Source of the DNA: an uncultured Alphaproteobacteria bacterium | GTDB taxonomy: Bacteria > Pseudomonadota > Alphaproteobacteria > Rhizobiales > Aestuariivirgaceae | Assembly: GCA_963805405.1 (NCBI GenBank) | Contig: CAWDUC010000010.1 | Location: 21,142 to 85,141, forward strand | DNA: 64,000 nucleotides | Direction: 5' to 3' | Part shown: in pieces, positions 1-64,000 of the stretch | Layout: every line of letters starts with the position of its first letter | How positions within the stretch are numbered: the stretch's first letter is position 1 | Program-made: the position numbers and the translations under genes | The notes under the pieces: model-generated | What the model was told of the DNA's origin: nothing | Seen by the model: the letters and a program-made list of their open reading frames with translations, nothing else | Database searches by the model: none

Positions 1-539
1 GGGATCGAGCTTCCAACGATCAGGAGCAGCGAGAACGGCAATCGAAAGCGCAGATAGAAGGCGAGAGAGGCGAAGAACAGCGCCAGGCACACCACAAGGC
101 TGTCGCCATGGAGGAAGGACCGCAAGAAATCGAGATCCGCAGTCCCTTGCGTTGGAAGCAGGTACGCATATCGCCCTGCCAGCATCACAACCGCGAAAGT
201 GAAGAGCACGGCGAGCACGATGCTCGGCAGAGTATAGCGCTTGATCGCGGTGAGATACTCGGCAAGCCCCCACACGATGATCGGAAAGGCCCAGGACATC
301 GCTACGGCGAAAGGCGTCTCGCCGCTGCCGGCAGTGGTGAGGCCGACGCCCAATAGCACGACGCCGAGTGCTATGAAGAACTCGTTGAAGCTGCGCATGA
401 AGACGAAGCGTTCATCGCGCAGGGTCATCGCCTGCCGCGCATCATGGCGCTTGGTCGGCAGGGCGGCGAGGCTTTCGGCTTGTGCCGCAGTGATGATACC
501 GCTGCGCACCGCCTCGTCGAGGTCGTTGCGCGTCAGCAT
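1..539 (-). CDS. hypothetical integral membrane protein (partial; 3' end beyond window start)
   Basis: My own translation of the minus strand gives an open frame from the ATG at ~539 to position 1: [67 protein letters not shown]... with several hydrophobic helices. It is not in the ORF track because it runs off the edge. Its start lies 1 nt from the hslV stop. Confidence 0.5.
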
Positions 540-1117
540 TCGAGGCTTTCGACGATGACGGAATTATTGGTGTAGACGCAGATCTCGGCCGCGATCGCCA
601 GGGCCTTGCGGGCGATCGTCTCGGCATCCATGTCGGTTTCGACGAGCGCTTTTGCGGCCGCGAAGCGCATAATTCCCGCCCGAGCCGATGCCGATGAGGC
701 CATGTTCGGGCTCGAGCACATCGCCGGTTCCGGTCAGGACGAGGCTCGCCTGCTTGTCGGCGACGATCATCATCGCCTCGAGCCGCCGTAAATAGCGGTC
801 GGTGCGCCAGTCCTTGGCCAGCTCGACGCAGGCGCGGGTCAATTGCCCCGGAAACCGCTCGAGCTTCGCCTCGAGGCGTTCGAACAAGGTGAAGGCGTCG
901 GCGGTCGCTCCGGCAAAGCCGCCAATGACATCGCCCGATCCTATCCGGCGAACCTTCTTGGCGTTCGATTTGATGATGGTCTGGCCAAGACTGACCTGGC
1001 CATCCCCGGCGATCACGACGCGATTACCCTTCCTCGAACGTCAGGATCGTCGTGCCGTGCCATTGCTGCAGGTTCACTCATTCGGGGTCCAGTTTCGGCC
1101 GTTGTGACGGCGGTCAT
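533..1117 (-). pseudogene. hslV: ATP-dependent protease subunit HslV (reading frame changes at least twice in given sequence)
   Basis: [53 protein letters not shown]...[52 protein letters not shown] in ORF 564..1016; the C-terminus [29 protein letters not shown] is in ORF 533..721; the N-terminus ([11 protein letters not shown] / [11 protein letters not shown]) shifts frame near 1040-1060. Confidence 0.85.
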
Positions 1118-1209
1118 GTAGGGCTTATAGGCCGGCAAGAAAAGCCGGGGCCTTAGTAGCCTATTTATGTTGCGCCTGCTAAGAACCCGCCCGAAACGGG
1201 CAGGACCCC

Positions 1210-1803
1210 ATGCGTAAGGCGAGCGTAAAGCGCAAGACAGGCGAAACCGAGATTGCCGTTTCGGTGGATCTCGACGGCACCGGCGCCTGCCGGATTGCCA
1301 CGGGAATTGGTTTTTTCGACCATATGCTCGAGCTTTTCGGCCGCCATTCACTCATCGACCTTGATGTCGAAGCCAAGGGCGACCTCCATGTCGATTTCCA
1401 TCACACGGTTGAGGATACCGGCATCGCGCTAGGCCAGGCGGTGGCGAAGGCGCTTGGCGACAAGAAGGGCATCCGCCGCTATGCGAGCCTCGATTTGCCG
1501 ATGGACGAGACCTTGACCCGCGTCGCGCTCGATATATCGGGGCGGCCTTATCTCGTCTTCCGCACCGTGTTCTCGCAGCCAAAGATCGGCGAATTCGACA
1601 CCGAACTGGTGCGCGAATGGTTCCAGGCCTTCGCGATCAATGCCGGCGTGACGTTGCATGTCGAGACGCTGTACGGCGACAACAATCACCACATCGCCGA
1701 ATCCTGCTTCAAGGGCCTGGCGCGCGCCTTGCGTATCGCGGTCGAGATCGACCCGCGCCAGGAAGGGCGGATTCCGTCGACCAAGGGATCGTTGTCGGGC
1801 TGA
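1210..1803 (+). CDS. hisB: imidazoleglycerol-phosphate dehydratase
   Basis: Intact 197-aa ORF; [45 protein letters not shown] and [15 protein letters not shown] are HisB signatures. Confidence 0.95.
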
Positions 1804-2279
1804 TGCCGCGCTATTCCGTCCATGCAAGATCGGCAAAGCCGGATACCATCCGCGCCGAGGCGGACCGCGTTCGCTTCGTCAAGGAAGGCTTCTCCTGGTG
1901 GGGCTTTTTCTTTCCCCTGCCCTGGCTTCTCATCAAGGGCATGTGGGAAGTCCTTGTCCTCGTCATCCTCGCCCTGATTGCCATTGGCGCGGCGAATGCG
2001 GAGCTCTATCTTCCCGATCCTGCGGTTTTGGTGCTCTGCTTCGGCATCAATCTCCTGGTCGGCTTCATCGGCAATGATCTCTATCGCTGGACCTTGCAGC
2101 GCCGCGGCTTGATCGATATCGGTCCCGCTTCGGGAGATGCCCGCGACGAGGCTGAACTGCGTTTCTTCCTCGCATTGCCGGCAGGCGCGCCGGCACCACT
2201 GCCGGTACCGACGACGCTGGCCTCGCCGCAGCCGCGCGACGCGCTAGGCCTTTTCGAGGCGTCGGGAGCAGCGCGATGA
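1803..2279 (+). CDS. DUF2628 domain membrane protein (conserved between hisB and hisH in Rhizobiales)
   Basis: [68 protein letters not shown]...; the start ATG overlaps the hisB stop (TGATG) and the stop overlaps the hisH start (ATGA). Confidence 0.75.
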
Positions 2280-2926
2280 ACGTCGCCATCATCGATTATG
2301 GCTCCGGCAATCTTCACTCCGCTGCCAAGGCTTTCGAGCGCGCCGCCATCGACAATGCGATCGACGCGAAGATCGCCGTGGTCTCGGAGGCCGAACGCCT
2401 GCGCGAAGCCGATCGCATCGTGCTGCCCGGTGTCGGCGCCTTCCGCGATTGCCGCGATGGCCTGGACGCGGTGTCCGGCATGCGCGAAGCGCTCGAAGAG
2501 GAAGTAACAAAGCGCGGCAAGCCCTTTCTCGGCATCTGCGTCGGCATGCAGCTCATGGCCGAGCGCGGTCTCGAACATGGCGAGGCGCAAGGCTTGGGCT
2601 GGATTGCCGGCGATGTGGTTGCGATCGAGCCGCGCGATCCCTCCTTCAAGATCCCGCATATGGGTTGGAACACGCTTGAGACGATAAGGCGCCACGCCTT
2701 GCTCGAAGGCATCCCGACGGGTGAAGCCGGAAGGCACGCCTATTTCGTCCATTCTTTTCATCTGCGCCCCGAAAACCTAAGCGATGTCATCGCCCGGACC
2801 GATCACGGCGGCGCCGTCACCGCCATGGTCGGCCGCGACAATATCGCGGGCGTGCAGTTCCATCCCGAGAAGAGCCAGGCGCTTGGTCTCGCCTTGATCG
2901 CCAATTTCCTGCGCTGGAAGCCATGA
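2276..2926 (+). CDS. hisH: imidazole glycerol phosphate synthase, glutamine amidotransferase subunit
   Basis: [23 protein letters not shown]...[14 protein letters not shown]...[14 protein letters not shown]...[10 protein letters not shown]; intact 216 aa. Confidence 0.95.
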
Positions 2927-3659
2927 TCCTCTATCCCGCCATCGACCTCAAAGACGGTCAATGCGTGCGCCTGCAGCGGGGCGACATGCAATCGGCGACC
3001 GTCTTCAACACCGATCCGGCAGCCCAAGCACATGCCTTCGAACGCCAGGGCTTTGAATGGCTGCATCTCGTCGATCTCAACGGCGCCTTCGCCGGCAAGC
3101 CGGTCAATGCCGAAGCCGTCGAGAGCGATCCTGAAACGCGTCTCGATTCCCGTGCAGCTTGGCGGCGGCATTCGCGATCTCGCGACGATTGCCCTGTGGC
3201 TCGACCGAGGCGTGCGCCGGGTCATTCTCGGAACGGCAGCGGCGCGAAATCCGGGCCTCGTGCGCGAGGCCGCGAAGCTCTATCCGGGTCGCATCGCGGT
3301 CGGCATCGATGCCCGCAATGGCCAGGTGGCGGTCGAGGGCTGGGGCGAAACCTCGGCACTTTCGGCACGCGATCTGGCGATGCGCTTTAGCGATGCCGGC
3401 ATCGCGGCGATCATTTATACCGACATCGATCGCGACGGCATGCTGCAAGGCATCAATGTCGACGCGACCTTGGCACTCGCTGCGGGCGTTCCGGTTCCGG
3501 TCATCGCGTCGGGCGGCCTTGGCTCGATGGCCGATATCGAGCGGCTTTCGCAGCCCGATTGCGCAAAGCTGGGTGGCGTGATTGCAGGCCGTGCGCTTTA
3601 TGATGGTCGCATCGACCCTGCCCGTGCTCTTGCGATACTTGCCAAGCCGAAAAGTGCCG
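2923..3659 (+). pseudogene. hisA: 1-(5-phosphoribosyl)-5-[(5-phosphoribosylamino)methylideneamino]imidazole-4-carboxamide isomerase HisA (frameshift ~3110-3130; no stop before downstream SDR)
   Basis: N-terminus [22 protein letters not shown]...[20 protein letters not shown] is in ORF 2923..3390; the remainder [38 protein letters not shown]...[16 protein letters not shown]...[24 protein letters not shown] is in the ORF-3032 frame and reads straight into the SDR ATG at 3662 with no stop. Confidence 0.85.
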
Positions 3660-3661
3660 GC

Positions 3662-4405
3662 ATGAGCACCCGGGTCATCATCGTCACTGGCGGCAGCCGC
3701 GGCATCGGTGCCGCCGTCTCGCGCGCCGCGGCAAAGGAAGGCTATCGCGTCGCCATCAATTATACGAGCCGCCGCGAGCCGGCTGAGAAACTTGTCGCCG
3801 AGATCGAAGCTGCCGGCGGCAACGCCATCGCCGTCAAGGGCGATGTTTCAAGGCATGACGACGTCGTTGCCATGTTCGACACCGCGGAAAAAGCATTTGG
3901 CCCCGTCACTGCCGTCATCAACAATGCCGGCATTACCGGAAAGAGCGGCCCGCTCGCCAAGGCCGATCCGGCTGTCATCCGCGAATGCATCGATATCAAT
4001 GTGACGGGCGCCATCTATGTGGCGCGCGAGGCGGCGCGCCGCATGCTGCCGCGCAAATCCGGTATCATCATCAATATTTCCTCGGCCGCCTCCACCATGG
4101 GCAGTCCCGGCGAATATGTTTGGTACGCGGCCTCGAAGGGCGCGATCGATAGCCTGACCATCGGCCTCGCCAAGGAACTCGCGATCCACGGCATTCGCGT
4201 CAATGCCGTGCAGCCGGGCATGGTCGAGACCGAGATTCATGCCTTGTCGAGCGAGGATGCTGACCGTGTCGAGCGCATCAGGCCGAATATCCCGATGCAG
4301 CGCATCGGCAAACCGGAAGAAATCGCCGATGCCGTCATGTATCTCTTGAGCGACCGATCGACTTACGTGACGGGTGCGATATTGCGAGTGTCGGGCGGCC
4401 GCTGA
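3662..4405 (+). CDS. SDR family NAD(P)-dependent oxidoreductase (inserted between hisA and hisF)
   Basis: [19 protein letters not shown] (TGxxxGIG Rossmann motif), NNAG, and the S...YxxxK catalytic arrangement (ISSAAS...[12 protein letters not shown]), IRVNAVQPG; ~247 aa. Confidence 0.85.
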
Positions 4406-4409
4406 CACC

Positions 4410-5172
4410 ATGTTGAAAGTCCGCATCATTCCCTGTCTCGATGTGAAGGACGGCCGTGTCGTCAAGGGCGTCAACTTCGTCGATCTGCGCGATGCCGGCG
4501 ACCCGGTCGAGGCCGCCAAGGCCTATGACGCGGCGGGTGCGGATGAATTGTGCTTCCTCGATATTACCGCGAGCCATGAGAATCGCGGCATCATCTTCGA
4601 TGTCGTGAGCCGCACGGCGGAAGCCTGCTTCATGCCCTTGACGGTGGGCGGCGGCGTGCGCGAGACGGCGGACATCCGGAAATTGCTGCTGGCAGGCGCC
4701 GACAAGGTATCGATCAACACGGCGGCTGTCCTCGACCGTGCTTTCGTTGGCAGGGCTGCGGAGAAATTCGGTAGCCAATGCATCGTCGTGGCGATCGATG
4801 CCAAGAGCGTAGCACCTGGCCATTATGAAATCTTCACCCATGGCGGCCGCCGTGCCGACCGGCATCGATGCTGTTCAATTCGCGCGCGAAGTCGTGGCGC
4901 TGGGTGCGGGCGAAATACTCCTGACCTCGATGGATCGCGACGGCACCGGCCGGGGCTTCGACGTGGCGTTGACGCGGGCCATCGCCGATGCGGTCACCGT
5001 GCCGGTCATTGCCTCGGGCGGCGTCGGCACGCTTGATCACCTGGTCGAAGGCGTGCGCGATGGCGGCGCGGCTGCGGTGCTGGCCGCCTCGATCTTTCAT
5101 TTCGGCACTTACACGATTGGCGAGGCCAAGCGCCATATGGCCAATTATGCTATTCCGATGCGCATGAACTGA
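4410..5172 (+). pseudogene. hisF: imidazole glycerol phosphate synthase cyclase subunit HisF (frameshift ~4840)
   Basis: [55 protein letters not shown]...CIVVAIDAK in the ORF-4374 frame; [53 protein letters not shown] is in ORF 4825..5172. Confidence 0.88.
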
Positions 5173-5190
5173 GCGGCGAAGGAAAATCCG

Positions 5191-5523
5191 ATGACCGATC
5201 ACAAGCTCGAAGTTTTGGCTGAACTCGCCGACACGGTGGCGGCGCGCCGCAATGCGTCGCCCGATGTCTCGTATACGGCGAAGCTATTGTCGCAGGGGAT
5301 CGAGAAATGCGCCAAGAAAGTCGGCGAGGAAGCGGTCGAGACCGCCATGGCCGCGGTAAAGGGCGATCGCGCCCATTTGCGCACCGAGGCAGCCGATCTC
5401 TTTTACCACCTCATCGTCCTTCTTGAAGTCTCCGGCACGCCGCTTTCGGACGTCATGAGCGAATTGGCCAAGCGCGTCGGCACCAGCGGCATTGCCGAGA
5501 AGGCCGGCCGCAAGACGGTCTGA
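5191..5523 (+). CDS. hisE: phosphoribosyl-ATP pyrophosphatase
   Basis: [50 protein letters not shown]...[11 protein letters not shown]; 110 aa. Confidence 0.92.
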
Positions 5524-5525
5524 TC

Positions 5526-6476
5526 ATGGAACAGCTCGCCAAGCAGGTCTCGCCCTTCCGCCGCTTCTCGCGCGAGGAATGGGCGAAACTGCGCGCCGAT
5601 ACGCCGCTCACTCTCGACCAGAGCGATCTCGACGAATTGAGGAGCTTGAACGATCGCATCGATCTCGACGAGATCGTGGCGATCTATCTTCCCTTGTCGC
5701 GCCTGCTCAATCTCTATGTCGCGGCGACCCAGGAACTTTTCCGCGCCACGCATCACTTCCTCCACATCGACAATCCGAAAGTGCCCTATGTCATCGGCAT
5801 GGCGGGAAGCGTCGCCGTCGGCAAGAGTACCACCGCGCGCATCCTGCAGCGGCTCCTCGCGCGCTGGCCGAACCACCCCAAGGTCGATCTTCTGACGACG
5901 GACGGTTTTCTGATGCCGAACGAAGTACTCGAGCGCGAAGGCTTGATGAGCCGCAAGGGCTTCCCCGAAAGCTACGATCTGCCGGCGATCTTGCGGGTCA
6001 TGTCGGAGATCAAGGCGGGAAGGCGCAATGTCGCGGCACCGATCTATTCGCATCTGAGCTACAATGTGCTGAAGGGCGAGCGGCAGATCATCGATCAGCC
6101 GGATATCCTGATCGTCGAAGGCTTGAACGTTCTGCAGACCGGCCGGCCGCCGCGCGACGGGCGTGGCATTCCCAACGTCTCCGATTTCTTCGACTTCTCC
6201 GTCTATATCGATGCCGATCTCGAGGATCTCCGAAGCTGGTATGTCGATCGCTTCTTTTCCTTGCGCGATACTGCCTTCAAGAATCCGAAATCATACTTCC
6301 ATCGCTATTCGGATCTGTCCGACAAGGAAGCGCGCTCGATCGCCAGCCGCATCTGGGAGACGATCAATCTCGTGAACCTGCGCGAAAATGTATTGCCCAC
6401 CCGCCAGCGCGCCGATCTCATCCTGCGCAAGGGCCACGACCACGTCATCCGCGGCGTCTGGCTCAGGAAGCTTTAG
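5526..6476 (+). CDS. coaA: type I pantothenate kinase
   Basis: [42 protein letters not shown] (P-loop), [11 protein letters not shown]; 316 aa, intact. Confidence 0.93.
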
Positions 6477-6480
6477 CCGT

Positions 6481-7473
6481 TCACATCAACCCGTGCTTCT
6501 TCGCGTGCTCGGCGAGATTCACTTCCGGACGCGCCCCGATATGCGAGATGACTTCCGCTGCCGCGAGGCCACCGAGCCTCGCGCAGTGATCGAGCGGCTT
6601 GCCATGCGTGTATCCATAGAGAAACCCTGAGGCGAAGAGATCGCCGGCCCCCGTCGCATCGACGAGTTTCTTGATCGGATACGCCGGAACCGTGTGGAGC
6701 GTATCGCCGGATACCACGACACAGCCCTTTTCCGAACGCGTCAGGACCGCGATCTCGCAGTCTTCCGCCGCAAGCTCGAGTGCGGTGCTGAAATCGTCAG
6801 TCTGGTAAAGCGAGATGATCTCCGTCTCGTTTGCGAAGACGATGTCGATCTGGTTCTTGATGAGATCGAGGAAGCTGTCGCGATGCCGGTCGACGCAGAA
6901 GGAATCGGAAAGCGTGATCGCCGTCTTGCGTCCCGCCTGCGCGCGCGATCGCCGCGGCCTTGACGAAGGCTTCCTTCGCTTCCGGCCGGTCCCACAGATA
7001 GCCTTCCATGTAGGTGACGGCGGCGCCCGCGACGATCTCGGGCACGATATCGGCGACGGTCAGGTTCACGCAGGCGCCGAGATAGGTATTCATCGTGCGC
7101 TCGCCGTCTGGCGTCACCAGGATGAAGCTCCTCGCCGTTGCCGGGCCGTCGACGGCGCGGGCCGAATCGAAATGCACGCCCTGCGCGCGCAAATCATGGC
7201 CGAAGAGATCGCCCATCTGGTCCTGCTTGATCTTGCCGAAATAGGCCGAGCGGCCTCCGAAGGAGGCGATGCCCGCCGCGGTATTGCCGGCCGAGCCGCC
7301 GGAGATCACCGTCGCCGGTCCCATGTCGGCAGAACAGTTCCTCCGCCATTGTCTCGTCGATCAAGCGCATCATGCCCTTGGCAGACCTGGTGCTTTTCGA
7401 GGAACCGCTCATCGACGCGGGCGAGGACATCGACAATGGCATTGCCGATGGAGAGGACGTCAAAACGCGTTAG
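6481..7473 (-). pseudogene. PfkB-family carbohydrate/adenosine kinase (at least 3 frame changes)
   Basis: N-terminus MSLTRFDVLSIGNAIVDVLARVDERFL (ATG ~7473), then KGMMRLIDETMAEELF in a second frame, then MGPATVISGGSAGNTAAGIASFGGRSAYFG...TPDGERTMNTYLGAC...VTYMEGYLWDRPEAKEA in ORF 6797..7324; the C-terminus DATGAGDLFASGFLYGYTHGKPLDHCARLGGLAAAEVISHIGARP is in ORF 6481..6717. Confidence 0.8.
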
Positions 7474-7563
7474 CGACATGGGAAGCCTTGGAAGAATGCG
7501 GGAATTCAGCCGATAGACGATGCCTCTTGTCGCCGCAAGGGAGGCTGATTATCTCTCAGCGCC

Positions 7564-8229
7564 ATGATACGGGCAGCTTTCAAGGCGCTTCAGGATCTCC
7601 TTTCGCCGGAGTTTCGCGGCATTCTGTTCAAGGCCCTGGGCCTGACGCTCCTGCTCTTCATCGCCGTTTTCGTCGCCGTCGAGATCATCCTCACATCCTT
7701 GACCCTCGTTCCCTGGGATTGGGCGGAGAACCTGATCGCGGTCATCGCCGGGCTTGGGCTTCTCGTCGCCTTCTTCTTCCTCGCGACGCCCGTGACGGCG
7801 ATGTTCGCCGGGCTCTTCCTCGACCGGGTCGCGGGCTTTGTCGAGAAGCGGCACTATCCGCGCGATCCGCCGGGCGTCGATCTGCCATTGCGCCAGGCGA
7901 TCACCACTGCCTTGCAATTCGCGGTGATCATCCTGCTCGTCAATCTGGCGATCCTGCCGGCGATCTTTTTCGGCATTGGCGCCATCGGCCTCGTCATCGC
8001 CAATGCCTATTTGTTAAGCCGCGAATATTTCGAGATGGCGGCGATGCGCTATATGGATGTCGAGGATGCCAAGGAATTCCGCCGCATCAACTCGCCGCAA
8101 GTCCTGATGTCGGGCTTTATCCCGGCGCTCCTGGCGCTCGTTCCGATCGTCAACCTCGTCGTGCCGCTCTTCGCGACCTCATACTTCATGCACATCCTCA
8201 AAGGGATGCGGAGGCGGTCTTCGGCGTGA
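7564..8229 (+). CDS. CysZ/EI24-family membrane protein (putative sulfate transporter family)
   Basis: 221 aa, multiple TM helices; LPLRQAITTALQFAVIILLVNLAILPAIFFGIGAIGLVIANAYLLSREYFEMAAMRYM resembles the PF07264 (EI24/CysZ) fold family; the C-terminal 10 aa are uncertain. Confidence 0.65.
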   Translation: MIRAAFKALQDLLSPEFRGILFKALGLTLLLFIAVFVAVEIILTSLTLVPWDWAENLIAVIAGLGLLVAFFFLATPVTAMFAGLFLDRVAGFVEKRHYPRDPPGVDLPLRQAITTALQFAVIILLVNLAILPAIFFGIGAIGLVIANAYLLSREYFEMAAMRYMDVEDAKEFRRINSPQVLMSGFIPALLALVPIVNLVVPLFATSYFMHILKGMRRRSSA

Positions 8230-8861
8230 AGCAGGCAGATGTCGGCGATCAGGCAATTGTAGCAGCGCGGCTTGCGCGCCAGGCACACATAGCGCCCATG
8301 CAGGATCAGCCAGTGATGCGCATGAAGCTTGTACTTTGACGGCACGATCTTCTCGAGCCCCATTTCCACTTCGTAGGGCGTCTTGCCCGGCGCCATGCCG
8401 GTGCGGTTGCCGACCCTGAAAATATGCGTGTCGACGGCAATCGTCGGTTCGTTGAAGGCGATGTTGAGCACGACATTGGCGGTCTTGCGCCCGACTCCCG
8501 GCAGGGCTTCCAGTGCGGCGCGCTCGCGCGGGACTTCGCTTCCATGCTGTGCGATGAGCGCCTTTGACAGCCCGATCACATTCTTGGCCTTGGTGCGATA
8601 GAGCCCGATCGTCTTGATGAGGTCGCGTACCTTGTCTTCGCCGAGCGCGAGCATCTTCTCGGGCGTATCGGCAAGCTGGAACAGAGCCGGCGTCGCCTTG
8701 TTGACGCCGGCATCGGTCGCCTGCGCGGAGAGCACCACCGCGACCAGCAATGTGAAGGCGTTGAGGGAATTGAGTTCGCCTTTGGGATGGGGATCGGCTG
8801 CCGCGAAACGCTTGAAGATTTCCTCGACCTGCGCCGGCTTGAGCCGCCTCGCCTTCGCCAT
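8196..8861 (-). pseudogene. nth: endonuclease III (frameshift near C-terminus ~8240, causing read-through to 8049)
   Basis: TLLVAVVLSAQATDAGVNKATPALF...LPGVGRKTANVVLNIAFNEPTIAVDTHIFRVGNRTG (HhH-GPD) and the C-x6-C-xx-C 4Fe-4S loop CLARKPRCYNCLIADIC; an alternate frame gives the canonical end CLFTPKTASASL*. Confidence 0.85.
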
Positions 8862-8919
8862 GATGCCCCGTCCAATATGCCGCCTTCCTGCCTAGCCCGA
8901 TTGGCGTTTAGAACCAAGC

Positions 8920-9387
8920 ATGGCCGCGACCGAAACCAAGTTTCTCCTCACCCCGCATCGCTCCTTGTCGCGCAAGGGTTTTCTCATGGTGATGGGGACG
9001 ATCGCCGGGCTGAATCTCATTGGCGGCACCGCCTTCTGGCTGCTGGGCGCCTGGCCGGTCGTCGGCTTCATGGGGCTCGATGTCCTGCTCATCTGGTGGG
9101 CCTTCAAGGCGAATTTCGCTGCCGCCCGCCGCGCCGAGCGGATCGAGGTCACCGATCACGAACTGATCCTCGAACGCCTCTTGCCCGGCCGTCCGCCCTT
9201 GGAGAGCCGCTTTGTCCGCGGCTGGGTCAGGGTCGAACTGGAAGAAGACCAGGCTCGCGAATTGATTGGCCGTCTATTTCTCAATTCCCGTCACAAGCGC
9301 ACCGAGATCGGCTCGTTCCTCAGCCCTGCCGAGCGAAAGACGCTCGCCGGCGCCCTCAAACAGGCCTTGGCGCGCCCCCATATCTGA
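8920..9387 (+). CDS. DUF2244 domain membrane protein
   Basis: MAATETKFLLTPHRSLSRKGFLMVMGTIAGLNLIGGTAFWLLGAWPVVGFMGLDVLLIWWAFKANF...; two TM helices; 155 aa. Confidence 0.7.
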   Translation: MAATETKFLLTPHRSLSRKGFLMVMGTIAGLNLIGGTAFWLLGAWPVVGFMGLDVLLIWWAFKANFAAARRAERIEVTDHELILERLLPGRPPLESRFVRGWVRVELEEDQARELIGRLFLNSRHKRTEIGSFLSPAERKTLAGALKQALARPHI

Positions 9388-9435
9388 GCAAGAATCGGGT
9401 GGGCAGGGACTGTCCCGACCATTATTTTCGTATCA

Positions 9436-10304
9436 TGAACATGATCGACATCACCTCATCCCCCGCCCGCGACTATGCGCTGGTGAAACAGACCTTGGGC
9501 TTCATCAAGGAAAACTGGCGCGAACAACCAACGCTCGAGACCATTGCCGACCAGGCTGGCCTCTCGCCCCATCATCTGCAGCGCCTCTTCACCCGTTGGG
9601 CCGGTCTCTCGCCCAAGGCCTTCCTCCAGGCGGTCACGCTTGACCACGCCAGGGGCCTGTTGCGCGATTCGGCCTCGATCTTGGATACGGCTTACGAGGT
9701 CGGCCTCTCCGGCCCCGGCCGCCTCCATGATCTCTTCGTCACCCATGAAGGCATGTCGCCCGGCCTCTACAAGGCCAAGGGCAAGGGCCTCGTCATCCAG
9801 TATGGCTTCCACGCCTGTCCGTTCGGCAATGCATTGGTGATGATCACCGACCAGGGCTTGGCCGGGCTCGCCTTTGCCGATGACGGCGACGAGAAGGCAG
9901 CGCTTGCCGACATGACCTCCCGCTGGAAGGAGGCTGACTATGTCGAGGACCATGCAGCAACAGCGCCCTATGCCGAGCGCATCTTCAAGCCGGAAAACTG
10001 GCGCCCCGACGAGCCTTTGCGCGTCGTCTTCATCGGCACCGATTTCGAGATCAGGGTGTGGGAGACATTGCTGCGCATCCCGTTGGGCCGTCGCACCAGC
10101 TATTCCGACATTGCCGCGCATCTGGGCAAGCCGTCGGCGGCGCGCGCCGTCGGCACCGCGGTCGGCCGCAATCCGGTTTCATTCGTCGTCCCGTGTCATC
10201 GCGTGATGGGAAAATCCGGAAGCCTCTGCGGTTATCACTGGGGCCTGACGCGCAAACGCGCCATCCTCGGCTGGGAAGCAGGCGTTGCTGCAAGCGCCGC
10301 TTAG
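9436..10304 (+). CDS. bifunctional AraC-type HTH regulator / methylated-DNA-[protein]-cysteine S-methyltransferase (Ada-like)
   Basis: N-terminal AraC HTH (TLETIADQAGLSPHHLQRLFTRWAGLSPKAFLQAVTL) plus C-terminal MGMT active site IPLGRRTSYSDIAAHLGKPSAARAVGTAVGRNPVSFVVPCHRVMGKSG (PCHRV motif). The true start is the internal ATG of the long ORF 8787..10304. Confidence 0.85.
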
Positions 10305-10317
10305 CGTATTTACAGAC

Positions 10318-10352
10318 TTCTCCCTCCTCGACGCGTAGCGTTGGGGAGGGAG
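10318..10352. terminator. bidirectional terminator hairpin between convergent ada-like and mttB-like genes
   Basis: tctccctcc-(17 nt loop)-ggagggaga, a perfect 9-bp stem. Confidence 0.5.
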
Positions 10353-10358
10353 AGATCG

Positions 10359-11867
10359 CTAGAGTGCACCCCGCTTCCGCCGCTCCATGTAATCCTTGAG
10401 TGCTTCCTCGATGTCGGCATCGATCGGCGGCCGCTGGTAAGTCTCGACCATCTGCTTCCAGATGCGATTGGCCTTTTGCGGTGCCGTCTCGCTGCCGCGC
10501 TCGCGCCAGCTCTCGTAATTGTCCCAGTTGGAAACCAGCGGCGTGTAAAATGCCGTCTCGTAGCGCGCGAGTGTATGGGCGGTACCGAAATAATGCCCGG
10601 CCGGCCCGACATCGCGGATGGCGTCGAGCGCCAGGCTCTCGGTATCGACTGAAAACGGTTCGCAATAGGCGGCCATCATCTGCAGCATCTCGGCATCGAG
10701 AATGAGCTTCTCGAACGATGCCGTCAGCCCGCCATGCAGCCAGCCCGCTGCATGAAGTATCATATTGGCGCCGCCCATGACGGCACCCCACAGAGCCATC
10801 ATGCTTTCATAGGCCGCCTGGGCATCGACATCGTTCGCCGCATTCACATTGCTCGAGCGGAACGGCACGCCGATATGCCGCGCCAATTGTCCCGAGGCTT
10901 GCGCGGCCTGTGCATATTCCGGCGTGCCGAAGGCGGGCGCGCCGGACCGCATATCGACGTTCGACGTGAAGCCGCCATACATGACGGGCGTCCCCGGCCG
11001 GACGATCTGGCAGAGCACGATGCCGGCCAAGGCCTCTGCATGTTGCTGCGCGAGCGCCCCGGCCAATGTCACCGGCGACATCGCGCCTGCCAAGGTGAAC
11101 GGCGTCACCACCACGCATTGCCCGTGCTCGGCATAGGTCATGAGCCCTTCGGCCATCGGAATGTCGAGCTGCAAGGGCGAATTGGTATTGATGATGCAGG
11201 TAAAGACCGGCCGATCGATCAAGCCTTCGCGCGTCGTACCGAGCGAGATCGCCGCCATTTCGAGAGCATCGATCGAGCGCTCTGTGCCCAGTCCCTGCGG
11301 CTGCCAGTTCTTGTCGAGCAAGGTGATCTCGGCGAAGTACAGATCGAGATGGCGCGTTTCGGCGGGAAGATCGAGCGGCTCGAAGGGTCCGCCGCCTTCC
11401 TGATGCAGGATGTTGAGACCCTGCACGACCTTGAGATAGTCGCACATTTCGGCATAGGTGCCGGCCCGCCTGCCGCCTTCGAGATCCATCACATAGGCGG
11501 GGCCGCCGACGGAAGAGAAAATGCCGTTGCGCTTGCCGACCTTGACATTCCTCGCCGGATTGCGCGCTTCGAGGGTGAATTCCGCTGGCGCCTTGGCGAT
11601 GAGCTCGGTCACCATCGCGCGATCGAAACGAACCCGATCCTCGCCGGGCTCGATCCTCGCTCCGGCAGCGCGATAATATTCGCGCGCCCGCGGCTCCAGT
11701 ACCTTCATGCCGATCTCTTCAAGGACCGTCAGTGCCGTGTCGTGGATACGCTCAACCTGGTCGGCATTCAGAATCCGGATCGGCTCGTAAGGCAGCGAGA
11801 ATTGTTTCCACGGACGCTGTGCAATAGCGCCAACGATGCGGGTCGGGCGTTCGCGGCGGCGGCTCAT
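10359..11867 (-). CDS. trimethylamine methyltransferase (MttB) superfamily protein, non-pyrrolysine (putative quaternary amine:corrinoid methyltransferase)
   Basis: Intact ~503 aa: EYYRAAGARIEPGEDRVRFDRAMVTELIAKAP...GGPAYVMDLEGGRRAGTYAEMCDYLKVVQGLNILHQEGG...FTSNVDMRSGAPAFGTPEYAQA...ILHAAGWLHGGLTASFEKLILDAEMLQMM; no in-frame TAG. Confidence 0.85.
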   Translation of the reverse strand: MSRRRERPTRIVGAIAQRPWKQFSLPYEPIRILNADQVERIHDTALTVLEEIGMKVLEPRAREYYRAAGARIEPGEDRVRFDRAMVTELIAKAPAEFTLEARNPARNVKVGKRNGIFSSVGGPAYVMDLEGGRRAGTYAEMCDYLKVVQGLNILHQEGGGPFEPLDLPAETRHLDLYFAEITLLDKNWQPQGLGTERSIDALEMAAISLGTTREGLIDRPVFTCIINTNSPLQLDIPMAEGLMTYAEHGQCVVVTPFTLAGAMSPVTLAGALAQQHAEALAGIVLCQIVRPGTPVMYGGFTSNVDMRSGAPAFGTPEYAQAAQASGQLARHIGVPFRSSNVNAANDVDAQAAYESMMALWGAVMGGANMILHAAGWLHGGLTASFEKLILDAEMLQMMAAYCEPFSVDTESLALDAIRDVGPAGHYFGTAHTLARYETAFYTPLVSNWDNYESWRERGSETAPQKANRIWKQMVETYQRPPIDADIEEALKDYMERRKRGAL

Positions 11868-13900
11868 GGGTCTGGCCTTTCCCGCTTGAGAGGTGATTTT
11901 ACGACACTGCCGAATTCGCGCGCGAAGCGATGACCGGAAAAGACCGCGTCCGCAATATGCGAGGGATTGAAGCAATCGCCGATTCGCGTCATCGACGGCG
12001 CATCGGGCATCGAAGCCAATAGCTGATAAAGCAAATCATCCGGCGTCTTGCCGGTCACGAGTATCAATCGGCCAAGCGGCAGGCTCTTCTCTTGGCCCGA
12101 ATAGGCGCAGGCGAAGCACGCTTCATCGCGGCGTCGCGCTGACGAGCCCATGCGACAGGAGAAGCTCGACGCCAAGCTCAATCAAGCGTGCCTGGATGAA
12201 GCCCTGCTCGTCGGTCATCGCCGTCCATGACGAGACGACGGACCCCGGCGTGACATAGGTTACAGCGTGCCCGGCCGTCTTTAATTTCTCGGCCAGCGCA
12301 GTCGCCACTGCGTAATGGTCATCATCATAGATGACGATCGGGCTAGAGAGATCGCCGAGCGCATCGGGCGTGGCGACGGACGCGTCTGCGGCAATCTTGA
12401 CTGGCGTCTCGCCCACCGCGCCGATCCCATCCTTGCGCCAGGTGCTCCCGGTGGCGAGAACGACATGATCGGCGCCGAAGCCGATCACGTCTTCGGCCGT
12501 GAGCCGGCTTTCGCGATAGACCGAAACATTGGCGAGTTTCGAAGCATGTGCTCGCGATAGTCGCGCACCCGGATCCAGGTGCCGAGGCCCGGCAGTGCGG
12601 ACTCAGCAAGAACGCGCCCGCCCAATTGCGCCGTCGCCTCGGCCAGTGTCACCTCATAGCCGCGCTTGCCGAGCGCCAGCGCGCATTCGAGCCCGGCCGG
12701 GCCGCCGCCGACCACCAGCACATGCGCTCGTTGATGTTTCGGCTCGATCCGTTCCGGATGCCAGCCGCGCCGCCATTCCTCGCCCATGGTCGGGTTCTGC
12801 GTGCAGCGCAGATGGCACGCCTCGTTGTTGGCCGCCCGGCAGATATTGCAGCCGATGCATTCGCGGATTTCGTCCTCGCGGCCTTCGCGGATCTTGGTCG
12901 GCAGGAACGGATCGGCGATCGAGGGCCGCGCCGCGCCGATGAAATCGGTGAATGCCGCGCCTGATCTGGCGACACCATGAGATCGGGCGAGGTGAAGCGC
13001 CCGACCGTCGACCACCGGCTTCGATGGTCATGCGATTTGACGAAGGAAATATATTCGTCCTGGTAGCCTTCCTCGCCGAAAACGCGCGCACTCTTGAAAT
13101 CATTGCCGAGCGCTCCGGCGACATTCACGTCCCAAAGATCGGGCAATTCGGCGAGCATGGCCCATGATCTCGCGCGCCTCGCCATCGGCAGGTGATGCCG
13201 TGCGGCCCGTGCAGTTCATCGACCGCCATGCGTACCGCGACCGCCGCAGCTTGCCGCCGCGTCGCCTCGCGCGTCACCTCGATCATCTCGCGCAGCAGCC
13301 GCGCGCGGTTTTCGAGTCGAGCCGCCATATTCGTCGATGCGCCGGTTGGTGCGCGGCGACAGGAACTGGAAGGGCAGATAGTCGTGGCCGGCATAGACAT
13401 AGACGATGTCAAAGCCGGCCTTGACCGCGCGTTCCGCGGCGAGCCTCTGCCAGTCGCGGAAAGCGGCGATGTCGGCCTTGTCCATGGCGCGCGCGCCCAT
13501 CGGCTGAACGAATTTGGCGCGCTGGCCCGAAGGCGACAGCATCGGCTCGCGGGTCAGCCGGTTATTGGCGTGGAAGCCGCCATGCCAGAGCTCGACCGCG
13601 GCGAGGCTGCCATGGGCATGGACGGCATCGGCGATCTTGGCGAGCGCCTGGACATCGTCTTCGTCCCACAGGGTCAAATAGCCATAAGGGAAATCATCAG
13701 ACGACGGATGAATGGAGCAGTATTCGGTGCAGACCACGCCCCAGCCGCCTTCGGCCTTGATGCCGCGCAGGGCCGCGCGAGGCTTTCGGCGCGCGCCAGC
13801 CCATGCCGGTTGCATGCGGCGTCTGGTAGAAGCGGTTCGGCGCGGTGACCGGGCCGATCTTCATCTCCTGGAACAGGATATCGTAGCGGGGATTGCGCAT
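11864..13900 (-). pseudogene. trimethylamine dehydrogenase / N-methylproline demethylase (StcD)-like FMN-[4Fe-4S]-FAD oxidoreductase (at least 5 frame changes)
   Basis: Pieces across ORFs 13697..13948, 13216..13815, 13125..13412, 12649..13185, 12485..13015, 12123..12488 and 11864..12181: MRNPRYDILFQEMKIGPVTAPNRFYQTPHATGMGW, AEGGWGVVCTEYCSIHPSSDD, AVELWHGG, IECIGCNICRAANNEACHLRCTQNPTMGEEWRRGWHPERI, AHVLVVGGGPAGLECALALGKRGYEVTLAEA. These are collinear with the TMADH/DMADH family. Confidence 0.8.
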
Positions 13901-14036
13901 GTCTTTCCTTGTTGAACGTTTGTACAATAAGGAATGCACCCCGCGCAAGCCGATCCTCTCCCTTGCCCTTCACTTTGTCATTGCCGGGCTTGTCCCGGCA
14001 ATCCATCATGCAGGAACAGAATGGGAGGCCGCATCA

Positions 14037-15027
14037 ATGTCGCCAGTGAAATGGGGAATCATCTCGACCGCCAAGATCGGCACCGAGAAAGTCATTCCCG
14101 GCATGCTCAAGAGCAAGCATCTCGAAGTCGTCGCCATCGCGTCTCGCGACTTGAAGACCGCCAAGGCCGCGGCCAAGAAGCTCGGCATTCCGAAAGCCTA
14201 TGGCTCTTACGAGGAGCTTCTCGCCGATCCCGAGATCGAGGCGGTCTATAACCCGCTGCCCAATCATCTCCACGTGCCGTTGACCTTGAAAGCCGCCGCC
14301 GCCGGCAAGCATGTCTTGTGCGAAAAGCCGATCGCCATCACCGCCAAGGAAGCGCAGAAGCTCAAGAAGGTGAAGCGCGGCATGCATGTCGCCGAGGCCT
14401 TCATGGTCCGCCACAATCCGCAATGGATCGAAGTCAAGGAGCGGGTCAAGAAGGGCGAGATCGGCACGGTGCGGGCGATCCAGGTCTTCTTCACCTATTA
14501 CCTCGACGATCCCTCGAACATCCGCAACATGGCGAAGATCGGCGGCGGCGGCATGCTCGATATCGGTTGCTACCCGATCACCGTCGCACGCTTCGTTTTT
14601 GATGCCGAGCCGAAGCGCGTCATCGCGCTCATCGATCGCGATCCCAAATTCAAGACCGACCGGCACCGCCAGCGGCATTGCCGATTTCGGCAATGGAAGG
14701 CAACTGACCTTCACCGTCTCGACGCAGACCGCACCCTATCAGCGCGCCCATATTGGCGGCACGAAAGGCCGCATCGAGGTCGAAATCCCGTTCAACGCAC
14801 CCCCCGACGTGCCCAACCGGCTATTCATCCAGGGCATGGAAATGAACAAGGGCCAGTGGCGCGAATTGCCGGTGAGCGACCAGTACCAGATGCAGGCGGA
14901 AGCCTTCGGCCGCGTCATCCGCAAACAGGATAAGCTCAAGCATGGCGTCGATGATGCGATCCAGAACATGAAAATCCTCGACGCCTTCTTCCGCTCCGCC
15001 AAGTCGGGGAAGTGGGAGAAGCCGTAA
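14037..15027 (+). pseudogene. Gfo/Idh/MocA family oxidoreductase (frameshift ~14660)
   Basis: MSPVKWGIISTAKIGTEKVIPGMLKSKHLEVVAIASRDLKTAKAAAKKLGIPKAYGSYEELLADPEIEAVYNPLPNHLH...CEKPIA in the ORF-13893 frame; the C-terminus ...GRQLTFTVSTQTAPYQRAHIGGTKGRIEVEIPFN... is in ORF 14386..15027. Confidence 0.82.
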
Positions 15028-15219
15028 TCTCCTTACGCGGGAACGGCCGAGAATCCACAACTAGGAATAGAAATCAACGCTGGGTGGCCTAGGAAGCCCG
15101 TACAGCGAGTTTCGGGCCTTCTCGGCCACCCCCCTAGCGGCCCACCCGGCGCAGGGGCTCTACGTCGTTCCTGGTTACGTTCTAAGGCCTGTCTGGCGGC
15201 CGAGGTCGCCTTACCGGCC

Positions 15220-16121
15220 CTACCCTTGGTTCCAGAGCCGCGCGGCACCCCTGACCCCGCTCTTTTCCCCATGGGCAGCCCGCGCCACCCGGACTTTGGC
15301 CTGCCCGGAGAAGGTGTAGGGGCGCGTCCGCGCGCCCAGTTCCTCGACCAGTTCGGGAAGCGACGACAATCCGCCCCCGACCACGAAAATATCGGGATCG
15401 AGCGTATTGACGAGGCTGGCGGTCACTCTTGCGAAACGATCGGCGAGGCGCTCCAAAGCAGCCTTGGCGGCACTCTCCCCGGCCCTCGCCCGTGCGACGA
15501 TCTCGGCACCTTTGAGCGATGTCCCGTCACCGCGTTGTAGTCGCGGGCAAGGCCGGTGCCCGAGACATATTGCTCGACGCAGCCGGCTTTCCCGCAAAAG
15601 CACGGCAGCAACGGCCACTCCGTCTCGTTCGGCCAGGGCAAGGCGAGATGTCCGAATTCAGCGGCTTCGGCATTGGGGCCGGACCGCAATCTGCCGTCGA
15701 TGACGAGTCCGCCGCCCAGCGCGGTGCCGATCGTGTAGAAGCAGACGACCGGATAGCCTGCCCCTGCGCCGTCGAAGGCTTCCGACAGCGCGAAGCAATT
15801 CGCGTCATTCTCGAGCTTCACCGGCAACGCGATGGCTTTGGCGAGATCGCCAGGCAATGGCCGGCCGTTGCAAAAGACCATGTTCGCATTGCGCCACAGG
15901 CCTGTCTCGGGCGAGGCCGAACCCGGCGCGCCGATGCCGACGGTGGCGTCCGGTCCTGCGACTTTCGCCGCCTCGCCGACAAGCGCCGCGACGGCCTCGA
16001 TCAGCTTTGCATAATCGCCCGGCGTCGTGATCCGCCTTTCGAATTGCGATTGGCCTTCGGATGAGAGAACCAAGGCATCGATCTTGGTGCCGCCAATGTC
16101 GATGCCGATGCGCGACGGCAT
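15220..16121 (-). pseudogene. ROK family sugar kinase (N-acetylglucosamine kinase-like; frameshift ~15540)
   Basis: MPSRIGIDIGGTKIDALVLS...GIGAPGSASPETGLWRNANMVFCNGRPLPGDLAKAIALPVKLENDANCFALSEA...EFGHLALPW...CFCGKAGCVEQYVSGTGL in ORF 15423..16121; the C-terminal DIFVVGGGLSSLPELVEEL...RVARAAHGEKSGVRGAARLW is in ORF 15220..15618. Confidence 0.85.
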
Positions 16122-16127
16122 GGTCTC

Positions 16128-16460
16128 TCAAGTGCGCTTGTAGACATCATCATAGCGGATGATGTCGTCTTCGCCGAGATAGTCGCCGAATTGTACTTCG
16201 ATCACCGCGACCTCGTCCTTGCCGAAATTCTCGAGCCGGTGCTTGGCGCCTTGCGGAATATCGATCGATTGCGCGCGCGTATATTCTTTGACGCTGTCAT
16301 TGACAGTCACCGTCGCGGTGCCGTTCACCACCGTCCAGTGCTCGCCGCGGTGCTTATGGCTCTGCAGTGAGAGGCGCCCGCCCGGCTTTAACCACGATGC
16401 GCTTCACCTTGAAGCCCGGCTGCTCGTCGAGAACATGAAATGCCCCCCAGGGCCGTTCCT
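16128..16460 (-). pseudogene. cupin-domain protein (mannose-6-phosphate isomerase type II C-terminal-like; 1-nt indel ~16395)
   Basis: MYSEERPWGAFHVLDEQPGFKVKRIVVK then a shift to PGGRLSLQSHKHRGEHWTVVNGTATVTVNDSVKEYTRAQSIDIPQGAKHRLENFGKDEVAVIEVQFGDYLGEDDIIRYDDVY. Confidence 0.78.
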
Positions 16461-16494
16461 CGCTGTACATGGTTTGATACTCCGCGAACTCTCA

Positions 16495-17300
16495 ATTGTC
16501 CCACTTCGGCGCCCAGCCCGACGGCGAGATCAAGCGCCGGTTGCCCATGCTCACTTGCGTGATCGCATCCATGTCGGCTTGCGACAGGACGAGATCGAGC
16601 GCCCGCAGATTGGACTGCGCATTCTCGCGCTTCGTCGTCATCGGGATCGCCACGACATCCTGCTGCATGATCCAGGCGAGCGCCACTTCCGAGGCTGGCC
16701 GCTTAAACGATAGCCGATCTCCTGGATGACCTTGTTCTTCATCGCTTCGCCGCGACCCAAGGGACAATAGGCCATCAACGCCATGCCAAGCCTTGCGGCT
16801 TCCGCCTTTACGCGCGCCTGATCGATCAAAGGATGAAACTCGACCTGGTTGGCGATGAGCGCATGGGCGGTGCGTGCTTGTGCCCGCTGCATCATCGCGA
16901 TGGTGAAATTGCTCACCCCGATCGCCTTCGCGAAGCCGCGCTCCTTCGCTTCGATGAGGAGATCCACTGCCGTGTCGAAATGCTTGTCCGCGGGTGGCCA
17001 ATGGATGAGGAGAAGGTCGACGGGGCCGCCAAGATGCGCGATCGACCGCTCGACCGAAGTAAGAAAGCGATCGGCGCCGATATTGCCCGGATCGACCTTG
17101 GTGACGATGTAAAGATCCTGACGCTGGATGCCGGAGCGTTGAAGCGCGCGGCCGACCTCGGCCTCGTTGCCATACATTTGCGCCGTGTCGACATGCCGGA
17201 AACCGAGTTCGAGGGCTGTTGCGATCGCCCGGTCGGCCTCATCGCTCGACAAGGGATAGGTGCCGAAGCCCAGGATCGGGATGCCGTTGACGCGCTTCAT
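16495..17300 (-). pseudogene. aldo/keto reductase family oxidoreductase (frameshift ~16710)
   Basis: ILGFGTYPLSSDEADRAIATALELGFRHVDTAQMYGNEAEVGRAL...DLYIVTKV...VDLLLIHWP...KAIGVSNF...NQVEFHPL in ORF 16638..17300; the C-terminus ...EVALAWIMQQDVVAIPMTTKRENAQSNL is in ORF 16492..17001. Confidence 0.85.
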
Positions 17301-17368
17301 GGCAATGTCTGCGTGGTTGCGTTGGCGCCGTTATCGCGCGGCGCTGACATGCTGGCAACAGCAGGAGG

Positions 17369-17983
17369 CTAGTCGCCGACCTTCTCGTTTGGATAGACGC
17401 CCCACAGCATCGTTTGTTCTATCCAGCCTTCATAGCCGCTGACCGAGATCTGGCACCAGGTGCCGCTGCAATCCTCGATCTCGGCGACGACGCCCGAATT
17501 GACCTTGGCGATCAGCCCGCCTTCGAGACCTGCGGCGGAATACATCGGAATCGCATCGCCCTTTCGCCAGGGCGCCACCAATGCGGTACGCTTGCCAGCG
17601 AGCATGCTCTGATAGACCCAGCCCTCTTCGCCATCATTGTCGCGAATGCGCCGCCAATTCTCGAATTCGGCGACGATCTCGACCGGCAGGCCGCGGCGTT
17701 GGAACACCCAGGCGACCTGATGCTCGCTGGCCGGCCCGCGCCGGACATTGACCTTTTCGGCCTTGAGCGAAACGAAGCGCGGTAACGGCAATCCCGTGGC
17801 GCCGACCACCACATCCGGGCGTCCCAGCGAGGCAGTGATTTCGCCTGCCGCCGGTTCGGCGGTGGCGACACCCGAATTTCTCTTTGAAAACAACGCGTAG
17901 GCCGTGGCGAGAGCAATCGCGAGACAGCTCACAGCCATCGTCACGGAGCCGATCCGGCGCATGATCGACCGCGAATCACTCAT
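17369..17983 (-). CDS. SH3b (bacterial SH3-like) domain-containing secreted protein
   Basis: N-terminal signal/TM segment (SVTMAVSCLAIALATAYA), then two SH3-like repeats (RFVSLKAEKVNVRRGPASEHQVAWVFQRRGLPVEIVAEFENWRRIRDNDGEEGWVYQSML and PMYSAAGLEGGLIAKVNSGVVAEIEDCSGTWCQISVSGYEGWIEQTML). Confidence 0.75.
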   Translation of the reverse strand: MSDSRSIMRRIGSVTMAVSCLAIALATAYALFSKRNSGVATAEPAAGEITASLGRPDVVVGATGLPLPRFVSLKAEKVNVRRGPASEHQVAWVFQRRGLPVEIVAEFENWRRIRDNDGEEGWVYQSMLAGKRTALVAPWRKGDAIPMYSAAGLEGGLIAKVNSGVVAEIEDCSGTWCQISVSGYEGWIEQTMLWGVYPNEKVGD

Positions 17984-18254
17984 TTGCGCTACCCCAAGGA
18001 CCCACCCTTGTTCCCCGTCTCAAGCCGCTCCGCCAATCCCCTGAGCCGCCAGACCTCACCAAACCCTGCCACGCAAATGCGTCAACCCGATGGCTGCCGC
18101 ATTCTTCCCGGCTAAGGCTGTACAGTCCGCCCGATCATGCCCTAGACACCGAAGCCAGTCTAGAAGAGCCTCAGGTAGTACCCAAGGCACCCATGGCCGA
18201 ACCCTGGGCCTTCAGGGTTAAGGATGCGTCAAGAACGGCGGGCGAGGAAAACCC

Positions 18255-19244
18255 ATGACCAAAAGAAAACCCCTGGTGATTGTCACCCGCAAATTGCCCG
18301 ACGTTGTTGAGACCCGCATGCGCGAGCTGTTCAATACCAGGCTTAACGACGCCGACCAGCCGCTCTCGAAGGCAGAACTCGTCGAGGCCGTGAAGCAGGC
18401 CGAAGTCCTGGTTCCGACCGTCACCGACCGCATCGACAAGACGATCCTCGCCCAGGCCGGCGAGCAGTTGCAGCTGATCGCCAATTTCGGCAATGGCGTC
18501 GACAATATCGATGTCGAGACCGCGGTCGCCCGCGGTATTACCGTCACCAACACGCCGGGCGTGCTCACCGAAGACACTGCCGACATGACCATGGCCTTGA
18601 TCCTTGCCGTTTCGCGCCGTCTGATCGAGGGTGCGCAGGTCATCGGCCCGGACAATACTTGGCAGGGTTGGTCGCCGACCTGGATGCTCGGCTCGCGCAT
18701 CTGGGGCAAGCGTTTGGGCATCATCGGCATGGGGCGCATCGGTTCGGCGCTCGCCCGCCGCGCCAAGGCCTTCGGACTCCAGATCCACTATCACAACCGG
18801 AAGCCTGTCGCTTCCGTCCTCGAGGAAGAGCTTGAAGCGACCTATTGGGAAAGCCTCGACCAGATGCTCGCCCGCATGGACATCATCTCGGTCAACTGCC
18901 CGCACACCCCCGCGACCTATCATCTGCTCTCGGCACGGCGTCTCAAATTGCTGCGTCCCGTCGCCATCATCGTCAACACGGCGCGTGGCGAGATCATCGA
19001 CGAGAACGCACTCGCGCGCATGCTGGAGGCGGGCGAGCTCGGCGGTGCCGGCCTCGATGTCTTCGAGCATGAACCAGCGGTCAATCCGCGGCTTCTCAAG
19101 TCGAAGCGCACCGTATTGTTGCCGCATATGAGTTCGGCGACCATCGAAGGTCGCATCGACATGGGCGAGAAGGTGATCATCAACATCAAGACCTGGGTCG
19201 ACGGCCACAAGCCGCCCGACCGCGTCCTGCCTGCGATGCTTTAA
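18255..19244 (+). CDS. D-isomer-specific 2-hydroxyacid dehydrogenase (glyoxylate/hydroxypyruvate reductase-like)
   Basis: Intact 329 aa; GKRLGIIGMGRIGSALARRAKAFG (NAD Rossmann motif), IVNTARGEIIDENAL, GAGLDVFEHEP. Confidence 0.9.
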   Translation: MTKRKPLVIVTRKLPDVVETRMRELFNTRLNDADQPLSKAELVEAVKQAEVLVPTVTDRIDKTILAQAGEQLQLIANFGNGVDNIDVETAVARGITVTNTPGVLTEDTADMTMALILAVSRRLIEGAQVIGPDNTWQGWSPTWMLGSRIWGKRLGIIGMGRIGSALARRAKAFGLQIHYHNRKPVASVLEEELEATYWESLDQMLARMDIISVNCPHTPATYHLLSARRLKLLRPVAIIVNTARGEIIDENALARMLEAGELGGAGLDVFEHEPAVNPRLLKSKRTVLLPHMSSATIEGRIDMGEKVIINIKTWVDGHKPPDRVLPAML

Positions 19245-19293
19245 TACTTACGATCCCTGTCTCAATGCAAGGGCATTGGGAGAAAGAAGTACA

Positions 19294-20367
19294 TTAGTCT
19301 CTCTTTTCCGGATCGGGATCAGCTTCGGTCCCGGCGGCAGGAGTATCGGGCGCCGTAGGTTCGGTTGGTGTCTCGGCTGGCGCATCAGACTCGGCCCTTG
19401 CTGCGGGCTCGACCTTCGCTTGCGTATGGATGCGTACGCGCTTCACCCGTCTCGGATCGGAATCGATGATCTCGAATTCGATACCGCTCGGATGCCGGAT
19501 CAATTCGCCGCGCACCGGAACGCGCCCCGCCATCGAGAAGATCAGCCCGCCCAAAGTATCGGCGTCCTCCTCGCGCTCTTCGGGGAGGAAATCGACTTTC
19601 AGAAGCTTTTCGAGTTCCTCGATATCGACGCGGCCATCGGCGACATAGACGCCGTTCTCACCGCCTCGCACCAGGTTCTCATCGGTGTCGTGCTCATCCG
19701 AAATGTCGCCGACGATCTCCTCGACGAGGTCCTCGATCGATACCAATCCGTCCGTGCCGCCATACTCGTCGACGACGATGGCGAGATGGATATGGCTTGC
19801 CTGCATTTTGATGAGGAGTTCGGGCGCCGGCATCGAGGGCGGCACGAACAGAAGATCGCGCGTCAGTCCTGCCTGTTTGATGCCGAGCGACAATTCACCG
19901 CCGGTGAGCGAGAAGCCAGGCGCTGCGGGCTTGGCAGCCGCCGTCTTGCCGGTGCGTTTTTTCTGGCCGCTCCGTTGCGCCATCCAGCGCAAAAGATCCT
20001 TCACATGGATGAAGCCTGCGATGTCGTCGAGCGTCTCGTGATAGATCGGCACGCGGGAATGATTGGCGTCGATGAAGGTCTCGAGCAGGCTGCGGATATT
20101 CGCCGTATCCTCGAGCGCCACGATATCGGCCCGCGGCACCATCACATCTTCGACCCGCATGTCTGCGAATTCGATGATGTTGAGCATCATCGAGCGGGCT
20201 TCATCGGCAATCTGCGATTCGCCGTCGCTGCCGGAATGCGTGTCGATAACGTTTTGCAGGCTTTCCTGGAAGGAACTGTCGCGGCCCGCGCCGAAACGCT
20301 GTTTCAGTTGGTGCCACAAGCCCGAACGGCGCTGCGATCTGCCATTCGACGGCGGTTGCGAACTCAC
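19294..20367 (-). CDS. corC: CorC/HlyC-family transporter-associated protein (CBS pair + CorC_HlyC domains)
   Basis: DMRVEDVMVPRADIVALEDTANIRSLLETFIDANHSRVPIY...LAIVVDEYGGTDGLVSIEDLVEEIVGDISDEHD...; the acidic Pro/Ala/Thr-rich C-terminal tail is typical of Rhizobiales. Confidence 0.88.
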   Translation of the reverse strand: MSSQPPSNGRSQRRSGLWHQLKQRFGAGRDSSFQESLQNVIDTHSGSDGESQIADEARSMMLNIIEFADMRVEDVMVPRADIVALEDTANIRSLLETFIDANHSRVPIYHETLDDIAGFIHVKDLLRWMAQRSGQKKRTGKTAAAKPAAPGFSLTGGELSLGIKQAGLTRDLLFVPPSMPAPELLIKMQASHIHLAIVVDEYGGTDGLVSIEDLVEEIVGDISDEHDTDENLVRGGENGVYVADGRVDIEELEKLLKVDFLPEEREEDADTLGGLIFSMAGRVPVRGELIRHPSGIEFEIIDSDPRRVKRVRIHTQAKVEPAARAESDAPAETPTEPTAPDTPAAGTEADPDPEKRD

Positions 20368-20843
20368 GAGCGCACCTCACTTGTGTAAGGATCGGCAATG
20401 CCGAGACCGGTCAAGATCGCGACCTCGTGCGCTTCCATGACTTGCGCCTCGGCATCGCTCATGTGATCGAAGCCGGCAAGATGAAGCAGGCCGTGGACGA
20501 GGAGATGGCTCGTATGGGCGGCAAGCGATTTCTCCTGCTCCTCCGCCTCGCGCGCCACCACGCCGAAGGCGAGCGCAATGTCGCCGAGATGCCGCGGCGC
20601 ATCCGGTTCGGCAAATCTCGGCACCGAAGGAAAGGAAAGAACATTGGTCGGGCCTTGCTTGCCGCGCCAGGTGCGGTTGAGTTCGGCAACCGTTTCGTCA
20701 TCGCTGAACAGGATCGTCGTCTCCAAGGGCTCGGCACCGAAATCGACACGGCGCACGCATTGATCGGCAATGCGTTGCGCTTGTGCGTCGAGATTGTCTA
20801 TCGCCAGCCATGACGGATCGTCGATATCGATCGAAACCTTCAT
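20364..20843 (-). CDS. ybeY: rRNA maturation endoribonuclease YbeY
   Basis: ...PTNVLSFP...HLLVHGLLHLAGFDHMSDAEAQVMEAHE (HGxLHLxGxDH zinc motif). Confidence 0.92.
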   Translation of the reverse strand: MKVSIDIDDPSWLAIDNLDAQAQRIADQCVRRVDFGAEPLETTILFSDDETVAELNRTWRGKQGPTNVLSFPSVPRFAEPDAPRHLGDIALAFGVVAREAEEQEKSLAAHTSHLLVHGLLHLAGFDHMSDAEAQVMEAHEVAILTGLGIADPYTSEVRS

Positions 20844-21847
20844 TTCGTCTTGGTGCTACGGTCGCTCGCAAGTTTGCGATCATAGGCCGCAACGATCCGC
20901 CCGACCAGTGCATGGCGAACGATGTCGGCGTTGGTGAAGGCGACATGGCCGATTCCGGTCACACCCTTCAACGTCGCGACTGCATCCGACAAGCCGGACT
21001 GCGTGCCGGGCGGCAGGTCGGCCTGTGTCGGGTCGCCGGTCACCACCATGCGGCTGTTTTCGCCAAGCCGCGTCAGAAACATCTTCATCTGCGGCGGCGT
21101 CGTATTCTGCGCTTCATCGAGAATGACGAAGGCCGAAGCCAAGGTTCGACCGCGCATGAAGGCAAGCGGCGCTATTTCGATCGCCCCTTCGGCAAGTCCT
21201 TTGGCGACGAGCGCGTGCGGCATGACATCGTAGAGTGCGTCATAAAGCGGCCGCAGATAGGGATCGATCTTCTCTTTCATATCGCCGGGAAGAAACCCTA
21301 ATCGCTCGCCGGCTTCGACGGCGGGGCGCGACAGGATGATCCGGTCGATCTCGCCATTCATCAGGGCTTCCGCCGCGCAGGCGACCGCCAGATAGGTTTT
21401 GCCGGTGCCGGCCGGGCCGGTGCCGAAGACGAGTTCGTGGTGACGGATCGCCTCGACATAATCCTTCTGGGCCGGCGTTCTCGGAATGACGGTCTTGCGG
21501 CGCGTGCGCACCGCGGATTTGTCATGGGGAGCTTTCTCGCCAGCGGCGAGGCTCATGCGCACGGCGCCCTCGACGTCGCCGCGCTGGATATCATGGCCCT
21601 GGCGGGCGCGGTTGTAGAGCGAGGCAAGTACCGATCGGGCGCTGGCGCAGGCTTCCTCCGAGCCCCTGACCGCCACGCGATTGCCGCGCGGCGTGAGAGC
21701 GACGCCGAGTTTGTTCTCGATGAGCGCCAAATGCTCGTCATGCTCGCCGAAGACCGAGGCGAGCAGGCGATTGTCATCGAAGGTGAGGGTGAGAAGGTCT
21801 TGGGTGTTGGGATTGCGCCCGGCCTTGGCGCCGGCAAGCTCATGCAA
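20840..21847 (-). CDS. ybeZ: PhoH family ATPase (YbeZ)
   Basis: ELVFGTGPAGTGKTYLAVACAAEAL (Walker A), ILSRPAVEAGERLGFLPGDMKEKIDPYLRPLYDAL, FVILDEAQNTT. Confidence 0.92.
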   Translation of the reverse strand: MHELAGAKAGRNPNTQDLLTLTFDDNRLLASVFGEHDEHLALIENKLGVALTPRGNRVAVRGSEEACASARSVLASLYNRARQGHDIQRGDVEGAVRMSLAAGEKAPHDKSAVRTRRKTVIPRTPAQKDYVEAIRHHELVFGTGPAGTGKTYLAVACAAEALMNGEIDRIILSRPAVEAGERLGFLPGDMKEKIDPYLRPLYDALYDVMPHALVAKGLAEGAIEIAPLAFMRGRTLASAFVILDEAQNTTPPQMKMFLTRLGENSRMVVTGDPTQADLPPGTQSGLSDAVATLKGVTGIGHVAFTNADIVRHALVGRIVAAYDRKLASDRSTKTK

Positions 21848-21861
21848 GCTGACTTTGGGAT

Positions 21862-23273
21862 TTAAAGGGCTGCTGCTCCTTCTGTTGCCGCCCGGCGCCG
21901 GAGACGAGAATCATCGTCCCTGGCTCGAATATGGGCTGAAAGGCCGTTGGGGCCAACCGTCTCGATCTCGGCTTCAACAATATCGCCAATGGCGTGGCCG
22001 AGGGCTTCGGCATGCACCGCCTGGAGATAGGGGGAGCGCCCGCCAAGCTGGCCCGGACGCCGTCCTGTCTTCTCCAGGAGAATGCTCATGCGCCGGCCGA
22101 TGCAGGCCTGGTTGAAATCCATGCGCTGGCGATCGAGCAGCGACTGGAGGCGGGCCAATCTCTCGGCCTTCACGGGCTCCGGCACTTGACCGGCATGCCG
22201 GCGGCGGGCGTGCCCGGACGCGGCGAATATTTGAACGAGAAGGCGCGCGGCATAACCGACTCGCGGATCAGATCGAGCGTATCCTCGAAATCCTTGTCGG
22301 TCTCGCCGGGAAGCCGACGATGAAATCACCGGAAAGCGCCAGGTCGGGCGCGTGCCGCACCTATGCGGTCGATCAGGTCGAAATAGGCTTGCCGCATCGT
22401 GCCTGCGGTTCATGGCGCGCAAAATGCTGGTCGCGAGCCGGACTGCACCGGCAGGTGCAGATAAGGCATGACTTCGGGCTGTCGCCGTGCGCGTCGATCA
22501 GGTCCTGACCCATGTCGTGCGGATGGGAGGTCATGTAGCGAAGGCGATCGATAGCCTCGATATCGGCCAGGGCGTACATGAGCTTCGCCAGCGAAACGGC
22601 TCGCCCCTCGTCATCGAGGCCGCTGATAGGCATTGACGTTCTGGCCGAGAAGCGTGATTTCGCGCACGCCCTTGGCGGCGAGCTTTCGCGCTTCGTCAAC
22701 GATCTGGCGGACCGGGACGCGAAAATTCGGCGCCGCGCGTATAGGGCACCACACAGAAGGTGCAGAACTTGTCGCAGCCTTCCTGCACGGTGAGGAAGGC
22801 GGTCACCGGGCCGGGCCGGCGCGGGCCGGCCGTCAAAGCGCGTCGAACTTGGCTTCGGCGCGAAATCGGTCGACCAGGCCCGCTTCGCCGCTTCGAGCGC
22901 TTGCGAGCAGTTCCGGCAGCTGGTGATAGGCCTGCGGGCCGACGACCAGATCGACCGCCGGGGCGCGGCGGATGATTTCCTGGCCTTCGGCCTGGGCGAC
23001 GCAGCCGGCGACGGCGATGGTCATGCTGGCCCTCGCCACGCGCTTCGTTTTCTTCAGCGCAGCGCGCAGGCGGCCGATCTCGGAATAGACCTTCTCGGCG
23101 GCTTTTTCGCGGATATGGCAGGTATTGAGCAGGACGAGATCGGCCTCCTCAGGCCTTCCGTCGTCGACATAGCCTAGCGGCGCCAGGATATCGACCATGC
23201 GCTCGCTGTCATAGACGTTCATCTGACAGCCATAGGTCTTGATGAACAGTTTTTTGCCGGTGGGCGTCCTCAT
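21862..23273 (-). pseudogene. miaB: tRNA-2-methylthio-N6-dimethylallyladenosine synthase MiaB (at least 3 frame changes)
   Basis: N-terminus [36 protein letters not shown]...[26 protein letters not shown] in ORF 22833..23273; the middle IEAIDRLRYMTSHPHDMGQDLIDAHGD is in ORF 22373..22699; the C-terminal TRAM-domain part is in ORF 21862..22422. Confidence 0.85.
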
Positions 23274-23275
23274 TT

Positions 23276-24169
23276 CTAGCTCTGGTCTAGCCGATTTCCT
23301 GGTGGCTGTGAACCGGCCTCCCCAACCTTGCCGTTAAGCGCCGCAATTAACCCTTTCCTAACGACATCCTCGGCCTTGCGGGCCAGCACCTTGCGTCCGC
23401 CCTCGGCCGAAACCGTCATCGGCGGGTGGAATATGACCGTGACCTCGATCGGCCCCGTGACCAGCGCCTCCCAGAGATGGCCCGGCAATTCCATGTCGCC
23501 ATACCAGGCGTAAAATGGCCGCCGCCGCCGCGTCATCGGCAGGCCCCAATGGCCGTCATAGGCGAGCGTCACCGGCTGCACGATGAGGCCGTCGGTCTCG
23601 GCACTGGCAAAGAATGAACTGCGGAACGGCAATACGCGATTGCCGTCGGTCGATGTCCCTTCGGCAAAGAGCACGAGCGTGTCGCCGGCCTTGAGCCGCT
23701 CCTGGATTTCATCGCGCGACTCGCCCGTGGTATGACGGCGCTCACGATTGACGAAGACACTGCGCTGCAATCGCGCCAGGCTTCCGAAAATGCCCCAGCC
23801 CGAGACCTCCTGCTTGGCGATGAAGGAGACCGGGAGTGCGGCGCTCAACACCGGGATGTCGAGCCATGAGACATGATTGGCGGCGATGAGACACGCCTGG
23901 TCCGGCCGCTCCCCGACGCATTTGACCTTGAGGCCTATGATACTTGCAACCTGACGGTGATACCAATGCGGGAAGGTACGCGCATGGCGTGAGCCCGTCG
24001 CAACCAGGAGTTTCTGCACCGGCATGAGCGGAAGTGTGAGGACAGCGCAGCGTGCGAGGATCGATGCCGCGCGCAAAGTACTCAAGCCGGAATCTCCTTG
24101 CGCATGATCGCTGCATCCTCGCGCCGCCCATCGGCATGCTGGTAATAATCGCGCCGGCGCCCGACCCAA
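23276..24169 (-). CDS. plsC: 1-acyl-sn-glycerol-3-phosphate acyltransferase (lysophospholipid acyltransferase, PlsC family)
   Basis: [16 protein letters not shown] (HX4D acyltransferase motif region), [22 protein letters not shown]; the true start is probably an internal Met (~24025), since the ORF's 5' end overlaps rimI. Confidence 0.8.
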
Positions 24170-24560
24170 GCAAAGCCGAATTTGCGATAGAGCCCGAGCG
24201 CCGCATCATTCGAATCGGCAACCTCGATCAGGAGCCGCGCGGTCTTCTGCTGGCCGAGCAACTCGACCGCGGCATCGATCAATTGTGCACCGATCCCCCG
24301 CCGGCGCGAATCCGGTCGCGTGCCGATGCTGATGATTTCGGCTTCATCGCCGGCAATTCGCAGGAGCAGAAAGCCCAGGGCCTCGCCTTTCTGCTGCGCC
24401 ATGACGCAAAAGGCGCCGGGCATGGCAAGGAGCCGTGCGATGTCGGCGATACCCCAGGCAATTTCGAAACAGGCGCCGTGAAGTTCAGATAGGCGCGCCG
24501 CGTCGTCGCCTTGCGCCAGGGCGATGTCGACTTGGACGCGCGGTCGCTTGGCATAGGATT
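24082..24560 (-). CDS. rimI: ribosomal-protein-alanine N-acetyltransferase (GNAT), fused in-frame to upstream tsaB in the given sequence
   Basis: C-terminal ~160 aa of ORF 24082..25053: LSELHGACFEIAWG...FLLLRIAGDEAEIISIGTRPDSRRRGIGAQLIDAAVELL...LLIEVADSNDAALGLYRKFGF. Confidence 0.75.
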
Positions 24561-25178
24561 CAGCGAGATAAAGCGGTCGCAGCGGCATCGCATCGGGATG
24601 CGCGGCGATGAAAAGCGGCGCGAAATTCGCAGCAATGGGGATGTCGGATTCGGTGCGCGGTGTGAGATCGTCGCGATGGGCCATGGCGATGAGCGCTGCC
24701 TTGGCGCCGCCCATGACGGCGAGAGGGCCTTCGGGCAGCAAGTATGGGGCGTCTTCGAGCGCGATACGCCGCGGTGCGAGCAGCATTTCCTTTCCGCCAT
24801 AGACGCCAAAATAGATGTGCCCTTGCCGCGCATCGGTCGCGACCACGACTGGCTCTGATACGTGGCCGGCATTGGCGGCGATCGCCTTCAAAGTATCAAC
24901 GCCGATGACCGGCTTGTTCAGGGTCAGGGCCAGTCCCTTCGCGCAGGCGAGCCCAATGCGGATGCCGGTGAAGGTGCCGGGGCCAAGCGTGACGCCGATG
25001 CGATCGAGTTTCGCGGGCGATACGTCCGCTTCCGCCATGACATCGCGCAGCATCGGCGCGATTTCTCGGCCTGGCCACGCTCCATGCGCTCAAAACGATG
25101 TGACAACACGCCACGCGCGTCATCGAAGATTGCAGCCGAACAGGAATCGAGACTGCAATCGAGAGCAAGGATGATCAT
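24500..25178 (-). pseudogene. tsaB: tRNA threonylcarbamoyladenosine biosynthesis protein TsaB (frameshift ~25050; no stop before rimI)
   Basis: MIILALDCSLDSCSAAIFDDARGVLSHRFERMERGQAE in ORF 24924..25178; continuation ...AEADVSPAKLDRIGVTLGPGTFTGIRIGLACAKGLALTLNKPVIGVDTLKAIA is in ORF 24082..25053. Confidence 0.8.
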
Positions 25179-25202
25179 GGACGCCGGGCGCTCACGCCCT
25201 GG

Positions 25203-25770
25203 TTAGACGGGACGGACTTCGCTCACTTCCGGAATGAAGTGGCGCAGCAGGTTCTCGATGCCGTGCTTGAGCGTTGCGGTCGAACTCGGGCAACCGGAGC
25301 AGGAGCCCTTCATGTTGAGGAACACGACGCCATCGCGAAAGCCCTGGAAAGTGATGTCGCCGCCATCCTGGGCGACAGCCGGCCGGACCCGGCGTGTCGA
25401 GCAGATCCTTGATCGTCTTGACGATTTCCGTGTCGGCCTCATCGAAGTCTTCGTCGGCAGCTGGACTCCGCGGTGCCTCGTCGACCAGCACCGGCGCGCC
25501 GGACATGTAGTGTTCCATGATGACGCCGAGAATGGCTGGCTTCAGATGCTGCCATTCGCCGTCGTCCTTGCGTGACCGTGATGAAATCCTGCCCAGAAAC
25601 ACGCCCGAAACGCCAGCGATAGCAAACAGCCGCTGAGCCAGGGGCGAGTTCGGCTGCGTCGACTGGCGCGGAAATCGAGGGGACCGCCGGGCATCACCGG
25701 CTTGCCCGGAATGAATTCAAGGTCGCAGGGTTAGGCGTGGCTTCGGTCTGAATGAACATGTGTAATGCCT
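25203..25770 (-). pseudogene. Nfu/NifU-type Fe-S cluster assembly protein (NFU N-terminal domain + NifU C-terminal domain; at least 3 frame changes)
   Basis: My translation: MFIQTEATPNPATL(K)FIPGKPVMPGGPLDFRAS ... FAIAGVSGVFLG(Q)DFITVTKDDGEWQHLKPAILGVIMEHYMSGAPV...TIKDLLDT / RVRPAVAQDGGDITFQGFRDGVVFLNMKGSCSGCPSSTATLKHGIENLLRHFIPEV. Confidence 0.8.
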
Positions 25771-25831
25771 TTTCGACTTGGGTAATACACCAGATATGGC
25801 GTCAGTCTTGAGAATGCAATTTCAAAGTGTT

Positions 25832-26925
<1,094 letters not shown>

Positions 26926-26990
26926 ATGGCGGAGCGGGTTTATGCCCGCAAAATGGCACTAAGTGCAAGGCCTCAGGCGGGCGACAAAAC

Positions 26991-28564
26991 CTAGCGCCGG
27001 ACCATCTTCGTGAATTCGGCCCAGCGCATGGCCTGGGTCAAATGGGCAAGGGTGAAGTAGAGCCAAGACCCGAGGACAACGAGCCGAGAAGGCGCCAGCG
27101 CCCTGAGCATCAAAGGATGCGCCGGCGGCGAAAAGTCGGCCGCATGGCTACAAGCCTGCAAACGAGGACGCGCACCCATGACCGACGCTCGAAGGCAGGA
27201 TGCGCGGCAGAGCGCTTGCGGAGCGTTCATCAGGCGCGTAGTGACCGCGCCGCTCAAGGTCGAGCACAGCAGGACTCGCATTGACCCAGGCGGCGATGGC
27301 GGTCGCCAGCGCGATTCCGACATGGCCAATGTAGCGGGACAACAAGAAGACTCATCGCGACATTCACGGTGACCGAGAGCATCGCAAACATCATCGGCCG
27401 CTGGGTGTCCTCGCGCGCGAAAAAGCCCGGTGAGAAAATCTTGTTCATGGAGAAGGCGGGAAGGCCCAAGCGCGAAGGCGGCAAGCGCAGTGGCGGTCGC
27501 GACCGCATCGGCTTCGGTGAAGACGCCATGCTCGAAACAGCGTTGACGATCGGCAATGGCGATGACGATCAAGCGCGACCGTCGCCGGCACGCGTGAGGA
27601 AGATGGCGAGCTCGAGAGCGCGATTCTGGCGCTAGCAGCGCGCCCCGTCTCGTCATCGGCGCGCAAGCGCCGCGCCATATCGGGCAGCAGCACCACGCCG
27701 ATCGCAACGCCGACGACGCCCAGCGGCAATTGATAGATGCGATCGGCGTAATAGAGATAGGAGACGGCGCGGTCGATGGTGGTGGCGATCATCGTCGCGA
27801 TCAGGAGGTTGACTTGCGTGATGCCGCCGGCAACGATGCCGGGAATGCCGAGCTTCACCAGGCGCACGACATCGGCATTGATGTGCGGCCAGCGCAATCG
27901 GAGACCGAATGCCGGCGCGCCGGCAGGCGATCGTCAGCAAGAGAAATTGCGCGACGCCTGCGACGCAGACGCCCCAGACCAGCGCATAGCCGGTCGTCGG
28001 CCGGATCGCCCCAGCCCGCGCCACTCGACGATCGCAACGTCGCGATCATCACGAGATTGAGCAGGATGGGTGCGGCCGCCGCGGCGGCGAAACGCCTGCA
28101 GGCTGTTGAGCACCCCGCTCTGCAGGGCGGTGAGCGACATGAAGAGGAGATAGGGAAAGGCGATCCGCGTCATCGTGCACCGAGAGATCGAAGTTCTCGC
28201 GGATCATCCGCAAAGCCCGGCGCAATCACATACATGAGGAGCGGCATGGCGATCTCGGCGACCGCCGTGAAGACGCAGCAGCCAGGCGAACAACACCGCA
28301 TAGACGTCCTCGGCGAAGCGCTTGCGCTCCGCCTCGCCGCCTGGTCCAGGCGCTTCGCGAACAGCGGCACGAAGGCCGAATTGAAGGCGCCTTCGGCAAA
28401 CAGAGCTGCGGAACAAATTGGGAAAGCGGAAAGCGACGACGAAGGCTTGCGCGACGGGGCCGGTGCCGACCACCGAGGCGATCATCATGTCGCGAATAAA
28501 GCCGAGGTCGCGGCTGACGAGCGTGATAGCCGCCGACCGTCGCTGCCGATCTGAAAAGAGACAT
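26991..28564 (-). pseudogene. murJ: lipid II flippase MurJ (MviN) (many frame changes)
   Basis: MSLFRSAATVGG..., MIASVVGTGPVAQAFVVAFRFPNLFR, MTRIAFPYLLFMSLTALQSGVLNSLQAF, VKLGIPGIVAGGITQVNLLIATMIATTIDRAVSYLYYADRIYQLPLGVVGVAIGVVLLPDMARRL, FSPGFFAREDTQRPMMFAMLSVTVNVAMSLLVV. The fragments are collinear with MurJ but spread over at least 5 frames. Confidence 0.82.
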
Positions 28565-28610
28565 GGGTTACTTGTGCTCTAGGCGGGCGATGGCGCTGTT
28601 TCACAAGCGG

Positions 28611-31411
28611 TCACGAGGCTTGCGACCTTGGCAGTCGGGGCGAGCGCCGCTCGTCAATGCCTTCTCGATCTGCTTCTGCCGGTTGTGCGCTGGTGATTTT
28701 CCCGCCGGTGAGATCGGTGACGTAGAACACGTCGACCGCCTTTTCGCCAAAGGTGGTGATATGGGCCGAGGCGATATTGAGGTTCAGGCCGAAAAGCGCT
28801 TCGGTGAGATCATGGAGAAGCCCGATGCGGTCGAGGCCGTTGATCTCGATCACCGTGTAGCGGTTGGACGAATCGTTGTCGATGATGACGCGCGGCTCGA
28901 CCGAAAAGGCCTTGATGCGGCTTTGCGGGCGCTGCAACCGAGCGCACCAGTTCGCGCAGGCGCAATTCGCCGCGCAGCGCCGGCCGATGCAGATCGGCGA
29001 CGCGTTCCGCCCGCCTGATCTCGTCATCATCGGTCCTGGAATTCGCGCTGGATGAGGATCGTGTCGAGCGCCATGCCGTCGGCCGTGGTGAAGATCTGGG
29101 CGCCCGCGATATTGGCGCCCGCTGCGGCGCAGGCGCCGGTGATCAGCGCCAGCAGCCGCGGATGGTCGGGCGTGTAGATGGTAAGCTCGGTGATCGCGGT
29201 GAAGGCATCGGTATGGACGGCGGTGGCGACGGCTGCTGCGCTGCCGCCGCATTGGCCATGAGTTCGTCGTGGGTGAGCTGGCGCTCGGTTTCAACGGTCA
29301 GCCAATAGGCATCGTAATGGCGCGACGCAGGCCTTGCGGCTGCGCCTCGTTCCAAGTCGGGCAATGCCGGCAAAGAACTTGGCCTGCGCCTCGGCGACGC
29401 GCTCCTTGCGCGACACGCTGCGTATGGCCGCCGCGAGAGAACGGGCTCGGCCTCGAAATAGAGCGTGCGCAGGAGCTGGCCCTTCCAGCCGTTCCACACG
29501 CCGGGGCCCACGGCGCGAATATCGGCAACGGTCAGGATCGAGCAGGAGCTTCAGCCGTTCGGGGCTCTGCACGATATGCGGCAAAATCGAGAATGGTCTT
29601 GAAGTCGTTGAGATCGCGCATCTGCGCGGTCTCGCTCATCAGCAGATGATGCTGGATGAGCCAGGCGCAGGTTTCGGTTTCGGCCGGCGACAGCCCGAGG
29701 CGCGGCCCGAGCGTCCGGGCAATCTCTCGCACCGGCTATGCGAATGATCCTCGTCTGCGGCCCTTGGCGATGTCATGCAGGAAGTACCGCGACATAGAGA
29801 GCGCGCCGGCTGGTGAGCGTCGGGAAGATCTTGGTCGACAAGGGATGTTCGTCCGGCCAAGCGCGCCGCGCTCGATCTCGGCGAGACATGCCGACAGTGC
29901 GGATCAGATGCTCGTCCACTGTATAGTGGTGGTACATGTTGAACTGCATGAGCGCGACGATGCGGCCGAATTCCGGGATGAAGCGGCCGAGCACGCCGGC
30001 TTCGTTCATGAGCCGCAGAATGGTTTCGGGATCGCGGCTCTCGGTGAGGAGATCGAGAAACGATCGGTTGGCTTCCGGATTGGCGCAGAGCGCCTTGTCG
30101 ATCAATGGCAGTGAGCGAGCGCACCAGCTTGAGCGCATCGGGATGGATTTCGACATCCTTGCGATTCGGCGATGGCGAAAAGCCGCAGCAGGTTGACCGG
30201 ATCGCGCGCAAAGACCTGAGTCGTCTGAGATGCCGAGCCGGCCGCCCTCGATGCGGAAGCCGGCATGGCCGGCAACATCGACATTGCGGCGCGGCGCGAA
30301 GCGGCTGAAGACACGCGCCAAGGTCGGCGCGGATTTCATCTCCTTGGCTTCGAGGCTGGCGCAGAGGATCCGCGTCAGGTCGCCGACTTCCTTGGCGATC
30401 AGGAAGTAATGCTTCATGAAGCGCTCGACATGGCGCAATCCGCCATGCGCCTTGTAGCCGAGGAGTTCGGCAAGTTCCGGCTGCTTGTCGAAGCTCAGGC
30501 GATCATCGCCGCGTCCCGATAGTGAAATGCAGGTGGCAGCGCACCGCCCACAGGAAGTCTTCGCACTTCTTGAAAGTGGCGAGTTCTTCTCGCGTGAACG
30601 CACCCTTGACCGCCAGTTCTTCGGGGGAATTCACGGCGTAGATGAACTTGGCGATCCAGAAAAGCGTATGGAGATCGCGCAAGCCGCCCTTGCCGTCCTT
30701 TACGTCGGGCTCGACCAGATAGCGGCTGGCGCCCGACTTGTGATGGCGCTCGTCGCGCTCGCCGAGCTTGCTGGCGATGAAGGATTTCGCACCGCCGGCA
30801 ACGATATCCTTGCGAAAGCGTACTGTCAGTTCGTCGAAGAGCGCCTTGTCGCCGCAAATGAAGCGCGCTTCGAGAATGGATGTGAGGATCGTGTTGTCGG
30901 TCTTGGCGAGCCTGATGCATTCATCGACGGAGCGCGTCGCATGGCCGACCTTCAGACGCGCATCCCACAGCGAATAGAGTACGAATTCGACGATGCTCTC
31001 GCTCCACCCCGTCTGCTTGTAGGGGAGGAGAAAGAGCAGATCGACATCGGAGCCCGGCGCCAATGTGCCGCGCCCATAGCCGCCGACCGCAACGATGGCG
31101 ATGCGCTCGGCCTCGGATGGATTGGGCGAACGATAGAGCGTGCCGCGCGCGAATTCGAACAGCGCCTCGATGATCTCGTCCTGGCGCTCGGAAAGAAACA
31201 TGGCGCAATGCGTGCCGCGCCCGTCGCGCATCAGATTGCTTTCGGCCTCGAGCCGCGCCTGCGCCAATTCGGCTTTGACCAGTTCGACCACCTGCTTGCG
31301 CGGATTGGAGGTCGACGCGGTGCGGTCGAACGGCAATTCGCGCAATCGCTGCCGGAGGCTGGAGGCCGCCTCGCTCGGTCCGCCGTGGCTGGCGATGGCT
31401 TGTTTGTTCAC
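28611..31411 (-). pseudogene. glnD: bifunctional [protein-PII] uridylyltransferase/uridylyl-removing enzyme GlnD (at least 6 frame changes)
   Basis: N-terminal NTase domain in ORF 30503..31411 (IVAVGGYGRGTLAPGSDVDLLFLLPYK); the HD domain in ORF 29773..30603 (RFIPEFGRIVALMQFNMYHHYTVDEHL); C-terminal ACT domains in ORF 28611..29294 (RYTVIEINGLDRIGLLHDLTEALFGLNLNIASAHITTFGEKAVDVFYVTDLTGGKI). Confidence 0.85.
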
Positions 31412-34114
31412 GTGGCTTTGCCTGTCAGGGCCTTCAATTCATAAATAAGCGCCAGAGCTTCCCGAGGCGTTAATTCATCGGGGAGGACCTGGCCAAGCCT
31501 TTCCTCGGCCTTACTCTTGGCCGCCGGTCTGGCGCCGCTCTCTGGCCGCATGGCGGAGAATAATGGCAGATCGTCGGCAAGCGCCTGATGGGTTGCCGAA
31601 TGTTCGCTCTTTTCGAGAAGATCCAGCACTTCCCGCGCCCTACCGACCACAGCGGGGGGCAGGCCTGCGAGCTTCGCCACCTGGATGCCGTAGGAGCGAT
31701 CCGCCACGCCCGCCACCACCTCATGCAGGAAAATGACGTCGCCATTCCATTCGCGCACTTTCACCGTCGCGTTTGCAAGGTGCGTAAGCCGTCCGGCGAG
31801 TGCGGTCAGTTCGTGGTAGTGTGTGGCGAAGAGCGCCCGGCACTTATTGACCTCATGCAGATGCTCGACACTCGCCCAGGCGATCGACAGCCCGTCGAAT
31901 GTTGCCGTGCCGCGCCCGATCTCGTCGAGGATGACGAAGGAGCGTTCGCTCGCTTGATTGAGGATGGCGGCGGTCTCGACCATCTCGACCATGAAAGTCG
32001 ATCGCCCGCGGGCAAGATCATCGGCCGCGCCGACACGGCTGAACAGCCGGTCGATCACGCCGATCCTGGCCGCGCTCGCAGGCACGAAGGAGCCCATTTG
32101 CGCGAGCACGACGATCAGGGCGTTCTGGCGCAGGAAGGTCGACTTGCCGGCCATGTTGGGGCCGGTGAGCAGCCAGATGTTCCGCCCCTCCTTGGTGAGG
32201 TCGCAATCATTGGCGATGAAGGCGCCATCGCCTTTCGCGCCAAGCGCCTGTTCGACCATCGGATGGCGGCCATCCTTGATTGCGAAGTCGCGCGAAAGAT
32301 CGATCTGCGGACGCACATAGCGGCGCGTCTCGGCGAGTTCGGCCAGCCCCGCCGCGACGTCGAGACGCGCCAAGGCGCCGGCGATCTGCGATATCGATCG
32401 CGAAGCGGCTTCGACTTCGGCGCAGAGTTTTCCGAAGACGTCCTGCTCAATGGCGAGTGCGCGTTGGGCTGCGGCAGCGATCCGCTGTTCGAGCGATGAG
32501 AGTTCAAGCGTCGTGAAGCGCATTGCGTCCGCCACCGTCTGGCGGTGGATGAAGTCGCTCGCATGCGCGGGCGACTGCAGGATTGCTGCATTCTGCGCCG
32601 AGACCTCGATGAAATAGCCGATGACGTTATTATGCTTGAGCTTGAGCGACTTGACGCCGGTCTTGGCAGCATAGTCGCTTTGCAGCCCGGCGATCACCTT
32701 GCGCGTATCGTCGCGCAAAGCCCGATGTTCATCGAGATCACCCAGATATCCGTGGCGGACGAAGCCGCCATCGCGCGCCAGCAAAGGCAGTTCATCCAGG
32801 AGTGCATCGCTGAGATGCCCGGCGAGCGTGCCTGGCACAGTATTGAGATCGGCGAGTATCCGCGTAAGGCCTTCGGGATAGGCAAGGCTTTGCGTGGGTT
32901 CGCGCAGGATCGCGGCGATGTCTTTCGCACCGGCAAGCCCGGCCCTGAGGGAGCCCAGGTCACGCGGGCCGCCGCGCCCGACCGAAAGCCGCGCCAATGC
33001 ACGTTCGCTGTCGGGCAGGCTGCGCAACGCGACGCGCAGGCGTTGGCGCAAATCGCGTGTTTCGACGAGATAGGCAACCTCGTCCAGCCGCGCGTTGATG
33101 AGGGCAGGATCGGCGAGCGGATTGGCGAGGCGATCCGCGATCAAGCGCCCGCCTGCAGCGGTGATCGTCAGGTCGACCGCGCTGAGAAGGCTGCCGTGTT
33201 TGTCGCCCGAAAGCGTGCGCGTGAGTTCGAGATTGTTGCGTGTCGCGGCATCGATCAGCATTGCCGCATTGGCCGCTTCGCGCCGCGGCGGTCGCAGCAA
33301 CGGCGTGCGACCGACCTGCGTCAGAAGCACGTAATCGATGAGCCCGCCAAGGGCCGCGATCTCCGCCCGACTGAAATTGCCGTAGGCATCGAGCGACGCG
33401 ACGGCAAAGTGCTCGGCAAGGCGGCGCTCGCCGGCAAGGCTGTCGAAGCGGCTCGCCGGCAATGGCGTCGTGACAACGCCGCTCTGCCGCAGGGCTTCGC
33501 TCACAGTACTATCGGCAAGCAGCGTGTCTGCAACGATAATCTCGCTCGGCGCGAGCCGCGCTATATCGGCGGCGAGCCGCTCGGGCCCGCTGCTCATCGC
33601 AGCGACCTCGCCGGAAGAAATATCGCTCCAGGCAAGGGCGAGTTCGCCATCGCCCTTCACGCGCGCCAGTGCGGCGAGGTAGTTATTCTGCCGTGCTTCG
33701 AGGAGTGAATCCTCGGTGAGAGTCCCCGGCGTCACGAGCCTTACGACATCGCGGCGAACCACCGATTTCGAACCGCGTTTTTTTGCAAGTGCGGGATCTT
33801 CCATCTGCTCGCAGACCGCGACGCGATGTCCCTGGCGGATCAGGCGTCTGCAGATAGCCGTCTGCCGCATGGACCGGCACGCCGCACATCGGAATGTCTT
33901 CGCCCTGGTGGCGCCCGCGCTTGGTGAGCGCAATGCCGAGCGCCGCCGCCGCGATCTCCGCATCGGCGAAGAACATCTCGTAGAAATCGCCCATGCGATA
34001 GAACAGCAGGTAGCCGGGATTGAGCGCCTTGATCTCGTGATATTGCTGCATCATCGGCGTGGCACGCTGGTCGCCCGCCGCAAGCCCCTCTTCGATCGCC
34101 CGCACCTCGTTCAT
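31408..34114 (-). pseudogene. mutS: DNA mismatch repair protein MutS (frameshift ~33900 in the N-terminal domain)
   Basis: N-terminus [49 protein letters not shown]...[15 protein letters not shown] in ORF 33683..34114; the rest is in ORF 31408..33963 ([19 protein letters not shown]..., Walker A LLTGPNMAGKSTFLRQ, FATHYHELT). Confidence 0.9.
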
Positions 34115-34247
34115 GCCGCCTGTTTAGCGCATCTAAGGCCAAAGGGTAGCGGCTTCGGCAAGGCCCGCGTCAACGGGCTTGAGCGCGGCGCCGCCACTGT
34201 CTAACCTGCCTTTCCGGCCCTGAAGGTCGGCTCGAGAGTGGGATTTT

Positions 34248-36526
34248 ATGAGTATCGACAAACGGCCGAAGCGTCCGACCTTCACCGAACAGGAAGCACT
34301 GCTTTTCCATCAGCGCGGCAAGCCCGGCAAGCTTGAGATCAATCCGACCAAGCCCATGGCGACGCAGCGCGACCTATCGCTTGCCTATAGCCCGGGCGTG
34401 GCGGTGCCGGTACGGAAGATCGCCGAAAATCCCGATACGGCCTATGATTATACGACCAAGGGCAATCTCGTCGCGGTGATCTCCAACGGCACTGCGATCC
34501 TGGGGCTTCGGCGATCTGGGGGCGCTTGCCTCCAAGCCGGTGATGGAAGGCAAGGCCGTGCTCTTCAAGCGCTTCGCCGATGTCGATTCCATCGATCTTG
34601 AGATCGACACCCGCGACGTCGATGAATTTGTCGGAGCGGTGCGCTATCTGGGGCCATCCTTCGGCGGCATCAATCTCGAAGACATCAAGGCGCCCGACTG
34701 CTTCATCATCGAGCAACGCCTGCGCGAATTGATGGACATTCCGGTCTTCCATGACGACCAGCACGGCACCGCTATCATCGCGACCGCCGGTCTCATCAAT
34801 GCGCTCGAAATCACCAATCGCAATCTCAAGTCGGTGAAGCTCGTCTGCAATGGCGCAGGCGCGGCGGCCATCGCCTGCGTCGAACTCATCAAGTCGATGG
34901 GAATGCCGGGGGAGAACATCATTCTCGCCGATTCCAAGGGTGTCATCTACAAGGGTCGCACCGATGGCATGAACCAATGGAAGTCGGCCCATGCGGTCGA
35001 GACCAAGGCGCGCAGCCTGGCCGATGCGCTCGAAGGCGCGGATATCTTCCTCGGCCTCTCTGTCGCTGGTGCTCTCACGCCTGCAATGGTCAAGAACATG
35101 GCGGCAAATCCGATCATCTTCGCCATGGCCAATCCCGATCCCGAGATCACGCCCGAAGATGCCGCAAGCATAAGGAGCGACGTCATCATCGCCACCGGGC
35201 GGTCCGACTATCCCAACCAGATCAACAATGTTCTGGGCTTTCCCTATATTTTCAGGGGCGCGCTCGATGTCCGCGCCCGCACCATCAACGACGAGATGAA
35301 GATCGCCGCCGCCCGCGCCTTGGCTGCGCTTGCGCGCGAGGACGTGCCCGATGAAGTCGCCGCCGCCTATTCCGGAACGCGCCTGCAATTCGGTCCGGGC
35401 TATTTGATTCCGGTACCTTTCGATCCGCGGCTCATTTCGCGCATTCCGGTGGCGGTCGCCAAGGCGGCGATGGAATCGGGCGTTGCGAGGAAGCATATTT
35501 CCGATCTCGACGACTATGCGGCGCAACTCTCCGCACGTCTCGATCCGATCGCCGGCACCTTGCAGAACATCTATGGCCAGGTGCGCGTCAAGCCGCGGCG
35601 CGTGGTCTTTGCCGAGGGCGAGGAAGATCGCATGATCCGCGCCGCCAACAGCTTTGCCAATAACGGGCTGGGCACCGCGGTGTTGATCGGCCGCGAGGAC
35701 CACATCCAGACGACGCTCGCCGCCAATCGGCTTGAGCTCCACGACAATGTCGAGATCCTCAATGCGCGCATTTCCGAGCGCAACATCGATTACGCCAATT
35801 TTCTCTATGAGCGCCTGCAGCGCGACGGCTTTCTTTTCCGCGATTGCCAGCGTCTCGTCAATCAGGACCGCAATGTCTTCGCTGCCTGCATGGTGGCGCT
35901 CGGCGATGCCGATGCCCTGGTGACGGGATTGACGCGCAATTTCTCGATCGCGCTCGATAATGTCAGGCGTGCCATCGACGAGCGTCCCGGCCACCGCCCG
36001 ATCGGCGTGTCGATGGCCTTGGTGCGCGGCCGCACGGTCTTCATCGCCGATACCTCGATCCATGAATTGCCGACTTCCGAGGAGTTGGCCGATATCGCGC
36101 AGGAGGCGGCGGGCGTGGCGCGTCGCTTCGGCTATGAGCCGCGCGTCGCCTTCCTGTCCTACTCGACCTTCGGCTATCCGCGCGGCGAGCGCGCCGAATA
36201 TGTGCGAAAGGCGGTCGCCGTTCTCGACCAGCGCGATGTCGATTTCGAGTATGACGGCGAGATGGCCGCAGACGTCGCCTTGTCTCGCGAGGCGATGGCG
36301 CTCTATCCGTTCTGCAGGCTCTCGGGTCCCGCCAATGTTCTGGTCATGCCGGCCGCGCACAGTCGCCTCGATCTCGACCAAGATGCTCCAGCAATTTGGC
36401 GGGGTGACGGTGATCGGACCATTGCTTACCGGCCTCGACAAGCCGGTGCAGATTGCTTCCATGTCGGCGACCGCTTCCGATATCGTCAATCTCGCGGCGA
36501 TTGCCGCCTACGACATCAACCGCTGA
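34248..36526 (+). pseudogene. maeB: NADP-dependent malic enzyme MaeB (malic enzyme + phosphotransacetylase-like domain; frameshifts ~34505 and ~36365)
   Basis: [87 protein letters not shown] (ORF 34248..) then ...GINLEDIKAPDCFIIEQRLRELMDIPVFHDDQHGTAIIATAGLINALEI... (ORF 34540..); the C-terminal ...LQQFGGVTVIGPLLTGLDKPVQIASMSATASDIVNLAAIAAYDINR is in ORF 35960..36526. Confidence 0.9.
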
Positions 36527-37373
36527 GCCGCCAGTTCTTTTTCGCGTGCCCCGAAATGCGTATAATAGCGCGCATTGATCGCCGAGACCGGCAGCACGAT
36601 CAACACATCGACCGTGTTGAACTGCGGATCGATCGACCGCGCCCTCGCCGATATAGCAGCCGAGCCGCAGATAGCCCTTGATCAACGGCGGCAGAAGCCG
36701 GAGCGCGGCCTTGGGATCGACGTCTTCGCGCGGCAGCAGCTTCATTTCGACATAGCGTGAGGCCTGTGCGCGAACCTGCCATTCCGGCGGCGCCGCGCAG
36801 AAATGCGCAAGATAGCTCAAGGTCATCGCATGGGCCTGTGGATCGGTGCCCTCGAGGCTCGCGCAACCAAGCATGACATCGAGGCCGTGAAACCGCACAT
36901 AGTTCCAGATGCCCTGCCAGAGAAGTTCGACCACCGGCCGGGTGCGATAGGGTTTCAGCACGCAGGAGCGCCCGAGTTCAAGGAATTGGAGCTCGGGCTT
37001 GGCGGCGATCAACGGCGCGATGTTGAACTCATCCTGCGTGTAGAAGCCGCGATTGGCTTCCGCAACGCTTTGCCGCAGCAACCGATACGTGCCCACCAAG
37101 GTGCCATCCTTGACCTGTATGGGGTCGGTGATATCGGGGCGCCCTGGACTTCACAACCAGTAGATGATCGCAAATCGCATCGAATGAATCGCTGTCGCGG
37201 CGCGTGTTCCGCGACAGCTCGTCAGGCCGCGCCGACAATTCTTCGTAGAAGACGCGATAACGCAGATGCTGGGCCGCATCGATATCCGCCGCGCCGTCCG
37301 CAATTCGCACAATCAGATCGGCCTTGGCCCCAATGACACTGCCAGCCTGCATCAACCCCCGCATGTTATTCAC
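36522..37373 (-). pseudogene. GNAT-type N-acyltransferase of the OlsB/hemolysin-like family (PF13444-like; at least 2 frame changes)
   Basis: MNNMRGLMQAGSVIGAKADLIVRIADGAADIDAAQHLRYRVFYEELSARPD (ORF 37029..37373); MVGTYRLLRQS...FNIAPLIAAKPELQFLELGRSCVLKPYRTRPVVELLWQGIWNYVRFHGLDVMLGCASLEGTDP... (ORF 36344..37099); my translation of the C-terminus IDPQFNTVDVLIVLPVSAINARYYTHFGAREKELAAQRLMS* ends ~36522, overlapping the maeB stop by ~4 nt. Confidence 0.7.
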
Positions 37374-37430
37374 CTAACGGCCAAGATTGCCATAGGCGCG
37401 CCGTCAATGAAAGTTTTGCGAATATGGCGC

Positions 37431-39342
37431 TTACGCAGCGTTGGCGCGAGCAAGGAGCTTGAGAATTGCCTCTTCGAGGTCCTGGCGGTCGAATGGCTTT
37501 GTCAGATAGGCGTCCATGCCTGCCGCAAGGCACGCAGCGCGATCATCGCCGAGGGCGCTGGCGGTCAGCGCCAGGATACGGGATTCGCTTGGCTTCGGAT
37601 TGTGCCTCGAAGGCGCGGATGCGCCGCGCCGCCTCAAGCCCGTCGCATTCGGGCATTTCGATATCCATGATGATGAGATCGGGCTGCATGCCGCCTTCGA
37701 TTTGTGCGATTGCAGCACTCCCGGAGGTCACATGGATGACCTGGTGGCCGGCCTTCTCGATCATCGTTCGGGCGAGAAGCGCATTGACGGGATTGTCTTC
37801 GGCCAGCAGCACGCGGAGCCGTTTCTGTGGCTTGGCCGCCATGGCTAGACGGCGAAGGTCTGAGACAGCATCCTCGATTGTTTGATCGTCGCGGGCCGTC
37901 AATTGCCTGAGCAGCGTCGAGCGCCGTACCGGCTTGATGAGATACCCCGCCATCGGAAAGCTCAGGAGAGGTCGCAATTGCCGACGTTCCTCCGGATGGA
38001 GCAGCAGCCAAACCTGCTTCCCCGCCGGTGCCGACTTGCTGTTGCGGGCTTTCCAGGAGGTAAGGATTGCCGAATAGCGAGCATCGCAGATGAGGGCCGC
38101 GGCGTCGTCGCGCTTCTTGCGCAGCAGCGCTTCACGAAGCTCTTCGGGTCCTGCGAGGAGAAGCACGCTCGCTCCCATTTCCTCGAGATTGGCCCGCATG
38201 CATTGTGCAACTTGGGAAGATGGAATTGCCAATTCATAGTGGCGTCCGGCCAGTGGCGTTTCGGCTTGCGCCACCTCTGTCGCTTCGCTCGGCAGCGCGA
38301 TGGTGAAGGTGAAGACCGTGCCCTCTCCGGGCCGGCTTTCGACCTGCAGTCCGCCGCCCATCAGATCCACCAGATTGCGCGCAATCGGCAAACCGAGGCC
38401 GGTCCCGCCAAAACGGCGCACCGTATCGGCGCCAGCCTGCACAAAATCCTCGAACACGCGGCCGAGTTCCTCCTGACTCATGCCGATGCCGGTATCGCGC
38501 AGCTCGAATGTGATTGCGCCAGCCTTGTCTTTGCCGCAGCTCACCATGATTGCGACGCCGCCCGTTTCGGTGAACTTGATCGCATTGCCGGCGAGGTTCA
38601 GAAGGATCTGGCGCAGGCGCAACTCGTCGCCGCGCACGATCGTCGCGCATTGCCGCGAGACATGACAGGCGATCTCGATCCCCTTGGCATGGGCGCGCGG
38701 CGCCAGCAATTCGGTCACGCTCTCGACGAGGGCGGCGAGATTGAAAGGCTGCTCGTCGAGATCCATGCGCCCCGATTCGATTTTCGAAGTATCGAGGATC
38801 TCATCGATGATCGACAGCAATGCGCGGCCCGAGGAATCAGCGGCGATTGCGTAATTCTTCTGCTCGGGCGTCAGATGCGTCTCGAGTATCAGGCCGACCA
38901 TGCCGAGAACACCGTTCATCGGTGTGCGGATTTCGTGGCTCATGGCTGCGAGGAAGCGTGACTTGGCTTTGTTCGATGCCTCCGCCTTGTCGCGATGACG
39001 TTCGGCTTCACGGGCGGCATTGCGCAGTGCGGCAAGCTTCGTGCTTGTCGCCACCCCAAGTCCGATGAGGCCGATCACAACGCCCAGCGCAACACCGAGG
39101 AGGATTGCCAGTGCAGGATGGTCAGGGAGAAGGATCGATGCGGCAATGACGGCGCCGAAAAGCACGAGCGCAATCGCTGCCATGGCGAGGCCGAAGCGTC
39201 GCGTCAGCGTGGCTTCGGCCAGGACGGCCAATCCGCGCCTCCATGATCCGGACGGAAGCGGCCCGCCCTCTGTCATCTGCACCGGAACCTCGTTCAGACC
39301 CATGCCTGTTGTTGCGGCACCTTCACATGCGGCGGTATGCAA
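37431..39342 (-). pseudogene. hybrid sensor histidine kinase/response regulator (frameshift ~37570 inside the receiver domain)
   Basis: HisKA (RFLAAMSHEIRTPMNGVLGM), HATPase_c (LAGNAIKFTETGGV...DTGIGM...GGTGLGL), receiver RVLLAEDNPVNALLARTMIEKAGHQV...[22 protein letters not shown]; the receiver C-terminus [29 protein letters not shown] is in ORF 37431..37718. Confidence 0.85.
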
Positions 39343-39407
39343 AAACTTAACCGCTGATGGCAGAGTGAACGATCGGTAAATACGTGAAAAATATCGTAAA
39401 TTTGTAA

Positions 39408-40937
39408 TTATGCTGCCTGTCGCGCCAGCCCTGGGCGCTGCCGGTAGCTCAAGGCTTCTGCGATGTGAAGGCGCGATGGTTTTTCCTTGCCTTCGAGATC
39501 GGCCAAGGTACGCGCCACCCTTAACACCCGATGATAGCCCCGTGCCGACAAGGCCATCGCGTCGGCGGCCTCGCGCAACAGGCGCAAACCTTGTTCGTCG
39601 GGCCTGGCGATCTCCTCGAGCAATCCGCCATCGGCTTCGGCGTTGGTGCGAAATTGCGGCAGGCCCAGCGCCTCGAAGCGCGCCCGCTGGCGCAAGCGCG
39701 CCGCAAACACCCGCGCCGCGATGTCGGCGCTCGCCTCTTTCGGCGGCGGCAGGGTCAGGTCCGAGGCCCTGACCGCCGGCAGTTCGATCTGGATATCCAT
39801 GCGGTCGAGCAATGGACCCGATATCCGCGCCTGGTAGTCGGAAGCGCAGCGCGGACCCCGCGCGCAGGATAGGCCGGCTTCGCTATTGCCGCATTTGCAC
39901 ATGTTCATGGCCGCGATCATCTGGAAGCGCGCCGGATAGGTGACGTGATAATTGGCCCGCGCCACCAGGATTTCGCCCGATTCGAGCGGCTGGCGCAGCG
40001 ATTCGAGCACGCGGGGCTGGAATTCCGGCAACTCGTCGAGAAACAGCACGCCGTGGTGGGCGAGTGCCATTTCGCCGGGCTTGGCCTTGAGCCCGCCGCC
40101 GACCAATGCCGGCTGGCTTGCCGAATGATGCGGCGCCCGGAAAGGGCGGCGGCGCGACAGCCGGCCTTCGCCCAGTTCTCCGGCGAGCGAGGCGATCATG
40201 CTGGCTTCCAGCATCTCGCGGGCATCCATCGGCGGCAGGATGGAGGGCAGGCGCTGCGCCAGCATGGATTTGCCGGCACCCGGCGGCCCGACCATCAACA
40301 GGTGATGACCGCCGGCGGCCGCCACTTCGAGCGCGCGCTTTGCCGCCTCCTGGCCCTTGACGTCCTTGAGGTCGAGGGCTTGCGGCATGTCTTCTGCAAT
40401 CGCCGGTTTTGGCCGCGACAGGACCTGGCTTCCCTTCACATGATTGATCAGTTGCACGATCGTGCCCGGCGCCAGGATATCGACATCCTCGCCCGCCCAG
40501 GCCGCCTCGGCACCGCAGGCCTTGGGACAGATGAGGCCCATATCGCGGCCATTGGCGGCCATCGCCGCCGGCAGCACGCCGGCGACGGCGGTAATCGAGC
40601 CATCGAGCGACAACTCGCCGAGCACCACATAGCGCTGCACGAAATCGGGTGGCACGATGCCCATGGCGCTGAGCACGCCAAGCGCAATCGGCAGGTCGTA
40701 ATGGCTGCCTTCCTTGGGCAAATCCGCTGGCGAGAGATTGACGGTCAATCGCCGCGCCGGCAGCGCCAGCCCTACCGCATAGAGCGCGGCACGTACCCGC
40801 TCGCGACTTTCGCCGACGGCCTTGTCGGGGAGGCCGACGATATTGAACACGACGTTGCCGGCTGATAACTGCACCTGGACATCGACCGGCATGGCCTCGA
40901 TGCCGCGGAAAGCCACCGTTGCAACATGCGATGTCAT
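39408..40937 (-). CDS. yifB: YifB/ComM family Mg-chelatase-like AAA+ ATPase
   Basis: Intact 509 aa; DLKDVKGQEAAKRALEVAAAGGHHLLMVGPPGAGKSMLAQRL, GVLFLDELPEF, ARFQMIAAMNMCKCG. Confidence 0.92.
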   Translation of the reverse strand: MTSHVATVAFRGIEAMPVDVQVQLSAGNVVFNIVGLPDKAVGESRERVRAALYAVGLALPARRLTVNLSPADLPKEGSHYDLPIALGVLSAMGIVPPDFVQRYVVLGELSLDGSITAVAGVLPAAMAANGRDMGLICPKACGAEAAWAGEDVDILAPGTIVQLINHVKGSQVLSRPKPAIAEDMPQALDLKDVKGQEAAKRALEVAAAGGHHLLMVGPPGAGKSMLAQRLPSILPPMDAREMLEASMIASLAGELGEGRLSRRRPFRAPHHSASQPALVGGGLKAKPGEMALAHHGVLFLDELPEFQPRVLESLRQPLESGEILVARANYHVTYPARFQMIAAMNMCKCGNSEAGLSCARGPRCASDYQARISGPLLDRMDIQIELPAVRASDLTLPPPKEASADIAARVFAARLRQRARFEALGLPQFRTNAEADGGLLEEIARPDEQGLRLLREAADAMALSARGYHRVLRVARTLADLEGKEKPSRLHIAEALSYRQRPGLARQAA

Positions 40938-41111
40938 GAGCGCCGTCCCCTCGCTGATAAGGCAGACCTTACCCTAGGGCGGAGATGAGCGCAAGAACAT
41001 TAATGGAACAACGGAGCGGAGGCGTCGCAGCTAGCTCGGCATCGCCTCGAATCGCGGCCTATCGAGCGGTCTCTGAGCGCTGCATTTCCTGGCACCTCAG
41101 CCTTCCAAACA

Positions 41112-42050
41112 CTATCGCCTGGCTTCTATCGCGTCCCAGATCAGCGCGGCGATATCGGCGCCGCCGAAGCGTTTGACCTGCCTGATGCCGGTCGGCGAGG
41201 TGACATTGATCTCGGTCAGATAATCGCCGATCACGTCGATGCCGACGAAGATCAATCCGCGTTCCTTGAGATCGGGTCCGATGCGCTCGCAGATTTCTCG
41301 ATCCCGCGCGGTGAGCTCCGTTGGCTCGGCGCGCCCGCCCACATGCATGTTGGAGCGGTGATCGGTGGTGGATGGCACGCGATTGATGGCGCCCGCCACT
41401 TCACCATCGACGAGAATGATGCGCTTGTCGCCTTTCCTCACTTCGGGAAGATAGCGCTGCACGATGAAGGGCTCGCGAAACGTCTGTGAGAAGAGTTCAA
41501 GCAGCGAGGCAAAATTCTGATCGCTTTCGGCAAGGCGGAAAACCCCCGCCCCGCCATTGCCGTAGAGAGGCTTGATGATGATGTCGCCGTGGGCGCGCCG
41601 AAAGGCTGCGCATTCCTCCCAGTCGCGGGTGATGAGCGTCGGCGGCATCAAGTCCGGATAGCGCAGCAGGAACAGCTTTTCCGGCGCATCGCGCACCTGC
41701 GCGGGATCGTTCACCACCAGGGTCTTGGGATGAATACGGTCCAGCATATGCGTGATGGTGATGTAATTCATGTCGAAGGGCGGATCCTGGCGCATCAGCA
41801 CAACGTCATAGGTGCCAAGATCGACGCGCCGCCGCTCGCCCAATGTCGCATGATTGCCGCGCTCGTCGCGCACACTCACATCCTGGCCGTGCGCGCTGAG
41901 GCGACCGTCTTCGAAGGCCAGGGCTTTGGGCTGGTAATAGAAGAGCTTGTGCCCGCGCTTTTGGGCTTCGAGCATGAGGGCAAAGGTTGAATCGCCCGCT
42001 ATGTCGATCGATTCGATTGGATCCATTTGGACGGCGACATTGAGCGCCAT
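41112..42050 (-). CDS. gshB: glutathione synthetase
   Basis: Intact 312 aa; [34 protein letters not shown]...[20 protein letters not shown]...[14 protein letters not shown]...ILVDGEV. Confidence 0.93.
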
Positions 42051-42053
42051 GTT

Positions 42054-42449
42054 TTACTCTCGGGCTTCAAACGCGTTGGGAATATGGCGCGGCCAGCGGT
42101 AAGGGCTAACGCCGACGATGTCAAAGCGGCAGTCGCCTTTGATCGCGCGATGGTCGCGCGAAATCCAGAAGCGCGAGGCGGCCGAAATTCGTTTCATCTG
42201 GGCTGGTGAAACGGAGAGCAGCGCGGTGTCGAGATCGGCGCGCTGCTTCACTTCGATGAAGACCGTCGCGCGACCGCGCCGCATGATGAGATCGATCTCG
42301 CCATGCGGCGTCTTGAACCGCCGTGCCAGCAAGCGATAGCCTTTGAGGCTGAGGGCGGCGATCGCCAGCGCCTCGGCCCAATGGCCGTGGCGTTCGGCGC
42401 GCCGGCGGCGCGGATCAGTCGCCTTCTTTGAGTTCGAGGAGCCGCGCAT
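42054..42449 (-). CDS. yraN: YraN family (UPF0102) predicted endonuclease
   Basis: GHWAEALAIAALSLKGYRLLARRFKTPHGEIDLIMRRGRATVFIEVKQR; 131 aa. Confidence 0.85.
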   Translation of the reverse strand: MRGSSNSKKATDPRRRRAERHGHWAEALAIAALSLKGYRLLARRFKTPHGEIDLIMRRGRATVFIEVKQRADLDTALLSVSPAQMKRISAASRFWISRDHRAIKGDCRFDIVGVSPYRWPRHIPNAFEARE

Positions 42450-43317
42450 AGATCTCCTGCTTGCTCAGGCCGAAGCGCTTGGCAATCTCGGACGCCGCAC
42501 GGCTCGCCGGCATTGACGCGACCGCCTCGCGCAAGGCGGTATCGATCATGCGTTGCGGTGCCGCCTTGGCTTCGACGCCGGGAGGTCCGATGACGAGCGT
42601 GATCTCGCCCTTGAGGCTTTGGCGCTCCGACAAGGCTGCGCGGACCTCGGCCACCCGGCCGCGAATGACTTCTTCATGAAGCTTGGTGAGTTCGCGCCCG
42701 ACTGCCACCTCGCGATCGCCCAAAACGGCGGCAATATCTTCAAGACTGTCGGCCAGGCGGGTTGTCGTGTCGAACATGACGAGGGTCGCCTCGATGCTCT
42801 TCACCTCATCGAGGAAGTGCCGCCGTGCACCGCTGCGCGGTGGCAGGAACCCACAGAACATGAAACGATCGGGCGGTAGGGCCGAAAGTGTTAACGCGTC
42901 GAGCACCGCCGAAGCACCCGGTATGGCCGTCACCGCGATCCCGGCTTCAACCGCCCCTTGCACGAGCTTGTAACCCGGATCGGAAAGCAAAGGACTTCCC
43001 GCATCGCTCACCAAGGCAAGCGCTTGGCCGTCGGCCATCCGCGCCAGGAGTTGGGGCCGCACTTTCGCCGCATTGTGATCATGATAGGGCGAAAGACTGT
43101 TGCGAATGCCGTAGCGGTTGAGGAGTTTCGCCGTCACCCGCGTGTCTTCGCACAGGATGAGGTGGGCTGCGCTCAGGGTTTCGAGTGCGCGCAGAGTAAC
43201 GTCGCCGAGATTGCCGATGGGCGTCGCGGTTACATACAGGCCTGGGCTAAGCGGCGGCGCCTCCAAAACGGCTGCGCCTATGCTATAGCGGTGGGGCGGT
43301 TGGGTGATTTGCGCCAT
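42415..43317 (-). CDS. rsmI: 16S rRNA (cytidine1402-2'-O)-methyltransferase
   Basis: GLYVTATPIGNLGDVTLRALETLSAAHLILCEDTRVTAKLL...ALVSDAGSPLLSDPGYKLV; intact ~300 aa. Confidence 0.92.
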   Translation of the reverse strand: MAQITQPPHRYSIGAAVLEAPPLSPGLYVTATPIGNLGDVTLRALETLSAAHLILCEDTRVTAKLLNRYGIRNSLSPYHDHNAAKVRPQLLARMADGQALALVSDAGSPLLSDPGYKLVQGAVEAGIAVTAIPGASAVLDALTLSALPPDRFMFCGFLPPRSGARRHFLDEVKSIEATLVMFDTTTRLADSLEDIAAVLGDREVAVGRELTKLHEEVIRGRVAEVRAALSERQSLKGEITLVIGPPGVEAKAAPQRMIDTALREAVASMPASRAASEIAKRFGLSKQEIYARLLELKEGD

Positions 43318-43343
43318 CGCGGGAAGAAGGGGCTGAAAAGGTT

Positions 43344-44540
43344 ATGACAATATCGGCCGTCCTGGCCAGTCTAGCGCAGCATCCGGTCTTTCGGGAATGG
43401 CGATATGTTCTGTTCGGCGCACTGGGCTTGTTGCTCGCCGCCTGCAGCTCGTCGAACAATATGGGCAATCTCTTCAGCGACGATCAGTCGGTCGCCAATA
43501 TCCCGACCGGCGGCAGCAAGGTAGCGCTCCTCCTGCCGCTCTCGGCAACGGTCGAGACGCAAAAGATTGCAACCGCCCTCAAGCAGTCGGCTGAAATGGC
43601 GCTTATCGATGCCGGCAATCCCGGCATTACCCTTATCACCAAGGATACCGGCGGTACGCCCGGTGGCGCCAAGGCTGCCGCCGAAGCCGCGATCAATGAA
43701 GGCGCCGAACTGATCCTCGGTCCGCTGCTTTCCACCGAAGTCCAGGCCGTCTCGCCGATCGCGCGTGCGCGGGGCATTAATGTCGTGGCTTTTTCGTCGG
43801 TGAGTTCGGTGGCGGGTTCGGGGACTTTCCTCTTGGCCTTCTTGCCCGAAGAAGAAGTTGGCCGCGTCGTGCGTTATGCCTCGTCCAAGGGCATCCGCAA
43901 TATTGCGGCACTCTACCCGCAGACCCAGTATGGCCAGAAAGTCGAGCAGGCGCTCACCCGCTCGGCTTCGGACTATGGCGCATCCATCGCTGCCGTCGAG
44001 CGCTACCCGCGCCAGCAGGCCGGCCTTTCCAATGCCGTCGCCTCTCTCACCACCGCCATGTCGGCCGACCGCGCCGACGCGCTCTTTCTGCCTGAAGGCG
44101 GCGACATCCTGCGCGCTTTGAGCACCGATCTCGAGCAGAAGGGGATTACGCCGCAATCGACCAAGATCCTCGGTACCGGCCTTTGGTATGACCGCGCCAC
44201 GGCTTCGATCCCGATCGCTCGGGGCGGCTGGTATGCCGGCGTTTCGCCGGAAATGATCGGCAAGTTCGAAAGCCGCTATGCGAAAAACTATGGCAGCAAG
44301 CCGCCGGCCATTGCGAGCCTAGCCTATGACGCGGTGGGCTTGGCCGTCACGCTCAAGAAGACGCGGAGCGGTTTTAGCGGTGCGGCGATCACCAACACGC
44401 TCGGCTTCCAGGGCCAGAACGGCATCTTCCGCTTCCGCCAGAACGGCTTGTGCGAACGCGGCCTCGCCATCCTCGAAATCACCGAAAGCGGCCCGCGGGT
44501 GATCTCGCCGGCGCCGACCCGCTTCGACAGCGGCAGCTAG
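43344..44540 (+). CDS. penicillin-binding protein activator LpoA-like / periplasmic-binding-protein fold lipoprotein (divergent from rsmI)
   Basis: 398 aa; lipoprotein-like N-terminus (LLLAACSSS), type-I periplasmic binding fold (KVALLLPLSA...GAELILGPLLSTEV...VVAFSS...); the rsmI/yraN/lpoA-type arrangement is as in enterobacterial yraL-yraM-yraN. Confidence 0.65.
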   Translation: MTISAVLASLAQHPVFREWRYVLFGALGLLLAACSSSNNMGNLFSDDQSVANIPTGGSKVALLLPLSATVETQKIATALKQSAEMALIDAGNPGITLITKDTGGTPGGAKAAAEAAINEGAELILGPLLSTEVQAVSPIARARGINVVAFSSVSSVAGSGTFLLAFLPEEEVGRVVRYASSKGIRNIAALYPQTQYGQKVEQALTRSASDYGASIAAVERYPRQQAGLSNAVASLTTAMSADRADALFLPEGGDILRALSTDLEQKGITPQSTKILGTGLWYDRATASIPIARGGWYAGVSPEMIGKFESRYAKNYGSKPPAIASLAYDAVGLAVTLKKTRSGFSGAAITNTLGFQGQNGIFRFRQNGLCERGLAILEITESGPRVISPAPTRFDSGS

Positions 44541-45688
44541 CGCGCCAGTTCCGCGATCACCGCATTGAGAAGGCGCCGGCCCTTAGCCGTGGCCTTGAGC
44601 ATTTGATCGGACTGGGCAACAAGCCCTAGCGCGGCGAGCCCGTCGATCCGCGCCTGGTCGAGCGGTCGGCCGGCAAGCCTCTGATAGCGAGCGAGATCGA
44701 TGCCGTCGCTCACCCGCATGCCCATCAGCAGCATCTCGTCGGCCTGCTCGGGCCCTGACAATGGATCATCCGTGATGATGCCGTTGCCCGTCTCCATCAC
44801 GCGCTTCAACCAGGTTTCGGGATGCTTCTCGGCGGCAAGTGCGCGCTTCGTATCGTCGGTCGTGAAGCGGCTATGGGCGCCCGGACCGACCCCGGCATAC
44901 TCGCCATACTGCCAGTAATGCAGGTTGTGTCGCGATTTATCGCCGGGCCGCGCATGGTTTGAAACTTCATAGGCCTGCAGGCCCGCTTTGGCGGTGAGTT
45001 CCTGCGTGACCTCGTAGAGTGCCGCGCCCGTCTCATCGCTGGGCACCGCGAGCTTCCCCTCCGCATGGAGGCGCGCGAAGGCAGTGTCGGGCTCGATGGT
45101 GAGCTGATAGAGCGACATATGGCCCTGCTGTTCGGCCAGCGCCTGTCCAAGTTCGGCAGCCCAGGCTTTTTCGCTCTGGCCGGGTCGCGCATAGATGAGA
45201 TCGAAGGACGAGCGCGGAAAAATCTTCGCCGCCAGGCGATAGGCCTTAAGCGCTTCATCGACGCTGTGCTGGCGTCCCAGCATGCGCAGGCTCTCGGCAT
45301 CGAGCGCTTGCACGCCGACCGAGACACGATTGATGCCGGCGGTACGATAGCCGCGGAAATTCTCGGCCTCCACGCTCGTTGGATTGGCCTCAAGTGTCGC
45401 CTCGACATCTGCCGCCAGCGTCCATAAGGAAGCGATCCGGTCGAGCAAGAGCGCAACCATGGCCGGCGGCATCAAGGACGGCGTGCCGCCGCCGAAAAAG
45501 ATGCTGGTCACGATGCGATCCGGGCTTTGCGCGGCAAACCACGCCAACTCTTGTGCGATTGCTTCGGTAAAGCGATTCGAGTCGATACCTTGATGCCTTA
45601 CATGCGAGTTGAAATCGCAATAAGGGCATTTGGCCTTGCAGAAAGGCCAATGCAAATAGATGCCGAGATTGCGCTCAGAACAGGTCAT
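44537..45688 (-). CDS. hemW: radical SAM family heme chaperone HemW (oxygen-independent coproporphyrinogen III oxidase-like)
   Basis: [22 protein letters not shown] (CxxxCxxC radical SAM), [10 protein letters not shown]; intact. Confidence 0.9.
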
Positions 45689-46280
45689 CGACCAGCTTCC
45701 TGAAGGCCCGTGCGCGATGCGAAATGGCGTGTTTCGCATGGGGCTCCATCTCGCCGAAAGTGAGGTTCGCGCCTTCGGGAAGGAACATCGGATCATAGCC
45801 GAAGCCCCTGGTGCCGCGCGGCGGCCATGTCAGAATGCCGTCGACGCGGCCCTCATAGCAGCGCGTTTCGCCATCGGGCCAGGTCACCGCGAGAACGCTG
45901 ATGAAATGCGCCTTGCGCTTGTCGGCGGTTGTCGCTCCGATCGCCTGCAGCTTCTCCTCGATATTGCGCATGGCGGCCGCGAAGTCTTTCGAAGGTCCTG
46001 CCCAACGCGCAGAATAGACGCCTGGATCACCGTGTAGCGAGTCGACACATAATCCCGAATCATCGGAAATCGCCGCAAAACCTGATGCCTTTGCCGCATG
46101 CTCGGATTTGAGCGCCGCATTGCCTTCAAAGGTCGTTTCGGTCTCGTCGGGCTCCGGCAATCCGAGATCGCCGGCCATCACCGTCTCGACGTCGAAGGGC
46201 TTGAGCAGATCGTCGATTTCTTTGAGCTTGCCGCGATTGTGACTGGCGACCACCAGCTTCGTGCCCCGCAATGTCCGCTT
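45675..46280 (-). CDS. rdgB: non-canonical purine NTP pyrophosphatase RdgB (in-frame with upstream VOC gene; start uncertain)
   Basis: [19 protein letters not shown]...[45 protein letters not shown]...FGYDPMF...[16 protein letters not shown]. Confidence 0.88.
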
Positions 46281-46289
46281 CTTGCGCGG

Positions 46290-46695
46290 CAGGTTCCAGA
46301 TGCGCGGCTCGGCGAATTCGACGGAATTGCCGGCGGGATCGCGCACATAGATTGAGCGCCCGCCGCCCGGCCATTCGAAGTCGGCTTCGATTGCTATTCC
46401 GGCTTGCTCGAAATGTGAACGCCAGCGATCGAGGTCGGACGCCTCGGCCCGAAAACAAATATGCCCGGGCCCCTGCGGGCCGTGCGCTGGCGGCACTCCC
46501 AGGCCCCGGCGGTCGCACGGTACTGGTTTTTGCCGGATTGAAGAGCAGCAGGACCTGGTCGCCGCAATAAAAGAATAAATGCCGGTCTTCATTTGCCTGG
46601 AAACACGCGAGCCCGAGCACGCCCTCGTAAAACGGTCGCGCGCTGTCGAGATCTTCGGCATAGAGCACCGTTTCGAGAATGCCCGCCGCCTTCAT
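46290..46695 (-). pseudogene. VOC (glyoxalase/bleomycin-resistance) family protein (frameshift ~46500; no stop before rdgB)
   Basis: [57 protein letters not shown] (ORF 46126..47061) then ...[55 protein letters not shown] (ORF 45675..46661); the start ATG overlaps the rph stop (ATGA). Confidence 0.75.
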
Positions 46696-47405
46696 GCAAT
46701 CGCGGCCTTCTGCAGTTCCACCAATTCCGAGATGCCCTTGCGCGCCAAAGCGAGGAGTTCGTTGAAGCGGCTCTCGGCGAATGCTTCGCCCTCGGCGGTC
46801 GCCTGGATTTCGACAATGCCGCCCGAACCCGTCATGACGAAATTCGCGTCCGTATGGGCGGTCGAATCCTCGGCATAATCGAGATCGAGCACCGCCATCT
46901 CCCCGCTGATCCCGCAGGAGATGGCCGCTACATGATCCTTGAGCGGTGGCGCCTTGAACATGTTGCGCGATGTCATCCAGGCGATGCAGTCGTGAAGCGC
47001 GATCCAGCTTCCGGTGATCGCCGCGGTGCGGGTCCCGCCATCGGCCTGGATCACATCGCAATCAAGCGTGATCTGGCGCTCGCCCAAGGCCGGGAGATCG
47101 ACCACGGCGCGCAGGGAGCGCCCGACCAGTCTCTGGATTTCCTGGGTACGGCCCGACTGCTTGCCGGAGGCCGCCTCCCGCCGCATCCGCTCGCCGGTGG
47201 CGCGCGGCAGCATGCCATATTCGGCCGTCACCCAGCCTTTGCCGAGGCCCTTGAGCCACGGCGGCACTTTTTCTTCGAGCGTCGCCAGGCACAAAACATG
47301 CGTATCGCCATAGCGCACCAGGCACGAGCCTTCGGCATGCTTCGAGACGCGGCGCTCGAAACTCACCTTGCGCAATTCGTCTGGCTTTCTCCCCGATGGC
47401 CGCAT
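46692..47405 (-). CDS. rph: ribonuclease PH
   Basis: Intact 237 aa; [39 protein letters not shown]...[23 protein letters not shown]. Confidence 0.94.
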
Positions 47406-47440
47406 GATCGCTCCTTTGCCTGTTGCGGGCGGCTTCTAGA

Positions 47441-47520
47441 GCATCCGCCGCAAAAGTGTGAGCACTTTTGCGATCAGCGAATGCGCCAAAAATACCATCC
47501 GCCGCAAAAGTGTCGAGCTA
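47441..47520. promoter_or_regulatory. rph/hrcA divergent control region: 10-bp perfect inverted repeat (cgcaaaagtg-tgag-cacttttgcg) plus an 18-bp direct repeat (catccgccgcaaaagtgt, x2, ~54 bp apart)
   Basis: Read directly from the sequence at ~47447-47470 and ~47441-47458 / ~47495-47512. A possible sigma-32-like -35/-10 (TTGACC-N16-CTACATTT) lies at ~47549-47578, very close to the annotated hrcA start, so that promoter assignment is weak. This is not a canonical CIRCE element. Confidence 0.5.
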
Positions 47521-47577
47521 TTTTTGAGAACGCGCGAAATCTGTCACAATTGACCGCGCCCCCGCGCATTCCTACAT

Positions 47578-48678
47578 TTGTTGGCCATGAGCATGATACC
47601 GTCCCGGCCCTTCAGCGACGACCGCGCCGCCGGCCTCGCCCAGATCGATCAACGCTCGCGCGAGATTTTCCGGCGCCTCGTCGATACCTATCTCGATACC
47701 GGCGAGCCCGTCGGCTCGCGCACTATCTCGCGCATCCTGCCGACCAATCTCTCGCCCGCCTCGGTCAGGAATGTCATGTCGGACCTGGAGGATGCGGGCC
47801 TCATCTATTCGCCGCATACCTCGGCGGGCCGCGTGCCGACCGAAGCTGGTTTGCGCCTCTTCGTCGATTCGCTCCTCGAAATCGGCTCCCTCACGCCGGA
47901 CGAGCGGGCCCGCATAGATGCCCAGATTGCGGTATCGAGCCGTCCGCGCCGCACCGAGGATGTCCTGTCCGAGGCAACGACGCTCCTTTCCGGCCTGTCC
48001 CATTGTGCCGGTGTCGTCTTGACACCAAAGCTCAATGCCCGCCTCAAGCATATCGAATTCGTCAATCTTGGACCCAATCGCGCGCTCGTCATTTTGGTCG
48101 GCGAGGACGGCAGCGTCGAGAACCGCACGGTTGAATTGCCGCCCGGCTTGCCGCCCGCCGCGCTCATTCAGGCATCCAATTACTTGTCGTCTCGCTTCCA
48201 GGGCAAAACCTTGAGTGAGGTGCAGCGGTCCCTGCGCGAGGATCTCGAGACGTTCAAGCGCGAACTCGACGATGTCTCGACGCGGGTCATCGAGGCCGGC
48301 ATCGCCACCTGGTCGGGCGGCACCGATGCCGACAACAAGATGCTGATCGTGCGCGGCCAGGCCAATCTCATCGAGAATGCGACCGCGTCGGAGGATCTCG
48401 AGCGTGTCCGCCGGCTTTTCGAGGATATCGAAAACCAGAAAGAACTGATCCAGTTGCTCGGCCTTGCCGAGGCGGGCGAAGGGGTGCGCATCTATATTGG
48501 CTCGGAGAATAAGCTTTTCTCGCTGTCCGGCTCCTCCATCATCATCGCGCCCTATCGCAACACGGATGAAAAGATTGTCGGCGTGCTCGGCGTCATCGGT
48601 CCGACCCGCCTTAACTATGCGCGCATTGTTCCGATGGTGGACTACACCGCCCGGGTCATCGGCCGCCTCATCACTTGA
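47578..48678 (+). CDS. hrcA: heat-inducible transcription repressor HrcA
   Basis: Intact; ...[61 protein letters not shown]...; hrcA-grpE order. Confidence 0.93.
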
Positions 48679-48739
48679 TTTTTGGCCGCCGAGGCCTGAT
48701 ATCGGCCCCGAACCTCAAATTTTCATTGCGAGACCAGCC

Positions 48740-49303
48740 ATGACCCCACGCCCCGACCAAGGCGATCCGGCAGAATTCTTCGATCCGCAGGAAACAGCCG
48801 GCGAGGAAGTCCAGGAATTGCAGGACCATGATGGCGAGATCTTGGCGCTTCAGGAGGAAGTCGGCCAGCTCAAGGACCGGTTATTGCGAACGCTCGCCGA
48901 GATGGAGAATCTCCGCAAACGCTCCGAGCGCGAAAAGGCCGAAGCGACGCTTTATGCCGCGACCAATTTCGCCCGCGATATCCTCTCGGTCAGCGACAAC
49001 ATGACCAAGGCCTTGGAACTTGCCCATGCCGACGCCATCAAGGATGCGCCGGAAGCGGTGAAGAATCTTGTTTCAGGCGTCGAGGTGACCAATCGCGAAT
49101 TGCTCAATGTCTTCGAGCGCCACGGCATCAAGCGCATCGACCCCAAGGGCGACAAGTTCGATCCCAATCTGCATGAGGCGATGTTCGAGATCCCCTCGAA
49201 GGATCATGCCCCCGGCACCATCATCGACGTGATGCGCGCCGGCTTCTCGATCGGCGACCGTCTCTTGCGCCCGGCCCTCGTGGGCGTCGCCAAGGCTCCG
49301 TAG
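48740..49303 (+). CDS. grpE: nucleotide exchange factor GrpE
   Basis: LQEEVGQLKDRLLRTLAEMENLRKRSEREKAEATLYAATNFARDILSVSDN...VFERHGIKRIDPKGDKFDPNLHEAMFEIP...TIIDVMRAGFSIGDRLLRPALVGVAK; the internal ATG at 48740 is preferred over the long upstream extension. Confidence 0.92.
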   Translation: MTPRPDQGDPAEFFDPQETAGEEVQELQDHDGEILALQEEVGQLKDRLLRTLAEMENLRKRSEREKAEATLYAATNFARDILSVSDNMTKALELAHADAIKDAPEAVKNLVSGVEVTNRELLNVFERHGIKRIDPKGDKFDPNLHEAMFEIPSKDHAPGTIIDVMRAGFSIGDRLLRPALVGVAKAP

Positions 49304-49316
49304 AGCCAAAGCAGTC

Positions 49317-49336
49317 ACCCCAACGAAAGTTGGGGT
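49317..49336. terminator. terminator-like hairpins between convergent grpE and SPFH genes
   Basis: accccaac-gaaa-gttggggt (8-bp stem, GNRA loop); a second hairpin atgccag-gtgtcg-ctggcat lies at ~49361-49380. Confidence 0.5.
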
Positions 49337-49399
49337 CGATCAGAAACGCGATCCCGATGGATGCCAGGTGTCGCTGGCATGGGAGTCAGGCGGAACTGG

Positions 49400-51199
49400 T
49401 TACTGCCCCGATCCTGGCGGAACCTGACTGTCTTCCTTCTTCGATCCGCCAAGCGCATTGCCAAGGATCGCCGCCGCGCCTTCCAGCCCTGAACCGTTGA
49501 CGACCGTATTCGGTACGAGCTTGCCGATCAGCGTAACGAGCTGCGGCTGCCGCTCGAGCGAGATGAGAGTCTTGTCGAGCGCCTGCAGCATGGTGACGCG
49601 ATCCTGGCCCAGAACCTCGGTCTGGGCCTTTTGGCCAAGCGCGATTTCCTCCAGGTACTTGCGCTCGGCGCGGCCGAGAGCGGCACGTTCGGCTTCCCTC
49701 TGTTCGGCGACCTGCACGGCGATCTGCGCTTCGACGAGGCGCGGCTGCTCGTCCGCCGTCGAGCGCGCCTGTTCGGTTTCGATGCGCTGCTTTTGCGCTT
49801 CGGTTTCGCGAATATAGGCCTGGCCCAACTGGTCGGCGAGCTGCACGCGCAGGCGCCCGATCAGGATTTCGGGTGGAATAGAGGGTTCGCCGAGGCGGAT
49901 TTCGCGGATTTCGACGCCCGCCTTGCGCGCTTCGCTCTTGATGATGTCCTCGATCGTGTCCTCGATCGCCACGCGATTTTCGATGAGATCAAGCACGCGC
50001 GTCTGGCGCACCTCATAGCCGACGATCTTGTCGCCTTCGCGCTTCGGGATGCGGATATTCGAGCCGGCGACGTTGCGCACGATCGAGCGGATGAGCGGTG
50101 TCAGGATGCGATGTTCGATTTCCTGGATTCCGCCGACCGAGCCGGCGACGATCGGCGCGTTTTCCGGCGAGACCTGCGCCACCACCCGCAATTCCTGCGG
50201 AATGTCCCAGCCCTCGACCTTCATCATCACTGCGCGGTCGACGGCGGTCGATGGGACCGGCTCATCAAAGCTGCGCTCGGTCTGGGTCAATTGTCCCTGC
50301 TGGTCGAGGGAGAGATCGATCGTGCGCCGCTTGAATCCGCCCTTGTACTCCCAGGTCTGCACCCGCGTATCGACGGGCGTGATGTCATAGGCATGCCGGT
50401 TGAGGTAGTAGGCGCCCGGCAGAAGCGGTTCCTTCCACAGGCCGATGCAGCCGCGCGGCACCAGCGGTACGGAAAGGGCGTCGGCATCATGCTGCGCCTC
50501 GCTCACCCGCACCAACTCTTCTTTGCAATTGAGCCCGGGCTGCTGAACGTTGGATTTGACGACGCCAACCTGTCCTGCCGGAATCACGGTCGCCGTCGTG
50601 TCGTTGTCGCTGCGGACATCGAAGAGATAGCGGTTGAGGCGATAGGCGCCGGGCTTCAGCACGGTTTCCTGAGGCCCGCGGAATCCGCCCTGTTCGATGA
50701 AGGTCTGGGCGTTGAGCATGTCGGCGAGCTTGTCGTCCGGTATCACTGGCGCGATGAACATGCCTTCCGGCATCGGCAGACCGTCATTGGTGGTGATCTG
50801 CCCGTAAAAGCCTTCCGGGATCTGCACCACCGGATATTGCTCGACCTCGTAGAGGACATTGAGGAGCGGCCGGAAATGGAATCCGGGTCCCAGGACTTCT
50901 GCCTGCGGACCCTTCTGGCCTGGCAGCGCGATGATCCGGCCGGGCGGCAGATCGTCGGCAAGGTAGATGCGCTTCAGGTGCCCGACGCGGTCGGCTGAAA
51001 TCTGGACGAAGGAGGTCGAAGTGAGGAAGCCGATGCCGGCGATCACCATCAGGATGCCGGTCAGTGGGCCACGAAACAGGCCACTCAAGGCTGAAAAGCG
51101 GCCAGCGGGAACGGGGGTGGTGCCTGGCGGCGGACTGCGGCGGAGAAAGGCCTGTACCCCGAAAAGGATCAGAACCAGACCGATGATTACCCGCAGCAT
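49400..51199 (-). CDS. SPFH/band-7 (flotillin-like) domain membrane protein, 599 aa
   Basis: N-terminal TM helices (MLRVIIGLVLILFGVQAF..., ILMVIAGIGFL), a central SPFH-like region (...VVAQVSPENAPIVAGSVGGIQEIEHRILTPLIRSIVRNVAGSNIRIPKREGDKIVGYEVRQTRVLDLIENRV...) and a C-terminal coiled-coil (ETEAQKQRIETEQARSTADEQPRLVEAQIAVQVAEQREAERAALGRAERKYLEE); intact. Confidence 0.65.
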   Translation of the reverse strand: MLRVIIGLVLILFGVQAFLRRSPPPGTTPVPAGRFSALSGLFRGPLTGILMVIAGIGFLTSTSFVQISADRVGHLKRIYLADDLPPGRIIALPGQKGPQAEVLGPGFHFRPLLNVLYEVEQYPVVQIPEGFYGQITTNDGLPMPEGMFIAPVIPDDKLADMLNAQTFIEQGGFRGPQETVLKPGAYRLNRYLFDVRSDNDTTATVIPAGQVGVVKSNVQQPGLNCKEELVRVSEAQHDADALSVPLVPRGCIGLWKEPLLPGAYYLNRHAYDITPVDTRVQTWEYKGGFKRRTIDLSLDQQGQLTQTERSFDEPVPSTAVDRAVMMKVEGWDIPQELRVVAQVSPENAPIVAGSVGGIQEIEHRILTPLIRSIVRNVAGSNIRIPKREGDKIVGYEVRQTRVLDLIENRVAIEDTIEDIIKSEARKAGVEIREIRLGEPSIPPEILIGRLRVQLADQLGQAYIRETEAQKQRIETEQARSTADEQPRLVEAQIAVQVAEQREAERAALGRAERKYLEEIALGQKAQTEVLGQDRVTMLQALDKTLISLERQPQLVTLIGKLVPNTVVNGSGLEGAAAILGNALGGSKKEDSQVPPGSGQ

Positions 51200-51304
51200 G
51201 TGCGTCCCCCCGTCGTCATCGATCCTTATACACTAGCCCAGGAAAGAGACCCCTGAAAGGCGCGATAAAGGCGTTCGCTGGGTGTTCCAATGACAGGATT
51301 ATGC

Positions 51305-51936
51305 TCACAATGCAGGCTTGGTGACCCTGCGCAACGTGAGGTTGATGCGCCCGCCCCGGGCACCAATGTCGAGCTTCCCGCCAGCACCCGGTCTATGCCG
51401 TGGTATCGGAGACGCGACGCCCCGCCCATCACCACGACGTCGCCCGAAGCGAGCTTGAGCGTCTCGGTCTTGCCGCCGCGCATCAACCCGCCGATGCGGA
51501 AAATCGCGGTATCGCCGAGCGACACGGAAACCACCGGGGCCGAGAAATCCTCCTCGTCTTCGTCGCGATGCAGCCCCATCTTGGCGCCTTCGCGATAGAG
51601 ATTGACCAGACAGGCTTGCGGCGGATGCGGATAGTCGGAAACCGCCTGCCACAGCGACTGCAGAATTTCGGGGATCGCCGGCCACGGCTGCCCCGTTTCG
51701 GGATGCATGGATTGATAGCGGTAGCCGGCGCGATCCGAGACCCACCCCAGCGGACCGAGATTCGTCATCCTGACGCTGAACGGCCGGCCGCTCTTCGGCA
51801 TGGTCGGGCTGTAGAATGGCGCTTTTTCCGCTGCCGTCAGCACCGTCGCGACGAGATTTTTCTGCGCTTCCGGCGTGAAAAAACCGGGGAGATATTCAAG
51901 ACCGGGAGATGTGGTAAATGACTTCTTGGATTCCAC
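51305..51936 (-). pseudogene. alkB: alpha-ketoglutarate-dependent dioxygenase AlkB (DNA/RNA oxidative demethylase; frameshift ~51370)
   Basis: GWVSDRAGYRYQS...PWPAIPEILQSLWQAV...PQACLVNLYREGAKMGLHRDEDEEDFSAPVVSVSLGDTAIFRIGGL...SGDVVVMGGASRLRYHGI in ORF 51226..51936; the canonical C-terminus GRINLTLRRV is in ORF 51305..51745. Confidence 0.85.
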
Positions 51937-51957
51937 TCATGGCTTCGGTAACGCGCG

Positions 51958-51988
51958 CTTGATAGGCTCCGACCACCATCTTATATAG
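51958..51988 (+). promoter_or_regulatory. sigma-32 (RpoH)-type heat-shock promoter upstream of dnaK
   Basis: CTTGAT-(16 nt)-CTTATATAG, matching the alphaproteobacterial RpoH consensus CTTGAA-N16/17-CYTATNT; located ~145 bp upstream of the dnaK ATG in the alkB/dnaK divergent region. Confidence 0.55.
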
Positions 51989-52134
51989 CCCCTCGGAATT
52001 CTGCAGCAGCGCTTGGCAATCAGGCATCTGCAGCCCATATGTCGATCAGGAGACTCGGCCGCCACGGGCGACCGGGGTCAGGAAGCGCCTTACACAGGGC
52101 TTCAGGCGGGTCTGCCACAAGGAGGATTATTTAT

Positions 52135-54069
<1,935 letters not shown>

Positions 54070-54092
54070 GTCTAAGTCTGAAGTGAAATGAA

Positions 54093-54138
54093 CCTCATCC
54101 GGCACGGTCGGCACTTAACGGTGCCGCGCCGGATGAGG
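54093..54138 (+). other. dnaK-dnaJ intergenic stem-loop (11-bp perfect stem; probable attenuator/processing hairpin)
   Basis: cctcatccggc-(24 nt, itself ggcac...gtgcc)-gccggatgagg; there is no clear U-tract downstream. Confidence 0.55.
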
Positions 54139-54224
54139 GCAATCACAATTGAAAAAGGTAGTGGCCGCGCATGGGGCAGTCTTGGCCTTTGCGGTGCGCG
54201 GCGCGTTCATGGTAGTGACGGCTG

Positions 54225-55382
54225 ATGGCAAAGCGCGACTATTACGAGGTTCTTGGCGTCGCGCGCGGCGCTGATGAAAAGGAACTCAAGAACGCCTTTC
54301 GCAAGCTTGCCAAGCTAAGTCATCCCGATGCCAAGCCGGGTGATAAGCAGGCAGAGCACCGCTTCAAGGAAATCAACGAAGCCTATGACGTGCTGCGCGA
54401 TCCCCAGAAGCGCGCCGCTTACGACCGCTTCGGCCATCAGGCCTTCGAGAATGGCATGGGCGGCGGGCGCGGCGGCCCAGGCTTCGGTCCGGAATTCTCC
54501 TCCTCGATGTCGGATATTTTCGAGGACCTGTTCGGCGAATTCATGGGCGGTGGTCGCGGGCGCGGCCAAGGTGCCGGCGGCAGGCGCGGCGGCGCCTCGC
54601 GCGGCGCCGATCTGCGCTACAACATGGAAATCAGCCTCACCGAGGCTTTCGCCGGCAAGACCGCGCAGATCCGCGTGCCGAGTTCCGTCAATTGCGAACA
54701 TTGCTCCGGCACGGGCGCGAAGTCCGGAACCTCGCCCAAGGCCTGTACGACCTGCGGCGGCGTCGGCGCCGTGCGTTCGACGCAAGGCTTCTTCACGGTC
54801 GAACGGACCTGTCCGACCTGCCAGGGCCGTGGCCAGGTCATTTCCGATCCCTGCTCGCATTGCGGCGGCCAGGGCCGCGTCACGCGCGAGCGCACGCTTT
54901 CGGTGAATATCCCAGCGGGCGTCGAGGATGGCACGCGCATCAGATTGGCCAGCGAAGGCGAGGCCGGCACGCGCGGCGGCTCGTCCGGCGATCTCTATAT
55001 TTTCTTGAGCATCAGGCCGCACGAATTCTTCCAGCGCGATGGCGCCGATCTGTTCTGCAAAGTGCCGATCTCGATGACGGCGGCAGCGATGGGCGGCGAG
55101 ATCGAGGTGCCGACCATCGACGGCAAGAAGGCGCGCGTCACGATCCCCGAAGGCGCCCAGACCGGCAAGCAATTCCGCCTTAAGAGCAAAGGCATGCCGG
55201 TCTTGCGCTCGGCCCAGGCCGGCGACCTCTATATCCAGGTCACCGTCGAGACGCCGGTCAACCTGTCGCGCCGCCAGCGCGAACTCCTTAAGGAATTCGA
55301 GCACGAGGCGCGCAACAACTCGCCGCAATCGGAGGGTTTTTTCGCCAAGGCCAAGGCCTTCTGGGAAGGCTTCGGGTCGTAG
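54225..55382 (+). CDS. dnaJ: molecular chaperone DnaJ
   Basis: [35 protein letters not shown] (J domain HPD), a Gly-rich linker, four CxxCxG zinc-finger repeats ([32 protein letters not shown]); intact 385 aa. Confidence 0.96.
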
Positions 55383-55468
55383 CTCTTCCGCGAACTTCCC
55401 CCTAAGCTCGCCTTTTCTCCATGCCCGGCTCACGGCCGGCCGTGGAGCGTAAGAGGAGGATTGGACCC

Positions 55469-55756
55469 ATGCCCAAGGCCTATTGGATTGCCCGCGTCAC
55501 CGTCAGCGATCCCGATCAGTACAAGCATTATGCCGAAGCGACACCGGCCGCCTTCGCGAAATATGGTGCGCGCATCCTTGCCCGCGGCGGACGCTACAAC
55601 CAGCTCGAAGGCGACGGCCGGCCGCGCAATGTCGTGATCGAGTTCCCGTCCTTTGACGATGCGGTCGCCTGCTATAACTCTCCCGAATATCAAGCCGCGA
55701 AGGTCAATCGCAAAGGCGCCGGCACTGCCGAGATCGTCATCGTGGAGGGCGTGTGA
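55469..55756 (+). CDS. DUF1330 domain protein (tandem paralog 1)
   Basis: MPKAYWIARVTVSDPDQYKHYAEATPAAFAKYGARILARGGRYNQLEGDGRPRNVVIEFPSFDDAVACYNSPEYQAAKVNRKGAGTAEIVIVEGV; ~96 aa; the long upstream ORF extension is rejected. Confidence 0.8.
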   Translation: MPKAYWIARVTVSDPDQYKHYAEATPAAFAKYGARILARGGRYNQLEGDGRPRNVVIEFPSFDDAVACYNSPEYQAAKVNRKGAGTAEIVIVEGV

Positions 55757-56043
55757 TGGCCAAGGGCTATTGGATCGCCACCGTCACCATCCGCGATCCC
55801 CAGCGCTATCCCGACTATATTGCCGCCAATAAGAAGGCCTTCGATAAATACGGCGCGAAATTCATCGTGCGTGGCGGGGCCTATGAGACGGTGAAGGGCA
55901 CTTCCGGCCAGCGCCAGGTGGTGATCGAATTCGACAGCTTCGAGACCGCCAAGGCCTGCTTCCGTTCGCCGGAATACCAGGCGGCCTTGCGAATCTTCGA
56001 AACCTGCGCCGACAGCAATGTGGTGATCGCCGAGGGCGTATAA
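55756..56043 (+). CDS. DUF1330 domain protein (tandem paralog 2)
   Basis: MAKGYWIATVTIRDPQRYPDYIAANKKAFDKYGAKFIVRGGAYETVKGTSGQRQVVIEFDSFETAKACFRSPEYQAALRIFETCADSNVVIAEGV; ~45% identical to paralog 1; its start abuts paralog 1's stop. Confidence 0.8.
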   Translation: MAKGYWIATVTIRDPQRYPDYIAANKKAFDKYGAKFIVRGGAYETVKGTSGQRQVVIEFDSFETAKACFRSPEYQAALRIFETCADSNVVIAEGV

Positions 56044-56051
56044 CCTGATAG

Positions 56052-56438
56052 CTAGGGCATCCTGTCGTTCGCATGGTCATAGAAGGCCTTCATGGCAATT
56101 TGCCACCGGCCTTCATGCTTGATCAAAGTGAGATAATCGGTCCAGGAGGTGCCAAAGCAATCGTCCGTCACCTTTGCGACGGCAATGTCGCCGGTAATAT
56201 CGAGTGAGACGATTTGCGAGGGAAAAGCCGTGCCCACAGGCTTGCGCTCTTCGGATTTGAGGGCGGCAATGAACTCATCACGCGGATAGAATTCATAATT
56301 TCCCCTGTAGTGGCCGGCTTGCATGCAGAGCGGATGCATGGCGCTCCTCAACCGCTCGTCTTGCCCATAGATCATGCCTTCCAGATAATCCGTGACCACC
56401 GCGAGTATCGCCTGCCGGTCTGCATCATTCGTCATTGT
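56052..56438 (-). CDS. NTF2-like (SnoaL/nuclear transport factor 2 fold) protein
   Basis: MTNDADRQAILAVVTDYLEGMIYGQDERLRSAMHPLCMQAGHYRGNYEFYPRDEFIAALKSEERKPVGTAFPSQIVSLDITGDIAVAKVTDDCFGTSWTDYLTLIKHEGRWQIAMKAFYDH; the upstream part of ORF 56052..56945 is antisense to dapB and is rejected. Confidence 0.7.
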   Translation of the reverse strand, partial: TMTNDADRQAILAVVTDYLEGMIYGQDERLRSAMHPLCMQAGHYRGNYEFYPRDEFIAALKSEERKPVGTAFPSQIVSLDITGDIAVAKVTDDCFGTSWTDYLTLIKHEGRWQIAMKAFYDHANDRMP

Positions 56439-56559
56439 TTCCTCCCTTAGCGATCTCGGCGTGCGGCGAAGCCTAGCCGAATTTGGTCGTGGAGTGGAAA
56501 CCCACGGCTTTCCAGACCCGTCGGTCGTTGCTATGAGCGTTTCGCATGAGGGACAAACA

Positions 56560-57987
<1,428 letters not shown>

Positions 57988-58011
57988 AAGACCGCCCAGC
58001 GGACGGTTACC

Positions 58012-58040
58012 AGCCCTCTCCCCCAAGAGGAGAAGGCTGG
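58012..58040. terminator. terminator-like hairpin between convergent gpmA and yejE
   Basis: cagccctctcc-cccaaga-ggagaaggctg (11-bp stem with 1 mismatch). Confidence 0.45.
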
Positions 58041-58050
58041 TGTAGGAAGG

Positions 58051-59251
58051 TTACTTGTACGGGTCCGCTGCGTCGCGCAGGCCGTCGCCGAGGAAATTGA
58101 AGGCGAGGATGACGAAGATAACCGGCACGACCGGCGTCATCAGCCAGGGATAAAGCGCCACGACATTCACGTTCTGCGCTTCGGTGAGGAGCACGCCCCA
58201 GCTAGTGATCGGCGGCCGCAAGCCTAATCCTAAGAAGCTCAAGGCCGTCTCGCCGAGAATCATCGCCGGGATCGAGATCGTCGCAGAAGCGATCAGATGC
58301 GACATGAAGCCCGGGATCAGATGGCGTCCGATGATGCGGCTGCTGGAGGCGCCCATCAATTGCGCTGCAAGCACGTAATCCTCTTCGCGCAAGGCAAGCA
58401 GTTTCGATCGGACCGCGCGGGCAAGCCCCGTCCAGTCGAGCAGGCCGAGGATCATCGTAATGCCGAAATAGACGAGCAACGGACTCCAGGTGACCGGCAT
58501 GATCGCCGCGAGCGCCAGCCACAGCGGGATCGAGGGTATCGACTGCAGCACTTCGATGATGCGTTGGACGATCAGGTCGAAGCGTGCCGCCGTGAAACCC
58601 GGCAAAGCCGCCGATCACGATGCCGAGGACGAAGCTGAACGTAACGCCGAGAAGGCCGATGGTGAGCGAGATGCGGGCGCCGTAGATGATGCGCGAAAGT
58701 ACGTCGCGACCGCGACGGTCGGTGCCGAGCAGGAAGGCTTCGCCGTCGACCGCCGGGCAGAAAAGATGGATATCGCCCGGCAAAAAGCCCCAGAACTTGT
58801 ATTTGTCGCCGCGGCAGAGGAACCGGAGTGGCTTCACGTCGTCATGATTGACGGAGTATTCCCGCTTCAGCGTGTCCATGTTTAGCTTCATGGTCAGGCC
58901 ATAGACGAACGGCCCCACCAGCTTGCCGTCATGGAAAAGATGCACGCGCTGCGGCGGCGCGTAGATGTAGTCCATGTTGCGCGTGTGCAGATTATAGGGG
59001 GCAAGAAATTCGCAGATCAGGATCGCGGCATAGAGCGCCAACAGGAAGAACAGCGAGAACAATGCGATCTTGTGGCGCTTGAACTTCCACCAGCTCAACC
59101 GCCACTGCGAAGCGAGATAGACGCGCTCCTGCGCCGGCGTCATCGCCTCGACGGAATGGATGTCGAAGGGCGCCGACGAAACATAATGCGGCAACGGGCC
59201 GCCGGGCGGCGGCAATGGCGAGGCTGTCGTGGGCGGCGAAGCGTCGTTCAT
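58051..59251 (-). pseudogene. yejE: ABC peptide transporter permease YejE-like (frameshift ~58590)
   Basis: N-terminal extension plus FLLGTDRRGRDVLSRIIYGARISLTIGLLGVTFSFVLGIVIGG (ORF 58202..59251); the C-terminus ...IPLWLALAAIMPVTWSPLLVYFGITMILGLLDWTGLARAVRSKLLALREEDYVLAAQLMGASSSRIIGRHLIPGFMSHLIA...NFLGDGLRDAADPY is in ORF 58051..58605. Confidence 0.85.
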
Positions 59252-60246
59252 TTCGTGCTTCCCCCTTGCAGCCGGATGCGCGGGTCGAGCGCGGCGAGCG
59301 CAAGGTCGGAGATGAGCACGCCGATCACGGTCAAGAAGGCGAGGAACATCAGGAACGAGCCGGCGAGATACATGTCCTGGCTCTTCAGCGCCCTGATCAG
59401 CATCGGGCCGGTCGTCTCGAGAGACAGCACGATCGCGGTGACTTCAGCACCGGAAATGATCGCCGGCAGGATCGATCCGATATCGGAGATGAAGAAGTTG
59501 AGCGACATGCGCAACGGGTATTTCACCAGTGCCCGGAACGGCTGCATGCCCTTGGCGCGCGCCGTGACGACATACTGCTTCTGCAATTCATCGAGGAGAT
59601 TGGCGCGCAATCGCCTGATCATGCCGGCGGTGCCGCCGGTGCCGATGATGATCACCGGAATCCACAGATGCGACAAGATCGACTTGAACTTGTCCCAGCT
59701 CATCGGCTCGTTGAAATACTGCGGATCCATCAGGTGGCCGATAGACAGTGCCGAACCAGATATTCGCGAAATACATGAAGACCAGTGCCAGGAGAAAGTT
59801 CGGTATGGCAAGGCCGAGCAGGCCGAGGAAGGTCAGTCCGTAATCGCCCCAGCTATATTGGTGCGTCGCCGAATAGATGCCGATCGGGAACGCCATCAGC
59901 CAGGTGAATATGATGGTGACGAAGGAGACGAGCATGGTGAGCCATAATCGATCGCCGACCACGTCCGAAACCGGCAATTGATATTCGAAGGAATAGCCGA
60001 AATCGCCGACGAACATGCCTCCAAGCCAGTAGACGTAGCGGACGACGATTGGCTTGTCGAAACCATACTCCTTGCGCAGCGCCTCGATCTGCTCGGTATT
60101 GACGTTCTCGCCCTGCGCCTGGAGTTCGGCGATGTAGCTTTCGAAATAATCGCCGGGCGGCAATTCGATGATTGCGAAGACCAATGCCGAGATGATGAGC
60201 AAGGTCGGGACCATCACCGCGACGCGCCAAAGTATGTATCGCAGCA
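59248..60246 (-). pseudogene. yejB: ABC peptide transporter permease YejB-like (frameshift ~59760)
   Basis: MLRYILWRVAVMVPTLLIISALVFAIIELPPGDYFESYIAELQAQG... (ORF 59588..60577); ...YVVTARAKGMQPFRALVKYPLRMSLNFFISDIGSILPAIISGAEVTAIVLSLETTGPMLIRAL... (ORF 59248..59811). Confidence 0.85.
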
Positions 60247-60249
60247 TCT

Positions 60250-62155
60250 TTAGGCAGCCTCGTCTTCGTAGAAGAATGTGTCGGCGCGATAGACGCCGAA
60301 ATAGCAGGTGGGATCGAACCCGTAAAAAGCGCTGGCGGGAATGTTCTTGATGCGGGCATTGGCGACGATCGGCTGCAATGTTCCGTTGAGGATGCCGATC
60401 GAGAAGACCTGGTCGGTATAGTGCTTGAGCATCTTGTGCCAGATAAGCGCACGCGCTTCGCGATCCGGCGCGCGTCGCCAGTCGGCGAGCATCGCCATCA
60501 TTTCCTGCACCGGCGCGATATCGGGCGGCGTGCCCTTTTCGCCGCGCGTGACGAAGTTCATTCCCCAGATCGGCCACTGCAATTCTTCATCGCCGGTTGG
60601 CGCGAGCGCATCGGGACTCATGTCGGCGGTGGAGATGCCATTGTCGATGCCCGGACGAAATCGACATCATCACCTGGCCGGCGAGCGCGCGGCTGCGTAA
60701 GACTTCGATCTGGGAAGTACGGATATAGAGCGGAATGCCGACCTCGCTCCAGTAATCGGCGACAAGCTCGAGGATGTCGGTATCGAGCGTACTTTCGCCC
60801 GCCGATTCGACAATGACTTGCGCTACGCGACCGTCGGGCAGAAGCCTGAATCCCTCTTCGTTGCGCTTGTCGAGCCCCATTTCATCGAGAATGGCATTGG
60901 CCTGCGCCGGATCATGGGCGATCCAGGCATCGGCATATTCCTGCCGGAACAGCGGACTTTGCGGCAGCATCGTATCCGCACTCGGACGACCAAGGCCGAA
61001 GAACGCGGCCATGTTGATCTCGCGACGGTTGATGGCGAGCGACAGGGCGCGGCGGAAACGCGGATCCTGCATGACTTTCCGCCAAGTCTCGTCCTCGTAA
61101 TTGAGGTTCGGAAAGAGGGCGACACGCGAGCCTTGTGTGCGCTCCCACAGATAGACCTTGATGGCGTGCCGCTTCTCGGACTCCTTGAGGAAGGTATAGT
61201 CCTCGAACTGGATATTGGTCGCCTGGAGGTCGGTTTCCCCGGCACCGGTCTTGGCGGGGATGAGAGACGACGAACTGATCGTGAAGACGAAGCGGTCGAA
61301 ATACGGCAATTGCCGCCCGTCGCGATCGACGCGGTGGAAATAGGGATTGCGCACCATCACGAACTGCTCGGCCGGCGGCTTGGTCGAGTTGACCCACGGG
61401 TCCAGCATCGGCAGGTCGGGATTTTCCGGGCGATATTGCCGCGACATGTTGATGTGCAGCCGCGCCCAGTTCTTGACCTTGTTCTTCTTGATCAGCTCCT
61501 CGAGCTTTTCCTCGCTTTGATACTTGGCGTGGAACTGCTTGAGGTAATGCGCCGGCATGACGAGCGCCAGTGCCTGCGCAGCGGCGATGCCGAGCATGAA
61601 ATCCGGATTGGGCGCGTCCCAGCTGTAACGAACGGTATACTCGTCGATGATCTCGAAGACCGGCGGCTTGCCATTGACCATGAGGGTCGGGGAAACGCCG
61701 CCGGGCGACAGCTTCTCGTTCAGGATGACGTCTTCCCAGGCATAGCGGAAATCTTCCGTCGTGAAGGGATGGCCGTCGGACCATTTGTGCCCGGGACGCA
61801 GCCTGAAGGTAAAGATACGATCTTCCTCGATCGTGAATTCCTGCAGGATGTCGGGCTCGAGTTCGAGTTTCTCGTTATAGCCCGCCAGCCGCGCATAGCC
61901 GAAGACCGTTATATAACGGACGTCGCGCTGCGCGCCGATCAGCATGCGCACCGTCCCGCCATGCCGGCCGGGAACGCGGCCCATGGCGACAAGGTCGGTA
62001 ACCCGCGGGATTTCCGGAAGGCGCTGATCGAGCGGTGGCAGCTTTCCGGCCTGCACGTCGGCAAGCAGCGGATCGCGGACGATGTCCTGCGCAAAAGAGG
62101 GCCGCACCATCGCCGCGGTGGCGAGAAGCCCTAGCGCCTCGCGACGTGTCGTCAT
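60250..62155 (-). pseudogene. yejA: ABC transporter substrate-binding protein YejA-like (family 5 SBP; frameshift ~60650)
   Basis: Tat/Sec-like N-terminus MTTRREALGLLATAAMVRPSFAQ, then ...GGTVRMLIGAQRDVRYITVFGYARLAGYNEKLELEPDILQ... (ORF 60587..62155); the C-terminus ...ALIWHKMLKHYTDQVFSIGILNGTLQPIVANARIKNIPASAFYGFDP is in ORF 60250..60621. Confidence 0.85.
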
Positions 62156-64000
62156 GGCCGCAGCTCCCTCGCATCCGCATCGGCGCGCGCCAGCACCAGA
62201 TGTTCAGAGCCCACTGGCCGGTGCTGGAGAATATCATCGGCCGCATCGCTGCGAAACTGCGCCGGCCATAGCGAAATGTCCGACGCCCCGCTGAACTGCA
62301 GCGTCGCGAAATCGAGCGGCCGGTCAAGATCGGGAAACGGTACCGCCGCCAGGAGCGACTTGGTGTAGGGATGCACCGGCGAGCGGAAAAGGATCTCGCG
62401 CGGGTGCGATCTCGACAATGCGACCGCGGCACATGACGGCGATGCGGTCAGCCATGTAGTCGACGACCGCGAGGTTATGCGAGATGAACAGGTAAGTAAG
62501 GCCCAGTTCGCGGCGCAGATCGTTGAGGAGATTGAGAATCTGTGCCTGGACCGAGACGTCGAGCGCCGAGACGGGTTCGTCGCAGATCAGAAGTTGTGGA
62601 CCGAGTGCGAGCGCGCGTGCAATGCCGATGCGCTGGCGTTGGCCGCCGGAGAAGCTGTGCGGATAGCGGCTCAGGAAGCGGGGATCGAGGCCGGTCGCCT
62701 GCATCAGCGCCTTGACTGCGGCCAGCCTGGAGCGGCCGTCGCCGCGGTCGTGGATCTCCAGCGGCTCGGAAAGGATATTCTGCACCGTCATGCGCGGCGA
62801 CAGCGAACTCACCGGATCCTGAAACACCATCTGCACGCGCGAGCGCAGATCGTCGAGCTGACTGCCTTCCGCCTTACCGATATCGATCGGCCCGTCGCCG
62901 CCGTCGAAAACGATCGAGCCGCGAATCAGGCGTGATGGCGCGCATGATGAGTTTGGAAACGGTCGTCTTGCCGCAACCGCTTTCGCCGACCAGTCCCAGG
63001 CATTCGCCGCGCTTGATGTCGAAACTGACGTCTTCGACAGCGCGCGTTACGGTCTTCTCGCCCGCACCGAACCAGCCGGATTTGCGGATCGAATAGGACT
63101 TGGAGAGATTTTTCACCGAAAGCAGCGTATCGGCGCCGGCCGTTCGCTTCGGCACTGCCGCGAGGAGTGAACCAGCGTCGATCTTGATGTCGCGGAGCGC
63201 CTTCAGCCTTTCGCCCGCCTGCATGTCGAAATGCGGCACGGCCGCGAGCAGGCCCTTTAGATAGGGGTGTCCCGGGCGGCGGAAGATATCCTCGACCTTG
63301 CCGCCTTCCATGATCTCGCCGTGATAGATGACCGCCACTTCGTCAGCGACATTGGCGACGACGCCGAGATCATGGGTGATGAGCAGCATCGCCATGCCGA
63401 GCTTTTCCTGAAGGTCCTTGAGCAGCTTCAGGATCTGCGCCTGGATCGTCACGTCGAGGGCGGTCGTCGGCTCATCGGCGATGAGCAGTGCCGGATCGCA
63501 GATAAGGGCCATGGCGATCATGGCGCGCTGACGCAAACCTCCCGACAATTCGAACGGATACATCGTCGCGGCGCGATTCGGATTGGGAAATCCGACGAGA
63601 CCGAGCATGTCTTCGGTGCGCTCCAGCGTCTCGGCTTTCGACACTTTCTTGTGGATGCGCAGCACTTCGCCGATCTGGTTGCCGATCGTGTGGAGCGGCG
63701 ACAACGAGGTCATCGGCTCCTGGAAGATCATGCCGATGCGGCTGCCGCGCAATTTGCGCATATCGTCGCTGTCGCGGCTGAGTTGCGCGATATCGATTAC
63801 TTTGCCGGGGGTGCGCGGGTCGCTGAACAGGATCCTTCCGCGCGAAATGCTCCCCGAGCGCGGCAGGATCCCCATGACGGTCTGCGCGATCACCGATTTC
63901 CCGGAGCCCGATTCGCCGACGAGTGCGGTTACCTTGCCCGGACTGATGCGCAAGCTGGCCGACTTGACGGCCTCGATGCGGCCGCCCAGAAGCGCAAACG
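62152..64000 (-). pseudogene. yejF: ABC transporter ATP-binding protein YejF-like (two ATPase domains; partial, 5' end beyond window; frameshifts ~62880 and ~62400)
   Basis: First ATPase domain in ORF 62874..63953 (LVGESGSGKSVIAQ Walker [16 protein letters not shown] signature, [12 protein letters not shown]); second in ORF 62324..62836 (HSFSGGQRQRIGIARAL, LLICDEPVSALD) preceded by GLVGESGCGKTT; the C-terminal tail is in ORF 62152..62418. Confidence 0.85.

Follow-up and report, generated by a model that had tools for sequence, protein, structure and literature searches.

Genomes undergoing reductive evolution, such as those of Mycobacterium leprae and of recent insect symbionts, are characterized by relaxed selection, the presence of stop codons and deletions, the loss of genes and active IS elements, and a deletion bias in bacterial pseudogenes was reportedly described by Mira, Ochman and Moran in 2001. 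Frameshifting sites of the prfB/dnaX type and the sites of mitochondrial editing in Physarum are of a different kind: they occur singly or at regular intervals, are shared by related organisms and affect the transcript only. Long-read assemblies are also known from the literature to contain indels that fragment genes (PMC12007338; PMC9262707), and the residual errors of Nanopore and HiFi assemblies are dominated by homopolymer indels, with deletions prominent in the case of Nanopore (PMC12007338).

The window analyzed here, a stretch of 64,000 nt, contains 27 frame-broken genes in the sequence as written. It resembles assemblies with indel errors (Kastor's problem, PMC12007338; also PMC9262707, PMC8442456) in that indels of 1–2 nt split conserved genes into adjacent fragments, the orthologues of relatives are intact, and the function of a gene is irrelevant to its being affected. 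In contrast to published Nanopore and HiFi errors, the indels are insertion-dominated (110 versus 28) and depleted in homopolymer contexts, and their rate, unlike that of published long-read indel errors, varies greatly from place to place, with about 18 per kb in tracts and 0 elsewhere. With reductive genomes the window shares many frameshifted genes beside intact ones, but its dN/dS is unchanged, its indels are mostly insertions and its synteny is complete. As in prfB/dnaX-type frameshifting or Physarum editing, the frame of the DNA does not match the protein; however, relatives lack the sites, which are randomly spaced and occur in spacers as well.

Broken and intact genes

In Pfam searches of the frame-corrected translations (Table 1), single HMM matches crossed the frame junctions in hslV, hisA, hisF and the genes of the PfkB kinase, the OYE/Pyr_redox oxidoreductase and the Gfo/Idh/MocA oxidoreductase, and were likewise unbroken over those of the ROK kinase and cupin genes, dapB, yejE, yejB, yejA and yejF. 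DNA alignment with close relatives confirmed the breaks in miaB, nfu, trpS, murJ, glnD, mutS, maeB, nth and the acetyltransferase and PfkB kinase genes, while direct three-frame reading confirmed those in alkB, the VOC gene, tsaB and the C-terminus of the hybrid histidine kinase-response regulator (HK-RR). A Viterbi segmentation based on codon usage replaced a simple GC3 frame plot, which was too noisy; some of the frameshifts that it called were ordinary gene boundaries (e.g. yraN/rsmI and the two DUF1330 genes).

The first-pass annotation had reported about 27 conserved genes broken beside long intact neighbours. Our count agrees with this, and dnaK, dnaJ, yifB, gshB, hrcA, grpE, rsmI, coaA and hemW are full length, each matched in one stretch by an NCBIfam equivalog model. 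The description of glnD and murJ as scattered over at least 5 frames is not literally correct: all three minus-strand frames are used, in more than 20 pieces. Scans of the window for tRNA genes and Rfam families found nothing.

Table 1. Frame-broken genes, dense indel tracts and a mostly clean stretch (positions within the window)
Feature	Position	Strand	Breaks and remarks
hslV	539..1031	-	one, near 650; Proteasome HMM (15-187 of 189) crosses junction
hisA	2917..3660	+	near 3124; stop codon also lost, reads through into next gene
hisF	4395..5169	+	near 4839; His_biosynth HMM (1-227 of 228) crosses junction
PfkB-family kinase	6496..7450	-	1-nt insertions 6940 (junction ~6932), 7331, 7383
nth	8203..8861	-	1-nt insertion 8232; last ~10 codons only; ORF overrun to 8049
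OYE + Pyr_redox_2 oxidoreductase	11909..13903	-	at least 5 frame changes; one near 13771
Gfo/Idh/MocA oxidoreductase	14037..15021	+	near 14661; Pfam match across junction
ROK kinase	15292..16127	-	near 15522; Pfam match across junction
Cupin / mannose-6-phosphate isomerase C-terminal type gene	16134..16431	-	near 16370-16384
Aldo/keto reductase	16495..17309	-	probable, near 16700; C-terminal third in other frame
miaB	21865..23273	-	many; homologue split over two frames
tsaB-rimI fusion gene	24082..25190	-	near 25063; cuts off first ~40 codons
Nfu-type Fe-S gene (nfu)	25206..25759	-	several; DNA alignment
trpS	25864..26907	-	39 nt inserted, 8 nt deleted; DNA alignment
murJ	26994..28565	-	24 nt inserted, 7 nt deleted; DNA alignment
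glnD	28625..31411	-	26 nt inserted, 6 nt deleted, all downstream of 30523; first 299 codons clean
mutS	31408..34120	-	sole 1-nt insertion at 33847
maeB	34254..36523	+	1-nt insertions at 34507, 36363
Acetyltransf_5 gene	36529..37370	-	insertions at 36634, 37152
HK-RR	37440..39342	-	net +1 shift near 37578-37595
VOC/glyoxalase gene	46392..46695	-	near 46.45 kb; three-frame reading
alkB	51226..51936	-	near 51.3 kb; GGRINLTLRRV motif in other frame
dapB	56560..57349	+	~57145; DapB_C HMM (1-121 of 121) crosses junction
yejE	58054..59251	-	near 58598; Pfam match across junction
yejB	59275..60226	-	1-nt insertion at 59749; DNA alignment + Pfam
yejA	60259..62155	-	1-nt insertion at 60652; DNA alignment + Pfam
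yejF	62170..63995	-	insertion at 62402 + break near 62933; DNA alignment + Pfam
Dense indel tract 1 (5.1 kb)	25392..30523		nfu, trpS, murJ, 3' two-thirds of glnD + spacers
Dense indel tract 2 (~1 kb)	22198..23170		inside miaB; some gap pairs may be alignment noise
Dense indel tract 3	12130..13771		inside OYE/Pyr_redox oxidoreductase gene; right-hand end beyond reference
Mostly clean stretch	39408..55382		two breaks only (VOC, alkB)

Type and distribution of the indels

Four metagenome or MAG contigs from independent relatives with 88–94% amino-acid identity served as references, each forming a single collinear block with the window (L081, 17.7 kb; L082, 9.8 kb; L084, 3.1 kb; L086, 7.3 kb). The part of the window covered by them amounts to 28 kb, in which all of the affected genes are intact ORFs in the relatives; in L081 and L086, for example, glnD has 926 aa, murJ 518 aa and trpS 344 aa. 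With a DNA divergence of about 15% between the window and the references, substitution errors can be assessed only above a level of about 1%, and where divergence is high (miaB, tsaB, HK-RR) alignment noise may account for a few of the gap pairs. A further candidate, P0123 / L083 (81% YejA), was dropped on account of its paralogous context without synteny, and the relatives obtained by scanning genome contigs with MutS (at most 66% identity) were too distant for comparison at the DNA level. The MutS identity of the nearest species representative is only 66%, and exact-sequence look-ups with gshB and dnaJ of the window gave no match in the protein collection.

The alignments allowed us to carry out the check, proposed earlier, of whether the breaks are indels of 1–2 nt; almost all of them are, and the orthologues are intact. 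Within the 28 kb we identified 155 high-confidence frame-changing indels, of which 110 were of the +1 and 28 of the −1 type; insertions outnumber deletions by about 4:1. Where L081 and L082 overlap, 59 of 67 insertions and 10 of 13 deletions were seen against both references, which places the changes on the side of the window. In 29 of the 110 insertions the added base repeated a neighbour, versus 51 ± 5 expected, so homopolymers are avoided; most inserted bases are unlike either neighbour, with an enrichment of G[C]G and C[G]C contexts. The codon phase of the insertions is near uniform (33/29/17). No compensatory pairing of +1 and −1 changes was seen; the insertions accumulate. When the insertion sites were compared with methylation-type motifs (GANTC, GATC, CCWGG), only a weak excess of GANTC was found (7 versus 3.0 ± 1.7).

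The clustering of the breaks is real: over the 53 reference-covered bins of 500 nt, the index of dispersion is 5.6 and 20 bins are empty, versus 2.9 expected. The first-pass annotation had placed the densest clusters at about 25.2–34.1, 11.8–17.3 and 58–64 kb. For the first of these, the high density holds at 25.39–30.52 kb but not at 30.55–33.0 kb, where there are no indels at all; for the second, it holds at 12.1–13.8 kb, while 14–17.3 kb has only about one break per kb, and a density of only about one break per kb was likewise found at 58–64 kb. The dense tract at 22.2–23.2 kb (miaB) had not been singled out.

Tract 1 contains approx. 75 insertions and 19 deletions with a median spacing of 44 nt (CV 1.1), which looks random, and the stretch 26816–30523 accounts for 57 of the 59 one-nt insertions on which L081 and L082 agree. 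Read along glnD, the tract begins in the middle of the gene, at 30523, and insertions are also present in its spacers (28577–28610 and 26922–26973). In tract 3, 16 nt are inserted and 2 nt deleted relative to an open ORF of 609 codons in L086. The indels thus follow tracts of DNA, ignore gene boundaries and strike spacers too. The region 39.4–57 kb, where no close reference was available, has only two frame breaks; yifB, gshB, rsmI, hemW, hrcA, grpE, the SPFH gene, dnaK and dnaJ are all open in its mostly clean stretch.

Origin of the broken frames

The frame breaks are very probably errors of sequencing or assembly (consensus), and the real genes of the organism would be intact. This reading, preferred already in the first-pass annotation, is supported by the size of the indels (1–2 nt), their disregard of boundaries and the unchanged purifying selection. 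The consensus may have kept patches of residual, insertion-dominated 1-nt indels, the likely sources being regions assembled from a small number of error-prone single-molecule reads or regions missed by polishing. That the indels arose during sequencing or assembly, and from which kind of data, is what we infer, on evolutionary grounds. Unpolished long reads may be the source, although homopolymer association, the typical signature of Nanopore, HiFi, 454 or Ion Torrent data, was not found among the insertions; given their avoidance of homopolymers, the usual residual-error profile of these platforms, including that of Nanopore or HiFi, does not fit.

The main biological alternative, recent pseudogenisation by real indels with functional trpS, murJ, glnD and dapB located elsewhere or supplied by a host, would account for the many genes, essential ones included, that are unreadable as written. 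Under active decay dN should be elevated, stops should appear in frame and deletions should prevail, and none of these expectations was borne out. After removal of the extra bases, dN/dS was 0.07 for glnD, 0.13 for murJ, 0.12 for trpS, 0.115 for the OYE gene and 0.07 for pfkB, compared with 0.09 for mutS, 0.04 for maeB, 0.08 for plsC and 0.045 for mttB; the heavily broken genes (without miaB, tsaB-rimI and nfu, at 0.15–0.21) span 0.04–0.13, versus 0.04–0.12 for the intact or nearly intact ones. Amino-acid identity after correction also equals that of intact neighbours, 0 to 2 in-frame stops per gene are left, and the mismatch fraction in dense bins is no higher than elsewhere. The codons beneath the indels are still under purifying selection, and this, together with the near absence of in-frame stops, excludes real decay save by an indel-only mutational process. 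Moreover, 94 indels in 5.1 kb without excess substitutions would require indels to arise far more often than substitutions, and the predominance of insertions is opposite to the deletion bias of decay. Synteny with the relatives is unbroken over blocks of 17.7 and 7.3 kb, and no gene loss was seen in the 28 kb that they cover; tract borders lie inside genes, spacers are equally affected, and the Pfam hits include no IS-related family. The window contains no second copy of trpS, murJ, glnD or dapB. Decay is accordingly very unlikely. That the bases are truly present in the DNA of the living cell through a localised insertion-only process (e.g. error-prone patch synthesis over tracts of 1–5 kb), too recent for substitutions or with the bases removed at the RNA or translation level, is highly improbable.

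An artefact of another kind could arise if the consensus combined reads of two co-occurring strains and carried the two alleles of a SNP next to each other, and the inserted bases, mostly unlike both neighbours and enriched in the G[C]G and C[G]C contexts, agree with such doubling. Apparent frameshifts are known to result from collapsed haplotypes (PMC8445201). When tested, this explanation was not supported: 62 of 79 insertions adjoin a third codon position versus 67% expected (p ~0.07), and in 0 of 13 cases was the inserted base identical to the reference allele in the adjacent mismatched column, which leaves doubling unlikely. Correction of real extra bases during expression, whether through RNA editing by deletion or through massive ribosomal frameshifting or bypassing, has almost no probability. 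The sites are absent from relatives at 88–94% identity, are also intergenic, begin in mid-gene, lack a motif and number up to ~40 per gene. A programmed frameshift would be a single conserved site per gene, common to relatives, and none of the sites in the window was found in the relatives. We know of no bacterial precedent for the correction of such insertions.

Consequences for use of the record

The breaks are almost certainly not a real biological feature, and their main significance is one of data hygiene. Pseudogenes or split ORFs would be called for about 27 genes, trpS, murJ, glnD, dapB, mutS and the his genes among them, which would distort metabolic reconstruction, estimates of completeness and contamination, pseudogene counts and inferences of genome reduction. 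Since the lineage is poorly represented, as the distance to the nearest species representative indicates, the record may come to serve as a reference.

Polishing or flagging is due for the tracts at 12.1–13.8, 22.2–23.2 and 25.4–30.5 kb and for approx. 25 scattered sites, and the odd, insertion-biased and homopolymer-avoiding signature is worth reporting to the producers of the assembly. The oxidoreductase gene with OYE and Pyr_redox_2 domains, in which the first of these tracts lies, resembles trimethylamine dehydrogenase.

Gene content, nearest relatives and reading frames

The window (62% G+C) is an alphaproteobacterial (Hyphomicrobiales-like) chromosomal segment carrying the housekeeping genes hslV, the his operon, coaA, nth, miaB, trpS, murJ, glnD, mutS, maeB, yifB, gshB, rsmI, hrcA-grpE, dnaKJ, dapB, gpmA and yejABEF; scans of all 64 kb revealed neither tRNA genes nor Rfam matches. 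Among 185,579 genomes, the closest species representative shared only 66% MutS identity, compared with up to 88-95% identity for unbinned or poor-quality metagenome contigs, and this lineage is under-represented in reference genomes. Four relatives, all metagenome or MAG contigs, served as references, each forming one collinear block with the window (see the table). They are ~15% diverged, and substitution errors of ~1% or less are therefore below detection.

Reference contigs and distribution of frame-changing indels along the window
Feature	Window position	Details
L081 (JGI sample 3300015615)	21306-38994	17.7 kb; DNA identity 83.7%; MutS 90%
L082 (GCA_016793355.1)	26810-36572	~9.8 kb; DNA identity 85.9%; MutS 88%
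L084 (Logan assembly)	59351-62432	~3.1 kb; DNA identity 86.7%; YejA 92%
L086 (JAESFU010001203.1)	6481-13709	7.3 kb; DNA identity 86.6%; MttB-like 94%
Dense tract (main)	25392-30523	~18 events per kb
Dense tract	22198-23170	
Dense tract	12130 to at least 13771	
Indel-free	30.55-33.0 kb and 21.0-22.0 kb	L081 alignment
One frame-changing indel only	23.2-25.0 kb	at 24412
Two breaks only	39.4-57 kb	no close reference; frame and profile analysis
Remaining stretches		~one break per kb

The first-pass annotation had described about 27 conserved genes with broken frames beside long intact neighbours. Our own total, obtained from DNA alignments to relatives, Pfam alignments across frame junctions and three-frame reading, was 27. 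Those lying within relative-covered spans were all intact ORFs in the relatives (for example glnD 926 aa, murJ 518, trpS 344, miaB 470, mutS 901, maeB 758), and the ORF of the OYE/Pyr_redox oxidoreductase was open over 609 codons in L086. Stretches without a close reference were analyzed by codon-usage Viterbi segmentation followed by a Pfam search of the frame-joined translations. Single HMM alignments crossed the frame junctions of hslV, hisA, hisF, dapB, yejE, yejB, yejA, yejF and the PfkB kinase, OYE, Gfo/Idh/MocA, ROK kinase and cupin genes, while three-frame reading confirmed the breaks in alkB, the VOC gene, tsaB and the C-terminus of the hybrid histidine kinase-response regulator. nth does have the reported break, but it is trivial, as the insertion (1 nt, position 8232) affects the last ~10 codons only. 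The genes described as intact fit full-length NCBIfam equivalog models in one stretch (for example dnaK 1-624 of 625, yifB 4-499 of 499, coaA 2-310 of 310).

Several loci deserve separate mention. At 3602-3670 (ORF 3032..4405), hisA runs without a stop into the next short-chain dehydrogenase (SDR) gene; since the +1 frame (...CCGGCATGA) yields a stop overlapping the SDR ATG, it is likely that one more indel went undetected within the final ~10 codons of hisA. The VOC/glyoxalase gene similarly passes without a stop codon into rdgB (46170-46400, minus strand), whose start is probably a TTG near 46190; either the two genes genuinely overlap or another indel lies close to the 3′ end of the VOC gene. 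An apparent shift in the DUF1330 region was rejected, as it corresponds to two adjacent genes: tandem intact DUF1330-like paralogues of ~95 aa each in different frames (55420-56040, plus strand), an arrangement easily mistaken for a frameshift. At 24082-25190 (minus strand) tsaB and a rimI-type acetyltransferase form a fusion, which also occurs in L081 and is intact there (365 aa; 14874-15971). At 10383-13903 (minus strand) an MttB-family methyltransferase adjoins the OYE gene, which resembles trimethylamine/dimethylamine dehydrogenase; the adjacency recurs in relatives (L086, L087, L088), and the pair is suggestive of a methylated-amine breakdown module.

Number, type and clustering of the indels

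Gaps were counted when the 24 flanking columns were at least 75% identical and the length was not a multiple of three. Over the 28 kb covered, comparison with the relatives revealed 155 events, almost all of them 1-2 nt long. Single-nucleotide insertions numbered 110 and single-nucleotide deletions 28; there were also six two-nt insertions, seven two-nt deletions and four four-nt insertions. In the stretch covered by both L081 and L082, the two relatives agree on 59 of the 67 one-nt insertions and on 10 of the 13 one-nt deletions, which places the change on the window's side. The insertions add up uncompensated (+26/-6 nt in glnD and +39/-8 in trpS).

The clustering noted in the first-pass annotation is real: the 53 reference-covered 500-nt bins contained a mean of 2.9 events (index of dispersion 5.6), and 20 of them were empty, compared with 2.9 under a Poisson model. 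However, the block proposed at 25.2-34.1 kb is too wide, as it includes an indel-free part, and 58-64 kb is sparse, not dense. The main tract has its border inside glnD, at 30523 after 299 clean codons, and extends across the spacers that separate glnD from murJ and murJ from trpS, each of which carries five to six insertions. The breaks are thus a property of DNA tracts, not of genes. Within the main tract, the breaks are spaced in an exponential-like manner (median 44 nt, CV 1.1), and the codon phase of insertions is near uniform (33/29/17).

Consensus error or genome decay

Two readings had been put forward, local consensus error and, as an alternative, real pseudogenisation in a genome under active decay. 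For the selection test, extra bases were deleted and missing ones padded in the window genes, and codons were then compared with the relatives. In six of the broken genes dN/dS was 0.07-0.13 (glnD 0.07, at 94% amino-acid identity; murJ 0.13; trpS 0.12; OYE gene 0.115; pfkB 0.07; yejA 0.07); values were 0.09 for mutS (one insertion), 0.04 for maeB (two insertions), and 0.08 and 0.045 for the intact plsC and mttB-like genes. In all compared genes dS was ~0.5, with 0-2 in-frame stops per gene left after frame correction, and the mismatch fraction was no higher in dense than in clean bins. In a pseudogene with 30-40 frameshifts, substitutions should greatly outnumber indels and dN should approach dS, but neither was seen. 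Given the low dN/dS, the lack of deletion bias among the 155 indels, the synteny kept in single collinear blocks and the failure to find second gene copies within the window, active decay was rejected. Pseudogenes of a decaying genome are defined by eroded synteny, a bias towards deletions, stop codons and relaxation of selection, a picture that the broken genes do not fit; nor do the breaks fit programmed recoding, for which single conserved sites are required. The exception left to this rejection is a localised mutational process making indels only, for which we know of no precedent.

The frame breaks are not a biological feature. The insertion-dominated, randomly placed 1-nt indels, lying in patches over conserved coding sequence under purifying selection, are very probably residual consensus errors, as the first-pass annotation had preferred. 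These stretches may have been backed by few error-prone reads or missed by polishing. Such gene-fragmenting indels have been documented as a flaw of long-read assemblies (PMC12007338; PMC9262707; PMC8442456), and the breaks share the testable features of this class, with the exception of homopolymer association. Their value lies in a flag for the sequence record and in an unusual error profile.

The inserted base matched a neighbour in only 29 of 110 cases (26%), compared with 51 ± 5 (47%) expected, and a count as low as 29 was reached in none of 5000 simulations; homopolymers are thus avoided, and G[C]G (the commonest) and C[G]C contexts are favoured. A methylation-type motif test revealed at most a weak excess of GANTC at insertion sites (7 vs 3.0 ± 1.7). 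Residual Nanopore/HiFi errors are in the main homopolymer indels (PMC12007338). The insertion signature is atypical and fits no platform profile that could be documented. Raw PacBio CLR reads are rich in insertions, and a low-depth CLR-type consensus would fit the excess of insertions in the window. Mixed-strain "SNP doubling" found no support: third-position adjacency was 78% vs 67% expected (p ~0.07), and 0 of 13 inserted bases were identical to the reference allele at a neighbouring mismatch.

One of the few classic homopolymer-type events is a 1-nt deletion at 7496, in a T run of the spacer between the PfkB kinase gene and cysZ.

What the first reader, a model, noticed from the sequence alone, without database searches (positions are those of the whole stretch)
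10359..13900. Non-pyrrolysine MttB-superfamily methyltransferase next to a TMADH/StcD-like flavoprotein: candidate quaternary-amine demethylation module with no corrinoid partner
An intact ~503-aa MttB-superfamily protein with no in-frame TAG lies immediately upstream of, and overlaps by 4 nt (operon-like) with, a ~680-aa protein collinear with trimethylamine / dimethylamine dehydrogenase and N-methylproline demethylase StcD (MRNPRYDILF...GMGW; AVELWHGG; CIGCNICRAANNEACHLRCTQNPTMGEEWRRGWHPE; VLVVGGGPAGLE). Non-Pyl MttB homologues characterised so far (MtgB glycine betaine, MtpB proline betaine, MtcB carnitine) come from anaerobes and hand the methyl group to a corrinoid protein. No corrinoid-binding protein or its activator is present within 20 kb on either side. 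In an aerobic Rhizobiales setting, an MttB-like demethylase paired with a flavin N-demethylase could remove successive methyl groups from a betaine such as proline betaine or glycine betaine by a route not yet described. The flavoprotein gene is frameshift-riddled in this sequence. An AraC-HTH/MGMT (Ada-like) gene and a Gfo/Idh/MocA gene flank the pair.
Basis: partly seen in the sequence, partly recalled or inferred. Interest (0 to 1): 0.7.

Follow-up and report, generated by a model that had tools for sequence, protein, structure and literature searches.

The report
Conserved flavoprotein–MttB amine demethylation operon
Two overlapping genes, a trimethylamine-dehydrogenase-type flavoprotein followed by a pyrrolysine-free MttB-type methyltransferase, form an uncharacterised operon conserved in many alphaproteobacteria that probably removes successive methyl groups from an unidentified betaine; the missing vitamin-B12 partner nearby is normal for such bacteria.

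Summary
On the minus strand, a TMADH/histamine-dehydrogenase-clade FMN/[4Fe-4S] flavoprotein gene (13900→11864) overlaps by ATGA an intact 502-aa non-Pyl MttB-family gene (11867→10359). The flavoprotein→MttB order is kept in 65 of 71 informative genome loci. About half of the 80 loci also carry a BetI-like repressor, an Opp-type ABC importer and a CocE/NonD hydrolase. The MttB protein keeps the Arg and His that bind the substrate carboxylate in MtgB, but has Gly at both of MtgB's aromatic glycine-betaine contacts. That suggests an acidic quaternary amine bulkier than glycine betaine. The flavoprotein keeps the catalytic triad and the Fe-S cysteines, lacks the covalent-FMN cysteine, and is only 27% identical to putative StcD. 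Its 12 frameshifts look like sequence errors: 11 are +1 insertions, mismatch density is normal, and hisA and hisF are frameshifted too. The absent corrinoid partner is not evidence for a new route. A 2025 study showed that aerobic Ruegeria MtgB proteins use unlinked MtgC and MtgD. Verdict: a real, widespread, uncharacterised module built from known families, with unknown substrate and moderate interest.

The parts
11864..13900 (-). Upstream gene of the pair: a TMADH/histamine-dehydrogenase-clade flavoprotein. It has an OYE-type FMN domain, a [4Fe-4S] cysteine motif and an ADP/Rossmann domain, and would be about 672-674 aa once the frame is corrected. In this sequence it is broken by 12 frameshifts.
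   Evidence: The fragments match PF00724, PF07992 and PF22620. tblastn with the intact orthologue shows frame switches -1/-2/-1/-3/-1. The frameshift-aware alignment gives 596/672 identical residues to L003 and no stops. The closest solved structures are 3k30 at 1.3e-200 and TMADH at 8e-152. dN/dS against L001 is 0.15.
10359..11867 (-). Downstream gene of the pair: an intact non-pyrrolysine MttB-superfamily methyltransferase of 502 aa. It is a putative quaternary-amine:corrinoid methyltransferase.
   Evidence: It matches PF06253 at 648.6 bits. Against TIGR02369 (the Pyl-containing MttB model) it scores only 300.6 bits, below the 525 cut-off. It is 94% identical to the orthologues in L001 and L003, with no indels. 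The closest structures are 4yyc (2e-109) and MtgB 2qne/9yce (1e-103). R337 (codon 10859-10857) and H372 (10754-10752) align with MtgB R312 and H348. G121 and G380 replace MtgB Y97 and F356. V341 (10847-10845) sits at the pyrrolysine-334 position.
11864..11867 (-). ATGA overlap between the flavoprotein stop codon and the MttB start codon. This indicates translational coupling and a single operon.
   Evidence: The sequence reads ...CCAGACCCATGAGCCGC..., with GGGAAAGG 8-15 nt upstream of the ATG. The same 4-nt overlap occurs in L001 and L002.
12950..13314 (-). A cluster of nine +1 frameshifts inside the flavoprotein gene. This is probably a patch of sequence or assembly error.
   Evidence: Mismatch density against L003 in this stretch is ordinary, at 10-11%.
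12797..12874 (-). Approximate location of the [4Fe-4S] cysteine motif, CIGCNICRAANNEACHLRCTQNP.
   Evidence: The motif is present in ORF 12485..13015. The cysteines are invariant in 66 flavoprotein orthologues. They align with TMADH C345, C348, C351 and C364. The coordinates are estimated from the position within that ORF.
13901..14036 (.). Divergent intergenic region between the flavoprotein gene and the Gfo/Idh/MocA gene. It presumably holds the promoter of the pair. It contains a REP-like palindrome, TTGCCGGG-N5-CCCGGCAA, at 13981-14001.
   Evidence: The sequence is shown. The palindrome occurs once in the window but three times in different intergenic regions of L003. It is therefore not a specific operator.

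Best explanation
The two genes form one operon that encodes consecutive steps in the aerobic breakdown of an acidic quaternary amine (a betaine) of unknown identity.

Step 1 (inferred from family membership and conserved residues): the MttB-family TIM-barrel enzyme binds the substrate carboxylate through R337 and H372. It transfers one N-methyl group to the Co(I) of a corrinoid protein encoded elsewhere in the genome. That protein would be an MtgC-type or split-methionine-synthase-type protein, working with an MtgD-type methyl-corrinoid:tetrahydrofolate methyltransferase and a reactivation system.

Step 2 (inferred): the TMADH/histamine-dehydrogenase-clade flavoprotein oxidises a C-N bond of the resulting tertiary amine. 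It carries non-covalent FMN, a [4Fe-4S] cluster and an ADP domain. The reaction would release either formaldehyde plus the secondary amine, or an aldehyde plus dimethylamine. Electrons probably pass to ETF.

In about half of related genomes the pair sits with a BetI-like repressor, an Opp-type ABC importer and a cocaine-esterase-like hydrolase. This suggests that the natural substrate can arrive as an ester- or amide-linked conjugate.

The frameshifts in the flavoprotein gene are most probably sequence errors, so the module is probably functional in the organism.
For: Shown:
- Family assignments are clear for both genes.
- The genes overlap by ATGA.
- The flavoprotein→MttB order is kept in 65 of 71 loci across Hyphomicrobiales, Rhodobacterales and other lineages.
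- Neighbours recur: a TetR gene in 40 loci, a hydrolase in 39 and ABC transporter genes in 29-37. They were identified as BetI-like, SBP_bac_5 and CocE/NonD.
- In Mesorhizobium the pair lies next to tdm and soxA.
- MttB R337, H372, W376, G121 and G380 are invariant in 81 sequences.
- The Arg is shared by all characterised members, which all use acidic quaternary amines (PMC13080624, PMC12155760).
- The flavoprotein keeps the equivalents of Y169, H172 and D267 and the Fe-S cysteines.

From the literature:
- Aerobic R. pomeroyi MtgB proteins work with unlinked MtgC and MtgD, and genomes carry up to seven PF06253 paralogues presumed to act on other methylated compounds (PMC12478193).

Supporting the view that the frameshifts are artefacts:
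- 11 of the 12 frameshifts are +1 insertions, and the corrected reading frame has no stop codons.
- dN/dS is 0.15.
- Mismatch density is ordinary in the indel cluster.
- hisA, hisF, AKR, ROK, cupin and Gfo also carry single frameshifts relative to L003.
Against: - No substrate, activity or corrinoid partner was demonstrated.
- The rest of the genome could not be searched.
- Only one of the 84 related loci searched has a B12-binding protein within 10 kb, so corrinoid dependence rests on homology and on one study in another order.
- The flavoprotein lacks the Cys30 that forms covalent FMN in TMADH and HADH. Its substrate bowl (Y/L/N) matches neither enzyme.
- Two flavoprotein subtypes only 47-50% identical, one lacking H172 and Y60, pair with the same MttB orthogroup and show no covariation with it. 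A strictly shared substrate does not obviously predict this.
- The frameshift density in the flavoprotein gene (about 6 per kb) is roughly 12 times the local background. Uniform sequencing error does not explain it.
Confidence: 0.55

Rival explanations
1. One reading: the pair is a proline-betaine route. The MttB homologue would act like MtpB (proline betaine to N-methylproline), and the flavoprotein would act like StcD/HpbA (N-methylproline to proline).
For: - Proline betaine has exactly two N-methyl groups, which fits a stand-alone two-gene module (inference).
- The carboxylate-binding Arg and His are kept, while the glycine-betaine-specific aromatic residues are replaced by Gly, which should enlarge the pocket.
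- A flavin-dependent N-methylproline demethylase follows the first demethylation in known pathways (PMC3950512).
- The linked hydrolase belongs to the X-Pro dipeptidyl-peptidase (S15) superfamily.
Against: - The flavoprotein is only 27% identical to the putative S. meliloti StcD.
- That putative StcD groups with FadH/NCR rather than with TMADH.
- No proline-catabolism genes (putA), epimerase or ProX-type transporter recur next to the pair.
- The MtpB sequence could not be compared.
Confidence: 0.15
2. Ordinary glycine-betaine catabolism. The MttB homologue would be an MtgB isoenzyme (glycine betaine to dimethylglycine), and the flavoprotein a DgcA-like dimethylglycine demethylase.
For: - The regulator is BetI-like.
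- soxA and tdm lie next to the pair in Mesorhizobium.
- MtgB-type glycine-betaine demethylation is established in aerobic alphaproteobacteria (PMC12478193).
Against: - Both aromatic residues that MtgB needs to bind glycine betaine are invariant Gly here. In MtgB, Y97A and F356L raise the Km by a factor of 300 to 800 (PMC13080624).
- Identity to MtgB and to 4yyc is at paralogue level.
- An esterase plus an Opp-type importer would not be needed for free glycine betaine.
- DgcA itself was not compared.
Confidence: 0.12
3. A corrinoid-independent or flavoprotein-coupled mechanism, the 'route not yet described'. The MttB-like protein would hand the methyl group to a non-corrinoid acceptor, or would work in a complex with the flavoprotein.
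For: - The two genes are tightly translationally coupled.
- Corrinoid genes are almost completely absent within 10 kb, in 83 of the 84 related loci searched.
- Two different flavoprotein subtypes are recruited to the same position.
Against: - Every characterised MttB-superfamily member methylates a corrinoid (PMC12155760, PMC13080624).
- Unlinked corrinoid partners are documented in aerobes (PMC12478193).
- No sequence feature found here points to another acceptor.
Confidence: 0.07
4. In this particular organism the flavoprotein gene is a true pseudogene, so the module is defunct or reduced to the methyltransferase alone.
For: The 2-kb flavoprotein gene has 12 frameshifts, while the adjacent 1.5-kb MttB gene has none. 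The local background is about 0.5 per kb.
Against: - 11 of the 12 events are +1 insertions, opposite to the deletion bias usually seen in bacterial pseudogenes (established knowledge).
- There are no nonsense codons after frame correction.
- dN/dS is 0.15.
- Substitution density is normal in the indel cluster.
- Essential genes such as hisA and hisF are also frameshifted, so the sequence as a whole carries indel errors.
Confidence: 0.2
5. The flavoprotein is not a catabolic amine dehydrogenase. Instead it would supply electrons for reductive reactivation of the corrinoid partner, a RamA-like role.
For: It carries FMN, a [4Fe-4S] cluster and a nucleotide-binding domain, and it is always co-expressed with the methyltransferase.
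Against: - It is about 50% identical to histamine dehydrogenase and keeps the amine-dehydrogenase catalytic triad.
- In aerobes, RamA and DUF1638 proteins fill the reactivation role (PMC12478193).
Confidence: 0.04

Closest known systems
MtgB-MtgC-MtgD(-MtgE) cobalamin-dependent glycine betaine demethylase / split methionine synthase of aerobic Ruegeria pomeroyi, Phaeobacter inhibens and Sinorhizobium meliloti (Mausz et al. 2025, PMC12478193)
   Same: - The methyltransferase is a PF06253 protein without pyrrolysine.
- The host is an aerobic alphaproteobacterium.
- The methyltransferase gene is not linked to the corrinoid protein.
- Several paralogues occur per genome.
- Flavoprotein demethylases act downstream.
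   Different: - The protein here is a distinct orthogroup. It is about 40-45% identical to MtgB and 4yyc, with Gly at both glycine-betaine aromatic contacts.
- It is fused into an operon with a TMADH-clade dehydrogenase.
- Its substrate is unknown.
- R. pomeroyi MtgB1 and MtgB2 could not be compared directly.
Quaternary-amine:corrinoid methyltransferases of anaerobes: MtgB (D. hafniense; PDB 2qne, 9yce) and MtpB, MtcB, MtyB and MthB (Eubacterium limosum)
   Same: - The TIM-barrel MttB fold family is the same (E 1e-103 to MtgB).
- The conserved Arg (R312/R337) and His (H348/H372) for the substrate acid group are present.
- A hydrophobic residue replaces pyrrolysine: Leu in MtgB, Val341 here.
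   Different: - The anaerobe enzymes are encoded next to or near their corrinoid protein, THF methyltransferase and RamA-type activase, and they feed acetogenesis or methanogenesis.
- Here no such genes are nearby, and the partner gene is an oxidative flavoprotein.
Trimethylamine dehydrogenase (M. methylotrophus W3A1), histamine dehydrogenase (N. simplex, Rhizobium sp. 4-9) and 6-hydroxypseudooxynicotine dehydrogenase Pno/NdpC
   Same: - The three-domain architecture is the same.
- The [4Fe-4S] cysteines are kept.
- The Y169/H172/D267-type triad is kept.
- Similarity is E 1e-200 to histamine dehydrogenase and 8e-152 to TMADH, and 44% identity to an annotated ndpC.
   Different: - Cys30 (6-S-cysteinyl FMN) is Ala.
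- The TMADH aromatic bowl Y60/W264/W355 is Y/L/N here. Histamine dehydrogenase has Q/W/D.
- The gene always lies upstream of an MttB-family gene.
Proline betaine (stachydrine) catabolism: Rieske HpbB/C or Stc2-4, followed by the flavoprotein HpbA/StcD (PMC3950512)
   Same: The logic is the same: a first demethylation of a betaine, followed by a flavoprotein N-demethylase.
   Different: - The first step there is a Rieske oxygenase, not a methyltransferase.
- Putative StcD is only 27% identical to the flavoprotein here and belongs to the FadH-like branch.

Membership tests
MttB superfamily (PF06253) | A full-length match to the MTTB profile above the gathering score | tested here: met
   The match scores 648.6 bits against a cut-off of 25. 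Residues 3-499 align with profile positions 4-497 of 500.
Trimethylamine:corrinoid methyltransferase MttB proper (TIGR02369) | An in-frame UAG-encoded pyrrolysine at the position of M. barkeri Pyl334, and an equivalog score above the cut-off | tested here: not met
   There is no internal stop codon. Val341 aligns with X334 of 7xcl. The TIGR02369 score is 300.6 bits, below the 525 cut-off.
Non-Pyl quaternary-amine methyltransferases (MtgB, MtpB, MtcB, MtyB, MthB) | The conserved Arg (MtgB R312) that salt-bridges the substrate acid group, with His348 less strictly conserved | tested here: met
   R337 and H372 align with R312 and H348. Across the 81 orthogroup sequences R337 is invariant, and H372 is His in 80 and Gln in one. 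The rule comes from PMC13080624.
Glycine betaine methyltransferase MtgB | The aromatic pair Y97 and F356, which makes cation-pi contacts with the trimethylammonium group | tested here: not met
   The aligned residues are G121 and G380. G380 is invariant across the 81 orthogroup sequences, and G121 is Gly in 80 and Ser in one. W376 and Y125 are conserved nearby and might substitute, but this could not be checked without coordinates.
Corrinoid-dependent methyltransferase system | A cognate corrinoid protein, a methyl-corrinoid:THF methyltransferase and a reductive activase in the genome | not testable with these tools
   None is present in the 64-kb window. Only one of the 84 related loci searched has a B12-binding ORF within 10 kb. 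The rest of the genome is not available.
TMADH / histamine dehydrogenase clade | An OYE-type FMN domain, a CxxCxxC...C [4Fe-4S] motif, an ADP-binding Rossmann domain, and the catalytic Tyr-His-Asp triad | tested here: met
   The domains were found, with E 1.3e-200 to 3k30. The equivalents of Y169, H172 and D267 and the cysteines are present in the window sequence and invariant in subtype A.
TMADH / histamine dehydrogenase clade | Cys30, which forms 6-S-cysteinyl FMN | tested here: not met
   The window and L001 read PHATGMG, with Ala at position 30. All 31 subtype-A sequences have Ala. Of the 35 subtype-B sequences, 29 have Ala, 3 have Ser and 3 are gapped at this column. PDB entry 6l6j also has Ala here.
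Trimethylamine dehydrogenase (substrate specificity) | The aromatic bowl Y60/W264/W355, which binds trimethylamine | tested here: not met
   The aligned residues are Y60, Leu and Asn.
N-methylproline demethylase StcD/HpbA | Orthologue-level similarity to S. meliloti StcD | tested here: not met
   The flavoprotein is 27% identical (E 1e-38) to the 678-aa pSymB ORF taken to be StcD. That ORF is closest to NCR and FadH. Its identification as StcD is an inference: PMC12239276 places stcD on pSymB, the ORF is the best homologue found there, and its length matches what I recall for StcD.
Dimethylglycine demethylase DgcA | Similarity to P. aeruginosa DgcA and an adjacent dgcB | not tested
   No DgcA sequence was available in the collections reachable here. 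No DgcB-like gene recurred among the neighbour clusters that were annotated.

The most novel reading that the evidence does not exclude
The MttB-family enzyme of this widespread operon would not use a corrinoid protein at all. It would work in a complex with its co-translated TMADH-type flavoprotein, or with another acceptor. The result would be an oxygen-tolerant, B12-independent way of removing methyl groups from a quaternary amine.
Probability: 0.07. Interest if true: 0.85.

Novelty: new member of a known kind. Interest (0 to 1): 0.4.

Why it matters
Only six MttB-superfamily members have a known substrate (PMC12155760). Aerobic alphaproteobacteria carry many paralogues whose substrates are unknown (PMC12478193).

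This orthogroup is common in soil and aquatic Hyphomicrobiales and Rhodobacterales. It comes with a dedicated tertiary-amine dehydrogenase, and often with a regulator, an importer and an esterase. That makes it a well-defined target for finding a new betaine, or betaine-conjugate, catabolic pathway. It is also a target for learning what a TMADH-clade enzyme without covalent FMN does.

The finding does not by itself point to new chemistry.

Tried and rejected
1. The 38-nt perfectly conserved block upstream of the flavoprotein gene contains the palindrome TTGCCGGG-N5-CCCGGCAA. I considered it as an operator. It occurs in three unrelated intergenic regions of L003 and is absent from the other loci, so it is REP-like.

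2. I looked for covariation between MttB residues and the flavoprotein subtype, as evidence of a shared substrate. None was convincing: MttB identity is 72% within subtypes and 69% between them.

3. An Rfam scan for riboswitches, including the cobalamin riboswitch, returned no match in the window.

4. I examined the contexts of flavoprotein paralogues about 50% identical, on the Ralstonia megaplasmid and on S. meliloti pSymA. They are unrelated neighbourhoods (trp, lysA and pdxH genes; succinate-semialdehyde dehydrogenase) and gave no transferable function.

5. The Opp-type transporter at 57-64 kb of the window is only a generic homologue of the cluster-linked transporter. The window has no match to the cluster's TetR, binding protein or hydrolase.

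6. Literature searches for the PDB code 6L6J, and for any description of an MttB plus TMADH-like operon, found nothing relevant. Ticak et al. 2014 is not held in the library.

7. Database names for both proteins are generic.

8. R. pomeroyi MtgB1/MtgB2, E. limosum MtpB/MtcB/MtyB/MthB and P. aeruginosa DgcA could not be retrieved for direct comparison.

Full report
**What is in the sequence.** Both genes lie on the minus strand. The MttB-family gene runs from the ATG at 11867 to 10359. It encodes 502 aa with no internal stop. It matches Pfam MTTB at 648.6 bits. Against the NCBIfam equivalog for the pyrrolysine-containing trimethylamine methyltransferase it scores only 300.6 bits, below the 525 cut-off.

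The flavoprotein gene starts at the ATG at 13900 and ends with the TGA at 11866-11864. The two genes therefore share ATGA, and a GGGAAAGG ribosome-binding site lies just upstream of the MttB start.

These fragments match the OYE-type FMN domain and Rossmann-type domains. The Ada-like AraC-HTH/MGMT gene (9426-10304, +) and the Gfo/Idh/MocA gene (14037-15027, +) flank the pair as described.

**The frameshifts.** I aligned intact orthologues from two related contigs (L001 and L003; about 86% nucleotide identity, syntenic over 21 kb) to the window, allowing frameshifts.
- The flavoprotein gene needs 12 frameshifts. Eleven are +1 insertions, and nine fall within 13314-12950.
- The corrected product is 596/672 identical to L003 and has no in-frame stop.
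- dN/dS against L001 is 0.15, within the range of the neighbouring genes.
- Mismatch density in the indel-rich stretch is ordinary, at 10-11%.
- hisA, hisF, the aldo-keto reductase, the cupin gene, the ROK kinase and the Gfo gene each carry one or two frameshifts relative to L003. MttB, the Ada-like gene, coaA and the 2-hydroxyacid dehydrogenase carry none.

Indels without excess substitutions, an insertion bias, and broken essential genes all point to sequence or assembly error rather than decay. The local density of about 6 per kb, against about 0.5 per kb elsewhere, is still unexplained. I leave 0.2 for a true pseudogene.

**Conservation of the pair.** A scan of one genome per species returned more than 590 relatives of the MttB protein, and the best 80 were kept (63-95% identity).
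- Of the 71 loci with enough upstream sequence, 65 have a TMADH-family gene directly upstream on the same strand.
- The carriers are mostly Hyphomicrobiales (Mesorhizobium, Aestuariivirga, Taklimakanibacter, Pseudaminobacter) and Rhodobacterales, plus a few other lineages.
- The flavoproteins fall into two subtypes. Subtype A (31 loci, including this window) is 58-88% identical to L001. Subtype B (35 loci) is 47-50% identical.
- The MttB proteins do not split along this line.
- L032 holds a second, divergent MttB/flavoprotein pair (45% and 31% identity), so the pairing recurs among paralogues.

**The extended neighbourhood.** Clustering the neighbouring ORFs showed further recurrent genes:
- a TetR gene in 40 loci
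- a protein of about 680 aa in 39 loci
- ABC ATPases in 37 loci, a binding protein in 32, and permeases in 29-30

These lie in a fixed order, next to the pair or divergent from it. I identified them as follows:
- The TetR is BetI-like. It has a TetR_C_6 domain and scores 118.9 bits against the BetI model NF001978, whose cut-off is 118.
- The binding protein belongs to SBP_bac_5.
- The transporter has Opp-type components.
- The large protein is a CocE/NonD-family hydrolase, whose closest solved relative is cocaine esterase at 2e-30.

PGAP gives only generic names on a Mesorhizobium plasmid that carries the whole nine-gene cluster beside a transposase. In several Mesorhizobium chromosomes the pair also lies next to a trimethylamine-N-oxide demethylase gene (1273 bits, cut-off 1100), soxA and an amino-acid permease gene.

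The window has none of these extra genes. Here, as in L001 and L003, the pair sits among housekeeping genes. The Ada-like and Gfo neighbours are shared only with these closest relatives.

**The methyltransferase active site.** The closest solved structures are 4yyc (2e-109) and D. hafniense MtgB (2qne and 9yce; 1e-103). A 2026 study defined the residues of MtgB that bind glycine betaine: R312 and H348 for the carboxylate, and Y97 and F356 for the trimethylammonium group. It noted that the Arg is conserved in all characterised members, which all act on acidic quaternary amines, whereas the aromatic pair is not (PMC13080624).

In the window protein the alignments give the following:

| MtgB or MttB residue | Window residue | Conservation in 81 orthogroup sequences |
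|---|---|---|
| R312 | R337 | invariant |
| H348 | H372 | His in 80, Gln in 1 |
| Y97 | G121 | Gly in 80, Ser in 1 |
| F356 | G380 | invariant |
| Pyl334 (MttB) | V341 | not assessed |

W376 is also invariant, and position 125 is Tyr in 77 sequences and Phe in 4.

The pattern suggests a carboxylated or otherwise acidic quaternary amine that needs a roomier pocket than glycine betaine. This last step is an inference.

**The flavoprotein.** The intact orthologue matches the solved structures as follows:

| Structure | E-value |
|---|---|
| Histamine dehydrogenase, 3k30 | 1.3e-200 |
| Histamine dehydrogenase, 6de6 | 4e-187 |
| 6l6j (function unnamed) | 2e-181 |
| Trimethylamine dehydrogenase, 1djq | 8e-152 |
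| 2,4-dienoyl-CoA reductase, 1ps9 | 2e-33 |

It keeps the four Fe-S cysteines and the equivalents of the Y169/H172/D267 triad. Cys30, which carries covalent FMN in TMADH and histamine dehydrogenase, is Ala. Of the TMADH aromatic bowl Y60/W264/W355, only Y60 remains, and the other two positions are Leu and Asn. Subtype B also loses Y60 and H172.

The best homologue on S. meliloti 1021 pSymB is a 678-aa ORF. I take it to be StcD, because stcD is on pSymB according to PMC12239276. It is only 27% identical to the flavoprotein and is closer to NCR and FadH than to TMADH. 'TMADH-like' is therefore accurate. 'StcD-like' holds only at the level of domain architecture.

**The missing corrinoid partner.** No B12-binding domain is detectable in the window. 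Only one of the 84 related loci searched has one within 10 kb.

This does not indicate a new route. Mausz et al. 2025 showed by proteomics and genetics that aerobic Ruegeria pomeroyi demethylates glycine betaine with PF06253 proteins (SPO2108, SPO2134). These work with a corrinoid protein MtgC (SPO2160) and a methyltransferase MtgD (SPO1863), which are encoded elsewhere and shared with methionine synthesis. The authors also report that such genomes hold up to seven PF06253 paralogues, which they expect to act on other methylated compounds (PMC12478193).

**Most likely mechanism.** The MttB homologue removes one methyl group from an acidic quaternary amine and passes it to a corrinoid protein encoded elsewhere. 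The flavoprotein then oxidises the tertiary amine product.

The order of the two steps follows from chemistry and from family knowledge, as an inference. A quaternary nitrogen has no lone pair for a TMADH-type oxidation. Conversely, a non-Pyl MttB is not expected to activate a tertiary amine.

By analogy with histamine dehydrogenase and Pno, the flavoprotein may cleave the carbon-chain C-N bond, giving an aldehyde plus dimethylamine. By analogy with TMADH, it may instead remove a methyl group as formaldehyde. Aldehyde dehydrogenase, class-III aminotransferase, tdm and sox genes occur next to the pair in some loci. This leaves both options open.

The linked esterase, importer and BetI-like repressor suggest a conjugated betaine or choline-type ester as the natural source in many carriers. 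I could not identify the substrate. I rate proline betaine at 0.15 and glycine betaine at 0.12.

**Novelty and verdict.** I found no paper that describes this operon, and database names are generic. Both proteins are uncharacterised members of well-known families. The pathway logic matches known betaine catabolism, so I file the finding as a new member of a known kind. It is a good, widely conserved target for substrate discovery, but it is not evidence for new chemistry. Interest is 0.4.

Noticed in passing
window 2900-23300 (for example 3127, 4854, 6920, 7380, 15520, 16389, 16705, about 14660): Many housekeeping genes carry single frameshifts relative to the syntenic contig L003: hisA, hisF, a PfkB kinase, ROK, a cupin gene, an aldo-keto reductase and the Gfo gene. 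miaB appears to be split as well. The window as a whole seems to carry indel errors at about 0.5 per kb.
   Followed up: partly
window 13981-14001; L003 5154-5174, 7813-7833, 11596-11616; L001 7879-7899: A 21-bp perfect palindrome, TTGCCGGG-N5-CCCGGCAA, sits inside a 38-nt block that is 100% conserved between the window and L003. It recurs in several intergenic regions of L003, so it looks like a REP-type repeat of this lineage.
   Followed up: partly
L083 (Mesorhizobium sp. B2-1-8 plasmid) 11914-23642, and about 40 other loci: A nine-gene cluster contains the flavoprotein, MttB, a BetI-like TetR, an SBP_bac_5 binding protein, two ATPases, two permeases and a CocE/NonD hydrolase. On this plasmid it lies beside a transposase, so it may be a mobile catabolic island. 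The hydrolase substrate is unknown.
   Followed up: partly
L022, L024, L026-L029 (Mesorhizobium), about 1-7800: Genes for the sarcosine oxidase alpha subunit, a trimethylamine-N-oxide demethylase (NF053776, 1273 bits) and an APC-family permease lie directly upstream of the flavoprotein-MttB pair.
   Followed up: partly
66 flavoprotein orthologues in loci L001-L082: Two flavoprotein subtypes only 47-50% identical occupy the same position upstream of one MttB orthogroup. Subtype B has Ala for Y60 and Met for H172. Neither subtype has the covalent-FMN cysteine.
   Followed up: partly
L032 26-2958 (minus strand): A second, divergent MttB/flavoprotein pair (45% and 31% identity to the query proteins) lies in the opposite gene order, a few kb from the orthologous pair.
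   Followed up: no
window 9426-10304 (+) and 51229-51936 (-): The window holds an Ada-like AraC-HTH/methyltransferase gene. By eye, the ORF at 51229-51936 looks like an AlkB-type 2OG-Fe(II) oxygenase, but this was not checked with a profile search. If so, both would be DNA-alkylation repair genes. They are unrelated to the pair.
   Followed up: no
L084 (S. meliloti pSymA) 6409-11088: A flavoprotein paralogue 51% identical lies next to a succinate-semialdehyde dehydrogenase gene and an alpha/beta hydrolase gene, with no MttB gene nearby. It may act on a GABA-type amine.
   Followed up: no
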